The position numbers were made by a program, and so were the translations under genes. 64,000 bases of DNA from positions 2,976,001 through 3,040,000 of the forward strand of contig OY760074.1 of NCBI GenBank assembly GCA_963663035.1, written 5' to 3'. This document shows positions 1 through 64,000 of this stretch, one piece after another. The DNA is from Acidobacteriota bacterium (lineage in GTDB: Bacteria > Acidobacteriota > UBA6911 > RPQK01 > JADFOI01). The notes beneath the pieces were generated by a model that had not been told where the DNA came from, ran no database searches, and worked only from the letters and a program-made list of their open reading frames with translations. Every line of letters begins with the position of its first letter. Position 1 is the stretch's first letter.

Positions 1-378
1 CATCACCGTGGTCATGCCATCTCGGGTCTTTCGATCGATCTTCGCACCTGCATCCAGGAGGGCTCGCACCACTTCGGTGTGTCCTGCTTCTGCCACCATT
101 CTCAGGATTGTGAGACCTTCGAACTTCTCGTTCACGTTGGCACCTTTAGCGAGCAGGAGCTTGACGGTTTCCGTCTGGCCGTTCACTGATGCCAGCATCA
201 AGGCTGTCTCGCTCAGCCTGTTGGTCGCGTTCGCTCGGGCACCTGCATTCAACAAGTCATTCACTCTCTCGGTTTGACCGTTTCTGGCCGCTTCAATCAA
301 CTGTGAATTCACGTCCTTTGCAAAGGCCGGGACGAAAGTCAGTAATCCCACGGATAGAATCATCATCATTTTTGCCAT
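1..378 (-). CDS. Secreted ankyrin-repeat protein (runs off the window at its 3' end)
   Basis: Hand translation from ATG 378 (GGAGG upstream): MAKMMMILSVGLLTFVPAFA signal peptide, then ankyrin repeats (LIEAARNGQTERVNDLLNAGA, ETALMLASVNGQTETVKLLLAKGANVN, GHTEVVRALLDAGA). Not in the ORF track because it is truncated. Confidence 0.9.
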   Translation of the reverse strand, partial: MAKMMMILSVGLLTFVPAFAKDVNSQLIEAARNGQTERVNDLLNAGARANATNRLSETALMLASVNGQTETVKLLLAKGANVNEKFEGLTILRMVAEAGHTEVVRALLDAGAKIDRKTRDGMTTVM

Positions 379-573
379 AAAAGACCTCCCCCAAGGCTAG
401 GGCAATTTGAGTTGCACACATGATAAGCCTGCTTTCTTCAAAAAGCTAGTCCCGAGAGAGTTTTTTGACGGGTTTGGAGATGAGAGTCAGACTTTAGGGA
501 AGGAGTAGAGGGTTTAGGAGAATTCGACAAGAGACACACGAGACGCAGCGATTTGCCCGTTGCGGATTCTCTT

Positions 574-608
574 TTCGAATTTGGAATTTGGGCTTTGGGC
601 TTTGGAAT
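574..608. repeat. Heptamer tandem repeat, 5 units (TTGGAAT/TTGGGCT)
   Basis: ttcgaat ttggaat ttgggct ttgggct ttggaat, followed by hairpin ccgccg..cggcgg at 611-631. Confidence 0.8.
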
Positions 609-647
609 TTCCGCCGGCCGAAGGACGGCGGTGGTCAGGCGGTCTGT

Positions 648-682
648 TTTCAGCTGTCAGTTGTCAGTTGTCGCCTGTCAGT
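648..682. repeat. Heptamer tandem repeat, 5 units (TGTCAGT), overlapping the cyclase stop codon
   Basis: tttcagc tgtcagt tgtcagt tgtcgcc tgtcagt. Confidence 0.8.
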
Positions 683-2669
683 GGTTCGTCATCTCCAGCA
701 GCTTGCCCAGGGTTTCCATGACCTGAGGGTCAAACTTCCCCTTCTTGGCATCTCGCTGCATCTCCGCGAAGGCCGCCCGATGGTCCCATCGATCCCGGTA
801 AGGCCGCCAGGAGGTGAGAGCATCGTAGGTGTCTGCCACGGCCAGAATACGAGCACCCATCGGGACTTGATCTCCGGCCAAACCTAACGGGTAGCCCGAT
901 CCGTGTAAACTCTCATGGCTGGCCTCGATGATTTCAAAAAGGACCTTATTTTGATAACCCATCTGTCTCAACACGCGAACCGATTCCCGGCTGTGTTTGG
1001 TCACTTCTTCAAACTCTTCCTTGCTCAAACTTCCGGCCCGATTGAGAAGATGGTGGGGAACAATCACCTTTCCCAGATCGGCCAGGTAGCCCGCTTGTAG
1101 AATGTCTAGTTTCTCCTGAGCACTCAGGTCAAGGCTGTCAGCCACTGCATAGGACAGGAAGCCGACCACACGCGAATGACCGATGGAGCCATCGAGGGCT
1201 TCAACCGGAAGAAGGATGTCCTCCGGGTAGACAAACAGTTTATCCACTTCCTCCTGATACTGATCATAGAGCTCCTGAGGAATCTTCTCTCTATCCTCCA
1301 GAGGTTTCTTTAGCCCCAGGACCTCGAATAGATACAGTCTGTCCTTCTTACCCCGGATCGAGACCGCATCCATTTGATTCATCTTTAAAGTGGTCTCGGC
1401 GTAGGCCAGCTTGATCTTATCGTCCTTGGGATCCATTTGCAGCGCTTGGCCCAGCTGTTCCTGAGCCTGTAAGAAGTAATTGCCCTTGAGAAACAGGAAT
1501 CCGATCTTCTTCATCAAGTCCACATCGTCTGGCTGTTCATCCAGCTGCTGAGAGTACTCAGCGATTTCCTTCACGAACTCTGGATCCTCGGACTCGGCAA
1601 ATGAGAAAACGGTCTTCTTCTGCACCTTCACAAAACGGCTGACTTCCTCGAAGGTGGCAGAGTCGATAGTGATCATCCCAGGATCACACAACTCCTGGAT
1701 CCTCGAGGCCAGGTTGACCACGTCCCCGATGGCGGTGTAGGTCTGGCGCCTATTGCCAATCAGCCCAATAATCGGTTCTCCCGTAGAAATCCCGATACGC
1801 ATTTTCCAGGGATAATCTCCATTGGCGATCCGCTCCTGCATCTTCAGCCCGGCGATGGTCGCCATCAAGGCGTGTCTTTGATAGTCGACGGGGGCCCCGA
1901 ACTCCACCATGATGCCATCACCCATATACTTGTCGATGTGGGCACGGTAATCCAAAAGAACCTCTTCCATTTCCTCAAGCAGCCTGTTGAGATCGGTGAT
2001 GACCAGCTCAGGTCTTCTCTCCTCTGAAAACTGGGTGAAATCTTTCAAATCAGAAAAGAGAATGCTGATTTTTCTTTTTTCCGTACGAAGCCTTTTCTCG
2101 ATGATCAGCCTGACGACCGAGGCATCCATGGTCGAGTAGAGGGCATCTTCCACCTTCCTCTTCAGCTCTTCGACAGCTCCCTTTGATTTCTCCAGGCTTT
2201 CAGTCCTCTCTAGCACCTTTTTTTCCAGGTTCTCAGCATGATCTCGAAGCTCCTTGTCAGCCGCGACAATTCTTGACTGGCTATCCTCCAGATTCCGATT
2301 CAGTTCTCTCACCTGGTCCACCTCCGTCTTTAAACGGGAGGTCAGTTGCCCCACCACAGCTCCCGTCAGGATCAGAAAGCTGGACCAGGCCAGGATATTC
2401 ATCCACAGGTCAAGATGACTAAAAGCCGGCATGAAGGAGGCGGGAAACAGATAGGCGTACAGGACGACGACCAGGGTACAGAGGACACCGCCTAGAAGTG
2501 CCCTTCGCACCCCCAGGTAATAGGCTCCAAGCAGGATGGGAATAAAGTAGAAGTTTAGAAAAGCCAGCTTATAGGGAATCAGGTAGTTGATTCCGGCCAC
2601 GCTGACCAGGATGAGGAGAACAAAAAGCTGCTCGAAGTTTCTGATGAGGTAATTCTTGAGGGCATCCAT
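678..2669 (-). CDS. Membrane class III adenylate cyclase with coiled coil, TPR and C-terminal degenerate HD-GYP domain
   Basis: About 4 TM helices. Cyclase motifs LFSDLKDFT, IDKYMGDGIM, TAIGDVVNLASR. HD-GYP motifs GHS, ADLGK, GSGYP, VADTYDALTSWRPYR. Start placed at MDALK (2669); the ORF is open to 2801. Confidence 0.88.
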   Translation of the reverse strand: MDALKNYLIRNFEQLFVLLILVSVAGINYLIPYKLAFLNFYFIPILLGAYYLGVRRALLGGVLCTLVVVLYAYLFPASFMPAFSHLDLWMNILAWSSFLILTGAVVGQLTSRLKTEVDQVRELNRNLEDSQSRIVAADKELRDHAENLEKKVLERTESLEKSKGAVEELKRKVEDALYSTMDASVVRLIIEKRLRTEKRKISILFSDLKDFTQFSEERRPELVITDLNRLLEEMEEVLLDYRAHIDKYMGDGIMVEFGAPVDYQRHALMATIAGLKMQERIANGDYPWKMRIGISTGEPIIGLIGNRRQTYTAIGDVVNLASRIQELCDPGMITIDSATFEEVSRFVKVQKKTVFSFAESEDPEFVKEIAEYSQQLDEQPDDVDLMKKIGFLFLKGNYFLQAQEQLGQALQMDPKDDKIKLAYAETTLKMNQMDAVSIRGKKDRLYLFEVLGLKKPLEDREKIPQELYDQYQEEVDKLFVYPEDILLPVEALDGSIGHSRVVGFLSYAVADSLDLSAQEKLDILQAGYLADLGKVIVPHHLLNRAGSLSKEEFEEVTKHSRESVRVLRQMGYQNKVLFEIIEASHESLHGSGYPLGLAGDQVPMGARILAVADTYDALTSWRPYRDRWDHRAAFAEMQRDAKKGKFDPQVMETLGKLLEMTNH

Positions 2670-2967
2670 TCCCTTCAACCGTAAGCAATTTCCGTTCCAT
2701 CGCTTGAGAGTGAGAGATAGAATCTGTACAGACGCCAGCAGTGCTGGCTTTGCGAGCAGCACGGATTCGATGCTGGGTGAGACGTGGCCCAATTCTTCCA
2801 TTCGATGTCAACACCAAGTTACAAAGCATTCACTCGGTATACAGTGATAAGAACAATCACCTCAAGTAGTTAACAAGTCTTCCAGAGGGTGTCTGAAGCT
2901 GTCAACAGAACTTGACAGCAGTGAGAGATGCGGGCCAATGCTCCGCCGATTAGCTTCACTGTCTCTG

Positions 2968-4518
2968 TTAGGAATCAGGGTAGTGCAACTTCCACCAGCT
3001 CTCGGCCCGGCCGCGGTCCCAATCATGAGGCTTGGCGCAGGCAGAGAGCGCACCGGCAAGTTCCATGGCAGCCTGGAAGCGTTTGGCGGGATCTTTCTCG
3101 AGGCATTTCAGAACAATTCGATCCAATTCCTCGGGGATCTCGTTTTCGGACCGTCCCGAGGGCGGACCCGGCACTTCCTTGACATGATCGACAATCATGG
3201 CCAGGGGGCTCTCCCGCTGGAAAACCAACTGTCCAGTGAGCAACCAGTAGGCGACGCAGCCAAGGGCATAGATGTCGCTTCTAGCATCCACGCCCTCACC
3301 CATGGCCAACTCGGGAGCCATATAGGCCGGTGTTCCAGTGGTCACGCCTTTCATGGTGAGCTCGGTGCTCAAGTCACCATCGGTCTTAAAGCCGCCATTG
3401 GTTTGAGTTTTGACCAGGCCGAAGTCCAGGACCTTGATGAAATCGTAGGAGAGCCCCAGATGACACACAAAGATATTGGCAGGTTTAACGTCTCGATGGA
3501 TGAAATGGTTGTCATGAGCCTCGGCAAGAGACTCACAGGCCTGCTGCAGGAGGTGGACGGTTCTCTCCGGCGGGACCGGGCCGTGCTTCGTGACCAGGGT
3601 GGCGAGGTCGAGCCCGTTGAGATATTCCATCACGTAGTAGAAGATCTGGTCGTTGGTGACACCGAAATCATAGAGTTCAACGGTATGGGGAGAGCGGAGA
3701 CCGGCGGTGGCCTGGGCCTCCCTTTCAAAACGCCGCACGGTGCGCTGCGCGCCTATGGGGTCCCCTGCTTCCACCATCTCAGGCCGAATCAATTTGATTA
3801 CGGCGGGCCGCACCAACTTGTGATGCTTTGCCAGCCAAACCTCTCCCATGCCGCCTGCACCAATCTGTTCGGTCAGTTTGTAAAAGCCCATTTCCGAGGT
3901 TTGGACCTGTTGGCGGCGATAAAGGCCGACAATTCGTGTACCCCAGACAGCGATTGCAACGCTCATTACCAGTACAAGCCCGACATCAGCAAACTCTCCG
4001 GAGCTGGTCTGGGCGATTGACTGGGCCATCTGGGGATAGCTGCTGCCCAGCCAAATGGCGGCAAGGACCGGCGTACTAGCCAGTGGAATAACCACCAAGA
4101 CAGCACGCTGCCAGGTGTTGGGAATGAACATTCCGTAGACTACCACCAGCAGAACATAATGCAGGACACTCTTGAACAGACCCGACAAAGCCAAGCCGCT
4201 GTCTCCCCGCAACGCACTCTGGGACACAAGTGTGTAGTCTTGCACCGCCACAAAAACAGCAGCCGATCCAAAAATGAGCAGTTCCAGAGCTCTCAGCGGG
4301 GTCAGGGGAAGCTGCTTCTTGGTGAAGAGCAGGACAGTGATGCACCCCAGTGCTAACACCAAAACGATCTGAAGGAGTGGAGAAGATGTCCTATTGCCAA
4401 GAAGGTCGATGGTCAGCCAACTGATCTCGGTGACAAGAAGAACGAGGGCCACCACACCTAACCGGCTTCGGAGCAGTGCTTCGGTCAGCCCGCTCACCAT
4501 CTTGCCCCGACCGGGCAC
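2968..4518 (-). CDS. Membrane-anchored Hanks-type Ser/Thr protein kinase
   Basis: N-terminal TM helices, then IGAGGMGEVW, VIKLI, HRDVKPAN, DFG, GTPAYMAPE, SDIYALG. Start uncertain. Confidence 0.92.
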   Translation of the reverse strand: MPGRGKMVSGLTEALLRSRLGVVALVLLVTEISWLTIDLLGNRTSSPLLQIVLVLALGCITVLLFTKKQLPLTPLRALELLIFGSAAVFVAVQDYTLVSQSALRGDSGLALSGLFKSVLHYVLLVVVYGMFIPNTWQRAVLVVIPLASTPVLAAIWLGSSYPQMAQSIAQTSSGEFADVGLVLVMSVAIAVWGTRIVGLYRRQQVQTSEMGFYKLTEQIGAGGMGEVWLAKHHKLVRPAVIKLIRPEMVEAGDPIGAQRTVRRFEREAQATAGLRSPHTVELYDFGVTNDQIFYYVMEYLNGLDLATLVTKHGPVPPERTVHLLQQACESLAEAHDNHFIHRDVKPANIFVCHLGLSYDFIKVLDFGLVKTQTNGGFKTDGDLSTELTMKGVTTGTPAYMAPELAMGEGVDARSDIYALGCVAYWLLTGQLVFQRESPLAMIVDHVKEVPGPPSGRSENEIPEELDRIVLKCLEKDPAKRFQAAMELAGALSACAKPHDWDRGRAESWWKLHYPDS

Positions 4519-4753
4519 CTCACCAGCCTCAGGTCAGAACCTGCGTCCGGAACGGCTGCCAGTCAGGATTGTGGGCGGATTTTCTTCTACTTCCTGCCGA
4601 TCCGGGACGGATGTCTTCATCGGTTCTTCAGTATACAGCTTCGGGTCAACCGATGAGGGGAAGAATTTCCATGATCCCCGGCGGGACCTGGTGGGAGAAA
4701 TGAGGGCTACCGATTCTGAGGAGTCGTGCTGGACCGGCTGAGAAAGATTCTCC

Positions 4754-6346
4754 TTAGGTTGCAGCTGTCTGAAGAGCAGGGCTTTGAACTTCCCGGCGAT
4801 CTGGGAGATGACGAAGTTTGCGCAGCGCTTCCACTTCGATCTGTCGAATACGCTCTCGCGTAACGGCAAAGCTTTGCCCAATCTCCTCCAGGGTGTGTTC
4901 GCACTCCAGCTCAATGCCGAATCGCATGCGGACCACCTGCTCTTCTCGAGGCGTTAAAGTCTGTAAGGCCGTTATCATCTGATCCTTTTGATTGATATAG
5001 ATCCCGGCCTCAACAGGGGAAATTAGGCCCCGGTCTTCGATGAAGTTTCCGATGTGGAGATCCTCGTCCTCTCCAATCGAGGTCTCCAGGGAGATCGGTT
5101 CCTGGGCAATCTTGAGAATCTTGCCAACTCTTGTGACGGGTATGTCCATCTGCTGAGCGAGTTCTTCGGAGGTCGGCTCTCGACCATACTCCTGAACCAG
5201 AGCGCGCGAGGTCCGCAAGAGCTTGTTGATGGTTTCAATCATGTGCACCGGAATTCGAATGGTCCGGGCCTGATCGTCAATGGCCCGAGTGATGGCCTGG
5301 CGAATCCACCAGGTAGCATAGGTGGAAAACTTGTAGCCCCTCTGATATTCAAACCTGTCGACGGCCTTCATCAAACCGATATTGCCCTCCTGGATTAAGT
5401 CAGGTAATGGCATTCCCCGGTTGCTGTACCTTTTAGCGATCGAGACCACTAATCGGAGGTTGGCCTCCACCAGCTCCTTCTTCCCCTTCTCTGCTTCCAA
5501 CTGTCCTTTATTGATCACCACCAGAGTTCGTTTCAGTTCCTTGGGTGAGGCCAGGACCCTGCCTTCGAGCTTCGCCAGCTCCTTGTCCATTTTCTTCAGC
5601 TTCAGATTCACCTTCTTGGACTCTTCCAGCCTCAGTGGAGATTTCTGAAGCTTATTTAATTTCTTGGCTTCCCGCTGCATTTGGGAAATCCGCTTCACTT
5701 CGTCTCTAATAGCATTGATGAGGTGCTCTTGTGCCTCAGGTTTGAGATTGAGGTCTCTGAGGCATCGGGCAACCAAAAGGCGATAGCGCACCAGCTGGGA
5801 AAACAACTTCTTGTGCCGTGGGCCGTTTTTCTTGAACCTGAGGAGGTCTCCTTGTACCTTAGAAGCCTTGGCCTCTACTTCTGCGATTTCATCAATGCCT
5901 TTCAAAACCTCCGCGCGGCGAGCTTCGAGACTCTCTTCGGTCAGCTCTTTGTCGGTCAAACGGACCAGCTTTCTGACCGCCAGCTCACCGCTTCTCAGCT
6001 GTTCACCGAAGGACAGCAGGGTACCCACGACGACTGGCGATCGAGAGAGCGCTTTTCGCACGGCTTTTCGGCCCTTCTCAATCCGCTTGGCAATCTCCAC
6101 CTCGCCCTCTCGGCTCAAGAGGGATACCATGCCCATCTCCCTCAAATACACCCGAATAGGGTCCTTGCTCTTGTAAAGGCCTTCAGAAGAACCATTCTCC
6201 TCAGAATCCTGCCCTGCGGATTCAGCCACTCGAACTTCAGCATCACTGACAACACAGAGGACGGTATCCCCATCCTCAGAGGATTCGGGATCGGGACCGT
6301 TAATCTCTTGGCGGAGTAATTGGTCTTCTTTTTTGTTTAGCTTCAT
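4754..6346 (-). CDS. rpoD: RpoD-like sigma-70 factor with long non-conserved region
   Basis: Region 1.2 [11 protein letters not shown], region 2 [41 protein letters not shown], region 4 [20 protein letters not shown]. May be a paralogue. Confidence 0.85.
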
Positions 6347-6368
6347 TTTTTTCTGGGTTCCTCAAGAG

Positions 6369-6602
6369 TTAAGTGGCCTCTTCAGTCAGCGACGTCTTGA
6401 CTGAAAGAGGACGCGGAAGGCGAGTGAGTTGCTCCGCAGGCCAAGGCTCAAGCCACAGTTCGCCGACTTGTTCCTCGGCGAAGAGCTTGCCCGCCATTTG
6501 ACGGCAAAGCCTTTCGATGTCTGTCTGGCAACCATTCGATCTCATCCTTAGAAACCGAATTTTTCCGCCGACATCGGCTAAAACCAGGTATCTCCAAGAC
6601 AT
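6369..6602 (-). CDS. Small hypothetical protein upstream of the sigma factor
   Basis: 77-aa ORF with GAGG upstream, ending 22 bp before the sigma ATG; no recognisable domain. Confidence 0.35.
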   Translation of the reverse strand: MSWRYLVLADVGGKIRFLRMRSNGCQTDIERLCRQMAGKLFAEEQVGELWLEPWPAEQLTRLPRPLSVKTSLTEEAT

Positions 6603-6943
6603 TCCTGGACCTCGCGAGCAATTTCCGTTCCAAAAAGAACAGAACCAACCAACAATCCCCTTAGTCCCAGTAATTCAAGGGTTTGAGCAGCCATCGTGGA
6701 AGTGAGACGGCAATCGGGAAGACTCCGATTCTCCCAACCAGTGTCAACGGCTGCTTACAACTGAATCTCGCAATTGAGCCATAACCGTAGCCCCTGGAGA
6801 CACTTAGCTGATCTTCTCAGGACCGGCACCGGTGTCAACGACTGGACATTGGGATCCTATGGACACAGCCTCTCGCCCTCCGATATACTGAGGCATCGCA
6901 ATCAAAGAGAACTCTCAAGGCGGTGCTTCGCCCTCTTTCTAGG

Positions 6944-7429
6944 ATGGCAAAGAAACAACCGCTTTCTAGCAAAAGGAGTTCGACGGGGGGGAACCCTCCC
7001 AGCCGAAACCAGCTTTGTCCATGCGGCTCTGGAAAGAAATACAAGCGCTGTTGCGCTTTGAAATCAGGGGGGAATCAGCAACGCTCCAAGAGAATTCTGA
7101 TGTGGATCGGAGGGATTACAGCGGCCGCCTTACTTGGCTACGGAGTGGCCCAGATGGGGCAGGGAAGCAGATCCGGTAGCTCGAACGTAACTTCCTTCGG
7201 CAGCCTACCAGGAGCTGGCTACTTTTCGGAGGCCGCTCTTGGCGAGGTGGATTTCTCAGTCCTCACCGAGGAACAGAAGGAAAAGGTCCTTGACCAGATC
7301 AATACGGTCCTGTGCACCTGCGGCTGCAACCTGACCTTGGCTCAGTGCGTGGCCACCGACAGTACTTGTCCGCTGAGAAACTCGAATATCGAGAAAATCC
7401 GGTCTATTGTTCGGCAAGAAAGCGGATAA
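6944..7429 (+). CDS. SEC-C motif membrane protein with extracytoplasmic Cys-rich domain
   Basis: RNQLCPCGSGKKYKRCC (SEC-C), one TM helix, C-terminal CTCGC-x6-C-x6-C. Confidence 0.8.
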   Translation: MAKKQPLSSKRSSTGGNPPSRNQLCPCGSGKKYKRCCALKSGGNQQRSKRILMWIGGITAAALLGYGVAQMGQGSRSGSSNVTSFGSLPGAGYFSEAALGEVDFSVLTEEQKEKVLDQINTVLCTCGCNLTLAQCVATDSTCPLRNSNIEKIRSIVRQESG

Positions 7430-7543
7430 CGTAAGATTCCCTTCCTTAGTCATCTCCGTTAGAATGATGGGCTGAAATTAAAGGAAACATCACAGTCCAT
7501 CCGGCGTATACTCGATGGACCCAACCAAGGGGAGGTGTTGGAG

Positions 7544-8332
7544 ATGGAAGATTCGTCCCGTGTGATGATTGAAGCGAAGGGGCTGAGCAAGTATTTCGGC
7601 CCTTTTGTGGCGATAGAGAATATCTCCTTCTCCATTCCTGCAGGGCAGATCGTCGCGTTTCTGGGGTCAAATGGTGCGGGCAAGTCCACCACCATGAGGA
7701 TTCTGACAGGATACATGGCTCCCAGCGAAGGGAATGCCTACATTGCGGGACTCAATATTCACAAGGAGCGGATTGCCGCTTCCAGGAAGCTGGGATACCT
7801 GCCAGAGAACGGCCCTCTCTATCTCGATATGACACCCAGGGACTTTCTACAGTTCTTTGGGGAAGCTCGTGGACTGGAACAGACGGATCTGAGCCGCCGC
7901 ATCGACTGGGTCAGCGAACAGTATTCTTTGCAAGATGTCATGGAGAAGCCACTTGGAAAGCTCTCCAGAGGATATCGTCAGCGAGTGGGGGTGGCTCAGG
8001 CTCTGATGCATGACCCGGACGTGCTCATCATGGACGAGCCCACAGCAGGACTGGACCCCAACCAGATCCGCGAATTCCGGGGAAGTATTCGCGAACTGGG
8101 AAAAAGAAAGACTATTCTCATCTCGACCCACATTCTCCGAGAGGTGGATGTAGTTGCTGACCGCGTTCTGTTTATTCACAATGGAAAGTTAGTCTTCGAC
8201 GGTACGCCTGAAACACTCAGAGAAAATGATTCGCTGGAGGAACCTTTCTATCGGATGACAAGTTACGGGCGGTCCACTGAAAGTCAGCGGGCGTCAACAC
8301 CCATGACGGCTCAATCATCAGGAGAGGAATGA
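7544..8332 (+). CDS. ABC transporter ATP-binding protein (GldA-like)
   Basis: Walker A GSNGAGKST, LSRGYRQR signature, IMDEP; GGAGG before ATG 7544. Confidence 0.93.
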   Translation: MEDSSRVMIEAKGLSKYFGPFVAIENISFSIPAGQIVAFLGSNGAGKSTTMRILTGYMAPSEGNAYIAGLNIHKERIAASRKLGYLPENGPLYLDMTPRDFLQFFGEARGLEQTDLSRRIDWVSEQYSLQDVMEKPLGKLSRGYRQRVGVAQALMHDPDVLIMDEPTAGLDPNQIREFRGSIRELGKRKTILISTHILREVDVVADRVLFIHNGKLVFDGTPETLRENDSLEEPFYRMTSYGRSTESQRASTPMTAQSSGEE

Positions 8333-11169
8333 TGTCGCAGAGAATAAACACCGGATTTATTCAAGCTCTGGTTAAACGTGACCTCCGGAAATATTTCACC
8401 AATCCCACCGGTTACGTTTTCATCACGCTTTTTATTTTTCTCAGTGCGGCAGCAGCCTTCTGGCCCAATCGCTTTTTCCTCAACAATCTGGCTAACCTGA
8501 ACCAGTTGAACGCCGTGTTTCCCTATCTCCTGGTGTTCTTTATTCCGGCCTTAACCATGGCAGTATGGGCTGAGGAAAAAAAGCAGGGAACAGATGAGCT
8601 GCTCTTGACGCTTCCAGCGACCAGCCTTGAAATCGTTTTAGGCAAGTACCTGGCCACTCTGGGAATCTACACAGCTTCACTGCTGCTGTCCTTAAGCCAC
8701 GTCTTGGTCCTGTTCTGGCTGGGAAGTCCGGATCTGGGTCTGATGTTCAGCAATTATGTCGGTTATTGGTTGATCGGCGCGGCCATGATTTCCCTGGGAA
8801 TGCTGGCCTCTCTTTTGACCTCTAACGCAACCATTTCCTTTGTCCTTGGAGCTGCTTTGTGTTCCTTTTTTGCATTCATTGAGTCGGTAGCTGCCGTGAG
8901 TGAGAGTCTGGCTCGACTCCTGTCCCCTTTGGGTGTCTTTGACTCCTTCACTGACTTTTCCCTAGGGGTCATGAGCTTTTCAGGGCTACTTTATTTTACC
9001 TCCATGACGGCCTTGCTACTCTACTTCAATGTTCTGCTGCTGGAAAAAAGGCACTGGCCCCGCCAGGCGGAGGGGCATCCCATGTGGTTGCACCATCTGA
9101 TCCGGACAGTAGCGCTCATCATTGTAGTCATCAGCATCAATGTCATCCTGGGAAGGACCAGCGTGGCCCGAGTAATGCGCCTGGATACTACAGCCGAGCG
9201 GCTCCATTCGCTCAGTGGCGCAACAAGGGAATTGCTCGCAGATCTCCCCGAAGACCGCCCTGTGTTTATCCAGGCCTTTGTGAGCCCGGATATGCCGGAA
9301 CAATTGGTGCAAACCCGCGAAAACTTACTGGGAGTCCTTAATGAAGTGGATTCCATCGGTGGAGCCAGCGTACAAGTGCTGATTGAAGAAACCGAGTCCT
9401 TCACCCAAGCAGCACGTGATGCTCGAGAAAAGTTTGGAATTACCCCAAGACAGGTGCCCAATCTGGGAAGTGCCCGAGCCGGATACTCCGAAGCCTTCAT
9501 GGGCTTAGCCTTTACTAGCGGCGCTCAGGAACACGTGATTCCCTTTCTAGACAGAGGGTTGTCTGCAGAATATGAAATCACGCGAAGTATTCGTGTGATT
9601 GCCCAGACAGACCGCAAGAAGATCGGAGTGCTGGACACCGAAGCCAAGATCTTTGGCGGATTCGACTTTCAGACCATGCAAACCACCACGCCATGGTCGG
9701 TGGTAGAAGAACTGAAGAAACAGTATGAAGTCGTTCGGGTTATCTCTACCGGACCTATCCCGGAGGATCTCGACGGATTACTCGTCGCTTTGCCCTCTTC
9801 CCTCCCGCAACCGCAAATGGACCGTCTGCTCGCCTACATTGAGGCAGGAAATCCTACCCTGCTGTTGATCGACTCTTTACCCGTGATCAATCTCTCACTC
9901 GGCCCGTCAGAGCGAGCCGGTGCCAATATGAATCCTTTTCTGGCACAGCAGAGTGCTCCGCCTGAGGAAAAAGGGAATATCCAAGCGTTTATGTCCAAGA
10001 TTGGAGTCAGTTGGAATTCTGCCAGTGTCGTTTGGGATTCCTACAATCCTCATCCCAATCTTGCCCAACTACCTCCTGAATTTGTCTTTGTCGGCAAGGG
10101 AAATGAAAACTCCGAAACCTTCAATGAGCAGCACCCGAGTAGCGCCAGTTTGCAGGAACTGGTCTTGTTGTATCCTGGACAAATCGATCAGGCGGCCGGC
10201 ACCGACTACGAGTTTGAGCCGCTGCTGAAGTCGGGTTTTATCTCTGGACAATTCAGCTATTTTCAAATGGTCCAGGAGACCTTTCTGGGATTGCAGGTCA
10301 TCCATAATCTTCCCTATCGACCTGATGACAGGGACTACGTCCTGGCTGCCCACATCCAGGGACCGAAAGAGAGCACTGAGGCTGAAGTGACCATCGACGC
10401 TGAAGTGGCCACCGACGCTGAAGTGGCCACCGACGCTGAAGTGGCCACCGACGCTGAAGTGACCACCACCGACGCTGAAGTGACCACCCAGGAGATTGAG
10501 AGCAGTTCCGAGGATTCCACCGCGGAGGAAACCGATGAAGGCCCTGCCCCAGCTAAACCTCTGGACGTCATCATCATCGCCGACCTGGACTTCATTTCCG
10601 AGCAATTCTTTCAGATCCGAGCAGGGGGACTGGAGAACCTCCACTTCGACAACATCACCTTCTTTCTAAACAGTATCGATGTCCTCATAGGTGATGAGTC
10701 CTTCATCACCTTGCGCAACAAGCGAGTTCGACACCGAACCTTGGAACGGGTTGAGGACCAAACTCGCAACTTTATCGCGGAGGGCCTGCAGAAGGAAGAG
10801 GAGGCCGAAGCGGAAGCGGACCAGGCTCTGGCCCAGGCTCAGCAGCGGCTAACTGAAAAGGTCGAGGAGGTACGGCAACGCCCAGATCTGGACGCTCAGA
10901 CCAAACAGATTATGGCTCAAAATATCCAGGAGGTGGAGAACCGTCGATTTGAGGTTTTAAGGGCCAACATCGAAGCGGAAAAAGAGGCAAAACTCAACAG
11001 TAGCAAGGAGAATATGGAAGAGCAGATCCGGAGAATTCAGGGCAACATCAAAACCTTCGCGGTCATGCTGCCACCAATCCCTGTCTTTGCTCTGGGCGTA
11101 CTGATTTTTGTGCGCCGCCAGCGTCGGGAAAGGGAGGGGGCCGCAGCCGCTCGCAGACTGAGGGCATAG
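8329..11169 (+). CDS. Fused ABC-2 permease and Gld auxiliary component (GldF-GldG-like)
   Basis: YFTNPTGYVF, PALTMAVWAEEKKQGTDELLLTLP permease, then RLDTTAERLHSLS, EYEITRSI, IIIADLDF GldG-type motifs and a C-terminal TM. Confidence 0.88.
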   Translation: MMSQRINTGFIQALVKRDLRKYFTNPTGYVFITLFIFLSAAAAFWPNRFFLNNLANLNQLNAVFPYLLVFFIPALTMAVWAEEKKQGTDELLLTLPATSLEIVLGKYLATLGIYTASLLLSLSHVLVLFWLGSPDLGLMFSNYVGYWLIGAAMISLGMLASLLTSNATISFVLGAALCSFFAFIESVAAVSESLARLLSPLGVFDSFTDFSLGVMSFSGLLYFTSMTALLLYFNVLLLEKRHWPRQAEGHPMWLHHLIRTVALIIVVISINVILGRTSVARVMRLDTTAERLHSLSGATRELLADLPEDRPVFIQAFVSPDMPEQLVQTRENLLGVLNEVDSIGGASVQVLIEETESFTQAARDAREKFGITPRQVPNLGSARAGYSEAFMGLAFTSGAQEHVIPFLDRGLSAEYEITRSIRVIAQTDRKKIGVLDTEAKIFGGFDFQTMQTTTPWSVVEELKKQYEVVRVISTGPIPEDLDGLLVALPSSLPQPQMDRLLAYIEAGNPTLLLIDSLPVINLSLGPSERAGANMNPFLAQQSAPPEEKGNIQAFMSKIGVSWNSASVVWDSYNPHPNLAQLPPEFVFVGKGNENSETFNEQHPSSASLQELVLLYPGQIDQAAGTDYEFEPLLKSGFISGQFSYFQMVQETFLGLQVIHNLPYRPDDRDYVLAAHIQGPKESTEAEVTIDAEVATDAEVATDAEVATDAEVTTTDAEVTTQEIESSSEDSTAEETDEGPAPAKPLDVIIIADLDFISEQFFQIRAGGLENLHFDNITFFLNSIDVLIGDESFITLRNKRVRHRTLERVEDQTRNFIAEGLQKEEEAEAEADQALAQAQQRLTEKVEEVRQRPDLDAQTKQIMAQNIQEVENRRFEVLRANIEAEKEAKLNSSKENMEEQIRRIQGNIKTFAVMLPPIPVFALGVLIFVRRQRREREGAAAARRLRA
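10378..10488 (+). repeat. In-frame 18-bp VNTR (about 6 units, DAEVAT) in the GldFG-like gene
   Basis: gacgctgaagtggccacc x3 exact, plus three variant units (one of 21 bp). Confidence 0.95.
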
Positions 11170-11171
11170 TC

Positions 11172-12542
11172 ATGGGTGAAACAAAGAAAACAATGACCTG
11201 GGCCGGTGCAGCTGTCTTGTTGCTGGTGCTGGCCTTCCTGACGGCACCGAGAGGGGTTACCCCGGACGCGTTCCTGGATCAAGGCGAGGCCTTTTTTCCT
11301 GAATTCACGGACCCCAATGTTGCTACCACCCTGGAGGTCATAGAATTTGACGAGGAGACGGCAGCTTCCCGACCCTTCAAGGTGACCTTTACCCAGGGAA
11401 AGTGGACCATACCCTCGCACCATAACTATCCCGCTGACGGACAAGACCGGTTGGCCAGAACGGCTGCCGGCGTTATCGACATCAGGAAAGATGATTTTCG
11501 TTCCAACAATGTGGCAGACCACGAGGCCTGTGGTGTGATTGACCCTTTGGACCAAACAGTCACCACTCTCAAGGGCCGGGGAAAGCGCGTCACCATCAAG
11601 GGAGAAAGCGATCAAGTCCTGGCAGACTTGATCATCGGAAGCAGTCTGGAAGGCAGGGAAAACTTTCGCTTTGTCAGGATTCCCGATCAGAAAAGGGTCT
11701 ACGTGGCCCGTATCAATATCGACATATCCACTGAATTTGAAGACTGGATTGAACGCGATCTGCTGCAAGTCGACCAGCGCAACATCCAACAGATTACTTT
11801 AAACGACTACTCGGTTAACGAACGGACCGGCACCATCAATCAAGGCGAAGTGGTCATACTCGACAGGACAGATGACACCTGGAGCGCCAATGGCATGTCC
11901 TCCAACCAGGAGGTGGACTCTACCAAGATCACAGACTTCTTAAGAGCAATCGATGAACTCCCCATTGTTGGTGTGCGACCAAAACCGGAGGGTCTGTCTA
12001 AGAATCTCAGTCGGTCTGAGGAAGGAAGCGAAATCTCTCCGGCAGATGTTCTTTCTCTGCAGAGCAAAGGGTACTACTTCACAAGAGATAGTAATCTGGT
12101 CTCCAATGAAGGTGAAGTGGAGGTACAGACAAGCCAAGGAGTGATTTACACCCTGCGCTTTGGTGAGATCCTCTTTGGTACTGGTGAGGCCGTGACGGCA
12201 GGCACCAACTTCAGCAGCGAGGAGGATACAGAGAGTGGCCCCGGCGAGAATAGATACCTGTTTATCACGACATCGTTCGACTCGAAGCGGTTTCCCGAGC
12301 CAGCTCAGCCTGGCAGCACGGATTACCTGAACAAGCCCGAAGAGGATTGGACCGATGCCGATCGAAAGAATAAAGAGCTCCAAGACAGCCACGACCAATG
12401 GCAGCAACAGATGACAACAGGCCAGGAGCTTTCAGATCAACTGAATGCTCGTTTTGCGGACTGGTACTATGTCATTTCTTCAAGCAGTTTCGATAAGGTT
12501 CACCTGAAGCGAAGCGATCTGGTCAAGAGAAAGGACTCTTAA
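11172..12542 (+). CDS. DUF4340-family membrane-anchored protein of the Gld-like ABC system
   Basis: N-terminal TM, WTIPSHHNYPAD, FVRIPDQKRVY, DWIERDLL; typical position after a GldG-like gene. Confidence 0.75.
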   Translation: MGETKKTMTWAGAAVLLLVLAFLTAPRGVTPDAFLDQGEAFFPEFTDPNVATTLEVIEFDEETAASRPFKVTFTQGKWTIPSHHNYPADGQDRLARTAAGVIDIRKDDFRSNNVADHEACGVIDPLDQTVTTLKGRGKRVTIKGESDQVLADLIIGSSLEGRENFRFVRIPDQKRVYVARINIDISTEFEDWIERDLLQVDQRNIQQITLNDYSVNERTGTINQGEVVILDRTDDTWSANGMSSNQEVDSTKITDFLRAIDELPIVGVRPKPEGLSKNLSRSEEGSEISPADVLSLQSKGYYFTRDSNLVSNEGEVEVQTSQGVIYTLRFGEILFGTGEAVTAGTNFSSEEDTESGPGENRYLFITTSFDSKRFPEPAQPGSTDYLNKPEEDWTDADRKNKELQDSHDQWQQQMTTGQELSDQLNARFADWYYVISSSSFDKVHLKRSDLVKRKDS

Positions 12543-12704
12543 CCGCCCACTGAAACGGGTGCGAACCCCTCCACAGAAGTCAACAGTGACAGCGCTCACT
12601 GAAAGTCAACCCTCCTCCTGTGTCTACTGTAGGTACTCTTGTAAAATGTCGGACAGCAGTGAGTGGATGAAATCTCTCGCTGCTCAAACTTCCGGTCGAC
12701 GACT

Positions 12705-15116
12705 ATGAGCAAGCCAGAAGAAGACATTTCCGAGGCTGTGAAAGAGAAGAGTTCCAAGGCCGCAGATGCGAACGAAACGGGAGTCGTCCTTGCCGGTGAG
12801 GTCTTACCCGCTTCACTTCCCATTATGCCCATAAGGCCTCGTCCTCTTTTTCCAGGCATCCATATTCCCTTGGCAGTCAGAGAGGATCAGCTCTCTGTAG
12901 TGGAGTGGGCATTGGAGTCAGCCCCTCAAACTTTGGGGTTGGTACTGGTAAGGGATGTGGAAGGAGAGGACAGTACAAAGAACCTTTACCGGGTGGGCGT
13001 AGCGGGCAAGATTCTCAAGGCCATTAAGGAGGATCAGGGAAATGCTCATGTCCTGATCAGCTGCCTGGAACGCTTCACAATTCAGGAGGTAGGAGAGACC
13101 CCCAAGGGACTCCTGGCACGGGTTAAGTATCACCATGCCGCGGAACTCTCTCCAAACCAGGAACTGAAGGCATACGCCATGGCTATCATTTCCACTCTGA
13201 GAGAGCTCACCAGCCTCAATCCCCTCCATGCTGAGACAATCAGGCTATTTCTCAGTCGCTCTTCACTGGATGATCCAGGAAAGTTGGCAGACTTTGCTGC
13301 AAGTTTAACCACAGCAGATGGGAAAGAACTGCAGGGAATCCTCGAGGCCTTTGACGTGCGCAAGCGTATAAATCGAACGCTAGTGCTGCTGAAAAAGGAA
13401 CTGGAAGTGTTCAAGCTGCATCAGAGGATCACCAAGCAAATTGAAGAAAAGATGACCTCGCAACAGCGAGAGTTCTTCCTCAAAGAGCAGCTGAAAGCCA
13501 TCAAACAGGAACTGGGGATTGAAAAAGAGGGGAAAGCTGCTGAGATCGAAAGGTTCCAGGAAAGGCTGGAACATTTAAGCCTCAATCCAGAAGCCCAGCA
13601 AGCCATCGATGAAGAAATGGGTAAGCTGAAAATCTTGGAGCCACTTTCTCCTGAGTATACGGTTACCCGAAACTATCTGGATTGGCTCACGATTTTACCT
13701 TGGGGAAAACAAAGTCAGGACAACTACGACTTGAAAAGAGCCAAAGAGATACTCGATCGTGACCATTTCGGGCTGGAAGATGTCAAAACTCGGATCTTGG
13801 AGTTTATCGCGGTGGGGAAAATGAAAGGGGACATAGCAGGTTCGATCCTGTGTCTTGTGGGACCTCCAGGTGTCGGGAAGACTTCGATTGGAATGAGCAT
13901 GGCTGATGCTCTGGACCGCAAGTTTTTTCATTTTTCCCTGGGAGGAATGAGAGACGAAGCAGAAATTAAAGGGCACCGCCGCACCTACATCGGGGCAATG
14001 CCGGGGAAATTTATCCAGGCCATGAAGAGCGTAGGCACTTCTAACCCGGTCATTATGCTGGATGAAATTGACAAAGTCGGAGCCTCCTTCCGTGGCGATC
14101 CAGCCTCGGCGTTGCTAGAGGTCTTGGATGCCGAACAAAATCCCTACTTTCGCGATCACTATCTGGATGTACCGTTCGACCTTTCGAATGTGTTGTTCGT
14201 GACAACTGCCAATCAACTTGACACTGTTCCGGCTCCCTTGATCGATCGCATGGAGGTCATTCGCCTATCAGGATATATCCTGGAAGAGAAGGTAGAGATT
14301 GCTCGTCGTTTCCTGATACCGAAGGCTCTCAAAAACCATGGACTGAAGAAACAACAGCTGAGCATCCGAAAAGATGCCCTGCTGAGAATTGTGGACGGAT
14401 ACGCACGAGAGGCGGGAGTTCGTGCCTTGGAGAAACAGATCAGGAAGATCATGAGAAAGGCCGCCTTGAAGTTCTCCGAGAAGTCCCAAGGGAAACTAGT
14501 CGTGTCCAAGAGCGATGTGGAAACTTATCTGGGAGGTCCGGTTTTCACACAGGAGAAACTTCTTGAGGATCGACCTGGAATCGTGACGGGTCTTGCCTGG
14601 ACTAACTTCGGTGGTGCGACGCTTCAAATCGAAGCCACGGCTGTGGCTAGTGCTCGAAAAGGATTTAAACAAACCGGTCAGCTGGGTAATGTGATGGTGG
14701 AGAGTTCTGAAATCGCCTACTCCTATGTCATGGCCCACCTGAAAGAGTATGGTGCGAAATCAGACTATTTTGACCAGCACTTTGTGCATCTTCACGTACC
14801 CGCCGGCTCGACCCCGAAGGACGGGCCTTCGGCAGGAATCACCATGGCAGCATCGCTGATCTCAATGATTTCACAGAAAAAGGTTAAAAAGAACTTAGGC
14901 ATGACAGGCGAGCTATCGCTTACAGGTCGCGTGCTGCCCGTTGGGGGAGTAAAGGAAAAAGTCATTGCCGCTCGTCGGGTCGGGCTTGACACCCTCATCT
15001 TCCCGGAGGCGAATGAGAAGGATGTCACTGAGCTTCCAGACTATTTGCGAAGAGGCTTGACCTTTCACTTTGCGCGCGACTTTAAAGACGTCTACCGACT
15101 GGCTTTTCAGGAATAA
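12705..15116 (+). CDS. lon: ATP-dependent protease La
   Basis: LON N domain, GPPGVGKTS, LDEIDK, PKDGPSAG catalytic Ser, GGVKEK. Confidence 0.96.
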   Translation: MSKPEEDISEAVKEKSSKAADANETGVVLAGEVLPASLPIMPIRPRPLFPGIHIPLAVREDQLSVVEWALESAPQTLGLVLVRDVEGEDSTKNLYRVGVAGKILKAIKEDQGNAHVLISCLERFTIQEVGETPKGLLARVKYHHAAELSPNQELKAYAMAIISTLRELTSLNPLHAETIRLFLSRSSLDDPGKLADFAASLTTADGKELQGILEAFDVRKRINRTLVLLKKELEVFKLHQRITKQIEEKMTSQQREFFLKEQLKAIKQELGIEKEGKAAEIERFQERLEHLSLNPEAQQAIDEEMGKLKILEPLSPEYTVTRNYLDWLTILPWGKQSQDNYDLKRAKEILDRDHFGLEDVKTRILEFIAVGKMKGDIAGSILCLVGPPGVGKTSIGMSMADALDRKFFHFSLGGMRDEAEIKGHRRTYIGAMPGKFIQAMKSVGTSNPVIMLDEIDKVGASFRGDPASALLEVLDAEQNPYFRDHYLDVPFDLSNVLFVTTANQLDTVPAPLIDRMEVIRLSGYILEEKVEIARRFLIPKALKNHGLKKQQLSIRKDALLRIVDGYAREAGVRALEKQIRKIMRKAALKFSEKSQGKLVVSKSDVETYLGGPVFTQEKLLEDRPGIVTGLAWTNFGGATLQIEATAVASARKGFKQTGQLGNVMVESSEIAYSYVMAHLKEYGAKSDYFDQHFVHLHVPAGSTPKDGPSAGITMAASLISMISQKKVKKNLGMTGELSLTGRVLPVGGVKEKVIAARRVGLDTLIFPEANEKDVTELPDYLRRGLTFHFARDFKDVYRLAFQE

Positions 15117-15122
15117 TCGGGT

Positions 15123-15151
15123 TTGCTTCACCGCCTGAAGTATGCCACTAT
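15123..15151 (+). promoter_or_regulatory. Putative sigma-70 promoter giving a leaderless frdA mRNA
   Basis: TTGCTT-17 bp-TGcCACTAT ending 7 nt before ATG 15159; no SD. Confidence 0.45.
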
Positions 15152-15158
15152 CCCGCCC

Positions 15159-17018
15159 ATGACCGAGGTCTTAACTCATGATCTCTTGATCGTAGGGGGG
15201 GGTGCAGCGGGTCTGAGAGCTGCCATCGCAGCGGTTGAGGTAGATCCCAACTTAGACATCGCCCTGGTGTCCAAGGTTTTTCCGATGCGCAGCCACACCG
15301 TTTCGGCGGAAGGAGGGTCGGCTGCGGTATTACGGGAAGATGACAACCTGGAGCTCCACGGTTTTGACACGGTGCGCGGAAGCGACTTTCTGGCTGACCA
15401 GGATGTGGTCGAACTCTTTGTGAAAAATGCGCCTGAGGAGATCATCCAACTGGAGCATTGGGGTTGTCCCTGGAGTCGTGACAGCGACGGGAAGATCAGC
15501 GCTCGGGCCTTTGGTGGAATGAGCGTGAAAAGAACCTTCTATGCTGCTGACAAGACCGGTTTCCATATGCTGCACGCCCTTTTTCAGACCTCGCTCAAAC
15601 ACGCTAGTATTCACCGTTACGATGAATGGTTTGTCAGCTCCTTGCTGGTGGAAGAGGGACGTTGTGTAGGGGTTACGGCGCTGGATTTGAACAGTGGAGA
15701 GCTCTATCCCATAGTGGCAAGAGCCGTTTTGCTGTGCACGGGAGGTGGCGGCCCTTTTTCAGACCTCGCTCTATTCCTTTTCAGCTCCTTGCTGGTGGAA
15801 GAGGGACGTTGTGTAGGGGTTACGGCGCTGGATTTGAACAGTGGAGAGCTCTATCCCATAGTGGCAAGAGCCGTTTTGCTGTGCACGGGAGGTGGCGGTC
15901 AGATCTTTCCTTTTACCACCAACGCCAGTATCAAAACCGGCGACGGGATGGCTCTGGCCTACCGGGCTGGCGCCGCACTCAAGGACATGGAGTTTGTCCA
16001 GTACCATCCCACCGGACTGCCAGGGACCGGAATTCTGATTACCGAAGCCTCCCGGGGAGAGGGAGGATACCTGGTTAACAATGAAGGGGAAAGATTTCTC
16101 GAGCGTTATATCCCGGGCAAGATGGAGCTGGGACCACGGGACATCCTCTCTCGGTCCATCATGACCGAAATGGAGGAGGGACGTGCCTTCGAAGGCCAAT
16201 ACGGTCAGTACGTTCACTTGGATCTGAGCCATTTGGGAGAAAAACTGATCGATGAGAAGCTCCCATTTGTCAGAGAACTGGTGGTCAAATTCGTAGGCAT
16301 CGACCCCGTCCACGTGCCCATTCCGGTACGCCCCGTGGTGCACTACATGATGGGGGGGGTGAGTACTGACATCAATGGCAAGACCTCTCTTTCCAGTCTC
16401 TCGGCCGCCGGCGAGGTGGCCTGCATTTCCCTCAACGGCGCCAATCGCCTGGGCTCCAATTCCCTGACGGAATGTCTCGTGTTTGGTGCACTCAGCGGAA
16501 GGGCAGCTGCCCAAGATGCCCTGGAGGGACAGCCCGTACCCCAGAACCCGGTTCAGCTGCTGGCTGAAGAGGAGCAAAAGCGCATTTCCGAGAAGTTCCT
16601 GGAAAAGGAGGGCGGTCAGGAACGGGTGAGCTCGCTTCGTGAAGAGATGCATCGGACCATGGAAGAAAATTGCGGCGTTTTTCGTACAGGGAAGGGACTA
16701 CAGGAGGCATGCACGACCCTGAGAGAACTGCGGGAACGCTTTGATGACGTTGTGATTGAGGATCGAGGCCATGTTTTCAATACCGAACTGATAGCTGCCC
16801 TGGAGCTTGACTTCATGCTCGATGCCGCTGAGTGCATCGCTCACTCGGCGCTGGCTCGCGAAGAATCACGTGGGGCTCACTCTCGTCTGGATTTTCCCCA
16901 GCGCTCCGACGAGAAATTCCTCCACCACCTCCTGGCTTACGCAACTCCCCAGGGACCTCGTCTCGAGCAGCAAGCGGTTACCATCACGCGCTGGCCGCCA
17001 CAGGAGAGAAAGTATTAG
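15159..17018 (+). CDS. frdA: Fumarate reductase/succinate dehydrogenase flavoprotein (contains a 49-codon in-frame duplication)
   Basis: GGGAAG, RSHTVSAEGG (covalent FAD His), QYHPT, TEASRGEGG, HYMMGG, GANRLGSNSL, REESRGAH. Confidence 0.92.
   Translation: MTEVLTHDLLIVGGGAAGLRAAIAAVEVDPNLDIALVSKVFPMRSHTVSAEGGSAAVLREDDNLELHGFDTVRGSDFLADQDVVELFVKNAPEEIIQLEHWGCPWSRDSDGKISARAFGGMSVKRTFYAADKTGFHMLHALFQTSLKHASIHRYDEWFVSSLLVEEGRCVGVTALDLNSGELYPIVARAVLLCTGGGGPFSDLALFLFSSLLVEEGRCVGVTALDLNSGELYPIVARAVLLCTGGGGQIFPFTTNASIKTGDGMALAYRAGAALKDMEFVQYHPTGLPGTGILITEASRGEGGYLVNNEGERFLERYIPGKMELGPRDILSRSIMTEMEEGRAFEGQYGQYVHLDLSHLGEKLIDEKLPFVRELVVKFVGIDPVHVPIPVRPVVHYMMGGVSTDINGKTSLSSLSAAGEVACISLNGANRLGSNSLTECLVFGALSGRAAAQDALEGQPVPQNPVQLLAEEEQKRISEKFLEKEGGQERVSSLREEMHRTMEENCGVFRTGKGLQEACTTLRELRERFDDVVIEDRGHVFNTELIAALELDFMLDAAECIAHSALAREESRGAHSRLDFPQRSDEKFLHHLLAYATPQGPRLEQQAVTITRWPPQERKY
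15634..15898 (+). repeat. 118-bp direct repeat inside frdA (15634-15751 = 15781-15898)
   Basis: Identical copies 147 bp apart; junction 15751-15771 copies 15576-15596. Confidence 0.95.
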
Positions 17019-17068
17019 GCTGATGGATTTGCGCTGAGTGCCTCACTTCCTAAAGCGAAGGGTTGCCC

Positions 17069-17809
17069 ATGAACAAGATCAATATCACGGTCACACGCTA
17101 CAACCCAGAGAAGAGTTCTGAGCCTTATCAGCAAACCTATAGCATCCCTTTCAGTGAGGATATGGTGGTCCTTGATGGACTGAACTACATCAAAAACAAG
17201 GTGGATGGAACTCTCACTCACCGCTGGTCCTGTCGGATGGGTGTTTGTGGCAGCTGCGGCATGATGGTCAATGGCAGTCCCAAACTGACCTGTGAAACCT
17301 TCCTTCGAGACTACTACCCAGGAGATGTTCATGTCGGACCGCTGGACAATTTCAAAGTGATTCGCGATCTGGTCACTGACCTGAGCGATTTCATGGAGAA
17401 GCTCCAGGAAATCAAGCCCTGGATCATCCGTAAAGAGGAAAAACCCCTGGAGGAAGGTGAGTATCTGCAGTCACCGGCTGAGCTGAAGCAGTACCAGCAA
17501 TTCAGTATGTGCATCAACTGTATGATCTGCTACGCGGCTTGCCCAGTCTATGGCCATGACTCGAGCTTTCTGGGACCGGCCGCCATCGCCCTGGCCCACC
17601 GCTACAACATGGATTCACGGGATGAGGGCCAGGATCAGCGCGCCGAGATCATCGGAAGCAGCGAAGGGATCTGGGAATGCACCTTTGTGGGCGAGTGCAC
17701 TCGAGTTTGTCCCAAGCACGTTGATCCAGCAGCAGCCATTCAGCGTTCAAAAGTACAGCTCACCAAGGAGTACTTCCTCTCCCTGATCTGGCCCTGGGGG
17801 AAGCCATGA
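17069..17809 (+). CDS. frdB: Fumarate reductase iron-sulfur subunit
   Basis: SCRMGVCGSC, CINCMICYAACP, CTFVGECTRVCP. Confidence 0.93.
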   Translation: MNKINITVTRYNPEKSSEPYQQTYSIPFSEDMVVLDGLNYIKNKVDGTLTHRWSCRMGVCGSCGMMVNGSPKLTCETFLRDYYPGDVHVGPLDNFKVIRDLVTDLSDFMEKLQEIKPWIIRKEEKPLEEGEYLQSPAELKQYQQFSMCINCMICYAACPVYGHDSSFLGPAAIALAHRYNMDSRDEGQDQRAEIIGSSEGIWECTFVGECTRVCPKHVDPAAAIQRSKVQLTKEYFLSLIWPWGKP

Positions 17810-18228
17810 GTCAAAAAGAGACGCACCGGGACAACCTGCTCTATCAACCTCGCATGCGCCCATGGTGGTGGTTGCACAACAGGAATTATTTCCTGTTTAT
17901 GATCCGTGAACTCTCGGCTGTCTTTGTGGCTCTCTTTGTCTTGATTTATCTGGTGGGAGTTTACCGGTTAACTCAAGGTGAAGACGCTTATCAACTTTAT
18001 CTCAGTGCCCTTCAGACCCCTTTGGCGCAAGTACTCTTTGTCATCATCCTTCTGTTTTGCCTCTACCATTCCCTGACCTGGTTTCAGCTAACACCTATGG
18101 TGATGGTTGTACGCATCGGTCAAAAAGTGGTTCATCCAATGCTGGTGCTGGCAGCCAACTACCTCGCCTGGATCGTGCTCTCGCTGATCCTCTACTATCT
18201 CTTTGGTGGGAATTTAATATGGCTGTAA
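17806..18228 (+). CDS. frdC: Fumarate reductase membrane subunit C
   Basis: WW..YFLFMIRELSAVF, LYHSLTWF; 3 TM; E. coli FrdC-like. Confidence 0.85.
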   Translation: MSQKETHRDNLLYQPRMRPWWWLHNRNYFLFMIRELSAVFVALFVLIYLVGVYRLTQGEDAYQLYLSALQTPLAQVLFVIILLFCLYHSLTWFQLTPMVMVVRIGQKVVHPMLVLAANYLAWIVLSLILYYLFGGNLIWL

Positions 18229-18581
18229 GAGTCAAGACCACAGATCCCATCTGGTGGGCACTGTTTTCAGCAGGGGGAACGCTGGCCGCTTTTCTCCTAC
18301 CGGCTCACGTTCTCCTCACAGGAGTGGGAATCGCCTTTGGCTGGGTTTCCCCACAGATCCTCGCTTACCAGCGCCTCATCATCTTACTGGAGCATCCTCT
18401 TTTAAAGATTTACCTCTTTCTCCTGATCTCGCTGCCGCTTTTTCACTGGGCCCATCGCTTTCGATTCGTGTTGATGGACCTGGGACTCAGGAATCTGAAA
18501 ACTCCTGTTGCAGTCCTCTGTTACGGAGGGGCTGTGGCGGGGACAGTCCTGGCAGGTCTCTTGCTCTTCGTCTCCATCTAG
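18219..18581 (+). CDS. frdD: Fumarate reductase membrane subunit D
   Basis: DPIWWALFSAGG, LPLFHWAHR; E. coli FrdD-like. Confidence 0.87.
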   Translation: MAVRVKTTDPIWWALFSAGGTLAAFLLPAHVLLTGVGIAFGWVSPQILAYQRLIILLEHPLLKIYLFLLISLPLFHWAHRFRFVLMDLGLRNLKTPVAVLCYGGAVAGTVLAGLLLFVSI

Positions 18582-18712
18582 CCCGCTGCTCTCACACCAG
18601 GTCGTCGCGAAGCGGCGAAAGGACCGGCCTGACAAGGCGCTTGCGGGTCGCGGAACGCAGTCAGGTCAGATCATTGCGCCGATGCAGTAGAGCGGGCGTG
18701 AGAAGTGCGGGC
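18581..18712 (+). mobile_element. Structured repeat family A, copy A1 (132 bp, shortest form)
   Basis: Terminal IR gcccgc..ctcacacc / gtgagaagtgcgggc; core ctgacaagg..aacgcagtcag; first G completes the frdD TAG. Confidence 0.9.
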
Positions 18713-18719
18713 TCAGCCA

Positions 18720-20047
18720 TCAGTTGGGAAGGAAGATGTAGCGAAGAACAAACAGAACCGCAAAAAAAGAAATCAGAGCTGGCACTTCTTTAAATCTCCC
18801 CTCGACGGCCTTCAGCAGAGTGTAGGAGATAAATCCAAATGCGATGCCTTCGGTGATGCTGAAGGTCAGCGGCATGATCAGAATCGTCAGAAAAGCGGGA
18901 ATGGCCTCGCTGATCTGATCCCAATCGATACGCTTGACATTTCTCAGCATCAGGCAACCAACCATGATCAGGGCTGGAGCAACCACAGGATAAAGGACAA
19001 GACCTTCCCCGCTGTCCATCCCGCCCCCGATCATTTTCACCAGCGGTGTGAAGAAAATGGCAAGCAGGAACAATGTTCCCGTCACCATGTTGGCCAGTCC
19101 AGTCCGAGCACCGGCGCTGACCCCACTGGCACTCTCAATATAGCTCGTGACCGTAGAGGTTCCCAGGAGGGCGCCCGCCGTCGTACCCACGGCGTCGGAC
19201 AGCAGTGCCCAGCGCGCGCGGGAGGCTTCCGTCGGGCGCCAGAAGACCGGCTTCCTGAGTCACTCCAATCAATGTTCCAACCGTATCGAAGAGATCCAAA
19301 AAGAAGAATACGAAGATGATCGAAAGGATTCCCGCCTGGAAAGCACCCACCAGGTCCAGCTGGAAGAAAGTGGGTGCAATGGATGGCACGGGCCCAACAA
19401 GCCCCTCATACTCAATCATGCCTGTCCCCAGTGCTACCAGGAGGGTCATGAGGATTCCCAGGAGAATGGCCGTCCGCGCGCCCAGCGTGAGTAAGATTGC
19501 CATCAGCACCAGACCAAAGAAAGAGAGCAGCACCGGTGGTGAAGTCAGCTCCCCAAGCCCCACCAGGGTTCCGGGGGAATCCACCACAATACCGCTCCAC
19601 TCCAGTCCCACCACAGAGATCAGCAGGCCAATACCCACCGCAATCGCATTTTTTAGTGTAGAGGGAACGGCCTTGATTAGCCTTTCCCGGAGGCCAATGA
19701 AGGAGAGTAGGATAAAGAGTACTCCGGAGATGAAAACGGCTCCCAATGCTTCCTGCCAGCTATAGCCAAGAGTCAGAACCACGACATAGCTAAAGAAGAA
19801 ATTATGGCCCATGCCTGGTGCCAAGGCGATGGGATAGTTGGCCGCTAGCCCCATCACAAAGGTCGCCAGGGCACTGGCAATGCAAGTAGCGACCATGGGC
19901 CGACTCCAGATTCATCCCGGCCGCATTCATGACCACCGGCTGCACGAAAATGATGTAGGCTGACGTCATGAAGGTCGTCAGTCCTCCCGACATCTCGCGC
20001 TGTAAAGTGGTCTTGTTCTCCGTCAGCTTGAAAAGCCGTTCCCACAT
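18720..20047 (-). CDS. NCS2/AzgA-family purine permease, split by two frameshifts (probably sequencing errors)
   Basis: Three ORF pieces join into one permease (GLTTFMTSAYII, NYPIALAPGMG, DLFDTVGT, TSYIESASGV, MPLTFSI). Extra base in the GGG run near 19897; 2 nt missing in the (CG)n run near 19212-19220. Confidence 0.85.
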
Positions 20048-20220
20048 CAGGTTTCGAAAAGACAGTAAACGCAGTCCCCTATGATAACTTTCAGAGCATT
20101 GGGCCACCATCAGCAACTTGGGGAACTGCTCCTGTTCCCGGCATCCAAGCGAGTTGAAAGTCTACCGCGGTTTGGAGGCAACGACCAAGGGGTAAAAGAG
20201 TAGGGGTAAACCATCGATAG

Positions 20221-22425
20221 ATGTCCATCATGTTAGCAATCTATACTACGACCCTCTTTCTCAGTGCGGCCCTCATGTTTCTGGTGCAACCCATGTTTGG
20301 GAAGATGGTGTTGCCCCTACTGGGCGGATCACCCGCAGTATGGAACACGGAAGTGGTTTTTTGCCAAAGCCTCTTGTTGCTCGGTTACCTTTACACTCAT
20401 GTCACCTCACGCTGGCTTGATATCCGTCGACAGGCACTCCTCCAGTGCTTCCTGATCTTCCTGCCTCTTCTCGTTTTACCCATTGGGATCCAGCGGGGGG
20501 GGTTGCCTCCCCAAGGGGTCAATCCAATTCCCTGGCTCCTGTCACTCCTGGCAGTGACCCTGGGACTTCCCTTTTTCGTCGTCGCTACCACCAGCCCGAT
20601 GCTTCAAAGATGGTTCTCCGCCACCAGCCATCCCAAAGCAGGAGATCCCTATTTCTTGTATGCCGCCAGTAACGCAGGAAGCCTGGTGGGTCTTCTCGGA
20701 TACCCGGTACTCCTTGAGCCCTATCTCCCTCTGGAGGTCCAGGGTTGGGCATGGGAAGCTGGTTACGGGCTCCTGGTACTCCTGATGTTGGCTTGCGCCG
20801 TGACAGTGTGGAGATCCCCTAGGTCTCAGCCCCACGATCAGTCGCGAGCAGCTGGCCGGGAAGCTTCTCGGAATCCGAGACCTGTGACGTTCAGTCGGCC
20901 AATTCGATGGATGCTGGGAGCATTTGTTCCCTCAAGCTTGATGCTGAGTGTCACCACCTACCTTTCCACCAACATTGCACCGGTCCCGCTGCTTTGGGTG
21001 ATTCCGCTGGCTATCTACCTGATCACCTTCATTCTGGTGTTTGCTCGAAGAACCTTTGTGCCACACTCTGCCATGGTTCGCATTTTTCCCGCAGTGGTAC
21101 TCCCTTTGAGCATTGTCATTATCTTCCAGGCCACACAGCCCATCTGGTTGATGGTTGCGATTCACCTGATCGCCCTTTTCGTCACTTCCATGGTTTGTCA
21201 TGGAGCGGTTGCAAACGATCGCCCTGAGACAGCCCACCTAACTGAGTTTTATCTGTGGGTCTCCGTCGGCGGAGTTGTGGGAGGGATGTTCAACGCCTTT
21301 CTGGCACCCGTCTTGTTTCCGACACTCATAGAGTATCCTCTGGTGCTAGTCGGTGGTCTACTCCTCCTGGCATGGCCGGAAAGGGGCAAGCAGTTTCCCT
21401 TTAAATGGTCTGATGTTGCCTTTCCAGCCGGTCTTGGAGTCCTGGCAGGTGGTCTCATCCTGAGTATAGGGACCGCCCCATTTGCAGCCAACCCGCTGAG
21501 TCAGGCGGTGCTGTGGGGAGTCCCAGCCACGATTTGCTATAGCTTTTCGGCCAGACCTTTACGCTTCGCGCTCGGTTTGGGAGCCCTGTTCGTGGCCAGT
21601 TCCTTTTACACGCAAGGAGAAGGGAGTCTCCTGCACCGGGAGCGAACTTTTTTTGGAGTTCATAGCATCTTGCTTGATTCTCAGGGTTCCTACCATCTCC
21701 TTTCCCACAGCGGTACCCTCCACGGCAAGCAAAGCCTGGAGCCGTCTCGTCGGTGTGAGCCACTCACCTACTACCACATGACAGGTCCTCTCGGGCAACT
21801 CTTTGCAGCTTTTCGTGATGAGGCAACAGGGTGGCGAGTGGGCGCTATCGGACTTGGTACAGGATCGATCGCATCCTATCGCAAGCCTGGCCAGGAGTGG
21901 ACTTTTTACGAAGTCGATCCCACTGTGGTGAAACTGGCTAGTGATCCTCGCTATTTCACTTACTTAAGTGACTGCAGCAGTGACGTCAAGGTGGTAATGG
22001 GCGACGCCCGCTTATCCTTAACCCAGGAGCCCAGCCACCAGTTCGACTTGTTAGTCCTTGATGCTTACAACTCGGACTCGATCCCCATTCACCTGATTAC
22101 TCAGGAAGCGCTCCAACTCTACCTGGATAAAATGACGGACCACGGGCTCCTCATCTTTCACATCTCCAATCAGTACCTGGATCTCAGTCCTGTGGTGGGA
22201 AATCTAGCCCAGAATCAGGGGCTGGTGTGCCTACTACAAAATGACTTGAATCTCTCTGAGCAGCAGAGACTGTCGGGAAAGGAACCCTCCCAATGGGCCG
22301 TAATGGCCCGTAACCTGGAGGATCTGGGCTCACTGGGAGACGACCCCCGCTGGGAGCGGGTAAGGGGCTCAGACGGGCCCGTATGGACTGACAGTTATTC
22401 GAGCATCTTCAACGTCTTGAAATAA
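20221..22425 (+). CDS. Fused multi-TM / spermidine-synthase-like SAM-dependent domain protein
   Basis: LMFLVQPMFGK..LGGSPAVWNT, IGLGTGS, YEVDP, GDARL, LVLDAY, WTD. Confidence 0.88.
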   Translation: MSIMLAIYTTTLFLSAALMFLVQPMFGKMVLPLLGGSPAVWNTEVVFCQSLLLLGYLYTHVTSRWLDIRRQALLQCFLIFLPLLVLPIGIQRGGLPPQGVNPIPWLLSLLAVTLGLPFFVVATTSPMLQRWFSATSHPKAGDPYFLYAASNAGSLVGLLGYPVLLEPYLPLEVQGWAWEAGYGLLVLLMLACAVTVWRSPRSQPHDQSRAAGREASRNPRPVTFSRPIRWMLGAFVPSSLMLSVTTYLSTNIAPVPLLWVIPLAIYLITFILVFARRTFVPHSAMVRIFPAVVLPLSIVIIFQATQPIWLMVAIHLIALFVTSMVCHGAVANDRPETAHLTEFYLWVSVGGVVGGMFNAFLAPVLFPTLIEYPLVLVGGLLLLAWPERGKQFPFKWSDVAFPAGLGVLAGGLILSIGTAPFAANPLSQAVLWGVPATICYSFSARPLRFALGLGALFVASSFYTQGEGSLLHRERTFFGVHSILLDSQGSYHLLSHSGTLHGKQSLEPSRRCEPLTYYHMTGPLGQLFAAFRDEATGWRVGAIGLGTGSIASYRKPGQEWTFYEVDPTVVKLASDPRYFTYLSDCSSDVKVVMGDARLSLTQEPSHQFDLLVLDAYNSDSIPIHLITQEALQLYLDKMTDHGLLIFHISNQYLDLSPVVGNLAQNQGLVCLLQNDLNLSEQQRLSGKEPSQWAVMARNLEDLGSLGDDPRWERVRGSDGPVWTDSYSSIFNVLK

Positions 22426-23259
22426 GAACTTCAACACGGCACCTGTGAACTCGATCGGTTTCTCTCTTGGAGGCCAGTGCCCACATTTCTCGAAAACGCT
22501 CAATTGGGAATCGGGAATCAACTGGTGAGCTTTCTTCGCCCACTTGACAGGTATCAACCTGTCATTCGATCCATGGACAATGAGTGTCGGCGAGGTGATC
22601 TCGGCCAGTCTGTTGAGAAGATTGTTGCGAAAGCCGGACCAATCCATCTCATGTTCAACATAGGAGCTCCAAGCCTGTCCCCCGCCGCTTGTGGCAATAG
22701 ATTGCGAAATTTCGGTGACAAGCTCTTCCGTAATGACTTGCGGGTCATGCACGAGGTTTCGCAAGCTGCATCGGATGGCGGGTCTACTGCGGACAGCGAT
22801 TTTCCGCACTGTGTCGTAGAAAGTGGGCATTTTCACCATCAGCCTGGCCAGAGTTCGCCAGCGCCACCGGGTACCTAAGCCGGCACTACTAACCAGGATC
22901 AGCTTTTCTGCTGTGGAGGGAAACTGCAGAGTGAAGCTAGCAGCAATGTGCCCTCCCAAAGAAAGTCCCACCAGGGAGAACTCGTTGAGTCCCAGGTCCT
23001 GAACAAAGTGGTTGAGAAAGTCAGTGTAGTACTCGATGGTGTAGTCGACGCCGGGTCTGGCGCTTTCTCCATACCCAGGCAAATCTGGAGCAATAACCCG
23101 GCAGGTCTGCGAAAACAGGCCCATTGAGGAATGCCAGGACAAGGAGGCAGAATCAGTACCGCCTCCATGAAGCAGGACCACGGGACGGCCCGTTGATCCC
23201 GCCGCCAGGTAGTGGGTTCGAACACCCCCGATTTCAGTCCAAAACTCTCTAACCACCAT
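22369..23259 (-). CDS. Alpha/beta fold hydrolase
   Basis: LLHGGG, PDLPGYGES, GLSLGG nucleophile, HGSND, CGHW. Confidence 0.92.
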   Translation of the reverse strand: MVVREFWTEIGGVRTHYLAAGSTGRPVVLLHGGGTDSASLSWHSSMGLFSQTCRVIAPDLPGYGESARPGVDYTIEYYTDFLNHFVQDLGLNEFSLVGLSLGGHIAASFTLQFPSTAEKLILVSSAGLGTRWRWRTLARLMVKMPTFYDTVRKIAVRSRPAIRCSLRNLVHDPQVITEELVTEISQSIATSGGGQAWSSYVEHEMDWSGFRNNLLNRLAEITSPTLIVHGSNDRLIPVKWAKKAHQLIPDSQLSVFEKCGHWPPREKPIEFTGAVLKFLFQDVEDARITVSPYGPV

Positions 23260-23286
23260 GATGAGAAAAACACTTATAATTAGAAC

Positions 23287-23904
23287 ATGGCCTGGGTCCG
23301 CTTTTGTTCATTCTGGATTTACCCTTCTCTTGTTTGTCTCCTCTTGCTCCTCTCACCTCAACAGGTGCCAAGATGGATGGACCTCCTCTGGTTAGTCCCA
23401 ATGGGTCTCTTTTTCTGGAGCCTTCTAGAGTATGCCCTGCATCGTCTTTTCTTCCACTGGACTCCTCACCATCGCAAACTCAAACGGATAGTACAAGCCC
23501 TTCATCTCAGCCATCACACAGATCCCAGAAATCCCGACAAGATCCTCATTAGACCCACCTACAGCTTGCCTATTTCCGCTCTCGTTTTAGGAAGTTGCTA
23601 TGCCCTGACGGGAAGTCTTTTTTCAGCCAGTGCATTGCTGTCCGGCGTTTGGCTGGGATTTCTCTATTACGAGTGGGTACACTACCGCTTACACCTGAGC
23701 AAGACCGCCAAAGGTTCGCTCAAGTACCAACGTGGCTGGCATTTCTTTCATCACTTCGTCGACCAGGAAAATTGCTTTGGCGTGACCTCACCCGTGTGGG
23801 ACTTGGTTTTCGGAACCTATCGACGAATTAACTTCAGCAGTTCCCGAAGGGCTGCCGGTAAAACGGTAGTGGCGTCACCCTCAATGCGAAGATCGGCAAG
23901 CTGA
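23287..23904 (+). CDS. Fatty acid hydroxylase / sterol desaturase family protein
   Basis: His boxes EYALHRLFFH, HLSHH, YEWVHYRLH, HFFHH, FGVTSPVWDLVFGT. Confidence 0.9.
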   Translation: MAWVRFCSFWIYPSLVCLLLLLSPQQVPRWMDLLWLVPMGLFFWSLLEYALHRLFFHWTPHHRKLKRIVQALHLSHHTDPRNPDKILIRPTYSLPISALVLGSCYALTGSLFSASALLSGVWLGFLYYEWVHYRLHLSKTAKGSLKYQRGWHFFHHFVDQENCFGVTSPVWDLVFGTYRRINFSSSRRAAGKTVVASPSMRRSAS

Positions 23905-24581
23905 TCTTGGGCGGTAGGACCCTGATTGACAATGATGTAGACCGCTCCCTGCTCCTTGGCCGAGCGAGGCACAGAGGCCGCCGGTTCCACTTCAAGAGTG
24001 GATCCAATGGCGAGAACCAGGTCGGCACGGGAGGCGGCCGAGAAGGCCTCCCTCAATTTTTCATGAGGCATGGCCTGTCCGAAGGAGATGGTAGCCGGTT
24101 TGAGGAAACCTTCACACCGACAAAGTGGAGGCTCACGGGTGCGTTCGAACTCCTCAAAAATGGAGCTCGGATCAGAGAGCTGGCCACAAGTCTGGCACTC
24201 AATCTTCCGATTGGTGCCGTGCAGCTCGATGACTCTGTCCTCAGAGTGTCCGGCCAGCTGGTGTAGTCCATCAATATTCTGTGTGACCAGTACTTCCAGA
24301 CGTCCCATCCCGTCTAACTCGAACAGGGCAAGGTGGGCTGGATTGGGTTCGGCGTCGCGAAACTGATGCCACCCCTCGAGTTTGTAGTCCCAGTGGCGGA
24401 TGCGTGCCTCGCGCGAGGTCATAAATTCATCGTAGTAGACGGGCCGCCATGTTTTCCACAGACCCTGAGGACCTCGGAAGTCGGGAATGCCCGACCCGGT
24501 TGAGATACCTGCCCCAGTAAAAATAAGGACTCGACGGGCATCACTGAGAAGGCTGGCTACTTGATTTGACTTAGCCCGCAC
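23817..24581 (-). CDS. cobB: NAD-dependent protein deacylase (Sir2 family)
   Basis: TGAGISTGSGIPDFRG, TQNIDGLH, ELHG, CxxC..CxC; GTG start lies inside repeat A2. Confidence 0.92.
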   Translation of the reverse strand: MRAKSNQVASLLSDARRVLIFTGAGISTGSGIPDFRGPQGLWKTWRPVYYDEFMTSREARIRHWDYKLEGWHQFRDAEPNPAHLALFELDGMGRLEVLVTQNIDGLHQLAGHSEDRVIELHGTNRKIECQTCGQLSDPSSIFEEFERTREPPLCRCEGFLKPATISFGQAMPHEKLREAFSAASRADLVLAIGSTLEVEPAASVPRSAKEQGAVYIIVNQGPTAQDQLADLRIEGDATTVLPAALRELLKLIRR

Positions 24582-24726
24582 TTCTCACACCCCCTCTACT
24601 GCAGCGGCGCAATGATCCGACCTGACTGCGTTGCGTTCGGTCGGCCTCCTCAACGTACTCAAGAGTACGTTTGCGGGGGTCGACCCTTCCGCCGCTTCGC
24701 GACGACCTGGTGTGAGAAATGCGGGC
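24574..24726 (-). mobile_element. Structured repeat family A, copy A2 (153 bp)
   Basis: IR gcccgcacttctcacacc / ggtgtgagaaatgcgggc; flanks TTA and TAA; carries the aacgtactcaagagtacgtt hairpin. Confidence 0.93.
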
Positions 24727-24734
24727 TAACATCG

Positions 24735-25613
24735 TTAGGCACTACGCAACACTATGACAGGTCTCAACTGATTGGTCGGGCCTGACTGCCCGATGGCAAC
24801 CAGCTCCTGGTGGTGGAAAAGCCGGTAGAACTCTTCCTGGACTTTACTGTTCCCAGGAATTTCATTTCCGTGTCGTACTCGCTTTGCCTGCTGCTCGTCA
24901 AGATCGATGCGGGGAAGTTCGGGTAGAAGTTTCTCCATTGGCAGTAAGGCTTCTCGCCACTGACTCTCAATCCCTTCCAGCTGCAGGGCTCCAGAAAGAT
25001 CAAAGCAGCCACAGCGAGTACGACGGAGGTTTCGAAGATAAGCTCCACAGCTTAGCTTCTTCCCTATCTCGTGGGCAAGAGAGCGGATGTAAGTACCGGA
25101 CGAGCAGTGAACTCGCAGGCTCCAGATCTCTCTAGTTTGTTCAAGCAAGTCGATCCGATAAACGGAAACGGTTCGCCAGGGACGATCTATCTCCAGCTTT
25201 TGCCTGGCCAGTTGGTAGAGTTTTTTCCCACCCACCTTTACGGCCGAAAACATGGGAGGCTGTTGTTGAATCTCTCCGGTGAATTCCTCCAGTACCTCTT
25301 GTGCTTGCTGAGGGGATATTTCAGGCACGGACCTCTCCCGGATGACCTCACCTTCAGCATCCAAGGTATCAGTAGTCTGGCCGAGTTGGATTTCAGCGAG
25401 ATACTCCTTGTCGCTCGACTGGAAGAAACGGGTCAAGCGAGTGGTCCGTCCAAGTAATAGGGGCAAGACTCCGCTCGCCAGAGGATCGAGAGTTCCGGTG
25501 TGACCGACCTTGGTTTTCAAAAGTGCACGGGCCCGCGCTACGATGTCATGAGAGGTGGGACCTGAGGGTTTATCGACAACTAGCGCACCACAGAGAGAGT
25601 CGTGGTTGGTCAT
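24735..25613 (-). CDS. truB: tRNA pseudouridine(55) synthase
   Basis: DKPSGPTSHD, KVGHTGTLDPLASG, PPMFSAVK, CSSGTYIRSL. Confidence 0.96.
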   Translation of the reverse strand: MTNHDSLCGALVVDKPSGPTSHDIVARARALLKTKVGHTGTLDPLASGVLPLLLGRTTRLTRFFQSSDKEYLAEIQLGQTTDTLDAEGEVIRERSVPEISPQQAQEVLEEFTGEIQQQPPMFSAVKVGGKKLYQLARQKLEIDRPWRTVSVYRIDLLEQTREIWSLRVHCSSGTYIRSLAHEIGKKLSCGAYLRNLRRTRCGCFDLSGALQLEGIESQWREALLPMEKLLPELPRIDLDEQQAKRVRHGNEIPGNSKVQEEFYRLFHHQELVAIGQSGPTNQLRPVIVLRSA

Positions 25614-26635
25614 CCATCGTCTGCCAGTGGTTTGATGGTCTGGTGTGCTGTTGCCGGTAGCTGCTCGTCTGTGCCATCCAGCAGTTTGTTCAATTCGAAG
25701 ACCACTTTCTCGACAGCCTCCTGCCGGTTTCCCTTCACCAACAGGCCAGCCGCGTTCTTGTGGCCACCGCCGCCAAAAGTTTCAGCTACGGAGCCAACAT
25801 CGTAGTGGTTCTTAGATCTCAAGCTTACCCGGAAGTGATCATTTCCCTCTTCACGGAAGAAAGCAGCTACATCAACCCCCTCCATAGAGAGGGGATAGTC
25901 GACGATACCTTCCATGTCATTTGCGGAGGCTCCCGTCTTGGCCAACATTTCCTGGGTCAGCGTGATAGAGGCGATTCTCTTGGAAGTATGGACCTCCAAT
26001 GTATTCAGGAGCAGACCCAGGACCTGGAGCCTGGAATGAGGCCTGGTCATGTAAACGGCTTGAGCAATGGCTGCGGAATCCGCTCCATTCTTCACCAGAT
26101 CCCCAGCGATGAGAAAAGTTTTGGCCCGGGTATTGGAATACTGGAAGGATCCGGTGTCAGTGACGACAGCGACGTAGAGGTTGGTAGCAATCTCGGGTGT
26201 CAGATCGACTGAGAGCGCTTGGGTCAGCTCGTATATCATCTCTCCCACGGCTGCCGCCGATGAGTCCAGCCAATTGAGATCTCCAAAGGGTTCGGTCTTG
26301 GGATGGTGGTCAATGTTGATGACAAAGTACTCCCCGAGGCCTCGGAGATTAGGCCGTTTCAGGTCATTGCACTCAAGGACAAACAGACCATCGTAGCTCC
26401 CGTCAACAGCATCGGTGACACTAACTTTCTCTATTCCGGGAAGACACTGATAAGGGCGTGGATGAGGATCTGAATTGAATACAGACGCACTTTTACCGAG
26501 CTTTTCCAGGGTCAGAGCCAATCCCAGTTCTGAGCCAAGCGCATCTCCGTCCGGACGAGCATGCGCAGTAATGGCAAAGCGCTCGTGATCTTGAATGAAG
26601 CGGATGATCTCGTCCATGGACATGGTTTTCTTCAA
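25610..26635 (-). CDS. nrnA: DHH/DHHA1 bifunctional oligoribonuclease/PAP phosphatase
   Basis: HARPDGDALGS, NIDHH, TDTGSF, GGGH. Confidence 0.9.
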   Translation of the reverse strand: MKKTMSMDEIIRFIQDHERFAITAHARPDGDALGSELGLALTLEKLGKSASVFNSDPHPRPYQCLPGIEKVSVTDAVDGSYDGLFVLECNDLKRPNLRGLGEYFVINIDHHPKTEPFGDLNWLDSSAAAVGEMIYELTQALSVDLTPEIATNLYVAVVTDTGSFQYSNTRAKTFLIAGDLVKNGADSAAIAQAVYMTRPHSRLQVLGLLLNTLEVHTSKRIASITLTQEMLAKTGASANDMEGIVDYPLSMEGVDVAAFFREEGNDHFRVSLRSKNHYDVGSVAETFGGGGHKNAAGLLVKGNRQEAVEKVVFELNKLLDGTDEQLPATAHQTIKPLADDG

Positions 26636-26731
26636 CTCTAACCAGTATATATACTAACCATTTCCTGAGACCTAGTTCTAATTGAAAACAAAGAAAAGTC
26701 TTTTTCTACCAGTGGAAAGACGCAGGAAAGA

Positions 26732-29236
26732 CTACTTTAATTCCGGTGGGACTTCCTCTTGGTAAAAGGCTTCAATCACGTCACCGACCTTGATGTCGTT
26801 GAAGTTGGTGATGGAAATACCGCATTCGTATCCCTCTTTGACTTCATTGACATCATCTTTGAAGCGGCGCAAAGAATCGATCTCACCTGTGTAAAGGATC
26901 ACGTTGTCGCGCAGGAGACGAACCTCCGCACTCCGCTTAATGAGACCGCTCTGCATATAGCTCCCGGCAATGGTCCCGAACTTCGGCACCTTGAAGGTCT
27001 CGCGAACCTCGGCTCGACCAAGATCCTTTTCTCGATAGGTCGGATCCAGAAGACCCAGCATAGCTTGTGTGATTTCGTCAGACACCTCGTAGATCACGGT
27101 GTACAACCTGACATCAACTTTCTCGTGCTCTGCAACCTCCCTGGCGGCTGGTTCAGGGCGCACGTTGAATCCCACAATGATAGCCTTGGAAGCAGAAGCA
27201 AGCAGGACATCCGACTCGGAAACGCCTCCCACGGCAGTGTGAATGATCTTTACCTGAACTTTCTCACTACTCAATTTGTTCAGGGTGTCCTGTAAAACCT
27301 CAAGAGAGCCCTGTGAATCCGCCTTCAGGACAATGCGAAGCTCCTTGACTTCTCCGGCCTCCATTTGAAGATGGAGGTCCTCCAGAGTGAGCGTGGAAGA
27401 ACTGCCGAGTTCCTGAGATCTGACCTGCTGTTGTCGATAGTCTCCAATCTCCCGCGCTTTGGCGGCGCCCTCGACGACCTGAAAAGCATCGCCGGCCTGA
27501 GGCAACCTCTGCAACCCCAGGATTTCGACCGCACTACCTGGCCCGGCCTCAGTGATGGTCTTTCGGCGGTCATCGAACATGGCCTTGACTTTTCCATAAG
27601 CCGCTCCAGCAATGAAAGAATCTCCAATCTTAAGAGTTCCACTTTGGATCAGAATGCTGGCCATCGTTCCGCGCCCTCGATCTAGCCTGGCTTCCAAAAC
27701 GACCCCCGAGCCTGATCGTTTTGGATTCGCCTTCAGCTCCAAAAGATCAGCCGACAACAGAATCATCTCAAGGAGCAAGTCGAGGTTGGTCTTTTCCTTT
27801 GCGGACACTTCAACCATGACCGTGTCACCACCCCACTCTTCTGCCACCAACTCGTACTCCGTCAACTCTTGCCTGACGCGTTGGGAATCCGCCTCCGGCT
27901 TATCAATCTTATTCAAAGCAATGATGATGGGAACTCCAGCAGCTCGGGCGTGATCGATAGCCTCCACAGTCTGCGGCATGACCCCATCATCAGCAGCCAC
28001 GACCAAGACCACAAGGTCCGTCACTTGAGCTCCACGAGCGCGCATTCTGGTGAAAGCCGCATGGCCCGGAGTATCGATAAAGACAATCCTGCGACCTTTC
28101 GCATCGACATGGTAAGCACCGATTTGCTGCGTGATCCCTCCTGCCTCACCATCTGCCACTTGGGTCTCCCGAATCGCATCCAGCAGGGAAGTTTTGCCAT
28201 GATCGACATGGCCCATGACGGTCACCACAGGAGGCCGCTCGGCCAGATCCTTGGGGAACTCCTTGACCTGATCCTCCTCAACCGCTGCCTCCTCAAAGGA
28301 CATGAATTGTGGGATCACATTGTGAACTTCACAGATCTCCTGAACGATTTCCTTCCCCAGGGTTTGGTTGATGGCGACCATCAGGCCTCGGGAAAAGAGT
28401 TCCTTGATCAACTCGTTGCTCTTGACCCGGAGTTTTTCACCCAGTTCCTTGACCGTTATCTTCTCTGAAAAAGCCACTTCACGAGGCCCGCTGACATCTT
28501 CCGGCTCAGCTGTCTCCGAGACTGGAGCTTCTTTCGCTTCCTCGACGCCCTGGGCCTCAGCAATCTCCTCACTGACCGGTTCAGTCTCTAATTCCTGAGC
28601 TTTTTCTTCGCCCGCTGGGGCCTCAATGGGCTCCTTCGTCACTTCGGCCGCTGGTTCCAGCTCCTCCCGAGCCTTGCGAAGAGCAGCTCGTTCGGGCTGA
28701 ACTTCTTTCCTGGCAGCCATCTTCTCCAGCTCTTCCCGGGTGAGCTTGTGCATGGCCTTCTCCAAGACCTCAGCAGAGACATGGGCTTCTACCTTCTCAA
28801 TAACCGGCTCATCCTCGATAGTGACTGCTACTCTGAGGGGAACTTCCTCCTCCACAATTTCAAGTTTTCGGTAACTAGCTTTCCCTTTACGCGGCTTCAG
28901 AGAGGACTTCCAAGGGCTGGCAGCGGGCTCTTCTTCTTCTTTAACTGCTTTAGCCCTCTTGCGCGGTGTGCCCAGCTGCTTGATGCTCTTGCGTGTCTTG
29001 GCGGAGGCCACCTTTTTCTTTTCCTTCTTTTCCTTTTCTTCTCTGGTCCTTTCCTCTACCTGCTGTTCAAGTTCCACCATGAGCTGCAGGCGGCGCCGGA
29101 TGCGATCAGCGATGTCGTGATCAAGAGGGGTATCTGGTGAAGGGACCCAGACTCCGACCTTCTTAAGCTCGGATATCACCACCGTATTTCTCATTTCAAA
29201 TTCGGAGGCGAGCTCGCTGACTTTAGTTTCTTGCAT
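26732..29236 (-). CDS. infB: Translation initiation factor IF-2
   Basis: RPPVVTVMGHVDHGKTSLLD, DTPGH, NKID, SLRRFKDDV. Confidence 0.97.
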   Translation of the reverse strand: MQETKVSELASEFEMRNTVVISELKKVGVWVPSPDTPLDHDIADRIRRRLQLMVELEQQVEERTREEKEKKEKKKVASAKTRKSIKQLGTPRKRAKAVKEEEEPAASPWKSSLKPRKGKASYRKLEIVEEEVPLRVAVTIEDEPVIEKVEAHVSAEVLEKAMHKLTREELEKMAARKEVQPERAALRKAREELEPAAEVTKEPIEAPAGEEKAQELETEPVSEEIAEAQGVEEAKEAPVSETAEPEDVSGPREVAFSEKITVKELGEKLRVKSNELIKELFSRGLMVAINQTLGKEIVQEICEVHNVIPQFMSFEEAAVEEDQVKEFPKDLAERPPVVTVMGHVDHGKTSLLDAIRETQVADGEAGGITQQIGAYHVDAKGRRIVFIDTPGHAAFTRMRARGAQVTDLVVLVVAADDGVMPQTVEAIDHARAAGVPIIIALNKIDKPEADSQRVRQELTEYELVAEEWGGDTVMVEVSAKEKTNLDLLLEMILLSADLLELKANPKRSGSGVVLEARLDRGRGTMASILIQSGTLKIGDSFIAGAAYGKVKAMFDDRRKTITEAGPGSAVEILGLQRLPQAGDAFQVVEGAAKAREIGDYRQQQVRSQELGSSSTLTLEDLHLQMEAGEVKELRIVLKADSQGSLEVLQDTLNKLSSEKVQVKIIHTAVGGVSESDVLLASASKAIIVGFNVRPEPAAREVAEHEKVDVRLYTVIYEVSDEITQAMLGLLDPTYREKDLGRAEVRETFKVPKFGTIAGSYMQSGLIKRSAEVRLLRDNVILYTGEIDSLRRFKDDVNEVKEGYECGISITNFNDIKVGDVIEAFYQEEVPPELK

Positions 29237-29259
29237 TTCTCAACCTTGGGGAACCTTTC

Positions 29260-30576
29260 CTATTTTGTTTCCTCACTTGATTCTACTGCCGAAGGGGCTT
29301 CAGGCTCGGAGTCGGAATCGATCAATGCTCGAGCTGCCTCAAGGAGCTGTTCAGCCGACTTGCGGCCGATCCGAGGAATTACTGTTAAATCCTCAACCGA
29401 CTTTGAGATCAGATCCTGCACCGACTCGATTCCTGCTTCCCGCAGTCGACTCTGAGTCTTCTCCCCCACGCCATCCAACCTGGACAGGGGCTCAGCATCC
29501 GAAGGGACACCAAGGTCTTCCAACTGGCCGAGAATTTCCTGCTTCTTTTCTTCAGCTCCCTTGATATTGATCTCCCAGCCCAGCAACTTCGAAGCAAGAC
29601 GTACGTTTTGACCTTTTCTCCCGATAGCCAGAGACAGTTGATCTTCTGGAACGACCACTTCCAAGACCCTTCTAGAGGGATCAGCAATCAAGATTTTGGA
29701 GATCTTCGCTGGATTCAGAGCATTGGTCGTGTAGTCAACAATATCGTCTGAAAACTGAATGATATCTATCCTCTCGCCACGCAGTTCGCGGATGACAGCA
29801 TTGATTCGGCTTCCCTTCATCCCGACACAAGCCCCCACGGGATCGACCGCATCATCGCGACTCGATACAGCCACTTTGGCGCGTTCACCGCCTTCCCGTA
29901 CTGCGTTTTTGATCACCACTGTGCCGTCATAGACTTCAGGAATTTCCATTTCGAACAGACGGATCAATAGGCTTGGATCACTTCTTGACACAACGATTTG
30001 AGGACCCCTTGAGAGCCGATGGACTGTGATAATGACAGCCCGAAGTCTGTCTCCTGGCTTATATTGCTCATCTTGACATTGTTCACTGAAAGGGAGAACA
30101 GCTTCCGTCCTTCCGATGTCAAGGACCACCTCTCGGCCTTCGGTCCGGCGAACAATGGCATTGACTAACTGACCAATCTGCTCGGAAAACTCGCCGAAGA
30201 TAATTTCTCGTTCGGCCTCACGCACTTTTTGAAGGATCACTTGTTTCGCCGTCTGGGCGGCGATTCGGCCGAGGTCGACAGTCGGCTTCGGAATCTCGAT
30301 GTAGTCATCCAGCTCAAAAGTCTCATCGACGGTCAGTGCCTCCTTCAGCGACATTTCAGTCATCTCATCGTCCACTTCTTCGACGACCTTCTTTACAGCG
30401 AATAATTCTATTGTTCCTGTTTCCGGGTCGTAACGAGCCTGCAAATTTTCATCGGTCTTGAAGTATTTGTTCGCGGCTGCCACCATCGCATCTTCCAGGG
30501 CTTCGTGAATAATCTCCGGATCGATGCTCTTCTCCCGACTAATCTGTTCAATACTCTGGCTCAGAAGATTTGTCAT
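29260..30576 (-). CDS. nusA: Transcription factor NusA
   Basis: GRIAAQTAKQV, DPVGACVGMKG, SLAIGRKGQNVRLAS, C-terminal HhH. Confidence 0.97.
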   Translation of the reverse strand: MTNLLSQSIEQISREKSIDPEIIHEALEDAMVAAANKYFKTDENLQARYDPETGTIELFAVKKVVEEVDDEMTEMSLKEALTVDETFELDDYIEIPKPTVDLGRIAAQTAKQVILQKVREAEREIIFGEFSEQIGQLVNAIVRRTEGREVVLDIGRTEAVLPFSEQCQDEQYKPGDRLRAVIITVHRLSRGPQIVVSRSDPSLLIRLFEMEIPEVYDGTVVIKNAVREGGERAKVAVSSRDDAVDPVGACVGMKGSRINAVIRELRGERIDIIQFSDDIVDYTTNALNPAKISKILIADPSRRVLEVVVPEDQLSLAIGRKGQNVRLASKLLGWEINIKGAEEKKQEILGQLEDLGVPSDAEPLSRLDGVGEKTQSRLREAGIESVQDLISKSVEDLTVIPRIGRKSAEQLLEAARALIDSDSEPEAPSAVESSEETK

Positions 30577-30608
30577 TCTTTCACTACTCCCGATTGGGAT
30601 TCCTCTAC

Positions 30609-31061
30609 CTAAAATCGGTGGACCAAATTTGCTTTCCTTATGCTGCCAAAAGGAATTTGAAACGTTCTCCCATCAAAGTCCAACTCGAGAATACCGTCTG
30701 AGAAACTCTGGATAGACCCAGTGAATTTCCTCCGGTCCTCGATTTTCTCAGTCGTAACCAAACTTATTTCCTTTCCCACAAAGCGCCTGTAATCGGTCTC
30801 CTTAAAAAGCGGACGCTCGATTCCGGGTGAAGACACCTCCAACACATAGCGCTGCGGAATCATATCCTCTTCATCCAACAACGCACTCACCTGTTTACTC
30901 ACTCTCTCACAGTCTTTGAGGTCGACTCCGCCCGACTTGTCGATATAAATCCTCAACTCAGAAGGTGATCTTTCGGGTTGATACTCGACATGCACCAGTT
31001 CAACCCCGTCCGCCTCCACCACATCTCTGAGGAAACCTTCAATGCGTGCTGCCAAATCCAT
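30609..31061 (-). CDS. rimP: Ribosome maturation factor RimP
   Basis: LRIYIDK, YVLEVSSPGIERPL; upstream of nusA. Confidence 0.96.
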   Translation of the reverse strand: MDLAARIEGFLRDVVEADGVELVHVEYQPERSPSELRIYIDKSGGVDLKDCERVSKQVSALLDEEDMIPQRYVLEVSSPGIERPLFKETDYRRFVGKEISLVTTEKIEDRRKFTGSIQSFSDGILELDFDGRTFQIPFGSIRKANLVHRF

Positions 31062-31081
31062 GAGGTCTGACCCCTAAAACT

Positions 31082-31105
31082 AAAAAAGTGGGCAAGAGCC
31101 CACTC
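31082..31105 (-). promoter_or_regulatory. rimP leader hairpin
   Basis: Minus strand GAGTGGGCtcttGCCCACTTTTTT, matching the widely conserved rimP-leader stem plus U tract. Confidence 0.8.
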
Positions 31106-31129
31106 TTCGGATAGAGCGTTTTCCGAGCA

Positions 31130-31158
31130 AGTATATGCGATATGTTGGCTTACTTCAA
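31130..31158 (-). promoter_or_regulatory. Sigma-70 promoter of the rimP-nusA-infB operon
   Basis: TTGAAG (31158-31153), 17 bp spacer, TATACT (31135-31130). Confidence 0.7.
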
Positions 31159-31163
31159 GATAA

Positions 31164-31315
31164 GTCCGCATTTCTCACACCCGCTCTACTGCATCGGCGC
31201 AATGATCCGCCCTGACTGCGTTGCGCGACCCGCACGGAGCGCGGGTACCCCTCGCGCGCCTTGTCAGGCCGGCCCTTTCGCCGCTTCGCAACGACCTGGT
31301 GTGAGAAATGCGGGC
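31164..31315 (-). mobile_element. Structured repeat family A, copy A3 (152 bp)
   Basis: IR gtccgcatttctcacacc / ggtgtgagaaatgcgggc; flanks TAA and TGA; 5 bp from the rimP -35. Confidence 0.93.
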
Positions 31316-31331
31316 TGAAGGCCAGACATCC

Positions 31332-32702
31332 TCAGCGGGAAGGCTCTACTGCACCGATCTTGTCCAGTTCGGATTGAAGATGCTGGGAAGGTCCTGCTAC
31401 AACCAGAACAAAGTTGTCGAGAGCCACATATTTTTGGACAGCCTCTTGAAAATCGTCACGTGTCAGTCGGTCCAGGCGCAACCCATAGTTTGTGAGAAAG
31501 TTTATACCGACCTCATAGAGACTGGTTTCCAGAAGACGATAAAGTCCAGCCAGGGGCTCCCGCAGAGAATCAATCATCTCCAGGTATGCCAATTGCTTTG
31601 CCTCCTCGAACTTCTGGCTATCGATGTGGCCATCATGGAGATCCTGCGCGAAACTCTCAAACCTGTGGAAATAGGCAATGAGTTCTTCTGGCGGCGCCTG
31701 AATGCTCAGCTGCAGGTAGCCTGGCATTCGGCGGCTCTCAAGCTCAGAGGAAGCCTGAATCTGCCTTTGTGAAGCGATCTGGCTTGCCCAGGAGGGTAAA
31801 GACAGGGTCAGGTACTGTTGGAAAACCTTCAAAGCGTAATAGTCGGCAGAACTCCTTTCAACACTGAGATTTCCCCATCGAAACAAGCTGTCCGCAGAGG
31901 CCTGATCAAGAAATTGTACTCGCCGCCCATTCGGTGGAAGGGCCTTCCTGAAAGTGAAAGGCAAGGGATCGTTCTTGATCCAGCTTCCCCAGTGACGACT
32001 CAAGGCTGCGACGGTCCCATCGGGATCCCCGGGGGAAAAGAAAGCTAATTGGCTCTGGTTGGGCAGAAAAAGTTTGCGGTATTGAGTCTTTACGTCAGCG
32101 AGAGACAAGTTTTTCAGTGTCTCAGTCGTGCCCTTTACAGAATGTGCATACGGGTTGGCTTGGAAGAGTTCCGCTAAGAAAACGTCTTGGGTGAGGCTCT
32201 CCAGCTGGTTTGGCCTTTCTTCAAGTTCTTGAAGGACCCCGTTGCGAAGCTGCTGGAAGGTTTCTTCGCGAAATGCAGGTCGAACAACCATTTCAGCCAA
32301 AAGATTCAAGACATCCACAAGATTCTCACTTGGAGCACTCCCCACGAAGAAGATGGCGTCCCACTCCACCCGAAGGTCTAACTCTGCCTCGAGTTCTCGT
32401 AACTCGGTCTCAACCGCCAATCCATTGCTAGTCTCGCTTTGCTCCAAGATCATCCAACTCGTCAGGTAAGTGACCCCCCACTTTTCAATGGGATCAAATG
32501 CCACTCCGTTCTTGATCATCAAGACGAAGGGAACTCGCTGGTCGTTACCGGTCAAGAGCAGAATCTCCATCCCATTCAACAGCGATTGCTTATGAAACTC
32601 AGGCGGGATGATTGGGCGATAGTCCTCGGCCCTCAAGGAGTTTGGGGATATAATCACACAGGCAAGTGTGAAAAGCAGGAAAGCGGTGGCGCGTAAGGAC
32701 AT
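31332..32702 (-). CDS. Exported M16 (pitrilysin-like) peptidase homologue, non-catalytic
   Basis: Signal peptide MSLRATAFLLF, LLNGMEI, NPYAHSVKGT; no HxxEH motif. Confidence 0.8.
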   Translation of the reverse strand: MSLRATAFLLFTLACVIISPNSLRAEDYRPIIPPEFHKQSLLNGMEILLLTGNDQRVPFVLMIKNGVAFDPIEKWGVTYLTSWMILEQSETSNGLAVETELRELEAELDLRVEWDAIFFVGSAPSENLVDVLNLLAEMVVRPAFREETFQQLRNGVLQELEERPNQLESLTQDVFLAELFQANPYAHSVKGTTETLKNLSLADVKTQYRKLFLPNQSQLAFFSPGDPDGTVAALSRHWGSWIKNDPLPFTFRKALPPNGRRVQFLDQASADSLFRWGNLSVERSSADYYALKVFQQYLTLSLPSWASQIASQRQIQASSELESRRMPGYLQLSIQAPPEELIAYFHRFESFAQDLHDGHIDSQKFEEAKQLAYLEMIDSLREPLAGLYRLLETSLYEVGINFLTNYGLRLDRLTRDDFQEAVQKYVALDNFVLVVAGPSQHLQSELDKIGAVEPSR

Positions 32703-32742
32703 CTCGGGCCATTTTAGTCGAAACCAACCTGAGCCGGCAAAC

Positions 32743-34014
32743 ATGGCTTTTATCGAGGGAATTCAACGCCACCATCTCGAAAATGGCCTAACCATCCTCA
32801 TTCGCGAAGACCATACTGTTCCTATTGTCTCCACCATGGTCTGGTATCGCGCTGGATCCCGCTTTGAAAGACCCGGTATTACCGGTATTTCTCACTTCCT
32901 GGAACATATGATGTTCAAGGGCACCGGACGTTATCAAAAGGGAGAAATTGACTCCATCACAGCTTCTAACGGCGGCACCAACAATGCTTTTACATCCAAT
33001 GACTATACCGCCTACTATTTCACTTTTGCTTCTGATCGATGGTGGCCCGCCTTGGAAATCGAAGCAGATCGGATGCAAAATAATCAATTTGATCCTGACG
33101 AACTCGAGTTGGAAAGAAAAGTCATCGTTGAAGAACTAAAGATGGAGCGCGACAGCCCCTGGAGGGCTCTGCGTCAAGCAGTGGAAACGAACTCTTTTGA
33201 GAACCACCCTTACGGGTTTCCAGTGATCGGACACTATGAGGATCTTCTCTCCATCACTCGAGAACAGATGATCGAGTACTATCGTCACTTTTACGCTCCC
33301 AACAATGCCACCCTGGTCCTGGTGGGAGATTTCCATACAGAGCAAGTACTTCAACGGGTAAAGGAGCTTTTTGCAGATCTGCCCCAAGGGAAGGTACCGG
33401 AAACGACCAACATTCTGGAGCCTCCGCGAACCAGGCAAATCAGGGTGGAAGTGAAAAAACCGGCCAGCATCCCCAGGATGCTGATCGCCTTTGCTGCACC
33501 CTCAGTCCGTCAGAAGGAGCATTACGCCCTGCACATTCTCGACAGAGTGTTGTCGGGAGGAAGACTTTCGCGGCTTTATAGCAGGTTGATTGAAAAGGAA
33601 CGGTTGGCCTCAGTGGTCAATACAGAGTTCTCAGAAACCTTCGATCCTTTCCTCTTCTTCATCGGTGTTGAATCCCATAAGGAGGCGGATCTGGACAAAG
33701 TGGAAAGCGTGATCTTTGAGGAAATAGCCGCTCTCACCCAGGAGCCAATTCCGGAGGCCGAGCTGACACGGGCAAAAAAGCAGTGTCTCACCCAGCTGTT
33801 TGCCAGTTTTGAAACTACCCTGGATCAAGCGATTCAACTCGGCCTGCTGGAAACTCTGCTCCGTTACCAATATTGGAATGGCTACATCCAGCAGATCGAG
33901 CAACTGACGGCTGAGGAAGTCAGGGATCTGGCGGCAAGCTACTGGAGTCCCGAACAAGCAACTGTGGGAGTCGTGTTGAATGGAGCAACTGAGCAGCAAA
34001 AGGGTTCACTTTAA
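32743..34014 (+). CDS. M16B zinc peptidase, catalytic subunit
   Basis: GISHFLEHMMFKGT, NAFTSND, HPYGFPVIG, FYAPNNA. Confidence 0.93.
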   Translation: MAFIEGIQRHHLENGLTILIREDHTVPIVSTMVWYRAGSRFERPGITGISHFLEHMMFKGTGRYQKGEIDSITASNGGTNNAFTSNDYTAYYFTFASDRWWPALEIEADRMQNNQFDPDELELERKVIVEELKMERDSPWRALRQAVETNSFENHPYGFPVIGHYEDLLSITREQMIEYYRHFYAPNNATLVLVGDFHTEQVLQRVKELFADLPQGKVPETTNILEPPRTRQIRVEVKKPASIPRMLIAFAAPSVRQKEHYALHILDRVLSGGRLSRLYSRLIEKERLASVVNTEFSETFDPFLFFIGVESHKEADLDKVESVIFEEIAALTQEPIPEAELTRAKKQCLTQLFASFETTLDQAIQLGLLETLLRYQYWNGYIQQIEQLTAEEVRDLAASYWSPEQATVGVVLNGATEQQKGSL

Positions 34015-35287
34015 AAGGCATCAGCTGGACAACGGTCTTATCCTTCTGATTTCCGAGAACCATAAACTTCCGCTGGTTTCGATCAATGCGTTCGTTTTGG
34101 CGGGAATGGACCAGAATCCCCCAGATCGGCCCGGCATCGCCGCCCTCACGTCACGCCTACTCCCCGAAGGAACGCAGAGCTACGAAGCCCATGAAATTTA
34201 TGGAAGCATTGAGAACACCGGTGGGAACCTGACCACTTTCAGTGACCAGGACCTCAGCGGAATTTCTCTGAACACCTTTTCCCAAGAGCTGGGACTCGGC
34301 TTGGACCTGTTGCGAGAAATACTGGCTCGCCCGACCTTTCCAGAAGATCGCTTCCTCATGGAGAGGCAGAAGGTCGTGAGCCAACTCCAAGCGATGGGGG
34401 ATGATCCCCAGACCGTGGCCGCTAACCGCCTCAGACGCTTGATTTACCAGGGAAGTCCCTTACGGTATCCGGTCCTGGGAACTCAAGAGAGTGTCAGCGA
34501 CCTCGACTTCCATGAGCTCAGGCAGTTTCATCTTGAGAAATATTCTCCGCAAAATACCATTCTGGTGATTGTGGGTGCGGTTGATGAGGAGGATGTCTTG
34601 TCTCAAAGTGTGGAGCGTTTCTCAACTTGGCAAAACCCCCACTACAGTCGTTCGCAGATCTCCCCATTAGAGCGGCAAAACACTCCCATTAAGGATGAGT
34701 TTTTCATGGAGACGGAGCAGATTACGATTTTTCTGGGTCATCTTGGCGTGACTAGAGATAATCCCGACTACTACACTCTTCAGGTGATGGACACTATCCT
34801 GGGTAGTGGTCCCGGCTTCACGAGCAGGATTCCCAGGAGACTTCGAGACCAGGAAGGCCTTGCCTACAGTACTTACAGTAGCATCACCGACTCAAGTGGA
34901 ATTTATCCAGGTAGTTTTGTAGCCGTAATCAGTACCTCCCCTGAGAATCGCCAAAAGGCTCTCGATGGCCTGTCCTTTGAAATAGAGAACCTTCTCCTGA
35001 ATGGAGTTACCTCGGAAGAGCTGATTCAAGCCAAGAATTTTCTTACCGGGAGTCTCGTCTTTGAGTTCCAGTCCGATGCGGACGTTGCCCAGTTCTTATT
35101 GGAAACCGAACTCTTCAACCTGGGAGAGGATTACCCTGAGCAGTATTCACGCATCATTGGGGACATCGATTGCGAGGACGTCAACCGAGTTGCCCATAGA
35201 TATTTGGATACTGTAAACTACACCACTGTGGTTGTTGGACCATCCCAAAACGGACATGATTTGACCCATGAGCGACCGGCGTCATAA
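33980..35287 (+). CDS. M16B peptidase, non-catalytic partner subunit
   Basis: LDNGL, no HxxEH, SRIPRRLRDQEGLAY (R/Y pair). Confidence 0.88.
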   Translation: MEQLSSKRVHFKRHQLDNGLILLISENHKLPLVSINAFVLAGMDQNPPDRPGIAALTSRLLPEGTQSYEAHEIYGSIENTGGNLTTFSDQDLSGISLNTFSQELGLGLDLLREILARPTFPEDRFLMERQKVVSQLQAMGDDPQTVAANRLRRLIYQGSPLRYPVLGTQESVSDLDFHELRQFHLEKYSPQNTILVIVGAVDEEDVLSQSVERFSTWQNPHYSRSQISPLERQNTPIKDEFFMETEQITIFLGHLGVTRDNPDYYTLQVMDTILGSGPGFTSRIPRRLRDQEGLAYSTYSSITDSSGIYPGSFVAVISTSPENRQKALDGLSFEIENLLLNGVTSEELIQAKNFLTGSLVFEFQSDADVAQFLLETELFNLGEDYPEQYSRIIGDIDCEDVNRVAHRYLDTVNYTTVVVGPSQNGHDLTHERPAS

Positions 35288-35318
35288 AGGGGTCAAACAA
35301 GACACAATCAGACTTGTT

Positions 35319-36107
35319 ATGCGTCAATTGCTGGTCGCTGTGTGCCTTTTGGCTCCTTTGCTAAGCCTGAGTTGCGGGGGACGACCTCGACTTCCCCTAC
35401 CACCGCAGGAGCCTACCTCGATACCTCCGGTTTCCACAGCTCCCGGCGATCCTTCAGAGACACCAGCAGGTCCCGCCCCCGAGTTAGAGGTGATGATCGT
35501 CCCCCCCTTGATCCGGGAAGGAGAGTCGGCCATGCTCATCTGGGAGGCTCTCAATGCAGACAGGGTGATCATCACTCCCCAAATCGGTTCAGTGCCGATC
35601 TCGGGAAGGGTCAGACTCTTCCCAGATGAGACCACCAGCTACGAGGTGTCTGCAGAAGGTGCTGGCGGAAGCGTTGCAAAGACCGTCATCATTGAGGTTG
35701 CGAAGGATGAAGCAGCGCTGATTTCGGTGGAGGATTTGAGAGACAGACCCTTGGAGGAGCAGTTCGAATACTTTGTGAAACCGGTCTTCTTTCACTACGA
35801 CGCTTCGGACCTCAGCGAAGAAGCCAATCTGACGTTGGAAGGGAACGTTGGCTGGTTGACAAGACCCGAGAACCTCAGTGTTCGCCTTCTCATCGAGGGC
35901 CATTGCGACCAACGCGGTACAGAAGAATATAACCTGGCCCTGGGGGATAGGAGGGCGCAGACAGTTCTGGGCTACCTGGTCGAACACGGGGTCGACCCTT
36001 CACGTGTAATGGTCTTATCCCTAGGAGAAGAGCGCTCTTTCGATCAGCGTCAAACAGAAGAAGGCTGGGCACTCAATCGAAGAGCTCATTTCGTATTGAT
36101 TCAATAA
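35319..36107 (+). CDS. OmpA/Pal-family peptidoglycan-associated lipoprotein
   Basis: Lipobox LSLSC, Pro-rich linker, Ig-like segment, IEGHCDQRGTEEYNLALGDRRA, NRRA. Confidence 0.9.
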   Translation: MRQLLVAVCLLAPLLSLSCGGRPRLPLPPQEPTSIPPVSTAPGDPSETPAGPAPELEVMIVPPLIREGESAMLIWEALNADRVIITPQIGSVPISGRVRLFPDETTSYEVSAEGAGGSVAKTVIIEVAKDEAALISVEDLRDRPLEEQFEYFVKPVFFHYDASDLSEEANLTLEGNVGWLTRPENLSVRLLIEGHCDQRGTEEYNLALGDRRAQTVLGYLVEHGVDPSRVMVLSLGEERSFDQRQTEEGWALNRRAHFVLIQ

Positions 36108-36126
36108 GGGAGTTCCCCCCGCAGCC

Positions 36127-36648
36127 GTGTTCGAAGCCGACACAAAACCTCGATCCCCGAATTTTTGGAAAATTATCCTCGTATCGGTCGTTTTGTTTGT
36201 CAGCCTAATAGGTTTTCTGCTGTTCCTTTTGCAGCAGGGAACTCAGGAAGCGGCTCCTCTCAGCGGGATTTTTCATGGCGGGGATCCCTATTTTGAATGG
36301 TATGACAAGTACATCGAGCTGACGAATCCCCAGGTCAAAATGAGCTCGAGCTTTTCTGGCAACCGTCTTGTGCTTATTTCAGGCGTCATCGAAAATAATG
36401 GCGAGAACACTCTGGACGTGGTTGAAGTGGAGCTGACTCTCTACAATTACATTGAACCCATCGCCAAGATCACTCGAACTCCCATCCGTCCGGGGCCAGG
36501 CAGTCGCACACCCCCCCTGAGAACATTTGAGAAACGTGGGTTTACACTCTTCGTTGAAGAGATCCCCGAGGGTTGGTTGGCTCAGCACGCGGAAATCGCC
36601 ATCCATGGGTTCCGCTTCCTCGAGGACACGAATCAAACAAGGGAGTAA
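36127..36648 (+). CDS. Membrane-anchored hypothetical protein (FxLYD/DUF3426-like)
   Basis: One TM, GVIENNGENTL..VELTLYN Ig-like pattern. Confidence 0.65.
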   Translation: MFEADTKPRSPNFWKIILVSVVLFVSLIGFLLFLLQQGTQEAAPLSGIFHGGDPYFEWYDKYIELTNPQVKMSSSFSGNRLVLISGVIENNGENTLDVVEVELTLYNYIEPIAKITRTPIRPGPGSRTPPLRTFEKRGFTLFVEEIPEGWLAQHAEIAIHGFRFLEDTNQTRE

Positions 36649-37739
36649 ACAACCTCCTGGCCCAACTCTACTTCACCGGGAACGCGTTGGAACACTTTCA
36701 TCCAAACGTCCGGCCTTTCCATGCAGGCATAAACGGGAATGGTCGGATGCTTTTCTCGAATCCAACCTAGCACTCTTCGGTACATGAGCACTCGAATGGG
36801 CTTGAAGTAACGCATTTTGCCATCTTCGCTGGGCACCAACTCCCCAAGAGGCAAGGGACTGCTTGGAAAACGCTCCCGCATAATCTCCTTCAACTGCCTG
36901 GTTAAACGCAGGGAACCAATTGAGATCCAAGCCATCGAAGCGGCCGGGATTGTTTCAAAGAGCTCTTCAATCAGATCTTTATAGTCAGCTTCCCAGCTCG
37001 CATAGAAGATCATGGGATCCAGATGAAAGGCGACCGGGTATCCAGCCTGAACACAACGTTTTGCTGCCTGAAGGCGGTCCCTGATGGTGGCTGTCTTGTG
37101 CTCTTCCCTTTCCTGAATAAACTGGGGATTGATGGACCAGGAAACAACTGTCCTGCCCTCATGTTCCAAATCCAAAAGGTTTTCAACACAGTCGGACTTC
37201 GTCTTGAATTCCAGGATGGCATTTTTCTGTCCCGCGAAGAATTGGACCAACGGGATACTGTATGAGGTCAGAGGATCCAGTGCCAGGCTGTCGGCCAATT
37301 CTCCCGTACCAATCCGAAAGAAATGATGAGGATTTTCGGAGAAAGTCCTCTGCAACTCCGACAGCAGATCGTCCGAGTTGGCATAAACGGTCATAAAGGG
37401 AAAGTTCAGATGCGACTGCAGATAACAGTAGCTGCATTCCATATGGCAGTTACTGGCGAAGTTGATCACAAAGTAGTTGCAACAAACGTTTTTGATGCCT
37501 TCTTGCGCCCGGATGCCCGGACAAGCTTTGAAAAAGTGTCCTTTATGCTGCGCCAGAACCAACCATTTCTTGGTCCGGGGAATGGTTGGATTCCATCGCT
37601 GAGACTCTTCCAGCAGAGACTCCCTGGACTCGATCTTCTCTGTGGGGACCTCCGGCAGTCGCTCCAGCACATTCCGGGTGATCAGTGAATCCTCGACACA
37701 GCGTTCCACAAAAATCTTTTCTGGTTTGTACTCCTTCAT
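36633..37739 (-). CDS. Radical SAM protein, spore photoproduct lyase (SplB)-like
   Basis: NCHMECSYCYLQ CxxxCxxC, RIGTGELADSL, LEFKTKS, SWSINP, YACME. Confidence 0.88.
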   Translation of the reverse strand: MKEYKPEKIFVERCVEDSLITRNVLERLPEVPTEKIESRESLLEESQRWNPTIPRTKKWLVLAQHKGHFFKACPGIRAQEGIKNVCCNYFVINFASNCHMECSYCYLQSHLNFPFMTVYANSDDLLSELQRTFSENPHHFFRIGTGELADSLALDPLTSYSIPLVQFFAGQKNAILEFKTKSDCVENLLDLEHEGRTVVSWSINPQFIQEREEHKTATIRDRLQAAKRCVQAGYPVAFHLDPMIFYASWEADYKDLIEELFETIPAASMAWISIGSLRLTRQLKEIMRERFPSSPLPLGELVPSEDGKMRYFKPIRVLMYRRVLGWIREKHPTIPVYACMERPDVWMKVFQRVPGEVELGQEVVYSLV

Positions 37740-37754
37740 ATCGACAGCCGTAGT

Positions 37755-38762
37755 CTACAACAATTCCAAGATCTGTCTCACTTCATCGGTTTTCGCTATC
37801 TCGTCCAGTTTCCTCGCCCCTTCAAACAGTTCCTCAGTACTCTGAAAGGAGAGCAAGACATCAATTCGCTTACCCTCGAAGTAGCGGGGAGCGCGAAACT
37901 GGATTTGCGGGGGGAGTTTAAGAGCAGCTTTGAGCTTCTCATACTCCTGTTCACATGCCGAAAGCCGGGGAAATCGCAGTCGACGGAGCTTCTCAAACAC
38001 CTTGTCGAAGCCATCTGAAGAAGACAGGCGCTCATCCTGCTCAATTTCGGCTGCCCCACTTTCCTTCCAGAGCATCGATACCGAGCCCGTTGCAGGAGGC
38101 CCACCTGGAGTGGTTCCTGCCAAGGCCCGCAGTTCATCCAGCAGGTTGAACAGTTTCTTCTGCTTGTTTTTACCGAGCCGAAACTTCGAGGCGATGCTGT
38201 GGAAAAACTTCTGCTCATCAGTTTTCCACCTCGCCAGCTTCAGGACAACTTCTGGCTCCAGCGGATCGAGAATCGTACGCTGAAGTAACTCGGGCAGTCG
38301 AGCCAGATCTAGACACTGCTGGAGATGAAACCGATCTGCTGGAAGATTCAGCAGGGCCATAAAATCATCCAGCAAAGCCTGCTCGCTGAGTCCGAAGTGC
38401 TCCCGCAATCTCAAAAGGAGGTGAGCCTTCTCCAGTAAATGCAAGGGACGGGTGACACGATTGTCCTCCAGAGCCTGCACCAGGAGAGTGAGCTCATCCT
38501 CTTCCTCTCTGACAATACAGGGAATCTCTCGAATACCTAGCTTTCTGGCAGCTTCATATCTGCGGAAGCCAATAATGATTCTGAACTGTCCCAACTCTGT
38601 TCTTTGCACATGAAGAGGGGAAAGGATTCCAGTCTTCCGGACAGATCGCATGAGCTCATCAATAGGTAACCAAGGGAGAGAGATGGCATAAAACCGGTCC
38701 TGTGAGTCAATCTGGTCGGATTGAATCATTACAATTCTGTCAAGAAAGTTTTCAGTGCTCAC
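37755..38762 (-). CDS. ParB/Srx N-terminal domain protein
   Basis: DELMRSVRKTGILSPL, IIIGFRRYEAA (GxxRxxA), LEDN..RPLHLLEKA. Confidence 0.82.
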   Translation of the reverse strand: MSTENFLDRIVMIQSDQIDSQDRFYAISLPWLPIDELMRSVRKTGILSPLHVQRTELGQFRIIIGFRRYEAARKLGIREIPCIVREEEDELTLLVQALEDNRVTRPLHLLEKAHLLLRLREHFGLSEQALLDDFMALLNLPADRFHLQQCLDLARLPELLQRTILDPLEPEVVLKLARWKTDEQKFFHSIASKFRLGKNKQKKLFNLLDELRALAGTTPGGPPATGSVSMLWKESGAAEIEQDERLSSSDGFDKVFEKLRRLRFPRLSACEQEYEKLKAALKLPPQIQFRAPRYFEGKRIDVLLSFQSTEELFEGARKLDEIAKTDEVRQILELL

Positions 38763-38990
38763 TTTATGCCTCGTTTCAGCAACCTTGTCGTTGAAAAATC
38801 ATCTCATCTATTACTAACACTATCTAATTCAAAACTGCTATATGCTTATGGCTGAAATTTTATTTACCTGGATGTTTGCTCGTGCTGACAAATTATGCTA
38901 CCGTCCCACAATTCTCAGTCTTTGTATGCGCCGGGCGCATCCATTGAACGGGGCATCCAAGGAATCCTTTGAAGGAGGACAAGTACCGAA

Positions 38991-39974
38991 ATGAGCGTCC
39001 GATCACTTTGGAAAAATGCTTTTGCAGCTTTTCTGGTCCTGGCTGTGTGCCAGATTGCGGTGGTGGCCCAGTACACCACTGAAGAATATGCAGCTTATGA
39101 AACTGCCATCAATGCCGACCTTGCCCAAAGAGAAGACACGATCATGGAGTTCATCACCACAAATCCAAGATCAACACTCGTCGAGTACGCGATTAGCAGT
39201 TATCTCCAGTTGATGCAGGAATATCAAAACCAAGGACAATCGCAAAACGTTTTCTCTGCCGGTGAGAAGCTTCTCTCGCTGAAACCGGATGAACTGAACA
39301 CACTTTACATGACGGCGATCGCTGCCTACCAGTTGCAGCAATTCACCCCAGCGACTGAATACGGTGAGAAGGTCTATGCCGAAAAACCCAGTGCTGGTCT
39401 TGCTTTTGTTCTGGCCAATTCCTACGGCCAGTTGAGAAATGAAGACAAGCAACTCCAGTACGGAGACACAGCGTGTTCAGAACTTGCCGCCAAGGATTGT
39501 TACCAGATCCTGAGCGCGATGGCCAAAATCTATGCCTCTCGCAAGGCGTGGGCTGAAGCCGCTCCCTATGCAGAGAAGGCGATTGAGGGCCTGGACGCAG
39601 CTGAAAGGCCCGCTCAGAGTCCAGAACAGGAGTGGAATACTTATCTGACTAAGGAAAAAGCCACTGCTTACACCATCGTCGGCCGAAAGGCCGCGGAAGG
39701 TAAAAACTGGACTACTGCAATTGGACACTACAGCAAAGTCTTGACACTATCCAACGATCCTGCGATGAAGGGCGAGGCCTACTTTTACACTGGAATGGGC
39801 CGCTGGGAGCAGCAGCAGCTGGAGCCAGCGATGGAAGCCTTTGCCCAGGGCTCCGTACAAAGAGGGGCGCCCCACGCCAAAAATTGCCGGCAATATCTGG
39901 AAACTCTGTACAAATCAGGCCATAACGACTCCTTGGCAGGCCTTGAAGAGTTTGTGGAGCGTGTGACCAACTAA
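38991..39974 (+). CDS. Secreted TPR-like protein
   Basis: GAAGGAGG SD, signal peptide, helical TPR-like repeats. Confidence 0.8.
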   Translation: MSVRSLWKNAFAAFLVLAVCQIAVVAQYTTEEYAAYETAINADLAQREDTIMEFITTNPRSTLVEYAISSYLQLMQEYQNQGQSQNVFSAGEKLLSLKPDELNTLYMTAIAAYQLQQFTPATEYGEKVYAEKPSAGLAFVLANSYGQLRNEDKQLQYGDTACSELAAKDCYQILSAMAKIYASRKAWAEAAPYAEKAIEGLDAAERPAQSPEQEWNTYLTKEKATAYTIVGRKAAEGKNWTTAIGHYSKVLTLSNDPAMKGEAYFYTGMGRWEQQQLEPAMEAFAQGSVQRGAPHAKNCRQYLETLYKSGHNDSLAGLEEFVERVTN

Positions 39975-40081
39975 GCCCCGTCAGAAGAGACAGGAACAAC
40001 CGAAAGCCCCCCCCACAGGGCCCGCCAATGTGCCCTTTGCCCTTTCATGCTCTCGTGCTAAGGTGAGAGTTCTGGCTAAAA

Positions 40082-40289
40082 GCCGGGATTATGCATAGGT
40101 TCTCGTAACGAAGTGGCGCAAGCGCCGCGATGACAAGGCGTGCGAGGGGTACCCGCCACGGGTCGGGCCCCGCAGGCGTACTCTTGCAGTACGCCGAGGA
40201 GCCCAAGGGGTACCCGCTTGCGGGTCGCACAACGCAGTCAGCGTGGATGATTGCGGCACTGCAGTAGAGAATTTATGCATACTCCCGGC
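40082..40289 (+). mobile_element. Structured repeat family A', copy 1 (208 bp)
   Basis: IR gccgggattatgcata / tatgcatactcccggc; core tgacaagg..caacgcagtca shared with family A; followed by TAA. Confidence 0.92.
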
Positions 40290-40317
40290 TAAGACATACC
40301 CCGAGTCAAGGGCACTC

Positions 40318-42561
40318 ATGCAGCCTTCGAAAAAAGACTATCTGAGCCATCTGAACGAACAGCAGAGATTTGCTGTCACCCAGACCGAAGGCCCAATGCT
40401 CATCCTGGCGGGAGCCGGGAGTGGAAAAACCCGAACGATCACTTACAAAATCGCCCATCTGATTGAGCAGGAAGTCTGCCGACCTGATCAAGTCCTGGCT
40501 GTGACCTTTACCAACAAAGCCGCTGAGGAGATGAGAAGTCGAGTCGAAGACTTACTGAAACATCTGGGTACTTCTCCTTTGGTTTGCACGTTTCACTCTT
40601 TCAGCGTTCGCGTGCTGCGGCGCTACGCTGACCTTATTGGGTATCGTACGGACTTCAGCATCTGTGACAGCGACGATCAGAAAAGGGTTATCAAGGCTGT
40701 CTACGAAGAACTCCACTTCACGGACAGCCAGCTCCCCATGAGAAAAGCTCGGGCGGCCATCAGTCGAGCCAAAAGCAATAACTGGGCCCCAGAAGAGTAT
40801 CTCGACAAGTCATCTGATCTCGCCCGCGAGGAACTTTCTCTCATCTACACCGCTTATGAGCGCTTTCTTTTGCGATCCAATGCCATGGATTTTGATGACC
40901 TGATCCTGCTAACCGTGCGCTTGTTGAAAAAGAACCATGAGGTTCGACAGAAATACGGTGAGTCCTACTCCCGTGTTCTGATTGACGAGTATCAGGATAC
41001 CAATCGTCCTCAGTATGACCTGATTAAGAATCTTACCGAGGTTCACCACAACATTACGGCTGTGGGAGACGATGATCAGTCCATCTATGGCTTTCGAGGC
41101 TCTGACATTGGAAACATTTTGCGCTTTGAAGCGGACTTCCCGGGAGCGACCATTGTCAAACTCGAGCAAAACTACCGCTCTAGTCAGAACATTCTGGATG
41201 CTGCAAGCAGCCTGGTGTCCAACAACCTGAATCGGAAGGGGAAAGTCCTCTGGACCGATCAACAGGCCGGTCAGCCAATCGAACTCTTCGCGGCGCCCGA
41301 CGCCAAGACTGAGGCAACTTTCGTTTCGAAGAAGATCCGCGAGCATCTCCAGAAGGGAGAAGAGGGGCTCGCCGTTTTGTATCGAACCAACTTCCAATCC
41401 CGACAATTTGAGGAAGCCTTTAGACGGTATGAGATTCCCTACAAGCTGATTGGAGGGACCAGTTTCTATCAGCGGAAAGAGGTCAAGGATGCACTGGCTT
41501 ACCTGCGAGTGGCCATGAATCCCAATGATAATGTCTCTTTCTTGAGGATTATGAATCGCCCCACACGAGGGATCGGCAAAGTGACAGAGGATCGCCTTCA
41601 TGGCAAGGCGCGAGATGAGCAGACAACCCTCTGGGAAGCCCTTCGAAAAGGCATAGAAGAGAACACTTTTCCCTCCCGAACACACCTGGTGTTGCAGCGT
41701 TTTTTCGAGCTCATATGCGAGTGTCAGGGCTTCCTGGAACTCCCTCTGTACCTATCCCTGGAAAAAATTCTGGAAGCCTGCGGCTATATCAAAGCCCTCA
41801 GGAGCGAGGATTCGGAAGAGGCTCATAATCGGACTCTGAATTTGGAAGAGTTGATCCTGCTGGCCAAAGAAAATGCAGAGCACGGATACACTTTTCAAGA
41901 GTTTCTCGACCACGCCGCGTTACGCTCCGAAGCGGACGATTATGACGAATCGGCAGCGGTCAGCCTCATGACCTTACACAATGCCAAAGGTCTTGAGTTT
42001 CCCATTGTTTTTCTAGTCGGTTGTGAAGAAGGACTCTTCCCACACAGCCGATCGGTGGCTGAGGATGATCTGGAGGAAGAGCGCCGCCTTTGTTATGTGG
42101 GGCTAACCCGGGCACAGAAGAAAATCTACCTCACCTATTCCCGTCTGCGTCGGTTTTTCGGCCGGGAGGGAGAAGAAATAAATCTTCCCAGCCGATTCTT
42201 ACAGGAGATTCCAGAACATCTCATCCGCGTCTCCTCCGGCCCTTTTCCGGTCGGTGAGTTTGTCCACCCCAGTGCCAGTCTTGGAGGATACCTGCAACGA
42301 CAAAAGCGTACCGGGACAGGTTTTGCAAAGACCCACGATTCAGTAGACAGCGTTCAAGGATTCTTGAACGAGCTCTCTCAGAAAAAAGGCAAATCAAAAA
42401 GCAATTTCATCTCCGGCGCGAGAATTGTCCACGAGAAGTTCGGTTACGGACAGATCCTTCGGGTCCAGGACACCGGCGACGACTTGAAGCTCACTGTACG
42501 ATTTCCGGGCCAGGGCATTAAACGGCTGCTACAGAGCTATGCCAAGTTGAAGCTGGTTTAG
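40318..42561 (+). CDS. pcrA: UvrD/PcrA DNA helicase
   Basis: LAGAGSGKT, TFTNKAA, IDEYQDTN, VGDDDQSIY, LEQNYRS, TLHNAKGLEF, EERRLCYV, C-terminal Tudor-like domain. Confidence 0.93.
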   Translation: MQPSKKDYLSHLNEQQRFAVTQTEGPMLILAGAGSGKTRTITYKIAHLIEQEVCRPDQVLAVTFTNKAAEEMRSRVEDLLKHLGTSPLVCTFHSFSVRVLRRYADLIGYRTDFSICDSDDQKRVIKAVYEELHFTDSQLPMRKARAAISRAKSNNWAPEEYLDKSSDLAREELSLIYTAYERFLLRSNAMDFDDLILLTVRLLKKNHEVRQKYGESYSRVLIDEYQDTNRPQYDLIKNLTEVHHNITAVGDDDQSIYGFRGSDIGNILRFEADFPGATIVKLEQNYRSSQNILDAASSLVSNNLNRKGKVLWTDQQAGQPIELFAAPDAKTEATFVSKKIREHLQKGEEGLAVLYRTNFQSRQFEEAFRRYEIPYKLIGGTSFYQRKEVKDALAYLRVAMNPNDNVSFLRIMNRPTRGIGKVTEDRLHGKARDEQTTLWEALRKGIEENTFPSRTHLVLQRFFELICECQGFLELPLYLSLEKILEACGYIKALRSEDSEEAHNRTLNLEELILLAKENAEHGYTFQEFLDHAALRSEADDYDESAAVSLMTLHNAKGLEFPIVFLVGCEEGLFPHSRSVAEDDLEEERRLCYVGLTRAQKKIYLTYSRLRRFFGREGEEINLPSRFLQEIPEHLIRVSSGPFPVGEFVHPSASLGGYLQRQKRTGTGFAKTHDSVDSVQGFLNELSQKKGKSKSNFISGARIVHEKFGYGQILRVQDTGDDLKLTVRFPGQGIKRLLQSYAKLKLV

Positions 42562-42832
42562 TGTCTCGTCCCATGTATACCCAGATGTTTGCTGATGGGG
42601 CTTGGGAGGGGAGATCAAGGAGCGAGGAGGAGGTGATGCCGGGACATCGACGACGACGAGCGACGCAGAGATCGCCCGCAACCCCCATCAGCCCGAAGGG
42701 TGGCGGCGGGACGGCATCGATTTCTTTGTCGCTCCTCCTCCACGATGTCACTGACATCGCGTCGTCGTCGCTTCGCGAACTCGACGCCGTCGCGTTCGCC
42801 ACAAACGTCATGGTATTCATGGGACGAGACAC
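42561..42832 (+). mobile_element. Structured repeat family B, copy B1 (272 bp)
   Basis: 21-bp IR gtgtctcgtcccatgtatacc / ggtattcatgggacgagacac; internal homology to B2-B4; begins on the pcrA TAG. Confidence 0.92.
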
Positions 42833-42836
42833 TGAA

Positions 42837-42860
42837 GCCCGCCTTATGCATAATGCGGGC
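42837..42860. repeat. 24-bp collapsed A/A'-type palindrome
   Basis: gcccgccttatgcataatgcgggc: A-type outer ends around the A' TTATGCATAA core. Confidence 0.75.
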
Positions 42861-42886
42861 TAGTACTGAGGTTATAAGGTTTTTCA

Positions 42887-44233
42887 GTGCAGGCACTCAA
42901 TAACTTTTTTTCAGTAGCTGTAGACTATGCCTGGGGCGCTCCCCTGCTCCTACTGTTATTAGGCGGCGGTTTCATCCTCACCATCTACTCCAGGTTCTTG
43001 CCCTTTGCCGGTGCCAAACACACCCTTGAAATTCTTCGGGGGAAGTTCGATCGGGAGGAGGATCCAGGTGACATTAGCCACTTCCAAGCCTTGAGCACCG
43101 CCCTCTCCGCCACCATTGGCATGGGAAACATAGGGGGAGTTGCCATTGCCATTACCCAAGGCGGTCCGGGAGCGGTTTTTTGGATGTGGATGGCAGCTCT
43201 TGTGGGGATGGCGACCAAGTTCTTCACTTGCACATTGGCCGTCATGTATCGAGGGAAAGATAGCCTGGGAGAAATCCAAGGCGGTCCCATGTACTACATC
43301 GAGCTGGGATTGGGCCAGAAATTCCGCTTCCTGGCCGTTTTCTTCAGCCTTTGTGGGACCATTGGATGTCTGGCCCTGTTTCAGGCCAATCAAGTGGCGG
43401 AGATCCTGACTGAGGCCTACGGAGTGGAAACCTGGATCACCGGCCTTGCCTTAAGTGTTCTGGTTGGTGTGGTCATTGTGGGTGGGCTGAAAAGAATCGC
43501 AAAGGTCGCCAGCCGTGTGGTTCCCACCATGTGTTTGCTGTACCTGGTGGTCTCTGTTTATGTGCTCGTAAGCCATTACCAGCTGATCCCTCAAGTCTTC
43601 TCTCAAATTCTTCACGATGCCTTCACCGGCTCAGCCGCCGCGGGAGGAGTAGCCGGTATTTCAATGATGACGGTCTTCCAGACGGGTATCAAGAGAGCCG
43701 CCTTCTCCAATGAAGCGGGTCTTGGGACAGCACCTATGGCCCATGGTGCAGCCAAAACCACCGAACCCGTCAGAGAAGGATTGGTGGCAATGATCGGTCC
43801 CTTCATCGACACCATCGGGATCTGTTCTTTGACTGCTTTCGTGATCTTGTCCAGCGGAAACTGGCAGGTCGGCGGAGTCAAGGGCGTTTCTCTCACGATT
43901 CAGGCCTTTGAGGCGGTTATGGGAGGCTTCGGGAAGGTGGTTCTGGTGGCCATTGTGCTGCTCTTTGGCATCTCCACGATGTTCGGCTACTCATACTATG
44001 GCAAGAAGTGTTTCAACTATCTCTTTGGCGCAGAAAATGGTCGAATCTATGAGTTCTTTTATCTAGCGATGCTTTTCGTAGGGGCTGTCTGGAGTGCAAG
44101 CCTGGTGGTCAACCTGATCGATACCGTCTTTGCGATGATGGCTCTGCCTAACATGCTGGCGACCTTACTTCTGGCTCCCAGGGTCATGGAAGCAACCAAA
44201 GTCTACCTCTCCCGCTATCGTCCCGCCTCTTGA
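42887..44233 (+). CDS. Alanine/glycine:cation symporter (AGCS family)
   Basis: ALSATIGMGNI, GGPGAVFWMW, GGPMYYI, FSNEAGLGTAP, PFIDT. Confidence 0.94.
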   Translation: MQALNNFFSVAVDYAWGAPLLLLLLGGGFILTIYSRFLPFAGAKHTLEILRGKFDREEDPGDISHFQALSTALSATIGMGNIGGVAIAITQGGPGAVFWMWMAALVGMATKFFTCTLAVMYRGKDSLGEIQGGPMYYIELGLGQKFRFLAVFFSLCGTIGCLALFQANQVAEILTEAYGVETWITGLALSVLVGVVIVGGLKRIAKVASRVVPTMCLLYLVVSVYVLVSHYQLIPQVFSQILHDAFTGSAAAGGVAGISMMTVFQTGIKRAAFSNEAGLGTAPMAHGAAKTTEPVREGLVAMIGPFIDTIGICSLTAFVILSSGNWQVGGVKGVSLTIQAFEAVMGGFGKVVLVAIVLLFGISTMFGYSYYGKKCFNYLFGAENGRIYEFFYLAMLFVGAVWSASLVVNLIDTVFAMMALPNMLATLLLAPRVMEATKVYLSRYRPAS

Positions 44234-44400
44234 GATTGATCGACCCAAGAGGGCTCTGCTCATGGTCTTGGGCAGTGAGCGTGTGATAAAATCGAAAGTT
44301 GAGGAACGCTTTTCACTCTGAAACGTAATTAAATCGAACACGATTGAGTGAAATGAAAGAAGAGGCGTCTGCCCCATATGAGACTAAGCTGGAGGTTTTC

Positions 44401-46050
44401 ATGGCCGAAGTAAAGAAGTTTCTGACATCCAAACAGGGAATCACTTTCCTGGCACTTTTCATCACTCTGCTGCTGGGAATCACCATTGGGACCCTTGTTT
44501 CCGATCGCGTGCTGAGTGCCCAAGAGAACGAGGCTCCGGTGGCGCTGTTAAAGATTCAAGGTGAAGGGTTGCCCTTGCTCTTAGATGAGACAGACTTTCT
44601 GGGGAAAGGATTTGCTCTGATCGCCAAGACCGTTGAGCCTGCCGTTGTCAACATCAGCACCACGGCGATTATCCGCACCAACACTCCGCAGCAAAGAGGG
44701 ACTCCTGAAGACCTTCGAGACTTTTTCGGAGAGGATTTCTGGGAGCGCTTTTTCGGACCCATGGCTCCTCAGGAGAGGAAGACAACCAGTCTGGGCTCAG
44801 GCGTGATCGTGGACAGCAGCGGATATGTCCTCACCAATTACCACGTAGTGGCTCCCTCTGTTACCCGTCAGGGTACGAGACGAATTGCTGACAAGATCGA
44901 AGTCAAGCTGTCCTCCGGCGAGACCTACCTGGCACGAATCGTCGGGGGAGATCCTGAGTCGGATCTGGGAGTTTTAAAGATCAATGCTCCTGACCCCTTA
45001 CCCTTTGCCAAGGTGGGTGACACCTCGAAGATGCAAGTCGGCGACTGGGTACTGGCCATTGGGAACCCATTCGGAGTCGGTCAGACCGTCACTTCAGGTA
45101 TCGTTTCGGCTACAGGACGGGTGATTCCCACCGCTACGATTTTTGGCGACTATATCCAAACCGACGCGGCCATTAATCCGGGAAACAGTGGTGGCCCGCT
45201 GGTGAATGTGCGCGGTGAGGTTATCGGAATCAACACCTTCATTCTCACCCGAAGCGGTGGCTCCCAGGGAGTGGGATTCTCGATTCCCTCCTCGGTCTTT
45301 ATCAATTCTTACAACCAGCTTGTGACCAAAGGAAAGATTGAGCGGGGCTGGCTCGGGGTCACCATGAACTCCTATCCGTTGTCCGAGGAGCTCAGTGAAT
45401 TCTTTGGTGTCGCCGGGAATGATCCCACGGGAATTCGAGACGGAGACGGAGTTCTCATAACCCAACTCATTGATGAAAAGGGCTCCCCTGCTGAGACCGG
45501 ACCCGCTTACCTGGCCGGCATGCGGGCCGAAGATGTGATTGTAAAGTTTGGGGACCGGGAGACCGAGATCACCTTTGATGTGCGTGTAGCAGTGGCTAAT
45601 ACTCCCCCAGGGGAAGTCGTTCCCGTGACCGTGGTTCGAAAAGGGGAAGTCCTGAATCTGACCGTGACACTGGCGGAAAGAACTCTTGACCAGCAGGAAC
45701 AAGAGGATACCGGACTTTCTTTCGAACAGCAAAGAGAGGAAGAACGAGACAAGGAAATCGGCCTGGAGTTCGAAACGCTGTCGGCTCAAGATGCGGAAAG
45801 ACTGAATATAGAAGACGAGAGAGGAGTGCTGATCCGTGACGTAGCTCCCGGGAGCTTGGCCGATGAAGCCGGGCTATCTCGTACTCAGGTGATTACCAAT
45901 GTCAATGGCATTCCCGTGAGTACTGCCCAACAGTTGTACGACCAAATCAATTCCATGGACTCCGGTGCCGGCGTTGTTCTTCGTGTGATTTGGCTGACCC
46001 CGCAAGATCGGCGACTCAATATCGGCTATGCTGCATTCACAAAGCCTTAG
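44401..46050 (+). CDS. HtrA/DegP-family serine protease with two PDZ domains
   Basis: LGSGVIV, TNYHVV, SDLG, QTDAAINPGNSGG; GGAGG before ATG 44401. Confidence 0.93.
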   Translation: MAEVKKFLTSKQGITFLALFITLLLGITIGTLVSDRVLSAQENEAPVALLKIQGEGLPLLLDETDFLGKGFALIAKTVEPAVVNISTTAIIRTNTPQQRGTPEDLRDFFGEDFWERFFGPMAPQERKTTSLGSGVIVDSSGYVLTNYHVVAPSVTRQGTRRIADKIEVKLSSGETYLARIVGGDPESDLGVLKINAPDPLPFAKVGDTSKMQVGDWVLAIGNPFGVGQTVTSGIVSATGRVIPTATIFGDYIQTDAAINPGNSGGPLVNVRGEVIGINTFILTRSGGSQGVGFSIPSSVFINSYNQLVTKGKIERGWLGVTMNSYPLSEELSEFFGVAGNDPTGIRDGDGVLITQLIDEKGSPAETGPAYLAGMRAEDVIVKFGDRETEITFDVRVAVANTPPGEVVPVTVVRKGEVLNLTVTLAERTLDQQEQEDTGLSFEQQREEERDKEIGLEFETLSAQDAERLNIEDERGVLIRDVAPGSLADEAGLSRTQVITNVNGIPVSTAQQLYDQINSMDSGAGVVLRVIWLTPQDRRLNIGYAAFTKP

Positions 46051-46317
46051 TACTCCCTTTCATAAATACGGTGACGTTTGCGGAAGGGGCTTGCGAGGCG
46101 AGATCGCGAAAAGAGGAGGAGGCGATGCAGGGCCATCGACGACGACGAGAGACAAAGAGATCGCCCGCAACCCCCTTCCGCCCAAAGGGTTGGGGCGGGA
46201 CGTGCCCATCTCTTTGTTTTCCTCCTCGCCGATGTCTCTGCATCGACTCGTCGTCGGGCCTCGAGCTGGGCCCGTCCCGCTCCCAACAAACGTTACCTTA
46301 TTTATGACGGTGAGTAC
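46050..46317 (+). mobile_element. Structured repeat family B, copy B2 (268 bp)
   Basis: About 31-bp imperfect IR gtactccctttcataaata / tatttatgacggtgagtac; TTA on both sides; begins on the htrA TAG. Confidence 0.93.
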
Positions 46318-46346
46318 TTAAGTACTCAGTGCCCAATGATGCACCT

Positions 46347-47834
46347 ATGGCCAAGGCCAAGGCATACAAAAACCTGATTGCCGGCGAATGGGTGAAATCC
46401 ACCTCCGGTCGCACCTTTGAAAATCGCAATCCTGCCGACCACCGTGAGCTCATTGGCTCCTTCCAGGACTCCACTGCGGATGACGTCGAGCAGGCAGTAG
46501 CTGCCGCCTGCCAAGCATACTCACCGTGGCGCCTGACTCCAGCGCCCAAAAGGGGGGAGATCCTCTTTCGGGTGGGGGAAATCCTTACCCGTCGCAAAGA
46601 AGAACTCGCATACGACATGACCCGAGAAATGGGAAAGGTTCTGCTGGAGACACGGGGAGACGTTCAGGAGGCCATCGACATGGCCTATTGGATGGCGGGT
46701 GAAGGGCGACGGATGTACGGTCACACGACTCCCTCAGAACTGCGGGATAAATTCAACATGAGTATGCGCATGCCGATCGGCGTCTGCGGAATCATCTCAC
46801 CCTGGAACTTTCCCATCGCCATCCCCAGCTGGAAGATCCTTCCTGCCCTGGTGTGTGGAAATACCTGCGTGTTCAAGCCTGCTTCCGATAGTCCGCTCAC
46901 TGCCGTACATTTCATGGAGGTCCTTGAGGAGGCAGGTCTACCGAAAGGGGTTGCCAATTTGGTCACGGGAACAGGAGCTCGGACTGGAAGTGCTCTGGTT
47001 GAACACAAGGACGTCAGGGTCGTTTCCTTCACTGGATCAACCGCTACGGGAAGAATCGTCGCACAAAAGTGTGCTCAGGACTTCAAGAAACATAACCTGG
47101 AGATGGGTGGGAAAAACGCCATCATGGTGATGGAGGATGCCAACCTGGAACTGGCAGTTGAGGGCGCCCTTTGGGGAGGCTTTGGTACCAGTGGACAGCG
47201 ATGCACAGCCTCTAGCCGGGTGATCGTTCACAAGAAGGTTTACAAAACCTTTGTTAATGAATTTATTGAGCACACCAAGAAATTGCGCCTTGGAAATGGG
47301 CTGGAACCCACGACTGAAATGGGTCCTGTAATCAACGAAAAGCAGAAGAAGTCGATTCTCCGGTGGATAGCTATAGGCAAGAAGGAAGGCGCGCGACTTC
47401 TCTGGGGTGGGAACCCTGTGGAGGAAGGAAGCTATCAACACGGCCATTTCATTGAACCCACTATCTTCGGAGATGTGGACCCGCAGATGCAGATCGCCCA
47501 GGAAGAGATCTTCGGTCCGGTAGTTTCTGTGATTCCCTGCTCCTCTTTTGAAGAGGCAATCGAATTCGGCAACAGTGTTCGATATGGCCTGTCCGCCGCG
47601 ATTTATACGCAGGATTTGAACAAAGCATTCGTAGCAATGAGGGAGATGGAGACGGGAATTTTCTACGTCAATGCTCCCACCATAGGGGCGGAAATACACC
47701 TGCCTTTTGGGGGAATCAAGGAGACCGGTAACGGTCACAGAGAAGCGGCAGAAGCAACTTTGGATGTGTTCTCCGAGTGGAAGGCAGTGTACCTGGATTT
47801 CAGTGGACATCTGCAACGAGCACAAATTGACTAG
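46347..47834 (+). CDS. NAD(P)-dependent aldehyde dehydrogenase
   Basis: PWNFP, FTGS, LEMGGKN, GQRCTA, EEIFGPV, PFGGIK. Confidence 0.94.
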
Positions 47835-47853
47835 AACAAGCACCTAAATCACC

Positions 47854-48966
47854 GTGAACATCGGCCTTCCCAAAGAAGTCAAAGACAATGAGTATCGCGT
47901 GGGATTAGTCCCTGCCGGTGTGCATGCCCTGGGGGAAGATGGCCATTCCGTCTTTGTGGAGAAAGGTGCCGGATTGGGTTCGGGCTTCTCCGATGAGGAA
48001 TACGCCATAGCAGGCGCCCAGATTGTGGAGAGCGCAAACGATCTGTTTGGCCGCAGCGACATGGTGGTAAAGGTTAAGGAACCCATCGAGGAGGAATATC
48101 CGAGACTTCGAGAAGGGCAAATTCTAGCCAGTTACTTGCACCTGGCACCCCTTCCAGAGCTAACCGAAGCTCTCTTGGCCAAGAAGGTCATCGGCGTGGC
48201 CTACGAGACAATCAGAAATGAGGGTGGGAGCCTGCCTCTGTTGACGCCCATGAGTGAGGTAGCGGGGCGAATGTCTATCACGGTCGGGTCCCATTACCTG
48301 CAAAAGCCCGAAGGAGGACGCGGTGTCCTCTTGGGTGGTGCCCCTGGAGTCCGCCCAGCTCTTGTATTGATCGTTGGGGGAGGTACCGTCGGGATCAACG
48401 CAGCCAAAATGGCACTTGGCTTGGGGGCGCAGGTTTGCATCCTTGACGTGGAAGTGGATCGCCTGCGAGTCATTGACGATCTTTTCCTCGGCCGGATCGA
48501 GACCCTCATCTCTAATACCTATAATATTGCCCAGGTGATCGAGGGAGCCGATCTCGTGATCGGGGCGGTGCTCATTCCCGGTGCCAACACACCCAAAATC
48601 ATTACCCGCAAGATGGTCTCCTCGATGCAGTCCGGGTCGGTGATCGTTGACGTGGCAGTGGACCAGGGAGGGTGTTGCGAGACAACGCGGCCCACCACCC
48701 ACAGTGAACCCGTGTACACAGTCGATGGAGTCGTGCACTATTGCGTCACCAACATGCCAGGAGCCATGCCACGGACCGCCACCTTCGCGCTGACCAATGC
48801 AACGGTTCCGTACATTCGTAAGATCGCCGCTTTGGGAATGAAGGATGCAATACAAGATAATCCTCTTTTAAAAGATGGAGTAAACGTGTACAAAGGTCAC
48901 GTTACCTTTAGACCCGTGGCCGATTCTCAGGCTTTACCTTATCGCGACCTCGATGAACTCTTGTAA
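47854..48966 (+). CDS. ald: Alanine dehydrogenase
   Basis: [40 protein letters not shown]. Confidence 0.96.
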
Positions 48967-49780
48967 CAGTTGGGTCTACATAGTTGATCCACCGAAGTCG
49001 GGAGTGGAGAATATGAAGCTCGACAGAGAACTTCTTCACTGGGTAGAGAAGTGTTCGGCCAAGATCACGGTGGTCCGATTCTATCGCTGGGCGGTGCCCA
49101 CAATCTCTCTTGGGAAACACCAGAAGGCTGAGGAAGCAGTAGACCAGATCTATTGCCAGCGGGAGGCCATCCCCATCGTACGTCGACCGACAGGTGGTCG
49201 AGCCGTCTTTCACGACGATGAGCTCACCTATTCACTCGTATCCAACCATCGCCAGTACTTCTCATTGGAGAGCGTGGGAGAAACCTATCGAGTGATCGCT
49301 GCCGGGCTGAAGGCGGGACTACGGCGCCTGGGGGTCTCTGCCCAGTTGGCTGAGCCGTCCCCCCACTCGCCACTGGTTCCACAGTCAGGACGGCAGAATC
49401 CCTGTTTCTTGTCCCCCTCTCAGTATGAACTACTGCTGCGTGGCTACAAGATAGTGGGAAGTGCGCAGAGGCGCTTGAAACGAAGTTTTCTGCAGCACGG
49501 CTCGATTCCACTGCAGGTCGACTATCCGCAGATGGCTGCAGCCCTTGGTATCCCGGAGAAAGTGCTCAGGAAGAACCTTCTCTCGATCTCCGAGGCCAGT
49601 GGACATCAGGTCTGTTTTGCAGCCTTGTGTAAAGCACTCAAAGAGGGTTTGGAGGAAACTTTCCAGGTTCAGCTGAGAATCTTTCGTCAGGATGCGAGCG
49701 CACCTCAATTCTCCGCCTTGCGACTTTTACGGCAAAATTGCGTCCCATTAGACGATTATACTTACAGGGTTCGCCAATGA
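48953..49780 (+). CDS. Lipoate-protein ligase / octanoyltransferase (LipM-like)
   Basis: [30 protein letters not shown]. Confidence 0.88.
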
Positions 49781-50844
49781 CAGGACAACAACCTTCATCA
49801 CTCCTGAATGAACGTGCTCGGAATGTTCTGAAAGCATTAATCCAGGAATATGTGCGCGGCAGCAAGCCGGTCGGCTCTCGTCGCTTGGCAAAGCACTATG
49901 GGGAGGGACTCAGTTCGGCCACCATCCGCAATGTGATGGCCGAGTTGGAACGAGTGGGTTTTCTCACCCAGCCCCACACTTCGGCCGGAAGAGTTCCCAC
50001 CGCGAAAGGCTATCGCTTGTATGTCGACTCTCTCCTGGACACCAGAGACCTACCCAGTCGCGAAGTAGATCGGATTAGGCAGAGCTTAGAAAACGAGGCG
50101 GATCCTGGAGAATTGATGAGCAAGACCTCGCAGGTTCTTTCTCTCTTATCGAACAATGTGGGTTTTGTCCTGGCTCCCACTATTTCCCATGCCGCCATGA
50201 AGCATATTAAGTTTGTCAGGATTGCTCAGCAGCGGATCCTGGTGATTTTGGTGACGGGATCAGGACTCGTTCAACATCGGCTCATCCAGCTAAAGCCAGA
50301 TCTTACCCAGAGAGAGCTAGACCAGGCAGGTCGCTATCTGGTCGCCCAATTTGAGGGGCAAACACTGCTAGATATCCGACGTGAGTTACTTCGTCTTATG
50401 TTAGAAGAGAAGTCTCTTTACGACCGCATGCTGCAAAATGTCATCTTGCTTGGTGCTGCCAGCCTGGTGAAATGTGAAGGTGAGGAGGCTGAGGAATCAG
50501 AAGTGTACCTGGGAGGTACCGCTCGCATCATGCAAAAGCCTGAATTAGCCGATATCAAGAGCATGACCGCTCTCTTTGAGACCATCGAGGAGAAAAGTCG
50601 GCTGGTGAAAATCATTTCTGAATGCCTGAAGACAGTTTCCTCCGGGCCAACAGTCAGGATAGGTCTGGGAAAACACATCCCCGGGATGGGGGATTGGGCA
50701 TTGATTTCCTCTCCCTATCTGTACCATCACAAGGTCATAGGCAGTCTGGGGATTTTGGGACCATCTCGCATGGAATATGAGAAGGCAATTAGCCTTGTTG
50801 ACTATGTGGCCAAACTCTTCAGCAAACTCTTGAGCAACAACTGA
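49777..50844 (+). CDS. hrcA: Heat-inducible transcription repressor
   Basis: PVGSR, SSATIRNVM, QPHTSAGRVPT, LGILGPSRMEY; ATGA overlap with the upstream stop. Confidence 0.96.
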   Translation: MTGQQPSSLLNERARNVLKALIQEYVRGSKPVGSRRLAKHYGEGLSSATIRNVMAELERVGFLTQPHTSAGRVPTAKGYRLYVDSLLDTRDLPSREVDRIRQSLENEADPGELMSKTSQVLSLLSNNVGFVLAPTISHAAMKHIKFVRIAQQRILVILVTGSGLVQHRLIQLKPDLTQRELDQAGRYLVAQFEGQTLLDIRRELLRLMLEEKSLYDRMLQNVILLGAASLVKCEGEEAEESEVYLGGTARIMQKPELADIKSMTALFETIEEKSRLVKIISECLKTVSSGPTVRIGLGKHIPGMGDWALISSPYLYHHKVIGSLGILGPSRMEYEKAISLVDYVAKLFSKLLSNN

Positions 50845-50850
50845 TTATGA

Positions 50851-50874
50851 GCCGGGCTTATGCATAAGCCCGGC
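50851..50874. repeat. 24-bp perfect palindrome, collapsed family A' element
   Basis: gccgggcttatgcataagcccggc flanked by TGA and TAG; equals the two A' ends fused at TATGCATA. Confidence 0.85.
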
Positions 50875-50897
50875 TAGAGGAGTGTTCAAAGACACTT

Positions 50898-51473
50898 ATG
50901 GCGAAAAACAAGCCCCCCGAAGAAGAGAAAGAAGAGTCTGAAAACCAGCCACCGGAACTCTATCAAGAATCCCTAGAGAGGCTTCAGAAGGAAAAAGATG
51001 ACCAGTACGACTTGTTACTCCGCAAGCAAGCCGAGCTGGAGAATTATCGGAAACGAGTTGAAAAGGAGAAACAGGAATTGCGCCTCTCGGTCCAGGCTCA
51101 GGTCATCGAGAGGTTATTGCCCATCCTGGACGCCTTTGAGAAAGGACTCTCCAGTTTAAAGGAAGTATCCGGAGATTCTGAGCTGCAGACCTACAGTGAG
51201 GCTTATGATCTACTGTATCAGGAGATTCAGTCAGTCCTCCAGAAGTTTGAGGTGACTGAAGTACCCGGAGTCGGAACTAATTTTGATCCCAATGTGCATG
51301 AAGCGGTGGTCAGAAAAGTAACAACTGAGCACGAAGAGGGCGAAATTCTCGAGGAATATCGCAAAGGTTACAAAATCAACGACCGACTTTTGCGTCCCTC
51401 CCAAGTCAGTGTAGCTGTCCAACCGGACGAGATTTCCGTTGCCCATGGCGACCGGGAAGGAGGGGAGGAGTAG
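50898..51473 (+). CDS. grpE: Nucleotide exchange factor GrpE
   Basis: AELENYRKR, FDPNVHEAV, KGY..RLLRP. Confidence 0.96.
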   Translation: MAKNKPPEEEKEESENQPPELYQESLERLQKEKDDQYDLLLRKQAELENYRKRVEKEKQELRLSVQAQVIERLLPILDAFEKGLSSLKEVSGDSELQTYSEAYDLLYQEIQSVLQKFEVTEVPGVGTNFDPNVHEAVVRKVTTEHEEGEILEEYRKGYKINDRLLRPSQVSVAVQPDEISVAHGDREGGEE

Positions 51474-51548
51474 ACTTCTCACCCTCCTTGAAAACCACTC
51501 ACAGCGATCTTATGATTATTTTTGTGGCAAGCCACTTAGGAGAGTAGT

Positions 51549-52664
51549 TTGGCGAAAAGAGACTTTTACGAAATACTGGGTGTCAATAACGATGCCGGTG
51601 AGCAGGAAATCAAGCGCGCTTACCGTAAATTAGCCATCCAATACCATCCCGATAAGAATGCTGGGAGTAAGGAAGCGGAGGAGAAATTCAAAGAGGCTGC
51701 CGAGGCCTATAGTGTCCTGAGTGACCGCGAAAAGAGAGCTCGCTACGATCGCTTCGGGCATGCCGGCGTCAGCTCTGGAGCTGGAGGATTTGAAGGATTC
51801 GATCCCGACACATTCTCCGATTTCAGCGACATTCTGGGTGATTTCTTTGGCTTCGGGGATGTCTTTGGAGGCTCCCGAAGACAATCAAACCGCCCCCGCC
51901 GCGGTGCCGATCTTCGATTCGACCTTGAGCTGAGTTTCGAAGAGGCGGTGTTTGGCATAAAGACGAAGATCAAGATTCCCCGCCAAGAGACTTGTACGAA
52001 CTGTCATGGCTCGGGAGCCGATCCGAAGCAAGGAACTACCACCTGCACCGCCTGTCAAGGACAAGGCACCGTTCGATACCAGCAAGGCTTCTTCACTATT
52101 CGTCAAACCTGCTCCACCTGCCGTGGTAGTGGACAACTGATCAAAAAGGCTTGTTCCCAGTGCAGAGGCGAAGGACAAGTCCGGAAAGAAAAAGTGCATG
52201 AGATCAAGATTCCCGCCGGAGTAGACGAAGGCTCTGTCTTGAGACTGGTCAGGGAAGGAGAGGCCGGGCCCAACAGCGGTCCCAGCGGGGACCTGAATAT
52301 CGTGATTTCAGTCGCAGAGCATCCCTTTTTTAAGCGCCACGACAACAACATTTATTGCGAGATACCGATCACTTTCTCCCAGGCCGCTCTGGGCGGAGAG
52401 ACTACTGTCCCTACAGTCGAGAAACCGGAGAAGATCAAAATTCCACCAGGAACCCAATCCGATACTGTCTTCCGCTTGAAAGGCCGAGGGATTGTGAGCG
52501 TTAACGGGCACGCCAAGGGGGATCAATTGGTACAGGTCAAAGTCGTGACCCCCACCAAATTGAATAAGGAACAAAAGGAACTCCTCCGCCAGCTGGATGC
52601 CATTTCAGGAACAGCCCAGGAATCGAGTAATCTCTTTGAAAAAGTCAAAGAGATGCTGAGCTAG
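51549..52664 (+). CDS. dnaJ: Chaperone DnaJ
   Basis: J domain HPD, G/F region, four CxxCxGxG. Confidence 0.97.
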
Positions 52665-52711
52665 GCGAGAGCCTAGTGTCGCTTCCCGATTTCTGGTTCG
52701 AGGTTCTGGTG

Positions 52712-52833
52712 GCCGGTGTTCAGGAAGGTCAAGATCGAGGCCGCACAAGCCCTTCGACCGCAGGCGTAGCCTAAGCTACATCGAGGATCGAAGGGCGCGG
52801 GAAAAAAAAAGATTGGCCTTCCTGGACACCCGC
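52712..52833 (+). mobile_element. Structured repeat family C, copy C1 (122 bp, uninterrupted)
   Basis: IR ggtgttcaggaaggtcaa / ttggccttcctggacacc; inner stems cccttcga/tcgaaggg and gtagc-cta-agctac. Confidence 0.88.
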
Positions 52834-52846
52834 ACAAGAGACTGCA

Positions 52847-53586
52847 ATGTATCGTGCACTGATTCAGCTAGGCGATCAAGGACAAGTTACCCTTCCAGAA
52901 GATGAAGTGCATCATCTGATACGGGTACGCCGGGCCAGAGCTGGAGACCGCTTTGTGGGACTGGACGGCACAGGTAGAGTGTACCTGTGTTCTCTAGAGG
53001 AAACCCAGGAGGGGTGGCATGGCACCATTCTCAAGGAGTTGCAGGAGCAGGGGAAACCTCCTCTGCGAGTGACTTTGGCACAATCTCTCATCAAGAAAGA
53101 CAAGTTTGAGTGGGTCCTCCAAAAGGCAACTGAAGTCGGGGTCTCAGAAATCGTGCCTCTGATCACTGCCCGAACCGAGCTTCTGCTCAATCCCGAAAGA
53201 GAAGAAAGGAGGATGAAGCGCTGGCGCAAGATTCTGCTGGAGGCGGTCAAGCAGTGCGGTCGCGCTCAATCCCCCAACTGGCTAAGCCCACGGGGTTAAG
53301 GGAGTTTCTGTGTGCCTCATCAGAGGACTTCAAGCTTGTTCTTGATGAAATGGGGGGACTTCACTTGAAAGAGCTCATTGACGGCCATCGAGATGCCGTC
53401 TCCTGTTTGGTCATAGTGGGGCCCGAGGGCGGCTGGGATGAAAGCGATCGCCAGCTTCTCCGAGAGCAGGAAGTTCCCGCAGTAAACTTGGGAACTCGCA
53501 CCTTGCGGGCTGAGACGGCTCCCATAACAATACTTTCCATCCTTCAGTACGAGCTGGGGGATTTGTTCCCAACGACCCAGCCATGA
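52847..53586 (+). CDS. rsmE: 16S rRNA m3U1498 methyltransferase, one frameshift near 53268 (probably an error)
   Basis: HHLIRVRR, QKATEVGV, EAVKQCGR in one frame; VGPEGG, LRAETA in the next; one A missing in caa(a)tcccc. Confidence 0.9.
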
Positions 53587-54410
53587 GATACCTTCCATTG
53601 CTTCTCTTCCTCTTTCAACCTGCTCTGGTCTTCTCCCAGCAGCGACCCCTGGTGACGGAACGCGCGGAGACAGTCACACGGGGTCATATCCTTTTCGATA
53701 TCGGCCTCGAGTTCCTTCAGGATGCTGTTTTTGCTTTCTCAGGGCTGGAAGGGGATTTGACCAGAATCGGGGTGCTGGGGGCCCGCATCGGGGTGGCGGA
53801 TAACGTTGAACTTCAGGTTCTGGGAACCATCCAGAACACCCTAAACATCGAGAATCGCTTTCCGGCTCCCAACACCCCTCTCCTGAACTTCACGGGAAAC
53901 TCCACCAACGATGTGGGAGATTTTACCATGGCCACCAAAGTGCGCCTCACAGAAGAGGGGGAGAGGTGGCCGGCCATAGCGTCTCGGTTCGGCTTTAGCA
54001 TGCCCAATGCCTCCAACGAAAATGGGTTGGGTAATGATGAAATCGATGTCTTTTCCAGTCTTTTGTTTCAAAAGCACTTTGGAAAGCTTCAGGTTTTCAC
54101 GAATCTGGGCTTGGCCATCTTAGGAGACCCGGTTACCCCCGGAGCTCAAGACGACCTGTATACCTATGGCCTGGCAGGACTGTACCCGCTTGGTGACGGG
54201 ATCAATCTGGTGGTAGACGCTTATGGGCGGGTAGGAGCCGGAGGGATCGGGACCGAGGAGCAAACAAGGCTTCGCCTGGGGACCCAGATCAATGCGGCTG
54301 GACTGGTTTGGGATGTGGCCCTGGCCGTGGGTTTTCGAGACACAGATCCTTCCAGGGGACTCCTGCTAGGCGTGTCGAAGGACTTCAACTTCCCCCTGCT
54401 TGTGCGCTAG
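53583..54410 (+). CDS. Putative outer-membrane beta-barrel protein
   Basis: Signal peptide, RPLVTERAET, GDFTMATK, alternating beta-strand pattern. Confidence 0.65.
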   Translation: MRYLPLLLFLFQPALVFSQQRPLVTERAETVTRGHILFDIGLEFLQDAVFAFSGLEGDLTRIGVLGARIGVADNVELQVLGTIQNTLNIENRFPAPNTPLLNFTGNSTNDVGDFTMATKVRLTEEGERWPAIASRFGFSMPNASNENGLGNDEIDVFSSLLFQKHFGKLQVFTNLGLAILGDPVTPGAQDDLYTYGLAGLYPLGDGINLVVDAYGRVGAGGIGTEEQTRLRLGTQINAAGLVWDVALAVGFRDTDPSRGLLLGVSKDFNFPLLVR

Positions 54411-54806
54411 CGGGTGTTCAGGGAGGTCAGGATCGAGGCCGCACAAGCCCTTCGACCGCAGGCGTAGCCAAAGTACTCCCTTTCATCAATACGGCAACGT
54501 TTGCGGGTGGGGCTTGCGAGGCGAGGTCGCGAAGGGAGGAGAAGGCGATGTCAGGGACATCGACGACGACGAGAGCCAAAGAGATCGCCCGCAACCTCCA
54601 TTCGCCAAAAGGGTTGGGACGGGACGGGCCCATCTCTTTGTTGCTCCTCCTCGGCGATGTCAGGGACATCGACTCGTCGTCGCGCCTCGATCTGGGCTCC
54701 GTCGCGTTCCCAACAAACGTTATCGTATTGATGAAAGTGAGTACTAAGCTACGTCGAGGATCGAAGGGCGCGGAGAACGAAGAGCCTGGCCTTCCTGGAC
54801 ACCCGC
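54410..54806 (+). mobile_element. Structured repeat family C, copy C2, interrupted by B3
   Basis: 54410-54472 and 54745-54806 rejoin to match C1; 22-bp terminal stem; GCTA on both sides. Confidence 0.9.
54473..54744 (+). mobile_element. Structured repeat family B, copy B3 (272 bp), nested in C2
   Basis: IR gtactccctttcatcaatacg / cgtattgatgaaagtgagtac; flanks AAA and TAA. Confidence 0.93.
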
Positions 54807-54811
54807 GCTAA

Positions 54812-55019
54812 GCCCGCATTTCTCATACCAGTTCGTCACGAAGCGGCGGAAGGGACGGCCTGACAAGGCGCGCGAGGGGTTCCCGCTTGCGGGTCGACCC
54901 CCGCAAACGTACTCTTGAGTACGTTGAGGAGGCCGAGGGGTTCCCGCTTGCGGGTCGTGCAACGCAGTCAGGTCGGATCATTGCGCCGATGCAGTAGAAC
55001 GGGTGTGAGAAGTGCGGGC
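54812..55019 (+). mobile_element. Structured repeat family A, copy A4 (208 bp, fullest form)
   Basis: IR gcccgcatttctcatacc / ggtgtgagaagtgcgggc; two copies of gaggggttcccgcttgcgggtcg around the aacgtac..gtacgtt hairpin. Confidence 0.93.
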
Positions 55020-55020
55020 T

Positions 55021-57729
55021 TTAACTGCAACCTGAGGTACTGCCACAGACAGTGCAAATGTAGCAGTTGCCATTCCGCTGCATCAGATTCCCGCAAGTCA
55101 GGCAGGTGTGGGATTCTCTGGCACTATCCTGAATCAGCCGCTGGGCGGCACGGGTGGCCTCGGGCAAAGCAGCCTGGTCCGAGAAAGTCACCTGTACGCC
55201 GCCCTGGACACTACCATTCGGTTTCACGTTGTGGATTCCCAGGGCTTCCTGAACCTCAAGGCTGAGAAATTGGGTGGCCAGAAAACGGACCACATAGTCG
55301 GGAATTGAGGTGGCGAACGGAATTTGAGTATTGTCGGTAAATCCAGCAGGCTCGAAACTCATATGAGCAAAGATCCGCACGTAGTCCTCCAGTGGCACAC
55401 CACGCTGCAGGCCCATTGAGATGGCAACGGCCCAAGCCATGGTCATGCCCTGGAGAGTGGAGCCTTGTTTGGCAAAATTGAGGAAGATTTCACCCAACTG
55501 TTTGTCTTCCGGGTACATACCCATGGTCAGATAACCCTTGAAGCCCTTGATTCGAAACTCGTGCTGCAGGGCCGGGTGATCCTTGGGCATGTTGCGTTGC
55601 TGCGGTACGTTCACCGGTTGAAGTTTTTCCTTGTTAGAGAGCGGCTGTACCATCTTGCATCCATCGCGATAGATGGACACTGATTTCATCCCGTGTCTCC
55701 AGCCCTCAATGTAGGCCTCCATGATCTCTTCCACCGAGGCCTCGTTGGGGAGATTAATGGTCTTGGAAATAGCGCCCGACAGAAAGGGCTGAACGGCTCC
55801 GCACATCTTAATGTGTCCAAGATATTGAATGGAACGACTTCCCATGGCAGGCCGATCAGCACAGTCAAAAACGGCTACGTGCTCCTCTTTCAAGTGAGGG
55901 GCACCCTCGATCATCTCCTGCTTCTCGACATACTTCAGGATTTCGTCGATCTCTTCCTGCGGATAGCCCAGTCTCTTGACAGCTCGAGAAATCGTGTTGT
56001 TCACGATTTTCAGGTTTCCTCCACCCACCAGTTTCTTGACTTTAACCAGTGAAAAGTCGGGCTCCACACCCGTTGTATCACAGTCCATCATGAAGGCAAT
56101 GGTCCCGGTGGGAGCCAGGAGGGTGACCTGGGCATTTCGGTATCCATGCTCGGAACCCTCCACGATAGCCTGATCCCACGCCTCCATAGCGGCGTGCAGA
56201 AGCTCCATGGGAACCAAGGCAGAGTCGATTCCAGAGAGAGCTTCCCGATGCTTATGAATGACGCGCATGGTGGTAAGCCGATTTTTCTCAAAGCCAGCGA
56301 AAGCGCCCTTCTGCTCGGCGATCTCGGCACTGGTCAAATAGGCCTGACCGGTCATCAGAGCTGTAATCGCAGCAGAGAGATTCCGAGCTTGATCACTATC
56401 GTAGGGAAGGCCGGAAGCCATCAGCAGCGCACCCAGATTGGCAAATCCCAACCCCAAAGTCCGGTAGTCGTGGCTGATTCTCGTGATTTCCGGGGTGGGG
56501 TAGGAGGAGTTGTCAACAATGATCTCCTGCGCCAGGATCATGATTTGAACTGCTCGGCGGAAAGCCTGAATGTCGAATTGACCCTCCTCCTTCACGAACT
56601 TCATCAGGTTCAGCGAGGACAGGTTACAGGCTGAATTGTCCAGGAAGACGTATTCTGAGCAGGGATTGGAGGCGTTGATGGGGCCACTATTGGGACAGGT
56701 GTGCCAGTCATTCAGGGTCGTGTAGAACTGAAGACCTGGATCGCCACAAATCCAGGTTGCCTTTGCGATCCACTGCATCATCTCGCGGGCTTTGTAGGTA
56801 TCAACTACCTCACCACTTGTGACCTTACAGGTTTTCCATTCTTTTTCATTGACCACGGCCTCCATAAACTCGTTGGTCACGCTGACACTATTATTGGCAT
56901 TTTGAAACTGGACGCTCTGGTAGGCTTCTCCATCGATGGAGTCGTCGTATCCGAGCTGGATCAGTTTGTGAGCCTTTTCTTCCTCCCGAGCCTTACTCCA
57001 GATATATTCCTTAATATCCGGATGATCCGCGTTTAGAATGACCATCTTAGCGGCTCTTCGTGTGGCTCCGCCCGACTTGATGGCCCCGGCAAAACTGTCA
57101 TACCCTCTCATGAAAGAAACGGGTCCTGAAGCAAAGCCCCCCACGGCCAAGGGCTCCACTGAAGAACGGATATTCGACAGGTTCACACCGGAACCAGACC
57201 CTCCTTTGAAAATATGGGCCTCGGTTTTGGCCAGCTTCATGATGGAGCCCATATTGTCTTGGACGCTATTGATAAAGCAGGCCGAACACTGAGGATTCCT
57301 CTTGATACCCATGTTGAACTGTACCGGGCTATTGAAGGCGGCCATTTGATGCAGAAGTAAATAAGACAGCTCGTGAGTGAAGGTTTGAGCATCCTTAGTG
57401 GAGGCGAAGTAGTTCCCCTTCTTGCCCCAAACGGTCAGGGTGTCAACAATCCGCCCGATGAGCTGCTTGACACTGTGCTCCCGCTTGGGACTTCCGAGAT
57501 GACCACGGAAATATTTGCTGGCTACTATGTCCGTCGCCCGTTGGGTCCAAAATTGAGGGAATTCCAGGTCCTCTTGTCGAAAAGCGATCTTGCCAGTTTC
57601 AAAATCCTTGATTTCGGCGGTCCGAGTCTCCCACTTGACATCGTCAAAAGGGTGTCTTCCCTTTTGGCTAAAGTAGGGTTCGATGGTGAGACCAGTAGAC
57701 ACTTCCGCTTTCCCGACAGCCTTTTTCAT
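55021..57729 (-). CDS. nrdJ: Class II adenosylcobalamin-dependent ribonucleotide reductase
   Basis: FNSP, PQCSACFI, ASNPCSEY, APTGTI, GAISKTIN, TSCPD-like domain, C-terminal CxxC..CxxC. Confidence 0.95.
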   Translation of the reverse strand: MKKAVGKAEVSTGLTIEPYFSQKGRHPFDDVKWETRTAEIKDFETGKIAFRQEDLEFPQFWTQRATDIVASKYFRGHLGSPKREHSVKQLIGRIVDTLTVWGKKGNYFASTKDAQTFTHELSYLLLHQMAAFNSPVQFNMGIKRNPQCSACFINSVQDNMGSIMKLAKTEAHIFKGGSGSGVNLSNIRSSVEPLAVGGFASGPVSFMRGYDSFAGAIKSGGATRRAAKMVILNADHPDIKEYIWSKAREEEKAHKLIQLGYDDSIDGEAYQSVQFQNANNSVSVTNEFMEAVVNEKEWKTCKVTSGEVVDTYKAREMMQWIAKATWICGDPGLQFYTTLNDWHTCPNSGPINASNPCSEYVFLDNSACNLSSLNLMKFVKEEGQFDIQAFRRAVQIMILAQEIIVDNSSYPTPEITRISHDYRTLGLGFANLGALLMASGLPYDSDQARNLSAAITALMTGQAYLTSAEIAEQKGAFAGFEKNRLTTMRVIHKHREALSGIDSALVPMELLHAAMEAWDQAIVEGSEHGYRNAQVTLLAPTGTIAFMMDCDTTGVEPDFSLVKVKKLVGGGNLKIVNNTISRAVKRLGYPQEEIDEILKYVEKQEMIEGAPHLKEEHVAVFDCADRPAMGSRSIQYLGHIKMCGAVQPFLSGAISKTINLPNEASVEEIMEAYIEGWRHGMKSVSIYRDGCKMVQPLSNKEKLQPVNVPQQRNMPKDHPALQHEFRIKGFKGYLTMGMYPEDKQLGEIFLNFAKQGSTLQGMTMAWAVAISMGLQRGVPLEDYVRIFAHMSFEPAGFTDNTQIPFATSIPDYVVRFLATQFLSLEVQEALGIHNVKPNGSVQGGVQVTFSDQAALPEATRAAQRLIQDSARESHTCLTCGNLMQRNGNCYICTVCGSTSGCS

Positions 57730-57843
57730 TAATTTCTTCCCTTCCAAGGATTAGGTTCCGGGTTATCCGGTGCGGCCCATTCTAGATGGGGACCCTGACG
57801 ATCCAGACATCACCAGAACCGATCTCTCAAAAATCTCTTTGAA

Positions 57844-57891
57844 GCTCAGGATATAGCGGTTATTTCACTACAATTATACTAAATATGGTGT
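57844..57891 (-). promoter_or_regulatory. Tandem NrdR boxes overlapping the nrdJ -10 (TATAAT at 57878-57873)
   Basis: acaccatatttagtat (57891-57876) and ccgctatatcctgagc (57859-57844), 32 bp apart; match acaCwAtATaTwGtg. Confidence 0.8.
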
Positions 57892-57897
57892 TGTTAA

Positions 57898-58101
57898 GCC
57901 CGCACTTCTCACACCCGTTCTACTGCATCGTCGCAATGCCTCGACCTGACTGCGTTGCACGACCCGCACGCCAGTGCGGGTACCCCTCGCGCGCCAGTCG
58001 GGCCCGCAGGCTTTAGCCTGCGGGCCCGTGGGCTAAAGCCCACGGCTCTGTTTTCCGGCCCTTCCGCTGCTTCGCTACGACCTGGTGTGAGAAATGCGGG
58101 C
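57898..58101 (-). mobile_element. Structured repeat family A, copy A5 (204 bp) with REP-like insert
   Basis: Family A IRs; TAA on both sides; extra double hairpin at 58000-58045. Confidence 0.93.
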
Positions 58102-58386
58102 TAAGCGATCGACGAGTTCCTCTCTTGAGAGCCCTCGGATTGTGACAGTTTTATTGCGGGAATGCTGTCCTTGGATCAGGGAGAGATTTTTGGCAGGCAA
58201 CTCCAAAGAGCGGGCCAAGAAGCTCAGAAGTTCACGATTGGCACGGTCTTTCAGGGGAGGAGCAGCCAGGCGAACCTTCAAGGCGCCATTGTATGAACCG
58301 CTGATTTGGCTCTTCGCCGCTAGTGGCTGGACCCGCACTGGCAACAGAAGCATTCCCGATCTTTCGCTGATCTCTACCTCATCCAT
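58075..58386 (-). CDS. DUF167 (YggU-like) protein
   Basis: VRVQP, LKVRLAAPP..RAN, GQHSRNK; last codons lie within A5. Confidence 0.9.
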   Translation of the reverse strand: MDEVEISERSGMLLLPVRVQPLAAKSQISGSYNGALKVRLAAPPLKDRANRELLSFLARSLELPAKNLSLIQGQHSRNKTVTIRGLSREELVDRLARISHTRS

Positions 58387-59068
58387 CACGTGAACCAAAA
58401 ATGGCAGTGCCAATTCTCACCAAGGTGGCTCCTTCTTCGATGGCGATCTGGTAGTCGTGACTCATCCCCATGGAGAGTTCCCGCAGGGGTTGCTGGCGAC
58501 TCCTGTTAATCTCAGCCAAAAGCTCTGCCATTTGACGAAAGTAGGGACGAGAGGCTTCTGCCTCTTCATGATAGGGAGGAATGGTCATCAGGCCCTGCAG
58601 CTCCAATCTGGGCATCGAATCCACCAGTTCCACCATGCCGGCCAAATCTTGAGGAAGGATGCCGTGTTTTTGAGGTTCTGCTCCACTTTTGACTTCAAGA
58701 AACACAAGCAGTGTCCTCCCTAACTCCTCCGCACATCGGTTGAGCCTGTCTACAATCTTTTGCCTGTCCAAGGTTTGGATGACATCGAAAAGTTGGGCCG
58801 CACGTCTCACCTTGTTCGATTGCAAGGGACCGATCAAGTGCCAGGCAAGACCACTGTGGTTGACTAAAGGGATCTTTTCCTCTGCTTCCTGAACACGGTT
58901 CTCCCCAAAGAGAGTCTGTCCCGAGGCATAGGCTTGCCTGACGCAATCAGCAGGGAAGGTTTTGGAAACCGCCAGAACCCGGATTTCTTCGGGATTACGG
59001 CGGCAGGCAAGAGCGATGGATCGGACTTCCTCGCGCACTCGCTCGAGATTGGAGGCAACATCAACCAC
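58379..59068 (-). CDS. yggS: PLP homeostasis protein
   Basis: LAVSKT, FGENRVQE, WHLIGPLQSNK, GLMTIP, LSMGMSHD, VRIGTAIFG; start GTG 59068. Confidence 0.94.
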   Translation of the reverse strand: MVDVASNLERVREEVRSIALACRRNPEEIRVLAVSKTFPADCVRQAYASGQTLFGENRVQEAEEKIPLVNHSGLAWHLIGPLQSNKVRRAAQLFDVIQTLDRQKIVDRLNRCAEELGRTLLVFLEVKSGAEPQKHGILPQDLAGMVELVDSMPRLELQGLMTIPPYHEEAEASRPYFRQMAELLAEINRSRQQPLRELSMGMSHDYQIAIEEGATLVRIGTAIFGSRDG

Positions 59069-59108
59069 AGGCGTAAGTATACCGAATTGCCTGTGGTAGT
59101 ATGCACTT
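59069..59108. promoter_or_regulatory. Back-to-back -10 elements for leaderless yggS and tmk
   Basis: TGgTAGTAT 6 nt before the tmk GTG; TATACT on the minus strand 7 nt before the yggS GTG; no SD. Confidence 0.55.
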
Positions 59109-59747
59109 GTGCCTGGCAAATTCATCACGCTGGAAGGGATTGAAGGCTCTGGCAAGACCGTGCAAATGGGCCTTCTGGAAGAAGAGTTGGGGAGGCGCGA
59201 GATTCGTTTCATGACCACGCAACAGCCCGGAGGAACACCCTTTGGGAAGGAAGTCCGTCGAATTCTCTTGCACAAAGATGGTGCCGACCGTGAACCGATG
59301 GCGGAGCTGCTGCTCTACCTGGCCGATCGCTTTCAACACCTCAAAGAAGTTATCGAACCGGCCTTGATCCAGGGTCTTCATGTCATTTGTGACCGTTATC
59401 ATGACGCCACTCTCGCCTACCAAGGGCATGCTCGGGGCATCGGCTTCACGACCGTCGATCAATTAGCTGAGATCTTGCAAGTCAGACAACCAGACCTGAC
59501 TCTGGTTCTGGACCTGGAAGTGGAACTCGGTCTGAAGCGAGCATGTGAGAGAAATCAAAAGGAAAACAGTGAGACATGGGGGAGGTTTGAAGAGGAGGAT
59601 TTGGAATTTCACCGCAGGGTAAGAGAAGGCTATCAGCTCCTGGCCAGAAGGGATCCCGATCGAGTACTACTGGTAAACGCTTCGCAAACTCAGGAAGCGG
59701 TTTTCCAGGAACTTCTGAGTCTGCTTGAGCAGCAAGGGATTCAATGA
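59109..59747 (+). CDS. tmk: Thymidylate kinase
   Basis: FITLEGIEGSGKT, ICDRY, AYQG, PDLT. Confidence 0.96.
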   Translation: MPGKFITLEGIEGSGKTVQMGLLEEELGRREIRFMTTQQPGGTPFGKEVRRILLHKDGADREPMAELLLYLADRFQHLKEVIEPALIQGLHVICDRYHDATLAYQGHARGIGFTTVDQLAEILQVRQPDLTLVLDLEVELGLKRACERNQKENSETWGRFEEEDLEFHRRVREGYQLLARRDPDRVLLVNASQTQEAVFQELLSLLEQQGIQ

Positions 59748-60754
59748 GACTGAGCAATTTTGTTGGCAATCACCGCATCGTTGCACTCCTGCGCCGCGGT
59801 CGCCTTCCCCAAGCAAGCCTTTTCACGGGTCCCGAGGGCGTCGGAAAAAAGACCCTCGGATTGAGCCTGGCTGCCTTAGCCAGCTGTAAGGATCCGGCAG
59901 GAGCTGAGCTGTGCGGAAAGTGCTCTTCCTGTGTAAAGGCGGCAGCCGGCTATCATCCGGACATCCTGCTTTTCCAACCCCACAAGAATCTCATCCGAAT
60001 TGAGGCGATGCGCAAGCTCAACCGGGAAGTCCACTTTCGGCCCTTCGAAGGGCGCCTTCGGTTTTTCATCATTGATCAAGCGGAAACCCTGACCGAAAAG
60101 GCCGCCAATTGCATTTTGAAGACAGTCGAGGAACCTCCCGAGACCTCGCGTATTCTTCTGATCAGTGCTTTTCCTCACCGCCTCCTCCTCACCCTGCGCT
60201 CACGCTGCCAGGTCTTCTCTTTCCGCCCTTTAGATCGGAAAGCAATTCAGGGGTGCCTGGAAAATCATTTGAAAACGGATAATTTGGAAATGCGAGCCGC
60301 CTTGGCCGAAGGAAGCATCGCCAAAGCCCTGGAGCTGGATCTTGAAGAGACTCTCGAGCGACGGGATCGTATGCTGGAACTGTTGACCTCCTGGTGTCGG
60401 CAGGAGTCATTCGAAGTCCTATACAAGAGTTGTGAAGAACCCCCTTTGAGAAGCGAGCTCAAAACGCGCGAGGGTGTTCGAGGCTATCTGGATCTGCTAC
60501 AACGACTCGGAGAAGATCTGTATTTCCTTCAAGTGAGCACCCCTGAACGGCTGGTCAATCGGGATCGAATGGAAAATCTGAAGGAACTTTCAGAAGACCT
60601 CGAGTTGAATTGGGTGAGGGAGTTCCTCTACCATGTGGACCAGTCGAGATGGGAGATCGACCATTACGTGAATCCGCTAATGTGTTTTGAGACACTTTGG
60701 CTCATGAGTTCTGGAAAGCATTCCAATGTTGGAAATCGTTACGGTCAAGTTTGA
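59744..60754 (+). CDS. holB: DNA polymerase III delta-prime subunit
   Basis: GPEGVGK, CGKCSSC, HPD, AANCILKTVEEPP, SRCQ; follows tmk. Confidence 0.92.
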   Translation: MRLSNFVGNHRIVALLRRGRLPQASLFTGPEGVGKKTLGLSLAALASCKDPAGAELCGKCSSCVKAAAGYHPDILLFQPHKNLIRIEAMRKLNREVHFRPFEGRLRFFIIDQAETLTEKAANCILKTVEEPPETSRILLISAFPHRLLLTLRSRCQVFSFRPLDRKAIQGCLENHLKTDNLEMRAALAEGSIAKALELDLEETLERRDRMLELLTSWCRQESFEVLYKSCEEPPLRSELKTREGVRGYLDLLQRLGEDLYFLQVSTPERLVNRDRMENLKELSEDLELNWVREFLYHVDQSRWEIDHYVNPLMCFETLWLMSSGKHSNVGNRYGQV

Positions 60755-61394
60755 GACCAATAAGACAACTGCCAACCTTTTGGCCCGTGACGTAGAGCTG
60801 CGGGTAGGTGATCGCTGCATCGTGAGCACCAAGCGGGGGGTTGAGCTGGGTCTTGTGATCAATGGACGCAAGGCTGAGAATCTTGATCTGGGTGAGTCCA
60901 AAGTGAATAAGGCTCTGAGGAAAGCGACTGAACGGGACCTTTATCTTCATGAGAAGAAGAAAGACCAAGAGGCTCACGCCCAGCAATTATGCAGGAAATT
61001 GATTAGAGCCCAGAAGCTCCCCATGAAGCTCTCCAAAACTGAGTATATCTTTGACGGCAGCCGGGTCATTTTCTATTTTACCTCAACGCGGCGTGTTGAT
61101 TTTCGAGAGCTGGTGAAAGGCTTGGCTCGTCGATTGCGGGCCCGAATCGAAATGCGCCAGATTGGTGCACGTGATGAGGCCAAGTTAATTGGTGGAATGG
61201 GGTGCTGCGGTCTAGGTGAAAACTGCTCTGCCAAGTTCTTGAAGGAATTAAGATCTGTCAGTGTCCGGGCAGCCAAGGAACAAGGTCTGACGGTGAACCC
61301 TGGCCGTTTATCCGGCATGTGTGGGCGACTGAAGTGCTGCCTGAATTATGAGGTCAATGCTACGGGCAGCTGTGGGAGTGGAGCCTGCGGTTAG
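60726..61394 (+). CDS. ricT: PSP1-domain / RicT (YaaT)-like protein
   Basis: RVDFRELVK, RIEMRQIGARDEA, SGMCGRLKCCLNYE; tmk-holB-ricT synteny. Confidence 0.88.
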   Translation: MLEIVTVKFETNKTTANLLARDVELRVGDRCIVSTKRGVELGLVINGRKAENLDLGESKVNKALRKATERDLYLHEKKKDQEAHAQQLCRKLIRAQKLPMKLSKTEYIFDGSRVIFYFTSTRRVDFRELVKGLARRLRARIEMRQIGARDEAKLIGGMGCCGLGENCSAKFLKELRSVSVRAAKEQGLTVNPGRLSGMCGRLKCCLNYEVNATGSCGSGACG

Positions 61395-61663
61395 TGCTCA
61401 CTTCCATAAATACGGTGATCTTTGTTGCGGCCGCTGCGCCCACGGATTCAAGGCGCTCCGACGAGTCGATACGGAAAATCGGCGAGGAGAAGCAACAAAG
61501 AAGACGGGGGTGCAGCGCCGCAACCCTTTGGGCGGAGGGGGGTTGTGGTCGATCTCTTCGTCGCTCGTCGTCGACGATGTCCGGACATCGCCTCCTTCTC
61601 GCTCCTCGACCTCGCCTCACAAGCCCCCTCCGCAAATGTCACCCTATTTATGGAAGGGAGCAC
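61394..61663 (-). mobile_element. Structured repeat family B, copy B4 (270 bp)
   Basis: IR gtgctcacttccataaata / tatttatggaagggagcac; fills the gap between two convergent TAG stops exactly. Confidence 0.92.
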
Positions 61664-62104
61664 CTAACCCTCTCCTTCTGTGGCTTTCTCGTTTTCTTCT
61701 TTCAGTTTCTTGCCCCACTCTTGAAAACGCTCCACCTCAGCCGAGGAATGATTGCTCTCGACAAATTGTTCGCAGACTTCTATCGCCTCCAGAAAGGCTT
61801 TTTGCTTCTCTAAGGCCCGAATCAGTTTCTCATAGGCTTCTGCCCACTTAGGGTTATATGTCACCGCCTGTCGGTACCTCTCCGCTGCAGCCTTGAAGTT
61901 GTCACGGCGGTAGTAGAAATCGCCGACTTCTACATGCTCTCTAGCCTTCAGGGGGTCAGGTTCGGGAGGAGTTTCCTGAACCTGCTCATCCGTGGGATCC
62001 ACCCGAATGAGCACTGGTTTCCTCTTGGATTGCTGTTCCTGGCCCAACAGAGGACAAGCAAGAAGCAGGAGAAAAAAGGCATGAAAATAGATGAAAGACC
62101 TCAT
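61664..62104 (-). CDS. Secreted TPR protein
   Basis: Signal peptide, VGDFYYRRDNFKAAAERYRQA TPR. Confidence 0.8.
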   Translation of the reverse strand: MRSFIYFHAFFLLLLACPLLGQEQQSKRKPVLIRVDPTDEQVQETPPEPDPLKAREHVEVGDFYYRRDNFKAAAERYRQAVTYNPKWAEAYEKLIRALEKQKAFLEAIEVCEQFVESNHSSAEVERFQEWGKKLKEENEKATEGEG

Positions 62105-62117
62105 CTGTTAAGAAGTC

Positions 62118-62146
62118 AGTTTATTTCACTTTTTACCTCTTGTCAA
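62118..62146 (-). promoter_or_regulatory. Sigma-70 promoter of the TPR gene
   Basis: TTGACA, 17 bp spacer, TAAACT. Confidence 0.7.
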
Positions 62147-62257
62147 AACTGAAAGAGGATGCTAGGCTATGTGTCAGTAAGCTTTTTCAAGCATCTGAAC
62201 CTTTATCAATTGTCCGTCTAACGTTGAGGGAGAGGGTTTTTTCTGAGGTAGATCGTT

Positions 62258-62620
62258 ATGGTTAACCGGAAACTAATTCGTCCGTCGCTGTCCAATCTGC
62301 GAGAGCAACCACCGTCGAAATACGTTGAGAGCCAAAGAAAGAGGGTGCCTCCAGAAGGGACCAATGCCGAGCAGTACTACTATCTCAAGCAAATGTCGAG
62401 CAAGACCCCGATGGTGGTAACTCTGCTTGACGGTGAGGAAATCTTCGGAATGATTGAATGGTATGACAAAAGCTGCATCAAAGTGAACCGGGAAACCAAG
62501 CCGAACTTGCTCATCCCAAAACACGTCATCAAATATATCTACAAAGAAAACGAAGTCAAAGAATTTGGCGGAAACGTCATATTCGAGAGCGAGAGTGAGA
62601 GTGAGAGTGAGAGTGAGTGA
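62258..62620 (+). CDS. Hfq-like Sm-fold RNA chaperone with acidic (ES)n tail
   Basis: TPMVVTLLDGEEIFGMIEWYDK (Sm1) and LLIPKHVI (Sm2-like). Confidence 0.75.
   Translation: MVNRKLIRPSLSNLREQPPSKYVESQRKRVPPEGTNAEQYYYLKQMSSKTPMVVTLLDGEEIFGMIEWYDKSCIKVNRETKPNLLIPKHVIKYIYKENEVKEFGGNVIFESESESESESE
62585..62617 (+). repeat. Hexamer microsatellite (GAGAGT)n encoding the ES tail
   Basis: gagagc gagagt x4 gag, then the stop. Confidence 0.9.
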
Positions 62621-62626
62621 GATGAA

Positions 62627-63616
62627 ATGAAGCAGGCTGAACCCGTGAAGGGGTTTCCCGTCGTTTTCTCGACAGGGGATCCTCATGGGATCGGCCCAGA
62701 AGTCATCCTGAAAGCACTTCCCAGATTCCTCGCCTCGCAAACCATTCACCCTATTATTTTTGGAGATGCCAAGTACCTCAAAGGACTTCGGCAGGACCTG
62801 GGTTTGTCTCCAGATCTGGATCAGGTGGAGGTCATCACGGCTGCTCATTATGACTATCCTCCCGCCTGGGGGAAATTGGAGGAGAAAGCCGGCCACTTTG
62901 CCCTGCAGTGCTTGCGCCGCGCCGTCCAGTATTGCCGAGACAAAGGTCTCCCACTGCTGGTGACCGGACCAATCAACAAGAAAGCCACCCATCTTGCGGG
63001 ATCTGCCAATCCAGGTCAGACTGAGGCAGTGGCCTCCTTTTTCCCGGACAGTGAGCCGGTCATGACTTTTTTTTCAGATCGCCTGCGGGTTCTTCTCCTC
63101 ACCGTTCATATTCCTCTGCGGGAAGTCCCGTCAGCCCTCGACCCCGATGAGCTGGTGCGCAAGACCGAGGCTTTCCTTGAAGCCCTGCGCTCGATTGGAA
63201 TTCCTCAGCCTCGACTGGCTCTTTGCGGTCTGAACCCTCACGCTTCCGAGGAAGGTCTATTTGGTGAAGAGGAGCAAACCGTTCTCGAGCCTGCCGTTCA
63301 AATCTTGAACCAAAGGCACGGTTCCGACACAGTCACTGGCCCTTTTCCTGCCGACACGATTTTCCGTAGAGCCCTTGCAAACGAATTTGACGGTGTCATC
63401 GCCTTATACCACGACCAGGGGCTGATTCCTCTGAAACTGGTGGCATTCGAATCTGCAGTCAACGTGACCCTGGGTCTTCCACTGCTACGAACCTCCCCTG
63501 ATCATGGGACCGCCTTTGAAATCGCAGGACTTGGTGTCGCCGATGCCCAAAGCATGGGTGCGGCCATTGAATGGGGAATCCGGCTGGCTAAGCCTAGAAG
63601 CCGGGATTATGCATAG
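62627..63616 (+). CDS. pdxA: 4-hydroxythreonine-4-phosphate dehydrogenase
   Basis: GDPHGIGPE, TGPINK, GLNPHA, PADT, YHDQGL, RTSPDHGTAF. Confidence 0.93.
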   Translation: MKQAEPVKGFPVVFSTGDPHGIGPEVILKALPRFLASQTIHPIIFGDAKYLKGLRQDLGLSPDLDQVEVITAAHYDYPPAWGKLEEKAGHFALQCLRRAVQYCRDKGLPLLVTGPINKKATHLAGSANPGQTEAVASFFPDSEPVMTFFSDRLRVLLLTVHIPLREVPSALDPDELVRKTEAFLEALRSIGIPQPRLALCGLNPHASEEGLFGEEEQTVLEPAVQILNQRHGSDTVTGPFPADTIFRRALANEFDGVIALYHDQGLIPLKLVAFESAVNVTLGLPLLRTSPDHGTAFEIAGLGVADAQSMGAAIEWGIRLAKPRSRDYA

Positions 63617-63746
63617 GTTTTCGTGACGAAGTGCCGCTGGCGCCGCGATGACAAGGAGCCCAAGGGGTACCCGCTTGCGGGTCGCACAACGCAGTCAGCG
63701 TGGATGATTGCGGCACTGCAGTAGAAAACTTATGCATTATCCCGGC
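63600..63746 (+). mobile_element. Structured repeat family A', copy 2 (147 bp, internally deleted)
   Basis: IR gccgggattatgcata / tatgcattatcccggc; near-identical to 40082-40289 minus the central modules. Confidence 0.93.
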
Positions 63747-64000
63747 TAAGGACATGCTCATAGGCTCGTTGGCAAGCTTGCAGATTGAAGTGAACAAGAG
63801 CCTCGCTCGAAAACAAGAAGGCTTGCCCTAAAGCCCGGTAGAACTTCGCCAGATCGCCCACTTCGTAAAGAGGCACAAGGTACTCCGCCTTCAGGAGAAA
63901 GTAGTGGGAGAAAAGCGAGACAGTCAGCCGGGAGAATTTCGGGAAGGGGTGAATCTCGTACAGCCGCATCTGGGAGAGGCTCATCTGCTCGATGGCATGC
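63730..64000 (-). CDS. C-terminal part of a Fic-like protein with degenerate active-site loop
   Basis: HAIEQMSLSQMRLYEIHPFPKFSR resembles the Fic helix plus HPF motif but lacks GNGR; 5' end outside the window. Confidence 0.55.
   Translation of the reverse strand, partial: HAIEQMSLSQMRLYEIHPFPKFSRLTVSLFSHYFLLKAEYLVPLYEVGDLAKFYRALGQAFLFSSEALVHFNLQACQRAYEHVLSRDNA

Follow-up and report, generated by a model that had tools for sequence, protein, structure and literature searches.

Correia, ERIC and RUP elements are short, high-copy, intergenic hairpin MITEs which insert at sites containing TA and frequently adjoin or provide stop codons. Some insertion sequences (ISs) target REP hairpins, and 3-bp TNA duplications are made by some groups of the IS5 family and by PIF/Harbinger elements and their MITEs. 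The piggyBac elements have a TTAA target and CCC...GGG tips, and the IS1380 family of ISs is best known for resistance-gene movement and for its kinship with piggyBac. IS1247, ISEcp1 and ISPme1 serve as examples of the IS1380 family (PMC3281130, PMC9330008), with a 5-bp target duplication recorded for IS1247 (PMC3281130 Table 2), and the IS1380-piggyBac relationship is used in PMC10813416. No description of IS1380 MITEs, or of large strict-CTAG MITE families driven by IS1380-type enzymes, was found in the full-text literature searched.

The locus described here belongs to a 3.59-Mb marine Acidobacteriota genome that is rich in ISs. The window, by which we mean the whole 64-kb stretch of DNA analysed, very probably represents several layers of non-autonomous DNA transposons (MITEs), with A and A' elements moved by IS1380-type enzymes, a separate B family, and C-B-C composites. 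Together these families make up 1.5% of the genome sequence. The elements are 120-280 nt in size, carry no transposase gene and are found in both directions. The fifteen elements that a sequence-only reading had listed were recovered at their positions by repeat finding, by direct reading and by BLAST of the window against the genome, and this number is the maximum for any 64-kb bin (mean per bin 5.1). Genome-wide, merging of nhmmer hits gave 203 A/A' loci, of which 109 had A' ends and 53 had A ends at both extremities, together with 53 B loci and 37 pieces of C, the last corresponding to about 25-26 loci. Such numbers are not the product of chance matching. Matches to A' were also obtained in 6/6 congeners and in 12 of the 14 genomes of the same family that were searched. 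Fold z-scores ranged from -9.5 (B2) through -8.2 (A'1) and -7.9 (C1) to -2.6 (A1). When the whole window was compared with Rfam 15 at the gathering threshold no element was matched, and a search of positions 40000-64000 at E <= 1 returned two chance-level matches, both off the elements. Set against Rfam, A, A', B and C are new as families of MITEs, and they are ordinary in kind because two of them, A and A', carry IS1380-type IS ends. They resemble Correia, ERIC and RUP in being short, high-copy, hairpin-forming and intergenic, with inverted-repeat ends, TA-containing sites and stop-codon contact, but differ from them in sequence, host phylum and inferred transposase family. The sole further repeat in the window was a low-copy one at 580-671 (at most 6 matches by BLAST against the genome).

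The A and A' elements have a common, imperfectly palindromic interior beneath differing inverted-repeat ends. A1 (18578..18715, + strand) is a short form of about 136 nt with CTAG to its left and CTCA to its right, and a 199-codon ORF terminates with a TAG whose last base is 18581, within the CTAG flank. A2 (24570..24731, - strand) lies opposite to A1 between TTAG and CTAA. A3 (31159..31318, - strand) was recovered by repeat finding, direct reading and the genome census, as was the short-form A'2 (63598..63750, + strand), where an upstream ORF of 331 codons stops at a TAG 16 nt inside the inverted repeat. The long forms are A'1 (40078..40293, + strand; about 212 nt) and A4 (54809..55024, + strand), at the right end of which is the TAA stop of a class II ribonucleotide reductase gene. 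A5 (57894..58104, - strand) has extra internal hairpins and is flanked by TAA on both sides. The short forms would have arisen from the long ones through loss of a central module lying between internal direct repeats.

The sequence-only reading had placed nearly all elements between stop-like triplets. This view held for B, in which the duplication appears to be of 3 bp, but had to be abandoned for A/A', where the unit is a 4-base YTAR word (CTAG, TTAG or CTAA) in the pattern ...CTAG-CC...GG-CTAG.... Among the 167 A/A' loci with both ends, CTAG was found to the left of 57 and to the right of 49, and YTAG on the left was accompanied by CTAR on the right in 43; the frequency of CTAG in the genome is 0.21x the uniform expectation. 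Identical 4-mers stood on both sides of only 14 of these loci, all of them CTAG, and frequent pairs such as CTAG/CTAA (16) and TTAG/CTAG (10) do not form direct repeats. TGTAG...CTT flanks were common to three closely related A' copies at different loci.

The absence of a transposase from the window, claimed earlier, was borne out for IS-sized repeats and for Pfam PF01609 and PF01797; likewise, of 30 near-full matches to the IS1380 transposase in the genome, none lay in the window. Outside it, a 1643-bp IS with A'-like ends is present in about 30 copies (28 loci listed), which are 100% alike. Its 464-aa product matches Pfam PF13701 (E 8e-152) and the NCBIfam model transpos_IS1380 NF033539 (E 1e-119), and over the first 21 bases one of its ends is identical to the A'1 right end at 18 positions. 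The A' ends are closer still to those of IS1380 relatives in congener G003 and in G026, with transposases 72-74% identical and ends reading CTAG followed by CCCGGATTATGCATAA; here 14 of the first 15 bases agree with the A' left end. For the A ends, the counterpart came from another family of the same order (G030), whose IS1380-family IS has a transposase 38-41% identical and ends reading CTAG followed by CCCGCATTTCTCAC, and whose end matched the A2 right end at 17/17 and A4 at 15/15 positions by BLAST. These related ISs are 1.64-1.77 kb long, each with a single transposase ORF of about 460-515 aa. Judged by their terminal bases, A and A' each match a separate clade of IS1380-family ISs and would be derivatives of that family, which ties two large MITE families to it. 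The partner families proposed earlier (IS5, IS4, IS630, IS1182 and HUH) had left IS1380 out.

The target of these ISs could be read from their flanks. At 28/28 listed copies of the approximately 1.6-kb IS, CT precedes AGCC and AG follows GGCT, and one copy interrupts a repeat; where the paralogues of this repeat are uninterrupted (48 flank matches), there is a single CTAG. In G028, 13 of the 18 IS copies with both ends were flanked by CTAG/CTAG and 2 by CTAA/CTAA, the latter being a direct, non-palindromic 4-bp duplication. While 15/18 ISs therefore show direct 4-bp repeats, in the MITEs the same words are strongly enriched and the two sides are mostly unequal. The stop-codon-like flanks of A/A' would be explained by this insertion of the related ISs at CTAG/CTAA with a 4-bp duplication. 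The available parts of PMC3281130 and PMC9330008 do not state so strict a CTAG/CTAA target for the IS1380 family. A and A' share with IS1380 ISs, which make a short target duplication (4 bp here), their terminal inverted repeats and the CC...GG tips, but at 135-220 nt they are without an ORF and have nothing in common with the ISs beyond some 15-21 terminal bases, their interiors being unmatched to IS sequences. Features in common with piggyBac and its miniature derivatives are a palindromic, TA-centred 4-base target, duplicated by the related ISs, and ends that start CC(C); the target is, however, CTAG/CTAA rather than TTAA, and the host bacterial rather than eukaryotic.

We propose that A/A' would be moved in trans by DDE transposases of the IS1380 type, which would insert them at CTAG or similar YTAR words and duplicate 4 bp. 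The enzyme that acts on A/A' here, like the movers of B and C and the effects on neighbouring genes, is one that we infer. None of the IS1380 copies in this genome was bounded by exact A or A' ends; when the G030-type transposase served as tblastn query, the only hits were to the resident IS, at 27-28% identity, and at E <= 1e-20 no IS1380 transposase was found in the A'-rich genomes G001, G002, G005 and G006, three of these four being fragmented assemblies. The idea of non-autonomous elements mobilised in trans nevertheless gains support from the IS1380 ends, from exact or near-exact ends elsewhere and from variable orthologous sites. The companion claim, that the elements are active or recently active, was upheld only in part: the closest independent A/A' pairs are 97-98.7% alike as against 100% for the IS, so the current IS burst has not visibly moved A/A', and the one within-species difference observed was the collapse of an element rather than a new insertion.

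Orthologous sites were compared in five congeners (G001, G003, G004, G005 and G006), and empty, filled and differently filled sites were all encountered. The A2 spacer contained no A-type element in any of the five; it was empty in G001, G003 and G004, and in G005 and G006 an A' occupied a nearby CTAT site, the G005 insertion being flanked by CTAG...CTAT where the corresponding empty site reads CTAT. A3 was absent from the orthologous G005 spacer, where its flanks lie 43 nt apart. At the A5 site G005 had no element and G003, G004 and G006 had other ones, and the A4 spacer was occupied in every one of the five, either by a different element or by a plain hairpin. C1 and the C2/B3/A4 cluster were absent in 5/5 congeners, S2 from the orthologous spacer in all four congeners having the region, and B2 from its site in 5/5, with G004 and G006 showing plain 85-88-bp spacers starting CCTTAGGAGCC. 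Insertion polymorphism thus extends to B2, C1, S2, A2, A3, A5 and the C2/B3/A4 cluster. Among window elements with readable orthologous sites, only B1 was common to congeners: it was present in G001, G003 and G005 and reduced to end remnants in G004 and G006. S1 was not present after B1 in G001, G003 or G005.

S1 (42836..42861, no strand) and S2 (50850..50875, no strand) are 26-nt palindromes, or scars. In S1, one of 9 such palindromes genome-wide, two A/A' ends are joined at a TATGCATA core, and S2, also carried by the run X4 strain (record 28), consists of two A' ends. These scars are full A' elements after collapse. A contig of run X11, about 99% alike, has position 40088 joined to 40273, and A'1 is there replaced by a 26-nt end-to-end palindrome; at one CTAT site a full A' in G005 corresponds to a 26-nt palindrome at the same position in G006 and to an empty site in three congeners. 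Since the TATGCATA core is self-complementary, it has the same orientation in both A' ends, and a full A' would become a scar by losing everything between its two copies. The natural series of full element, short form and 26-nt palindrome shows how a palindromic repeat shrinks.

The C family is represented by C1 (52702..52840, + strand), an intact hairpin comprising a 122-nt core and the conserved left flank GGTTCTGGTG, and by C2 (54410..54806, + strand), which B3 splits at the apical loop into halves at 54410-54473 and 54744-54806; at 54410 a 298-codon ORF ends with its TAG stop. B3 (54470..54748, + strand) is flanked by AAA and TAA, one mismatch off a 3-bp duplication. This nesting, with A4 adjoining, was seen on direct reading as previously described. 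It recurs: of about 25 C loci, 11-12 have a B in the apical loop, and the uninterrupted paralogous C copies represent the empty site for B. Three C-B-C composites have the same inner junctions and differing outer flanks, their B elements being 99.3-99.6% identical, and such composites could remobilise as units via their C ends. No autonomous partner for C was found in this genome. Insertion of B into a C loop resembles that of ISs targeting REP hairpins, and the elements here are, like REP/BIME repeats, intergenic palindromes.

B itself forms a hairpin of 270 nt, flanked by what appears to be a 3-bp duplication, usually TNA. B1 (42561..42838, + strand), which has the GTGTCTCG end variant, sits on the TAG stop of a UvrD-type helicase gene, and B2 (46046..46320, + strand), where TTA is duplicated exactly, on that of an HtrA-like protease gene. 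B4 (61391..61666, - strand) has the opposite orientation and ORF stops (TAG) at both ends. Among the 21 B loci with both ends located, 6 had exact 3-bp duplications and 14 were one mismatch off; the exact ones include TGA and GTA, neither of which equals its reverse complement. The only candidate ORF, which is in B, lay in two different frames among the copies, contained stops in some and showed no codon-position bias. The insertion sites of B would be TTAG stops and, very frequently, the apical loop of the C hairpin.

Contact with stop codons, already remarked on from the sequence, was confirmed for 9 of the 15 window elements, where an ORF of at least 120 codons has its stop between -7 and +16 nt from an element end. 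A simple reason for the pile-up would be that the target word holds a stop codon and the duplication preserves it. The YTAR words include stop codons and are otherwise rare, and many elements would touch stops because an insertion there leaves the reading frame closed and so survives.

B is oddly conserved across species. Its B1 orthologues in four species are 84-90% alike, compared with 58-66% for third codon positions in the two genes beside it, and non-orthologous B copies of congeners match B1 at up to 96%, as against 73-83% for syntenic genes. In the hairpin 90.8% of cells were paired, and double changes affected 16 of 109 pairs compared with 4-8 in shifted controls. On these sequence comparisons, B is conserved between species far more than expected of neutral DNA, which plain selfish-DNA decay does not predict. 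Such cross-species conservation is unusual and, if functional, would add a new case of a mobile hairpin that has been recruited. An extended reading, which we regard as possible though on balance unlikely, is that B, perhaps along with the shared A/A' interior, is a non-decaying hairpin kept almost unchanged genus-wide by selection acting on the sequence and structure of all 270 nt, self-maintaining or host-recruited and parked on stop codons. A second point is that IS1380-type enzymes, kin of piggyBac, may drive large strict-CTAG MITE families here. An alternative that we consider unlikely is that the elements, B above all, are retained by host or self as functional gene-end hairpins, mobility being their origin only; they might serve as terminators, mRNA stabilisers or protein/RNA binding sites, with the conservation reflecting purifying selection. 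The conservation and pairing of B favour it, as do the single A/A' interior retained beneath two end types and the stop-codon contact. However, B1 has decayed to remnants in two congeners and is the only readable window element shared with them, both orientations occur, and Rfam provided no match. Moreover, constraint could be mimicked by conversion among the roughly 50 copies or by exchange between co-occurring species, and the element-matching RNA contigs differ at 5-11 positions, so they may derive from other copies or from DNA.

No autonomous partner was found for B in this genome or in the five relatives searched, and the genome's sole IS5-like IS, with 4 copies, has ends unrelated to B. 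That B, too, is moved by an IS1380-type transposase, the inner binding part of its inverted repeat being common with the resident IS and only the tips differing, seems improbable to us. While the stretch TTCATAAAT, at positions 10-18 from the B tip, is identical to the one at the same positions in an end of the resident 1643-bp IS, as read by eye from the sequences, and no other candidate partner emerged, the B duplication is of 3 bp rather than the 4 bp of the IS1380 relatives, and the tips are unlike (GTAC in B, CCCGG in the IS). A 3-bp TNA duplication is typical of some IS5-family groups and PIF/Harbinger, with which B also shares long inverted repeats but from which it differs in that no B-ended transposase gene was found.

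It is highly improbable that the repeats are REP/BIME-type palindromes spread by RAYT (Y1/HUH) rather than derivatives of DDE transposons, for although they are palindromic and intergenic and the genome has two PF01797 (Y1_Tnp) matches, the RAYT-like Y1 gene at 346 kb is bordered by a different short repeat and not by A/A', B or C, the A/A' ends are those of IS1380-family ISs, and at 120-280 nt, with DDE-type ends and flanking duplications, the elements are much longer than the 20-40 bp REP/BIME palindromes that flank a Y1 gene. The same elements, together with about 110 IS copies, account for the assembly of the lineage's relatives into hundreds of contigs.

All 15 elements that a sequence-only reading had placed in the window, comprising copies of the hairpin-forming families A, A', B and C and two 26-nt palindromes of joined A/A' ends (S1 at 42836 and S2 at 50850), were recovered in place by repeat finding, direct reading and BLAST of the window against the genome. 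The BLAST search added one low-copy repeat at window positions 580-671, with up to six genome matches. Side hairpins were seen on folding, as expected from the branched interior described in that reading, and fold z-scores of single strands against shuffles were -8.2 for A'1, -9.5 for B2, -7.9 for C1 and -2.6 for the short A1. No known RNA family in Rfam matched the elements, and exact-pattern scans of viral contigs, limited to exact matches, yielded 0 stretches each for A' and B ends.

The window spans bases 2976001-3040000 of a single-contig genome of 3.59 Mb, for which a census was compiled from merged nhmmer hits of both strands. The genome contained 203 A/A' loci totalling 39.1 kb, with A' ends on both sides at 109 and A ends on both sides at 53, as well as 53 loci of B (12.2 kb) and 37 pieces of C representing about 25-26 loci, which together account for 1.5% of the genome. 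The mean density was 5.1 elements per 64-kb bin, and the bin holding most of the window contained 15, the genome maximum. Lengths of A/A' fall into classes of 120-160 nt and 200-240 nt, the difference being a central module between internal direct repeats. The interiors of A and A' are about 72% identical, and the inverted repeats of the two diverge in their inner half. In kind the elements are bacterial MITEs, and A, A', B and C are new members of this known kind of element. The closest named records to the IF-2 protein were from Acidobacteriota and Bryobacteraceae MAGs, with 59-62% identity, and the sequencing runs containing the window stretch carried coded host labels or were labelled as marine sediment or seawater metagenomes.

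The sequence-only reading had called for a comparison with orthologous loci, and empty sites were indeed found at several of these in five congeners (among G001-G006), in whose syntenic regions the genes align at 73-83%. B2 was absent from 5/5 congeners, the spacers of G004 and G006 being plain and 85-88 bp long; C1 was likewise absent from 5/5 and S2 from 4/4. A3 and A5 were both absent in G005, and other elements occupied the A5 site in G003, G004 and G006. The A2 spacer was empty in G001, G003 and G004, held a full A' in G005 and, at the same position, a 26-nt palindrome in G006. B1 was present in G001, G003 and G005, with only end remnants in G004 and G006. At the spacer of C2, B3 and A4, G005 has a plain hairpin, G001 has a short A, G006 has an A fragment together with an A', and other repeats are present in G003 and G004. 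In the latter two (stretches L093 and L100, spacer orthologous to window 54410-55026) these were other palindromic repeats, of the AGGGACAG...CTGTCCCT type, which were not seen in the window, and thus the genus has more such families.

An autonomous partner was sought by genome-wide pairing of end motifs. This identified a 1643-bp element bounded by A'-like ends at 28 listed loci (two copies measuring 1621 and 1609 bp), whose 464-aa protein matched Pfam PF13701 (E 8e-152) and the NCBIfam model transpos_IS1380 (E 1e-119). A whole-genome protein search found 30 near-full copies of this IS1380 transposase, almost all of them 100% identical; the window has none of these. At the right end of A'1, 18/21 first bases equal those of one end of the resident IS. 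The ISs of congener G003 and of a further genome, G026, encode transposases 72-74% identical and have ends reading CTAG followed by CCCGGATTATGCATAA, of which 14/15 first bases equal the A' left end. G030 belongs to another family of the same order; its transposase is 38-41% identical, and CTAG is followed there by CCCGCATTTCTCAC, an end that by BLAST matched A2 at 17/17 and A4 at 15/15 positions. The ends of these relatives thus fit A/A' better than do those of the resident IS. MITE-IS similarity ceases after the inverted repeat, the interiors of A/A' being unlike the IS. The shared interior and differing ends indicate one interior cassette under two end types, and on the end sequences each type would be keyed to a different IS1380 clade. 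No second IS1380 lineage was found in this genome with either transposase as query. An A'-bounded 1609-bp piece and a B-bounded 1545-bp piece were discarded as parents, since they are MITEs interrupted by IS256-type and IS3-type ISs. A and A' behave as IS1380-family derivatives in the tests run, with the exception of the duplications flanking them, which are mostly unequal. The proposal that these are non-autonomous mobile elements is supported, and two of the four families now have a named partner family. The portions of the full-text literature covered describe neither IS1380-family MITEs nor MITEs in this lineage.

All IS copies among the 28 listed loci were flanked as ...CT/AGCC...GGCT/AG..., and one lay within a repeat whose uninterrupted paralogues have a single CTAG (48 flank matches). 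At CTAG sites, duplication models of 0, 2 and 4 bp yield an identical string. Among the 18 IS copies with both ends in G028, another genome with IS1380-family ISs, 13 were flanked by CTAG/CTAG, two by CTAA/CTAA and three unequally. As CTAA is not palindromic, the CTAA/CTAA copies settle that the IS target-site duplication is a true 4 bp, with CC...GG tips. Across the 167 A/A' loci with both ends, CTAG stood on the left in 57 and on the right in 49, YTAG together with CTAR in 43, and equal 4-mers on both sides in only 14; the frequency of CTAG in the genome is only 0.21 times the uniform expectation. One clean orthologous site had CTAG...CTAT in the filled allele and CTAT in the empty one, and three related A' copies at different loci had TGTAG...CTT flanks in common. 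Decay, conversion and donor-flank carry-over, the last as in piggyBac, are each candidate explanations of the unequal MITE flanks. For A/A', the stop-like triplets reported around the elements are part of CTAG, TTAG or CTAA. One strand of these words includes TAG or TAA, which accounts for both the triplets and the contacts with stop codons. In the window, 9/15 elements have an end lying close to an ORF stop (offset -7 to +16 nt; ORFs of 120 codons or more), and at A'2 the stop of the upstream ORF lies 16 nt inside the element.

The core TATGCATA is self-complementary and is therefore a direct repeat in both A' ends. The 26-nt 'scar' is a full A' minus everything between its two TATGCATA copies. 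A contig about 99% alike from run X11 joins 40088 to 40273, with A'1 collapsed, and this joint together with the states of the A2 spacer shows the scars to be collapsed full A' elements, of which the genome has nine.

The view that the elements are active or recently active fared less well. Identity reaches 97-98.7% in the closest independent A/A' pairs, with a median nearest neighbour of 94.7%, in contrast to the identical IS copies, and these comparisons gave no indication of the MITEs having been moved in the present IS burst. One A' pair is 100% identical because it lies in a duplicated 9.27-kb segment carrying one A' copy (G000:C1, the genome's contig, 257832-267102 and 3585413-3594683, one of them at the contig end). 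G001, G002, G005 and G006 had many A' copies and no IS1380 transposase match; three of these assemblies are fragmented (440-570 contigs), while that of G005 has 10 contigs. In the RNA run X19, gene contigs differed from the window at 0-1 positions, placing the organism in the run, while contigs on A', A and B differed at 5-11 positions and did not show transcription of the window copies.

B is an imperfect hairpin of 270 nt. Its flanks were scored at the 21 loci, from a set of 46 that reach 150 bp or more, at which both ends were located by pattern, giving an exact 3-bp duplication at six, one mismatch at 14 and a worse fit at one; the duplicated triplets were mostly TTA, TAA and TGA. B1, B2 and B4 are each placed over the TAG of a TTAG, the starting G of the element completing the stop codon. 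The C hairpin measures 122 nt and has an additional conserved flank on its left; it is intact at 12 loci, four of which form a tandem array at 662.8-663.4 kb (G000:C1:662815-663450, 168-bp period). At 11-12 C loci a B lies exactly in the apical loop. The inner C-B junctions differ among most composites (TTA, TGA, GTA, TAA), which points to repeated and independent insertion of B into the C loop. Three C-B-C composites have the same junctions, B copies 99.3-99.6% identical and different outer flanks, from which it appears that the composite can move as a unit. Joints giving C without B (54456-54746 and 54467-54758; runs X4, X11 and X13) were set aside, as other C loci may be their source.

No transposase gene with B or C ends was found among the ISs of the genome. 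The genome is very IS-rich, with approximately 30 copies of the 1643-bp IS1380 element, 47 of a 1267-bp IS3-type, 22 of a 1380-bp IS256-type and 11 of an element of roughly 1340 bp, which has a 403-aa ORF and adjoins what look like tRNA 3' ends, as well as four IS5-like copies. As partners of B or C, the last four types were rejected on their unrelated ends. In five relatives the B-end pattern gave only pairs 100-270 nt apart. A RAYT/REP link to A, A', B or C was also rejected: a 161-aa Y1_Tnp gene (PF01797, E 9e-31) at G000:C1:346000-347100 has a different short palindromic repeat (CTCCGGAGCCCCGAAGGGGCGACAGG...) on both sides, and looks like a separate RAYT/REP system. The remaining lead, which may point to a partner, is a stretch shared by the B end and one resident IS1380 end, which are identical at positions 10-18 of each.

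A Shine-Dalgarno-like GGAGGAGG and an ATG open a frame of about 62-66 codons in B. Protein coding was nevertheless rejected on finding two different frames among 23 loci, stops in several copies and flat diversity by codon position (0.089/0.098/0.075 and 0.131/0.115/0.155).

Congener copies of B are up to 96% identical to B1, with dozens at 88-95%. Identity among four orthologous B1 copies is 84-90%, against 58-66% at third codon positions of the flanking genes, and the window B1 is closer to a non-orthologous G005 copy (96%) than to its G005 orthologue (86%). The best cross-species match of A', in contrast, is 88%, against its within-genome median nearest neighbour of 94.7%. The B hairpin is preserved: 90.8% of cells are paired, and double changes occur at 16/109 pairs compared with 4-8 in shifted controls; an apparent strand bias of G-T over A-C pairs (196 vs 62) was discounted, the pair list having come from folding of the same strand. 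Such conservation does not fit plain junk DNA; possible sources are selection acting on the element, conversion between its copies and exchange among co-occurring species.

Other repeats were observed in the window. A 2005-bp stretch within an HD-GYP/cyclase-domain gene (655-2659) has a second copy at genome 1979927-1981931; an 18-nt tandem repeat of about six units (10367-10485) lies within a 946-aa ABC-transporter-auxiliary gene; and a pair of 121-nt direct repeats with 99% identity, whose starts are 147 nt apart (15631-15898), lies inside a 631-aa ORF at 15123-17018.

Follow-up and report, generated by a model that had tools for sequence, protein, structure and literature searches.

The A' element at positions 40082–40289 of the window is a member of a superfamily of ERIC-like MITEs that spans several phyla, in which a folded interior rod is held in common and the ends that enclose it are exchangeable. 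By the window we mean the whole stretch analysed, 64,000 nt of contig OY760074.1 (positions 2,976,001 to 3,040,000, forward strand), and all coordinates below are window coordinates unless a locus is named. The initial annotation had described families A, A' and C of this window as having an internal structural core in common and different ends. This is partly confirmed: the phenomenon is real, it holds in part as described, and it is larger than was supposed. That the interior fold is conserved while the ends differ suggests a putative job for the fold itself.

Rod elements of the window

Self-comparison of the window yielded five A, two A', two C and four B elements, plus two 24-bp remnants. 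The A' element lies on a bacterial chromosome between a TPR gene and uvrD, has terminal inverted repeats and is predicted to fold as one rod (RNA, + strand, −122.4 kcal/mol, z −9.35; RNA, − strand, z −8.12; DNA, z −7.86). Its parts are listed here, where R3 is a covariance model built from 37 rods without ERIC or window sequence, and numbers beginning with L are loci of the genome scan described below.

40082..40289, + strand: A' element, 208-bp rod with the full architecture; R3 match on the core 34.9 bits; absent at the orthologous L055 site
40082..40099, + strand: left terminal inverted repeat, IS1380-like type; A/A' ends 8.3/14 identical to the IS1678 end vs 6.1 shuffled
40109..40112, + strand: outer GA/GCA loop, 5' side (partner 40260–40264), from sequence and fold
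40134..40139, + strand: middle loop, 5' half, CAAGGC, common to ERIC
40146..40165, + strand: inserted small hairpin module, copy 1; missing from L117, L086 and L052, reversed in L096
40170..40199, + strand: apical core CC-GCA-GGCGTAC-loop-GTACGCC-GA-GG; among the matches listed, at least 127 distinct in at least 123 loci
40207..40227, + strand: inserted small hairpin module, copy 2
40230..40237, + strand: middle loop, 3' half, CAACGCAG, common to ERIC
40272..40289, + strand: right terminal inverted repeat

Comparison with the scan loci suggests that the outer loop at 40109..40112 is the core's own 2x3 motif in flipped form. The other elements of the window are the following.

18581..18712, + strand: A copy without core, 132 bp; R3 31 bits
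24574..24726, − strand: A copy with core, middle-loop 5' half deleted, 153 bp; R3 49.5 bits
31164..31315, − strand: A copy without core, deletion between both module copies, 152 bp; R3 35.9 bits
42561..42832, no strand: B element at the uvrD stop codon; R3 16.2 (+) and 10.2 (−) bits on its halves; absent in L055
42837..42860, no strand: 24-bp ends-only remnant, A/A' end hybrid
46050..46317, no strand: B element at a protease-gene stop codon; R3 13.9 bits, one half; absent in L055
50851..50874, no strand: 24-bp remnant consisting of ends only, two of A' type joined at TATGCATA
52712..52833, + strand: C copy, a 122-bp rod of ERIC size whose ends differ; model R1 50.4 bits, R3 53.1 bits, with window sequence in neither model
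54410..54806, + strand: C copy, apical loop split by a B element (filled vs empty site)
54473..54744, no strand: B element inside a C copy, a pair of rods without core in inverted arrangement; TAA (or CTAAG) target duplicated, left copy with one change
54812..55019, + strand: A copy, full, 208 bp; R3 31.6 bits on the core
57898..58101, − strand: A copy, apex replaced by two REP-like palindromes, 204 bp; R3 only 8.3 bits
61394..61663, no strand: B element, middle loop on opposite strands in its halves; R3 20.6 (+) and 15.8 (−) bits
63600..63746, + strand: A' copy without core, 147 bp; R3 24.3 bits

The module CC-GCA-stem-loop-GA-GG, which A, A' and C were all said to carry, is present in each family but not in each copy, since only three of the seven A/A' copies have it and those at 18581, 31164, 57898 and 63600 do not. 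Exact matches to the core pattern number three in the window (40170–40199 in A', 54901–54929 and 24676–24648 in A), with 0 expected from 100 shuffles. The stems of A and A' differ in the covarying manner claimed, but the stem quoted for C (GCTACGTC) comes from the copy split by B (54410–54806), and the intact C copy at 52712 has a C.A mismatch in its stem (GCTACATC). The AAGG/AACG internal loop said to be shared has, by eye, both halves intact in six of the nine A/A'/C copies and is damaged in the other three, the 5' half being lost in 24574 and 57898 and the 3' half decayed in 52712. Sequence comparison of the copies does bear out the module GGGG(T/A)CCCGC..GCGGGTCG as common to A and A'. Of the ends described as different, those of C are clearly so, but those of A and A' are variants of one type (GCCCGCATTTCTCACA vs GCCGGGATTATGCATA), and a hybrid mini-copy is found at 42837.

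Whole helices had been thought to come and go between copies of 132–208 bp. These lengths are right for A/A', and the gains are small hairpins at loop positions, but the losses are not helix-wise: by eye each is one uninterrupted deletion that joins two short direct repeats (in 31164 the 24-bp module repeat, in 63600 AGG, in 18581 CGC), and the deletion breakpoints do not respect helix boundaries. The deletion in 24574, also by eye, takes one helix side only, the 5' side of the middle loop.

In family B two core-less rods are joined head to head, with ladders of GA/GA loops, so that the middle loop is carried by either strand; a single-rod element with B-like ends occurs at L074:18570. Three families are nested at 54410–55019, where B lies inside the C apical loop and an A copy starts five bases past the C end, and a pile 3' of the uvrD stop (42561–42870) consists of B, an ends-only remnant and a further B-like end. 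Element ends abut or overlap neighbouring stop codons at 18581, 42561, 46050, 54410, 55019 and 61394, and likewise, at another stop, in L055. The two 24-bp ends-only palindromes (50851–50874 and 42837–42860), one of which sits between hrcA and grpE, are probably deletion scars through the TATGCATA repeat. Small palindromes that we take to be REP-like lie inside rods at 57898–58101 and in L086, L115, L116, L042 and L114, and their positions suggest that rods may serve as targets for other hairpin-moving enzymes.

We also note some features of the window apart from the rods. A 121-bp direct duplication (15631–15898, 99% identical, spacing 147) in a fumarate reductase flavoprotein ORF is a recent duplication or an assembly artefact, the xanthine/uracil permease (18720–19896) and rsmE (52847–53586) genes are each split into two ORFs by frameshift or sequencing error, and an 18-bp tandem repeat lies within an ABC transporter auxiliary gene (10367–10485). 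Rfam gave no gathering-score match on the window, and ARAGORN found no tRNA or tmRNA in it.

Mobility, breadth and ends

Locus L055 (Acidobacteria) is orthologous to 39.9–47.8 kb of the window, with 77–84% amino-acid identity, which puts the host of the window in or near that phylum. It lacks A'40082, B42561 and B46050, three sites in this one orthologous region; at the stop codon of the TPR gene upstream it bears an A-type element of its own, turned the other way. Because L055 differs in presence and orientation, the rods are insertions and not site-conserved RNA genes. They have several properties of MITEs, being short, non-coding, multicopy, bounded by terminal inverted repeats, and present or absent between related genomes. 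No general orientation bias was seen relative to genes, either over 44 elements with a scored ORF caller (15 sense, 11 antisense, 10 convergent, 8 divergent) or with crude ORF calls (12 sense and 18 antisense of 54); by inspection, all five co-directional sites in the window are sense.

One GTDB genome scan, with the core loops fixed and the stems degenerate, found at least 124 stretches in at least 123 loci. Among the matches listed, record titles name more than a dozen phyla; a hand count of the titles of 123 listed loci gives 41 Desulfobacterota/deltaproteobacteria, 34 Acidobacteriota, 7 Nitrospirota, 6 Myxococcota and 35 others, and these others include Bacillota, Bacteroidota, Gammaproteobacteria, Planctomycetota, Spirochaetota and Melainabacteria. 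Since most listed loci come from metagenome assemblies, a lineage that turns up once and out of place may reflect a binning error; the isolates among them include Desulfosarcina widdelii, Desulfocarbo indianensis and Selenomonas bovis. An outer inverted repeat encloses 102 of the 127 listed core matches; the core sits in the middle, and the elements are about 120, 145 or 180 bp long. Models, as opposed to the pattern, found copies in which GGA or ACA replaces GCA, and others with additional end types whose apex is flipped or of ERIC type. A search of 31 of the 123 listed loci against Rfam gave no gathering-score match, the rods giving only sub-threshold matches, and blastn of window and locus elements against plasmids gave no meaningful match.

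Three loci deserve separate mention. In a Bacillota genome, a rod without obvious IS-type ends (L021:9953–10076) lies just upstream of the probable start of a gene that we take to be rpmH, and is possibly a domesticated copy. A 181-aa ORF that abuts a Nitrospira rod (L033:10081–10626) has a partial IscB/Cas9d model match well below cut-off and is probably a stand-alone nuclease domain. At a contig end, L105:32–449 holds a perfect palindrome of 269 bp with a rod in its centre, likely an assembly artefact.

One branch of these elements is already known. Geobacter metallireducens Gmet_R1001–R1024 (Aklujkar 2009, PMC2700814, Fig. S1) belong, on their sequences, to the same superfamily as the window rods: by eye, 5 of the 24 rows carry the same core on the other strand and the remaining 19 carry the flipped GA/GCA apex. 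They were described as regulatory 'predicted short RNA elements' in four deltaproteobacterial species, and the parts of that paper and its supplement consulted on the Geobacter elements give no termini, duplications, end variety or ERIC link (PMC2700814). Sampled rows of the Weinberg 2010 motifs Desulfotalea-1, Solibacter-1, Acido-Lenti-1, Soil-1 and Nitrosococcus-1 are different from the rods, and the core strings are absent from the searched parts of the supplements (PMC2864571). MITE sequences are conserved mostly within genera, according to the part consulted of a recent survey (PMC11602168). In the literature searched, mainly outside subscription journals, no account ties ERIC to these phyla or describes a common interior with swapped ends; the Geobacter family was on record in 2009, as predicted RNAs.

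The proposal that the ends are exchangeable is upheld well outside the window: at least five types of end enclose the same rod, and duplication length differs between three of the end classes. Among elements that match class patterns at both ends, which are those counted, an exact 3-bp duplication flanks 12 of 16 with GGG..AATAA ends (5.1 expected, p 0.0002), a 6-bp duplication 4 of 8 with GTGYCC ends (0.7 expected), and a 4-bp duplication 4 of 11 with CCCG (class-I) ends (1.4 expected, p 0.02). For B, the target duplication is seen by comparing the filled and empty C apex.

Comparison with nine IS ends gave strong similarity for one IS per family only. The CCCG-class ends are 9.5/14 identical to the end of IS1678 (IS1380 family) vs 6.4 when shuffled, the window A/A' ends 8.3/14 to the same end vs about 6, and the Nitrospira-type ends 8.6/14 to the end of ISCfr1 (IS1182 family) vs 6.3. 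The likeness of IS1678 and ISCfr1 to A/A' and Nitrospira-type elements, respectively, is one of the terminal 14–15 bp; unlike the rods, these ISs encode a transposase and have no rod. ISEcp1 ends match weakly and IS1247 ends not at all, and C ends match no tested IS convincingly. The IS1380 family makes target duplications of 4–5 bp, and that seen in the IS1678 record is 5 bp. No transposase was found among 54 window ORFs (chosen from 120 listed), and when the loci were searched for a transposase lying between two widely spaced element ends, all that came up were lone matches at chance level.

The fold and its likeness to ERIC

Loops are more conserved than stems, as the initial annotation required of its idea, in the 37 of 41 type-1 rods (set A4) chosen for having the middle loop: middle-loop bases have majority frequencies of 0.87–0.92 vs 0.43–0.49 in the neighbouring helices, with the limit that the loops are matched in conservation by the loop-closing pairs (0.96) and by the apical stem. 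In the same rods 85% of cells are paired, and covariation is 0.559 vs 0.179 shuffled and at most 0.179 on sliding. Since these rods were selected for the loop, a fairer figure is the loop count among 79 non-redundant core-selected matches (of which 59 form set A2, insertion-bearing or rod-less ones being left out): both middle-loop halves stand at canonical spacing in 28 of the 79 vs 0 of 79 at six control offsets, and the loop lies outside the search pattern. About 13 of the 79 have a symmetrical GAYYGA loop instead of or beside it. Fixed positions occur beside randomised helices, namely a lone G-C pair in 37/37 rods and a G.U pair in 30/37 rods and 12/12 ERIC copies, and in most of the 41 rods the loop is 21–23 nt and 15–17 nt from the core. 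The apex is interchangeable (GCA/GA, GGA/GA, ACA/GA, flipped GA/GCA and ERIC-type GA/GA); as it varies between copies, the steadiest feature is the middle loop AAGGC/AACGC, a dyad AA-S-GC on both strands.

The fold belongs to one strand. At the free stem positions of the 127 listed matches (two core pairs) there are 125 G-T vs 2 A-C combinations, and the C/G pair is complementary in 121; in the variable helices the count is 50 G-T vs 18 A-C, with related sequences counted as independent.

ERIC has been known since 1990–91. It is described as confined to Enterobacteriaceae and Vibrionaceae in the part consulted of PMC10969869, and the published consensus, as given in Table 1a of PMC2759123, shares the loop words of the rods and closes its apex with G.A. 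Like the rods, this MITE (ERIC / IRU / RU-1, of Enterobacteriaceae and Vibrionaceae) is a rod, of about 125 nt, with a CAAGG..CAACGCAG middle loop at a near-equal distance from the apex, and an apical stem that, past a G.A loop, opens with G.U and C-G; covariance matches are reciprocal and on the same strand. It differs in having TA termini (excerpts of PMC2229807 and PMC2759123), whereas the window and related elements have other ends and 3–6 bp duplications; the rods have a GCA/GA apex with one more pair, the A/A' arms are 25–30 nt longer each, and the hosts lie outside Gammaproteobacteria.

Covariance models, whose E-values are rough, carry this comparison. A model made from ERIC only (12 fetched copies) was run with filters off, default filters giving only 2 matches in 1 Mb. 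In 90 kb its top matches are four Desulfobacterales rods (29–34 bits, E 5e-7 to 2e-5), all in register and confined to the strand that carries the motif; in another 98 kb they are five Desulfobacterales/Nitrospira rods (23–35 bits), again on one strand only. It also picks up, at 35 bits, an element that combines an ERIC-type apex with ends of the 3-bp class. Conversely, the top nine matches of R3 in 71.6 kb are 9 of the 12 ERIC copies (31–15.9 bits; best other 13.1), and on the window R3 finds 7 of 9 A/A'/C copies at 24–53 bits. The ERIC-only model gave nothing significant on the window copies (best 10.5 bits), so the link from window to ERIC runs through R3. Model R1, which is dominated by the search pattern, and nhmmer missed ERIC, and generic hairpins also score on the rod and ERIC models, the perfect palindrome of L105 at 24 bits and a hairpin of L008 at 20 bits, each on both strands. 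A descriptor of two blocks placed both K-12 ERICs at the top, but its design partly followed on the ERIC consensus and it was set aside.

Fold, loops and polarity of the window rods are thus those of ERIC, while similarity to the consensus, TA termini and TA duplication are lacking; by blastn the window elements retrieved none of the plasmid records found by an ERIC query, and nhmmer was negative. By this analogy the rods would resemble ERIC in the way they work, yet fall outside ERIC on termini and sequence. Common ancestry of rods and ERIC is the simplest reading of the model matches, and the likeness may also be convergence on one putative binding partner. ERIC copies (L126–L135) match the Rfam families V_AS5, Ysr49 and CssrA, all of small or antisense RNAs, below cut-off, so those annotated small RNAs may be ERIC-derived. 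Transcribed together with its neighbours, ERIC alters the stability of mRNA by way of RNase E, with an effect that depends on orientation, and the part consulted of a 2007 review names no experimentally supported mobiliser (PMC2229807).

Possible roles of the fold

Our preferred reading, to which we give an even chance, places A, A' and C, together with B as a doublet, in a broad superfamily of non-autonomous MITEs related to ERIC, which are moved by transposases that read their ends and tolerated by the host on account of an RNA fold. Their mobility is observed: the elements are scattered and non-coding, inverted repeats bound them, and related genomes differ in which of them they have. The likeness of the ends and the duplication lengths point to DDE transposases encoded elsewhere that would read the outer 15–20 bp, of IS1380 type for A/A', and insertion would be at T..A, often at stop codons. 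The interior folds on one strand into short covarying helices with purine-rich loops at fixed spacing. Co-transcribed with host genes, the putative RNA rod would be recognised by a conserved host factor or nuclease and the insertion thereby tolerated, and, by analogy with ERIC and mRNA decay, lineages that keep the fold would persist and spread. The observed variety of ends would reflect capture of the rod, several times, between the ends of different IS families, which would make ends exchangeable and leave the fold inherited.

Six extra neighbours that are defined by their ends in other genomes count for this model, as all six have a recognisable core. Counting against it are the persistence of 4 of 7 A/A' copies without core, the window A/A' flanks (CTNAG-like and non-identical, with an exact duplication in at most 1 of 8), and apical loops that are mostly 5–7 nt and not RNA-specific tetraloops, and also the missing orientation bias across genomes, the low scores of the ERIC-only model on window copies, the failure of R1 and nhmmer to find ERIC, and the small base of nine IS ends; likewise, the four transposases found on screening 105 of 885 locus ORFs adjoin no core, and no rod was found in the autonomous IS1380, IS1182, IS4, IS256 and IS110 elements tested.

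A possible but doubtful alternative is that the fold acts as single-stranded DNA, read by the mobilising machinery (a HUH/RAYT-like or other enzyme, or an end-joining helper), with the ends secondary. Strict polarity with no transcription bias, fixed geometry in most of the 41 rods, the placing of one rod per strand in B, and conservation that tracks element lineages and not sites all agree with it, as does the middle loop, a dyad of two AA/GC mismatches, since E. coli TnpA-REP needs an AA/GC mismatch on single-stranded REP DNA (part of PMC8266576). REP/REPIN elements with their RAYT (TnpA-REP) are like the rods in strand-specific hairpins, AA/GC mismatches and compensatory changes (excerpts of PMC8266576 and PMC3116915). 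However, duplication length varies with end type, as expected of different DDE enzymes reading the ends, and the ends resemble real IS ends. Unlike REPINs, the rods have longer IS-like ends, a duplication length tied to end type, and no terminal GTAG-tagged REP doublet (no GTAG-tagged REPs in inverted orientation were found in the end sequences examined), and their REP-like hairpins are passengers inside, not termini. A partial screen found no RAYT gene among the 54 window ORFs and 105 of the 885 locus ORFs.

It is rather unlikely that the fold has no binding partner, that is, that we see descent and horizontal spread of one MITE lineage under selection for stable G.A loops that break the palindrome and so avoid hairpin nucleases and deletion. 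The loops are nearly all G/A-rich (64–79% purine at the unpaired positions of A/A'/C), core-less copies persist and apex variants are tolerated, all as it would have it, but adjoining helices are fully randomised (0.43–0.49) while the loop bases, the G-C pair and the G.U pair stay fixed, and stability by itself would fix neither identity nor spacing. Very improbable is that the rods have been domesticated as small RNAs acting in trans or as protein sponges, of CsrA for instance, by means of the GAGGA at the end of the core. Though A follows GAGG in 90% of 79 matches, ERIC copies have the sub-threshold matches to three annotated small/antisense RNA families given above and one weak RsmV match was found (20 bits vs a cut-off of 100), positions and orientation are not conserved between related genomes, the GGA is paired in the fold and missing from flipped and ERIC-type apices, and Rfam has no match in the window.

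Going further than the transposon-and-tolerance reading preferred here, we put forward tentatively, and expect it is more apt to be wrong than right, that the ~120-nt rod is itself the inherited functional unit, an ancient single-stranded module of which ERIC would be the enterobacterial form, read by a putative conserved protein through the AAGGC/AACGC dyad loop and boosting the mobility or persistence of any transposon ends that enclose it. If true, a structure-encoded helper would have hitch-hiked over unrelated transposase families in more than a dozen phyla.

MITE families are usually defined by their ends, the interior being treated as filler. The elements described here are the reverse, with an interior conserved across phyla and ends that change. 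As distant relatives of ERIC they tell which few bases do not vary, so that the question of what reads ERIC could be tested by point mutants, and those among them with IS1380- or IS1182-like ends point to candidate transposases. A covariance model of the rod would annotate a large unrecognised class of repeats in Acidobacteriota, Desulfobacterota and Nitrospirota.

Follow-up and report, generated by a model that had tools for sequence, protein, structure and literature searches.

MITEs, in the textbook picture, are identified by ends that stay conserved around variable bodies. Among orphan bacterial MITEs with TA termini and long stem-loops, the part of PMC2229807 that deals with them covers Correia/NEMIS in Neisseria, ERIC, and RUP in S. 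pneumoniae; for most of these, the cognate transposase is given there as unknown. Element B, a near-palindromic repeat of about 272 nt from a marine acidobacterium, resembles them as far as that account goes: it is short, non-coding and intergenic, has terminal inverted repeats and a TA duplication, forms a long hairpin, and occurs in subtypes that include internal deletions. By the same account it differs in being longer (272 nt), G+C-rich and hosted by marine Acidobacteriota. It also carries three end types on one body, makes both two- and three-base duplications, and has ends that outpace its body.

Three further systems are relevant. RUP and other MITEs of the IS630-Spn1 type, in the description of PMC2229807, share with end type T2 of element B the duplication of TA, and IS630-type elements of related genomes start with GTRY right after TA, like B. 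Unlike this group, B has a best end match of only 14/22 (a hand count, to an element of genome G035), no DDE_3 match occurs in G000 to G005, and the other end types duplicate mostly three bases. REPINs, mobilised by RAYT (Bertels and Rainey 2011, PMC3116915), also consist of a hairpin of two inverted arms. That source characterises the conserved REPIN arms as invariant 16-mers; in B, it is the arms that vary. Moreover, B makes target duplications, and the RAYT-like gene neither travels with it nor has B ends beside it. Finally, bcr1 of the Bacillus cereus group, per the summary in PMC3184786, is mobile, has direct repeats at its borders and shows base-pair compensatory changes, as does B. There, compensation is ascribed to RNA-level structure of a transcribed repeat; B shows neither strand nor wobble bias.

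The window, i.e. the entire 64,000-nucleotide stretch analysed here, contains four copies of element B (Table 1), and the 3.59-Mb genome as a whole has 39 full-length and 14 partial loci. Copies measure 236-274 nt; internally deleted forms of about 162 nt are found at five loci, and there are several related subtypes. Element B was found in 26 of 41 related genomes. It is mobile: for 18 loci in G005, the corresponding flanks in G000 are adjacent and without B in ten cases (with an inter-flank gap of 12-171 nt), filled in one, and unresolved in seven. In G004 and G002, the B1 site carries either nothing or just a remnant. Filled and empty sites show the conversions TTAA to TTA[B]TAA and CTAG to TTA[B]TAG. 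Across 179 copies, the flanks are identical three-base words in 46, of the form xTA/TAx in 52, and neither in 81. Copies are dispersed and insert singly with duplications, in contrast to integron attC sites, which lie at the ends of cassettes arrayed next to an integrase gene.

Table 1. Copies of element B and associated sites in the window.
Feature	Position	Strand	Remarks
B1	42561..42832	+	full copy, end type T2 (GTGTCTCGTCCCATG...)
B1 left 31-nt terminal inverted repeat	42561..42591	+	
B1 right 31-nt terminal inverted repeat	42802..42832	+	complementary to 42561-42591
B2	46050..46317	+	full copy of end type T1 between TTA / TTA flanks; pair 7 is C opposite T
B3	54473..54744	+	full copy, end type T1, nested in repeat C
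B4	61394..61663	-	full copy of end type T4; pair 7 is C opposite T
Repeat C, left half, split by B3	54410..54472	+	
Repeat C, right half, split by B3	54745..54806	+	
Unoccupied target GTAGCCTAAGCTAC	52766..52779	+	inside intact repeat C copy 52712-52833

Because it is near-palindromic and non-coding, has target-site duplications, and occurs in many copies with both filled and empty sites, element B is a MITE; it is a new family of a known type, in which the concerted evolution of the ends is unusually fast. Neither G000 nor the IS630-, ISAzo13- and IS1380-type elements sampled, non-exhaustively, from its relatives yielded a cognate autonomous IS whose ends match those of B. A conserved ORF within the element was rejected because one-base indels just after the sole start resembling a Shine-Dalgarno sequence plus ATG place the end types in different frames.

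The copies in the window illustrate both the sites used and the end types. B1 adjoins the stop codon of the ORF at 40243-42561; this codon, TAG, is made up of TA and the element's initial G. The target within repeat C is found elsewhere in its filled form, GTAGCCTAA[B]TAAGCTAC, where the duplicated word is TAA. Each of 24 listed sequencing runs contains part of the stretch, some of them 90-94% of the words sampled from 42000-47000; in the four examined, contigs end at repeats, and joints that skip B3 could derive from other copies of repeat C. The B1-site copies of G003, G005 and G001 are unusable as orthologues: none of them is closer to the others at that site (91% between G003 and G005) than it is to copies elsewhere, with which those of G005 and G001 share up to 95-96% identity.

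A preliminary description of this DNA held that the stems covary, with pairing conserved beyond sequence. The end strings that it quoted are all present: gtgtctcgtcccatg / catgggacgagacac in B1, gtactccctttcat / ..gtgagtac in B2 and B3, and, reading the minus strand, gtgctcccttccat / atggaagtgagcac in B4. Position 3 is indeed G-C or A-T across copies, B3 has catCaata / tattGatg against catAaata / tattTatg in B2 (a paired C / G change at position 15 that is private to B3), and C stands opposite T at position 7 in B2, B3 and B4. The covariation itself also held, as did the stronger conservation of pairing than of sequence. In 71 copies, hand-picked as roughly every second of 144 references, 94.4% of cells in the 31 terminal pairs are paired, compared with 84.3% after shuffling (0 of 500 shuffles reach the observed value) and 29-47% with the partner displaced by 1-3 columns. 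Both sides change at 21 of the 31 pairs, in 271 cells versus 93±11 in shuffles.

The count of paired changes on a phylogeny, which the preliminary description had proposed, gave the same outcome. A whole-element tree was built from 179 copies, namely the best-scoring copies of each genome, with one genome per species. It places 39 changes to a complementary state on the same branch, 25 of them on terminal branches; shifted-partner controls on this tree yield 1-4 (1-3 on terminal branches). Paired changes are also in excess within end types: 86, against 31.7±4.8 after permutation (maximum 48 in 1000; eight type groups comprising 174 of the 179 copies). Distinct paired variants within types number 37, of which 24 occur in a single copy and 13 are common to 2-16 copies. 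In the 31-nt stems, there is about one paired change for every 10 single ones.

Most of the covariation in the ends is nevertheless subfamily structure. There are five end types, T1-T5, and most covariation falls between them. T2, T3 and T5 have bodies that are 97-99% identical and ends that are only 81-92% identical; consensus identities (ends/body) are 0.81/0.99 for T2-T3, 0.85/0.97 for T2-T5 and 0.92/0.98 for T3-T5. Decay of single copies is similar in both parts (6.3% in the ends, 4.3% in the body). The ends change faster than any other part of element B and are not its most invariant one. The types differ in target duplication as well. T2 flanks read xTA/TAx in 33 of 59 copies, in words like CTAG, CTAA and TTAG, and TTA/TAA in one; of the 120 copies in the other four types pooled, 43 have TTA/TAA and 19 have TA. 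The split by length is unclean, since T1 is mixed, with 13 TA-type and 22 three-base duplications. This difference (TA versus TTA/TAA) suggests that the end types are linked to different transposases. It thus favours the scenario that the preliminary description had named as contrary to its own reading, in which every end type is an ordinary subfamily with its own transposase; with no autonomous IS of matching ends found in the genomes sampled, this does not amount to a refutation. On balance, the interpretation in the preliminary description is partly supported.

The most probable account, which we hold with moderate confidence, is that element B is a MITE family whose ends evolve in concert mainly as paired copies of one protein-binding site, with types following transposases. 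Each copy is a quasi-palindrome whose outer 31 nt act as terminal inverted repeats. It inserts at TA-containing words, often stop codons or another palindromic repeat, and duplicates two or three bases. Lineages that acquired the same change at both ends would have founded the new subfamilies, T1-T5, which would account for the much higher turnover of the ends than of the body. Mobility, duplications, the subfamilies and the excess of paired changes are observed; the cause is an inference. Chiefly, the two ends would each be a copy of the same putative site for a protein, with the end types probably following different transposases according to their TA or TTA/TAA duplications; transfer of sequence between the arms of a copy may make a smaller contribution. 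Several observations count against this account: apart from the unclean duplication split, no element with B ends and a transposase was found in the genomes sampled, and the left and right ends of real IS in these genomes are imperfect, so binding of one transposase alone needs no 94% complementarity. Furthermore, the 24 single-copy variants among the 37 cannot each have a transposase of their own, and in G029 positions 11, 22 and 24 become symmetric jointly (see below).

The search for a driving transposase covered several candidates. In G000, no element combines B-type ends with a transposase gene, and G000 to G005 gave zero matches to IS630, IS427-type, Harbinger-type or ISAzo13-type transposases. 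For an IS630-type driver, the resemblance of the ends is loose: PF13358 (DDE_3) has 0 matches in G000 to G005 and occurs in 14 of the 26 B-bearing genomes and in 10 of the 15 others, and B-type ends are absent from the IS630-type elements of G029, G035, G026, G028, G036, G021 and G008. PF13586 (IS427-type) occurs among B-bearing genomes in G018 only, and PF13359 (Harbinger-type) in no B-bearing genome but the unpublished G017. PF07592 (ISAzo13-type) was found in G035, G008, G011, G018 and G040; the G035 elements lack B-type ends, and theirs read GGGCTGGCGC... An IS1380-like element resident in G000 has TTCATAAAT in its right end in common with T1/T3 ends, at equal distance from the tip, and IS1380-like genes occur in 14 of 26 genomes with B versus 4 of 15 without. 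As a general driver it was dropped: TTCATAA is missing within the loci of its relatives in G035 and G026, and the single match in G003 lies ~1.4 kb from the IS1380-like gene. B ends do not flank the RAYT-like gene of G000, and G029, G035, G026, G021 and G024, genomes with 8 to 53 B matches, yielded no homologue; with no co-occurrence, this gene too was rejected. Where a B end stands alone in G000 or G035, it is a remnant beside an ordinary gene rather than the end of an IS.

The excess of paired changes within types has another potential source. When a quasi-palindrome is single-stranded at the replication fork, its stems can anneal, and a change in one of them is then erased or copied by template switching or hairpin mismatch correction, as described for E. 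coli. Were such templated copying from arm to arm the main cause, complementarity would be kept without selection; this is a tenable but distinctly less probable reading. It is consistent with the 25 paired changes on terminal branches and with the 24 singleton variants. In G029, the linked asymmetric positions 11, 22 and 24 turn symmetric together and in both directions: two copies carry the left arm's haplotype on both arms, and three carry that of the right arm, with six more in which both arms also have G at position 10. Copy c1324560m has the position-7 mismatch resolved and a paired change gained at position 12, in one stretch. The effect is also limited to the part that is already ~94% complementary, as predicted for copying that depends on annealing; in the hairpin interior, own and cross arms do not differ (47.69 versus 47.83 pairs, p = 0.29). 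Against this, copying raises no substitution rate and so leaves unexplained why ends are 8-19% diverged on a body diverged by 1-3%. Of 73 T1/T4 copies, 43, spread over four genome groups, retain C opposite T at pair 7, adjacent to positions with paired changes, and asymmetric haplotypes have been amplified (T/C at position 4 in 24 copies and at position 26 in 35). The own-arm advantage within types is small (27.55 versus 27.39 pairs, p = 0.0185, for copies that are non-independent). A comparison with body-matched neighbours (3.27 own versus 4.36 cross mismatches) was discounted: one body is common to T2, T3 and T5, which confounds it. Of the arm-to-arm conversion put forward in the preliminary description, what stands is its fit to the within-type excess and to the linked symmetrisation in G029. 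Arm-to-arm copying is a possible source of the private paired changes, which are a minority. That copying within an element, with arm templating arm on folding, keeps the ends identical and installs a single mutation at both of them is doubtful. If true, it would let a MITE re-tune both ends fast, switch transposase and change its duplication from three to two bases while the body stays unchanged.

The other cause offered in the preliminary description, that selection acts on a single strand in its folded form, is improbable. The strand would be a functional RNA in host transcripts, or single-stranded DNA recognised by its shape, as REPINs are by RAYT and attC sites by integron integrase. Element B does fold end to end: B1 as single-stranded DNA reaches -74.6 kcal/mol, against -51.1±3.9 in 200 shuffles (z = -6.0), and copies reach -132 to -151 kcal/mol with RNA parameters. 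In the gene context of the 39 copies, 16 lie between convergent and 3 between divergent genes. Compensatory changes are reported for REPIN hairpins in the pertinent part of PMC3116915 and for Bacillus bcr1 in the summary given by PMC3184786. In B, however, interior pairs differ one-sidedly between subfamilies, and the interior own-against-cross effect is absent. Changes that break pairs leave wobbles equally on both strands (100 on +, 96 on -) next to 117 transversion mismatches, and, among copies in co-directional gene pairs, 13 share the orientation of the genes and 7 oppose it. With no interior compensation and no wobble, strand or orientation bias, a folded functional strand is unsupported; neither the whole-structure covariation nor the strand-specific G-U tolerance of a structured RNA was seen, and no B copy between 40000 and 64000 matched an Rfam family at E values of up to 1. 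Neutral compensatory evolution would also be expected to run slower than the body rate, and the observed rate is faster. The RAYT-like gene, as detailed above, shows no association with B. Fixed-length target duplications are, to our knowledge, no feature of known single-strand transposition systems.

That there are ordinary subfamilies only, the private paired changes being undersampled small subfamilies or tree error, is less probable still: sampling was confined to best-scoring copies from one genome per species, 13 of the 37 variants are common to several copies, L027 and L032 have one variant in common that was counted on two terminal branches, and the body-matched own-against-cross gap shrank with neighbours of the same end type, but both arms must change even in small subfamilies, and controls on the same tree and sample (1-4 and 31.7±4.8) fall far below the observed 39 and 86.

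Ends that change fast and yet stay complementary are unusual, although not unprecedented, for small bacterial transposons. Element B reverses the textbook MITE pattern, with variable ends and a conserved body, and repeat finders or annotators that rely on conserved ends would split or miss the family. T3, T5 and T2 form a natural series, with stepwise paired changes of the ends, a 97-99% identical body and an altered target duplication. This makes two questions testable, namely how non-autonomous elements switch transposase, and whether palindromic mobile DNA homogenises its arms by templated repair.

B is mobile DNA. The window corresponds to G000:C1:2976001-3040000; its source genome, G000, is a single contig of 3,594,683 bases (G+C 54.4%), in which a profile made from the four window copies gave 111 hits that merge into 53 B loci, 39 full-length and 14 partial; five of the partial loci have lost internal sequence and measure about 162 nt. 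Each copy scores 207-292 bits on one strand and 67-128 on the opposite one; because its orientation is thus unambiguous, B counts as a quasi-palindrome rather than a true one. The arms of B3 (54472-54590 and 54627-54745) are 71% complementary, and B1, as DNA, forms an end-to-end fold of −74.6 kcal/mol (z = −6.0; 200 shuffles). No Rfam family matched any copy searched. Just downstream of the sole GGAGG-preceded ATG, one-base indels change the frame between end types, and B therefore holds no conserved protein. The full-length copies of G000 lie between convergent (16), divergent (3) or co-directional (20) genes. Deletion remnants are also seen: mini-hairpins of two 14-nt B tips and a short loop (G000:C1:509277-509311 and the 452741 region), and about 15 solo arms of palindromic copies beside ordinary genes.

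Coordinates of B copies, neighbouring repeats and related loci
Feature	Position	Strand	Remark
B1	window 42561-42832		~272-nt repeat copy
B2	window 46050-46317		B copy
B3	window 54473-54744		B copy
B4	window 61394-61663	−	B copy
B1 insertion site	window 42556-42565		orthologues L245-L249
Repeat C	window 52712-52833; 54410-54472 with 54745-54806; genome 399750, 480196, 497962, 501777, 642641, 1592426, 3277150		intact GTAGCCTAAGCTAC at 52766-52779
Second MITE-like family	window 18579-18719, 24567-24728, 31161-31326, 40071-40296, 54806-55023, 57895-58107, 63594-63750		hairpin-shaped; ends AGCCCGCATTTCTCACACC...; one copy 62 bases from B3
Palindrome, 26 nt	window 42833-42863		AGCCCGCCTTATGCATAATGCGGGCT, perfect-looking, then TAG; directly right of B1
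Tandem 18-nt units, x6-7	window 10367-10493		GACGCTGAAGTGGCCACC-like; probably encodes a hexapeptide repeat
Direct repeat, 121 nt	window 15631-15751 / 15778-15898		99% identical; spacing 147 nt
IS1380-like element	G000:C1:56900-58760		locus L251
Y1 (IS200/RAYT-like) transposase gene	G000:C1:346291-346776	−	single-copy
Y1 (IS200/RAYT-like) transposase gene	G000:C1:2324680-2325351	+	single-copy; looks REP-associated
B copy, partial B copy and IS630-type IS in direct succession	G029:C4:2896273-2899728		locus L082

Mobility was assessed on 18 B loci of G005, a congeneric genome; their flanks share 71-85% identity with G000. At ten of these loci the two flanks lie next to each other in G000, separated by 12-171 nt that contain no B; one locus is occupied at precisely the same position, and seven were unresolved. 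Empty sites of the form TTAA become TTA[B]TAA when filled, and CTAG becomes TTA[B]TAG. A preferred landing site is the central palindrome GTAGCCTAAGCTAC of a third repeat, C, occupied copies of which read GTAGCCTAA[B]TAAGCTAC; its TAA is occupied by eight or more B copies belonging to two end types. The C+B composite has itself been duplicated, since the copies at 480196, 497962 and 501777 have identical mutated flanks. The B1 site is an insertion hot spot. Its orthologues in three congeneric genomes (G003, G005, G001) hold a T5-type copy five bases further on, that in G002 a lone T2-type arm and that in G004 a lone T1-like arm. The hot spot lies just past a stop codon, with three end types or their remnants across six congeneric species; in G000 the last base of this codon, TAG, is supplied by the element's first base. 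The 26-nt palindrome adjoining B1 on its right looks like a collapsed member of the second MITE-like family. G000 and G005 share a second site, where a single TAA is occupied by T1 in the former and by T5 in the latter. In G029, a genome from another family, several IS630-type copies have a B copy no more than a few hundred bases away, and mobile elements accumulate there at the same TA-rich sites, as at L082.

Matches to B1 occur in 26 of 41 related genomes, G017 included, and in 12 of the 16 families of the order. T1-type copies in G029 and in G035, likewise of another family, are 84-90% identical along their whole length, whereas flanking coding DNA between congeneric species is only 75-85% identical; the spread or activity of B therefore postdates the divergence of these hosts.

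Terminal pairing was analysed in 179 distinct full-length copies: G000 contributed 39 and 12 other genomes 140, the latter being the best-scoring among the matches listed, with one duplicate dropped. Stem statistics refer to a named 31-pair structure in 71 copies hand-picked among 144 references. The preliminary description had held that pairing in the stems is conserved more than sequence, and this is borne out: the 31 terminal pairs are 94.4% paired, compared with 84.3% in shuffles (none of 500 as high) and 29-47% with slid partners, and 21 of the 31 show both-sided change. The end sequences it quoted for B1-B4 are all present, including the C/G pair at position 15 of B3, as is the C-opposite-T mismatch at pair 7 of B2, B3 and B4. 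This mismatch is kept in 43 of 73 T1/T4 copies, having become C-G in 26 (mostly G029) and A-T in two. Arm matching ends past position 31, with position 32 unmatched in 178 of 179 copies and position 33 in 174. Differences between subfamilies in the interior hairpin are mostly one-sided, as at pairs 33/247 (TA 20, GA 19) and 74/207 (GG 20, GC 18).

Five end types are separable among the 179 copies, and their target duplications differ in length.

End types of B and their flanking target duplications (number of copies)
Type	Copies	xTA/TAx	Identical 3 bases	Neither
T1	55	13	22 (20 TTA/TAA, 2 other)	20
T2	59	33	1 (TTA/TAA)	25
T3	14	0	3 (TTA/TAA)	11
T4	21	4	6 (TTA/TAA)	11
T5	30	2	14 (TTA/TAA)	14

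Duplications of different length would suggest that another transposase or cutting geometry is involved. Consensus identity among T2, T3 and T5 is 97-99% in the body and only 81-92% in the ends; between T1 and T2 it is 0.80 and 0.63, respectively. Relative to their group consensus, single copies differ by 6.3% in the ends and 4.3% in the body; as these values are similar, the body is not under much stronger constraint in place. Fast end change is thus a property of founding lineages, and always involves both arms.

Paired changes also occur below the level of subfamilies. On a whole-element tree, the conservative choice, parsimony finds 39 cases in which both arms reach a complementary state on one branch (25 terminal, 14 internal), against 1-4 with partners shifted by 1-3 positions. 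The 428 single changes comprise 313 that break a pair, 98 that restore one and 17 that leave it unpaired. A body-only tree gives 91 paired changes (3-12 with shifted partners), a count that is too high, one body being common to three end types. In eight groups, each of a single end type and together comprising 174 of the 179 copies (groups with fewer than five members, five copies in all, were left out), both arms depart to the same base in 86 cells, compared with 31.7 ± 4.8 when right arms are permuted within groups (maximum 48 in 1000); these cells represent 37 distinct variants, 24 of them single-copy. In G029, the linked positions 11, 22 and 24 are asymmetric in the common form and jointly symmetric in other copies, in both directions. 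The own-arm advantage of terminal pairs is small (27.55 vs 27.39; 100 vs 70 copies; p = 0.0185, copies being non-independent), and interior hairpin pairs have none (47.69 vs 47.83; p = 0.29, same non-independence). Three controls confirm this shallow excess of paired changes.

The insertion sequences of G000 (IS3-like, about 46 copies; IS1380-like, 30; IS256-like, about 21; also IS481-, IS6-, IS5- and IS110-like) carry no B-type ends, and no gene in G000 is enclosed by a pair of them. G000 to G005 lack IS630-type transposases, which are frequent in G029, G035, G026 and G028; these elements start with GTRY right after TA, as B does, but their ends match B in at most 14 of 22 positions, and within each element the left and right ends match imperfectly. 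In the resident IS1380-like element, the right end has nine bases, TTCATAAAT, in common with T1/T3 ends at positions 10-18 from the tip and in the same register; relatives of this element in G035 and G026 lack the word, and the element was rejected as a general driver. ISAzo13-type elements of G035 duplicate TAA/TTA, with ends unrelated to B; IS427- and Harbinger-type genes are essentially absent; and the RAYT-like gene of G000 does not co-occur with B. Since no element with B-type ends was found in G000 or among the relatives' elements examined, B is an orphan element, as most bacterial MITEs are according to PMC2229807.

The deep covariation is best read as reflecting transposase-linked subfamilies, because duplication lengths differ and ends turn over fast; neutral compensation or arm copying would not produce turnover of that speed. 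One protein binding both ends does not explain the shallow excess. For this, selection for matched ends during transposition and copying of one arm onto the other, the latter already put forward in the preliminary description, are both candidates. In the public contigs compared for orthologous copies in close strains, assembly breaks at the repeats. Selection on a folded strand had also been proposed there; pair-breaking changes leave a wobble on the plus strand in 100 cases, on the minus strand in 96 and a transversion mismatch in 117, and B has the same orientation as co-directional gene pairs in 13 cases and the opposite in seven. PMC3116915 reports compensatory changes in mobile hairpin repeats for REPINs, and PMC3184786 summarises them for bcr1; among the papers listed on such changes in bacterial MITE ends, no title or abstract opening describes a rapid, paired turnover of ends while the body stays constant. 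B represents a new MITE family whose ends evolve in concert in an unusual and quantifiable manner.

Follow-up and report, generated by a model that had tools for sequence, protein, structure and literature searches.

Bacterial genomes harbor several described families of MITEs, among them Correia/NEMIS, ERIC, RUP, BOX, and Nezha, and the interiors of such elements are usually treated as junk between transposase-binding ends. The eukaryotic Tourist elements (PIF/Harbinger-Tourist) duplicate TAA or TTA. According to PMC2516522, members of the IS1031 group commonly have insertion sites of three nucleotides. The repeat considered here, family B, resembles bacterial MITEs in that it is small, apparently non-coding, multi-copy, and mostly intergenic, carries terminal inverted repeats and a short target duplication, and folds into a long stable structure. 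Unlike them, it is better conserved in its interior than at its ends (0.83-0.93 against 0.64-0.67 in the outermost 18 bp, across 40 sequence clusters), its conserved fold is a four-way junction with an inter-domain helix and not the energy-minimum rod, and it has relatives across the phylum, with no partner insertion sequence found. Family B is a real non-autonomous mobile repeat of ~275 bp and can be described as an unusually structured MITE, the best-conserved part of which is its interior. Judged by titles and the openings of abstracts, none of the papers found on miniature inverted repeats in Acidobacteria concerns such an element, and MITE catalogues such as the supplements to PMC11602168 might list the family.

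The copy under study is one of four in the window, that is, the whole 64,000-nucleotide stretch of DNA that was analysed (Table 1). The 3.59-Mb genome carries 39 full-length copies and approximately 20 partial or derived loci, and family B has matches in 27 of the 41 genomes of relatives and, across the phylum, in 33 of 301 Acidobacteriota genomes sampled; both tallies count an unpublished genome as matching, the family B locus of which was excluded from the two alignments used below. Plasmid and phage collections held no family B match, so carriage by either was rejected. The copies are intergenic, and at least 11 of the 39 begin at the stop codon of the upstream gene according to crude ORF calls. 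Their orientation is unbiased with respect to flanking genes (16:10) and to the direction of replication as inferred from GC skew (18:21, p = 0.75). The extremes of GC skew, at ~3.20 and ~1.22 Mb, lie away from ~2.0 Mb, where copy orientation appears to switch. The sequence suggests that family B lacks coding capacity. A shared reading frame would be absent because close copies differ by 1-2-nt indels in their hairpin loops, and a coding reading in which the ATG of hairpin 1 would follow a Shine-Dalgarno-like GGAGG was rejected on the same 1-2 nt loop differences, as its frames are not common to close copies.

Table 1. Positions of family B copies in the window and of the parts of the copy under study.
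Feature	Position	Strand	Sequence	Remarks
Family B copy	42558..42833	+	ends GTGTCTCG...	Other subfamily; nhmmer 254.5 bits
Family B copy	46047-46319	+		Copy under study; element proper 46050-46317
Target-site duplication, left copy	46047..46049		TTA	Flanks ...AAGCC TTA [element] TTA AGTAC...
Stem I 5' arm (left terminal inverted repeat)	46050..46080	+	GTACTCCC...ACGTTTG	Pairs with 46288-46317
Stem II 5' arm (X)	46080..46101	+	GCGGAAGGGGCTTGCGAGGCGA	Pairs with 46161-46181
Tract a	46113..46122	+	GAGGAGGAGG	Core of 11-mer GCGAGGAGGAG; top-conserved 10-column block (0.93, 40 clusters)
Hairpin 1	46123..46138	+	CGATGCAGGGCCATCG	CGATG-loop-CATCG; local stem 97.6% paired
Tract b	46139..46149	+	ACGACGACGAG	Consensus 11-mer GCGACGACGAG; kept in distant relatives
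S	46150..46161	+	AGACAAAGAGAT	5' strand of helix S:S'
Apical region	46161-46207	+		Between S and S'
Stem II 3' arm (X')	46161..46181	+	TCGCCCGCAACCCCCTTCCGC	5' half of "apical domain"
Hairpin III	46182..46190	+	CCC-AAA-GGG	At four-way junction
Stem IV 5' arm (Y)	46189..46207	+	GTTGGGGCGGGACGTGCCC	3' half of "apical domain"; pairs with 46268-46287
S'	46208..46218	+	ATCTCTTTGTT	3' strand of helix S:S'
Tract a'	46219..46229	+	TTCCTCCTCGC	Consensus CTCCTCCTCGC
Hairpin 2	46230..46245	+	CGATGTCTCTGCATCG	CGATG-loop-CATCG; local stem 96.3% paired
Tract b'	46247..46257	+	CTCGTCGTCGG	Consensus CTCGTCGTCGC
Stem IV 3' arm (Y')	46268..46287	+	GGGCCCGTCCCGCTCCCAAC	Pairs with 46189-46207
Stem I 3' arm (right terminal inverted repeat)	46288..46317	+		Pairs with 46050-46080
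Target-site duplication, right copy	46318..46320		TTA	Flank sequence; filled versus empty site
Family B copy	54471..54746	+		Sits in centre of another palindromic repeat
Family B copy (B4)	61392..61665	-		Most degenerate of the four in the window

Two related genomes that lack the element at this locus (L033 and L039) carry AAGCCTTAGGAGCC at the same gene end, with the empty site AAGCCTTAGG where the studied genome and a further relative (L031) have TTA-element-TTA. More generally, A precedes the terminal GT and T succeeds the terminal AC in 87 of 101 copies, the other 14 being unparsed, and among these 87 copies the flanks share an identical 3-nt sequence in 36, an identical TA in 17, and neither in 34. 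From flank composition we calculate a chance expectation of ~18 three-nucleotide matches, against the 36 observed. Family B inserts between the C and the G of CTWAG or CTAG and duplicates TWA or TA, a cut-and-paste signature known from IS5-family and Tourist-like elements. In this respect it is like the IS5 family (IS1031/IS427 groups), from which it differs in that no such transposase with matching ends was found for it.

That search covered part of the transposase genes in the studied genome and in five relatives, and no partner with matching ends was found among them. In the studied genome, PF01609 is represented by two multi-copy elements (35 matches in all) whose ends are unrelated to those of family B, and both were rejected as partners: a 476-aa element of ~30 copies has the ends AGCCCGGATTATTCATAA, and a 325-aa element has other ends again. 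PF13340, PF13359, and PF13358 had no match in the studied genome, and PF13340 had none in five relatives rich in the element. Among 30 PF01609 loci sampled in five relatives (L159-L188), B-like ends flanked the transposase in none; one of them (L163) holds an ordinary full-length B copy, and these loci gave one chance-level hit (E = 0.18). Solo ends in the studied genome have no adjoining transposase, with the sole exception of one that is abutted by the unrelated 476-aa element. Two larger candidates for a parent element were likewise rejected, as a 1.5-kb split copy (genome 3446402-3447949) proved to be a B copy into which an IS3-type element has inserted, and a 1.1-kb end pair in another genome (G242) encloses host-type Hsp20-like and DksA-like ORFs and no transposase.

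Family B also shares traits with the IS200/IS605 elements, their palindrome-associated derivatives, and REP/RAYT systems, in that its subterminal hairpins are conserved, its stems keep structure and not sequence, and the studied genome has two Y1 transposase genes. It is unlike them in having long terminal inverted repeats and a target duplication and in showing no replication-direction bias, and its genome's two Y1 genes have no CGATG...CATCG hairpin within ~800 bp.

The initial annotation had drawn attention to the order of four trinucleotide tracts, a-(hairpin)-b ... a'-(hairpin)-b', in which a would pair with a' and b with b' across each other. This order is present in all four window copies, and the minus-strand copy B4 is indeed the most degenerate, as seen from its tract a (GCGAGAAGGAG) and the reverse complement of its b' (GCTCCGACGAG). 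In an alignment of 91 copies from more than 15 genomes (A1), the crossed partners form G-C or C-G at the four diagnostic pairs in 81/88, 83/89, 84/87, and 78/87 copies, and the same columns are left unpaired as G.G or C.C by nested pairing in 83/87, 86/87, 87/88, and 85/89. In the consensus, the crossed complementarity is 11/11 for both a:a' and b:b', and crossed cells are 84.6% paired at register 0, compared with 41-48% at slides of one or two columns and 63-67% at slides of three. The crossed tract order is thus an inherited structure of the family and not the chance property of one copy. Each tract holds only approximately three units, and all four are copies of one 11-mer, GCGASGASGAG, distinguished by two bases and arranged around two conserved hairpins. 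Because the four copies differ at two positions, the question of crossed versus nested pairing rests on 2 x 4 bases. The further suggestion that the two hairpins could pair with each other holds for their 5-bp cores, but of 59 distinct hairpin pairs only 2 are complementary over their full length (the pattern used failed to parse 24 of the 91 copies). The local hairpin stem reaches 6-7 bp in 32 of these 59 pairs, and distant copies have locally compensated variants of hairpin 2, namely CAATG...CATTG and CGATAC...GTATCG.

The pairs maintained through compensatory change do not form the simple mismatched rod with which the crossed pairing had been contrasted, but a four-way junction together with the local hairpins. 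The ~31-bp terminal inverted repeats pair with each other as stem I, in which 18 of 19 aligned pairs are changed on both sides and 91-96% of cells are paired (95.8% and 90.8%). Each of two domain stems has one arm paired with one half of the region previously taken as an apical domain. Two-sided changes were found in 12 of 20 pairs of stem II (92.3% paired; column 41:160, for instance, is GC in 46, UA in 34, AU in 2, and CG in 2) and in 12 of 17 pairs of stem IV (92.2% paired), and for the two extended stems together in 24 of 37 pairs, with a covariation of 0.242 against 0.099. The stem pairs of hairpin III are present in 88-89 of 91 copies and never covary. As a whole, the four-way-junction structure is 93.4% paired compared with 84.1% in shuffles, and its covariation of 0.327 was reached by none of 500 shuffles (0.165) and compares with at most 0.084 in slid controls. 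Between the domains, S pairs with S' in a helix that formally crosses stems II and IV. On A1 alone, two-sided changes were seen in 1 of its 11 pairs, and on an alignment that includes 20 distant copies (A2) in 7 of 11, with 78.6% of cells paired against 69.6% in shuffles and a covariation of 0.359 against 0.243 (0/500), that is, at phylum depth. These patterns of sequence change support a conserved fold composed of the outer stem, two domain stems of ~20 bp, the junction hairpin, two local hairpins, and S:S'.

Energy calculations point to another structure, as the minimum-energy fold of single sequences is the rod. In ViennaRNA, where pseudoknots are unscored, the rod lies below the conserved four-way fold alone by 8.6-32.7 kcal/mol as RNA and by 4.1-20.0 kcal/mol as DNA, and the folding z-score is -9.1 as RNA and -6.6 as DNA. 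Rod-specific pairs are broken in other subfamilies (column 154:179 is unpaired in 57/91 copies and column 156:177 in 44/81). Mismatches in the stems are more often G.T (261) than A.C (120), which hints weakly at one folded strand, and selection on such a strand, in place of templated correction, could account for the covariation of the stems.

Several family B stems are kept by compensatory change across a bacterial phylum in a conserved fold that differs from the thermodynamic optimum. It may be that family B is a phylum-wide mobile element with a conserved, formally pseudoknotted, multi-junction single strand, built from the outer stem, two domain stems of equal length, S:S' between the domains, and a third junction that bears two hairpins. 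Its movement or function would depend on the folding of this strand, and the crossed 11-mers would let the hairpin junction exchange into a second state of pairing. We consider this reading doubtful; if true, family B would not be a passive MITE but a transposon dependent on its structure, or a structured nucleic acid that is mobile. If selection does act on the folded strand, it would be a natural example either of a transposon that needs its single strand to fold in a complex way or of a structured RNA that is mobile.

A more specific possibility is that a:a' and b:b' form in a transcript or in a single DNA strand as side-by-side helices bridged by hairpins 1 and 2, in a pseudoknot or a switch state alternating with the rod. 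The exact complementarity in ~90% of the 91 copies is what such helices would predict. The crossed duplexes have a better energy than the nested ones in 84 of 87 close copies, the energy gap between rod and four-way fold is of a size that two 11-bp helices could fill, and the conservation of S:S', itself a crossing helix, means that non-nested contacts are not foreign to the element. However, covariation between a and a' and between b and b', which had been named beforehand as the deciding observation, was seen neither in A1 nor in A2. On A1, the 84.6% pairing of crossed cells compares with 85.8% in shuffles, all 500 of which reach that value, and the crossed covariation is 0.047, compared with 0.055 for shuffles and 0.026-0.058 for slid controls; two-sided change is absent from all four diagnostic pairs, and 19 cells are uncompensated. 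On A2, the crossed covariation of 0.103 does not, in our assessment, stand out from that of slid controls (0.051-0.090).

At the edges of the 11-mers, nested pairing is more frequent than crossed pairing in three of four columns (55/87 versus 10/88 at column 72, 79/87 versus 47/88 at column 71, and 80/89 versus 48/87 at column 128), and column 117 goes the opposite way (16/88 versus 33/87). In one lineage, changes are uncompensated or lead toward the nested state, with b reading TTGACGAGGAG at two loci (L010 and L141) and a having the consensus sequence of b at a third (L149). The 20 distant copies keep a and b constant as a' and b' drift, and the energy of their crossed duplexes goes from -33.5 to -23.2 kcal/mol, against -20.8 for the nested ones, so that the advantage is largely gone; the crossed duplex is the better one in 13, the nested one in 5, and 2 are tied. 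Mini elements of the form a-hairpin-b', which lack a' and b, persist at three loci. The copies show no orientation bias with respect to transcription or replication, and in the geometry of the junction a and a' each head into the junction of the hairpins, which their pairing would dissolve. Missing covariation is compatible with a switch, since a base shared by two alternative pairings is not free to covary. Weighing these points, we consider helices between the crossed tracts unlikely. A pseudoknot or switch of the crossed tracts is unproven, and their complementarity is more likely due to a repeated motif or to history. Of the switchable, strand-exchanged architecture first suggested, covariation upholds a non-rod, possibly multi-state fold and lends nothing to a:a' and b:b' pairing. 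Attention shifts from the tempered pseudoknot reading to S:S', where a testable non-nested pairing is located elsewhere in the element.

Alternatively, the tracts may pair in the nested manner (a:b' and b:a') with G.G and C.C mismatches that are selected, in which case the crossed complementarity would be incidental; such mismatches might weaken a long perfect palindrome or duplex, and so avoid hairpin nucleases or double-strand RNases, or might mark a strand. On A1 the nested pairs have a covariation slightly above that of the crossed ones (0.060, versus 0.052 in shuffles, 1/500). The nested helices would run into covarying neighbours, S:S' and column 128:208 (GC 72, AU 7), and at each of three four-way junctions their strands would lead cleanly from one helix into the next. 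The mismatches extend across the order at least, and distant copies still have C.C in b:a'. Against this, the nested covariation on A2 (0.094) does not stand out from slid controls (0.068-0.089), a' and b' of distant copies drift without a defined mismatch pattern, and nuclease avoidance is unsupported by anything tested. Selected mismatches seem to us as improbable as crossed helices.

The explanation toward which we lean, with modest confidence in it as a whole, combines a structured MITE, a recognition module built from the 11-mer, and a crossed complementarity that is historical and not obligatory. The four copies of the 11-mer point inward, two flanking each local hairpin, and lie in internal loops rich in purines on the left-domain side and in pyrimidines on the right-domain side. 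Along the left arm the GG form precedes the CC form, and along the right arm, read from its own end, CC precedes GG; it is because of this order on the two arms that a:a' and b:b' look like crossed Watson-Crick helices. The module 11-mer-hairpin-11-mer would be conserved as sequence and probably binds a protein, to judge from its conservation, for example a mobilising transposase or an accessory factor. Exact crossed complementarity would then represent the historical state of an order-level lineage and not a pseudoknot that has to form.

It is possible that this complementarity has been sharpened by hairpin-templated (quasi-palindrome) correction, acting on one inverted-repeat pair at a time. 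Template-switch mutagenesis as described in PMC7202029 can produce "compensatory" change between nearby inverted repeats free of selection, and it is a mutational process and not an element family. In a family B derivative at genome position 3261184, 21 nt match the complement of the stem II 3' arm exactly, which we read as the signature of template switching. If such correction has occurred, family B would hold a rich natural record of quasi-palindrome mutagenesis and would serve as a warning that covariation in repeats alone does not prove function. Inversion, or hairpin-to-hairpin recombination, was rejected as the origin of the swapped order, as inverting the inter-hairpin segment of a perfect palindrome fails on paper to yield the order seen.

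Finally, family B could be primarily a structured RNA gene that is incidentally mobile, with the junction and the purine-rich module forming an RNA- or protein-binding scaffold such as a sponge for a factor that binds GGA or Shine-Dalgarno sequences. The left-domain module GCGAGGAGGAG-GCGATG...CATCG-NCGACGACGAG is conserved phylum-wide, several stems covary strongly, and the stems have the excess of G.T over A.C noted above. However, no Rfam 15 family matched in window positions 40000-58500, which at a permissive threshold gave three chance-level hits (E = 0.31-1) that lie far below the gathering score, none of them in a B copy. The lack of bias relative to flanking genes also speaks against an RNA gene, and the terminal repeats, target duplication, and deletion derivatives are features of a DNA transposon. 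Such a gene appears very unlikely to us. Three metatranscriptome runs contained small shares of family B words, and two of these runs (X18 and X19), in contigs built at 90% likeness, carry 50-113-nt pieces of the family at 90-95% identity, with uncovered parts carrying no information. The pieces derive from relatives or from copies other than this one, and they end within the element. They attest presence in RNA libraries only, and DNA carry-over is possible.

The stretch at 46050-46317 is a single copy of an imperfect palindrome of ~275 bp (family B) and fills the gap exactly from the stop codon of an HtrA-like gene to the start of an aldehyde dehydrogenase gene. Its left half consists of GAGGAGGAGG (tract a), a CGATG...CATCG hairpin (hairpin 1), ACGACGACGAG (tract b) and ACAAAGAGAT; after the central region follow ATCTCTTTGT, CCTCCTC (tract a'), a second CGATG...CATCG hairpin (hairpin 2) and CGTCGTCG (tract b'), an order that the initial annotation had given correctly. 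The host genome is one contig of 3,594,683 bp with a G+C content of 54.4%, in which the window spans 2,976,001-3,040,000, and the nearest public relatives of a neighbouring gene belong to uncultured Acidobacteriota. Two rounds of nhmmer yielded 119 matches at 61 loci, 39 full length and the others partial or rearranged. Comparison of the tracts agrees with the earlier remark that the fourth window copy is the most degenerate. There are at least four subfamilies, with divergence greatest at the outermost ends (GTACTCCC, GTGTCTCG, GTGCCTCG, and GTGCTCCC). A close relative, whose neighbouring gene encodes a 94% identical protein, carries a copy (locus L031, 278-555) at the same TTA site as window 46047-46320; this copy is of a different subfamily, has the ends GTGCTCCC and clusters with the window's fourth copy. 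Two subfamilies at one site suggest that a hot target was hit independently or that copies have undergone conversion.

Coordinates of repeats and other features in the window and in the host genome
Feature	Position	Strand	Source
Family B copy	window 42558-42833	+	nhmmer
Family B copy	window 46047-46319	+	nhmmer
Family B copy	window 54471-54746	+	nhmmer
Family B copy, most degenerate of the four	window 61392-61665	-	nhmmer, tract comparison
Second repeat family, presumably family A of the initial annotation	window 40076-40293, 54806-55023, 63594-63750		
Second repeat family, further copies	window 18580-18716, 24571-24727, 31161-31316, 57895-58102		
Third palindromic repeat, ...GCCCTTCGACCGCAGGCGTAG / CTACGTCGAGGATCGAAGGGC..., empty copy	window 52712-52833		
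Third palindromic repeat, flanking a family B copy	flanks of window 54471-54746		
18-nt tandem array, ~five units	window 10367-10485		
147-nt tandem duplication, 99% identity	window 15631-15898		
Y1 (IS200/RAYT-type) transposase gene, L248	genome 346384-346728		
Y1 (IS200/RAYT-type) transposase gene, L249	genome 2324722-2325042		

Family B is a mobile non-coding repeat that duplicates TWA or TA at its target. Among 101 copies surveyed, 87 have A before the terminal GT and T after the terminal AC, although these two positions are no evidence because the search pattern demanded them. C precedes this flank in 52 of the 87 copies, and G follows it in 53. Identical three-base flanks, mostly TTA or TAA, occur in 36 of the 87, compared with ~18 expected by chance from flank composition, and identical TA flanks occur in 17. 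In agreement with such duplication, the gene end that carries ...AAGCC TTA, the element, and TTA... in the present genome and in one close relative is empty in two related genomes (...AAGCCTTAGGAGCC...). The copies are intergenic, and crude ORF calls place the start of at least 11 of 39 at the upstream gene's stop codon, which fits a target containing TAA or TAG. Derivatives include three mini copies of 165-168 bp with fused hairpins (a-hairpin-b'), two one-domain forms of 169 bp, one copy without the right-domain loop, and a copy outside the window (genome 3446402-3447949) split by an IS3-type element. The latter has two ORFs in a frameshift arrangement, the ends TGACCTTGCCCCC...GGGGGCAGGTCA, and flanking GGAC repeats.

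Family B works like a bacterial MITE with an IS5/Tourist-type target and agrees with one in most tests; the missing test is a partner transposase, none with matching ends having been found in the searches made. Tourist/PIF-Harbinger duplications resemble those of family B. For the IS1031 group of the IS5 family, three-base duplications are described as common (PMC2516522). Family B does not belong with the IS200/IS605 or REP-type elements, and curated RNA families returned no match. Compared with MITEs it is unusual in that its interior is better conserved than its tips, its conserved fold is branched and unlike the energy minimum, and its relatives extend across a phylum. Listings from the literature searches contained no account of an element of this kind from Acidobacteriota.

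Alignment to the family model reveals that the four tracts are four copies of a single 11-mer, all oriented to the centre, with two flanking each hairpin. Consensus a is GCGAGGAGGAG and b is GCGACGACGAG, with a' and b' as their exact reverse complements; since a and b differ at two positions and no more, the choice between crossed (a:a' with b:b') and nested (a:b' with b:a') pairing concerns eight bases. At these diagnostic bases the initial annotation rightly saw Watson-Crick crossed pairs and nested mismatches: in the 91-copy alignment, 78-84 of 87-89 copies have G-C or C-G as the crossed pair, and 83-87 of 87-89 leave the nested partners unpaired. The crossed complementarity is conserved, without covariation. 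The pseudoknot or switch built on it gained no support from the covariation check proposed with it. None of the four diagnostic pairs changed on both sides (19 cells are broken). Crossed pairing stood at 84.6%, compared with 85.8% when partners were shuffled among sequences (500 of 500 shuffles reached the observed value), and covariation at 0.047, compared with 0.055 in shuffles and 0.026-0.058 in slid registers. The nested alternative is paired less (69.7%), although its covariation is above that of the crossed one (0.060 versus 0.052; 1 of 500 shuffles reached it), and at the 11-mer edges the nested partner is paired oftener in three of four columns. In one lineage b has become TTGACGAGGAG, and one copy there has GCGACGACGAG as a, matching the nested partner; these changes are opposite to those expected from the crossed model. 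When 20 far more distant copies were added, neither crossed (0.103 versus 0.051-0.090 in slid registers) nor nested covariation (0.094 versus 0.068-0.089) stood out. Duplex energies tell the same story: crossed and nested pairing come to -33.5 and -21.3 kcal/mol in 87 close copies (crossed better in 84, nested in 1, 2 ties), and -23.2 and -20.8 kcal/mol in the 20 distant copies (13, 5, and 2). The distant copies keep a and b as GCGAGGAGGAG and NCGACGACGAG while a' and b' have drifted; the left-arm module is thus conserved for its own sake and not as a partner of a' and b'. A crossed-tract pseudoknot or switch is unlikely.

The conserved fold is branched and not a rod. On the 91 copies, RNAalifold returned an outer stem, a left arm paired with the 5' half of the 'apical domain' and a right arm paired with its 3' half, both CGATG...CATCG hairpins staying local. 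This structure has 93.4% of cells paired (84.1% in shuffles), 614 cells changed on both sides (216 in shuffles), and a covariation of 0.327 (0.165 in shuffles, at most 0.084 in slid registers), with 0 of 500 shuffles reaching any of these measures. After lengthening by hand, the domain stems have 20 and 17 pairs and a pairing of 92%; both sides changed in 24 of these 37, several with three to four pair types (columns 41:160, for example, are GC in 46 copies, UA in 34, AU in 2, and CG in 2). Pairs exclusive to the rod are broken in other subfamilies (columns 154:179 unpaired in 57/91, 156:177 in 44/81, 56:270 in 54/88). The rod is the minimum-energy fold of 12 representative copies, and imposing the domain stems raises the energy by 8.6-32.7 kcal/mol (RNA parameters) or 4.1-20.0 kcal/mol (DNA parameters). 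The local hairpin stems reach 6-7 bp in many copies, with loops unrelated between the arms. Of 59 distinct hairpin pairs, 2 bear out in full the suggestion that the two hairpins can also pair with each other. Hairpin 1 remains CGATG...CATCG in the distant copies, where hairpin 2 is changed to CAATG...CATTG or CGATAC...GTATCG. The two near-equal-length domain stems, the outer stem, and a 3-bp hairpin form a four-way junction with zero spare bases. The tracts occupy large internal loops whose two strands are both rich in purines in the left domain and both rich in pyrimidines in the right one.

A conserved helix that crosses this fold covaries at phylum depth. It pairs ACAAAGAGAT with ATCTCTTTGT (strands S and S'), and because S lies in the left domain and S' in the right, it formally crosses both domain stems. 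In the close family its covariation is almost nil (1 of 11 pairs), and four pairs only break. With the distant copies included, S:S' is 78.6% paired versus 69.6%, 7 of 11 pairs have changed on both sides (ACAAAG/CTTTGT to ACGCCG/CGGCGT, for instance), and covariation reaches 0.359, compared with 0.243 in shuffles and at most 0.18 in slid registers. One reading is that the helices coexist, with S:S' placed where the equal-length domain stems end on the inner side; if the tracts paired in the nested way, each strand would run cleanly from one helix to its neighbour at three junctions. Alternatively, the element alternates between states. The broader intuition of the initial annotation, that more than terminal-repeat recognition is at work and that some pairing is non-nested, is supported, with the non-nested pairing in the domain stems and S:S' and not in the tracts.

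The 11-mer-hairpin-11-mer module appears to be kept as sequence, and most simply may serve to be recognised by a protein, for instance a putative transposase. That a:a' and b:b' are exactly complementary in the order-level lineage is probably historical. Should each tract be free to take a GAG or a GAC form, two of the six ways to place two switches on a uniform ancestor would yield the crossed pattern, which by itself therefore carries little weight. The complementarity may have been sharpened by hairpin-templated correction of a single inverted-repeat pair per event, without need of a pseudoknot. One derivative (genome 3261184) repeats exactly, over 21 nt, the complement of one stem arm, which we read as a signature of template switching, a mechanism described for quasi-palindromes (PMC7202029). 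Templated correction could in principle produce 'compensatory' changes in all stems without selection, and selection on a folded strand would leave the same pattern. The excess of G.T over A.C in stems (261:120) leans weakly to a folded top strand. The absence of orientation bias, both against co-directional flanking genes (16 same, 10 opposite) and against replication direction from GC skew (18:21, p = 0.75), leans the other way. Orientation does vary along the genome (17 minus and 6 plus at 0.4-1.9 Mb; 11 plus and 5 minus at 2.1-3.5 Mb), with a switch that does not match the GC-skew extremes (~3.20 and ~1.22 Mb).

Within the same order-level neighbourhood family B was found in 27 of 41 genomes, and phylum-wide in 33 of 301 sampled (25 of 185 genera); each tally includes one unpublished genome (G017), on which none of the conclusions depends. 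The plasmid and phage collections searched contained no copy. In a distant genome, ~100 matches to the 17-mer end CTAGGAGCCNGTCCGAG were seen with two mismatches allowed. Inverted pairs of this end are spaced ~58, ~196, and ~278 nt apart, and one pair (locus L244, G242:C35:8464-10190) encloses Hsp20-like and DksA-like ORFs.

The ends of the second repeat family resemble those of a 1.6-kb insertion sequence encoding a 476-aa DDE_Tnp_1 transposase, with ends AGCCCGGATTATTCATAA, CTAG flanks, and ~30 genome copies. Family B favours the centre of the third palindrome (CCTAAGC) as a target: of its 39 full copies, at least 8 lie exactly there. Finally, ~480 nt downstream of the Y1 gene L249 we note an inverted repeat whose arms, TTCACGATGTCTC...GAGACATCGAGAA, stand 29 nt apart and resemble the family B hairpin stems.
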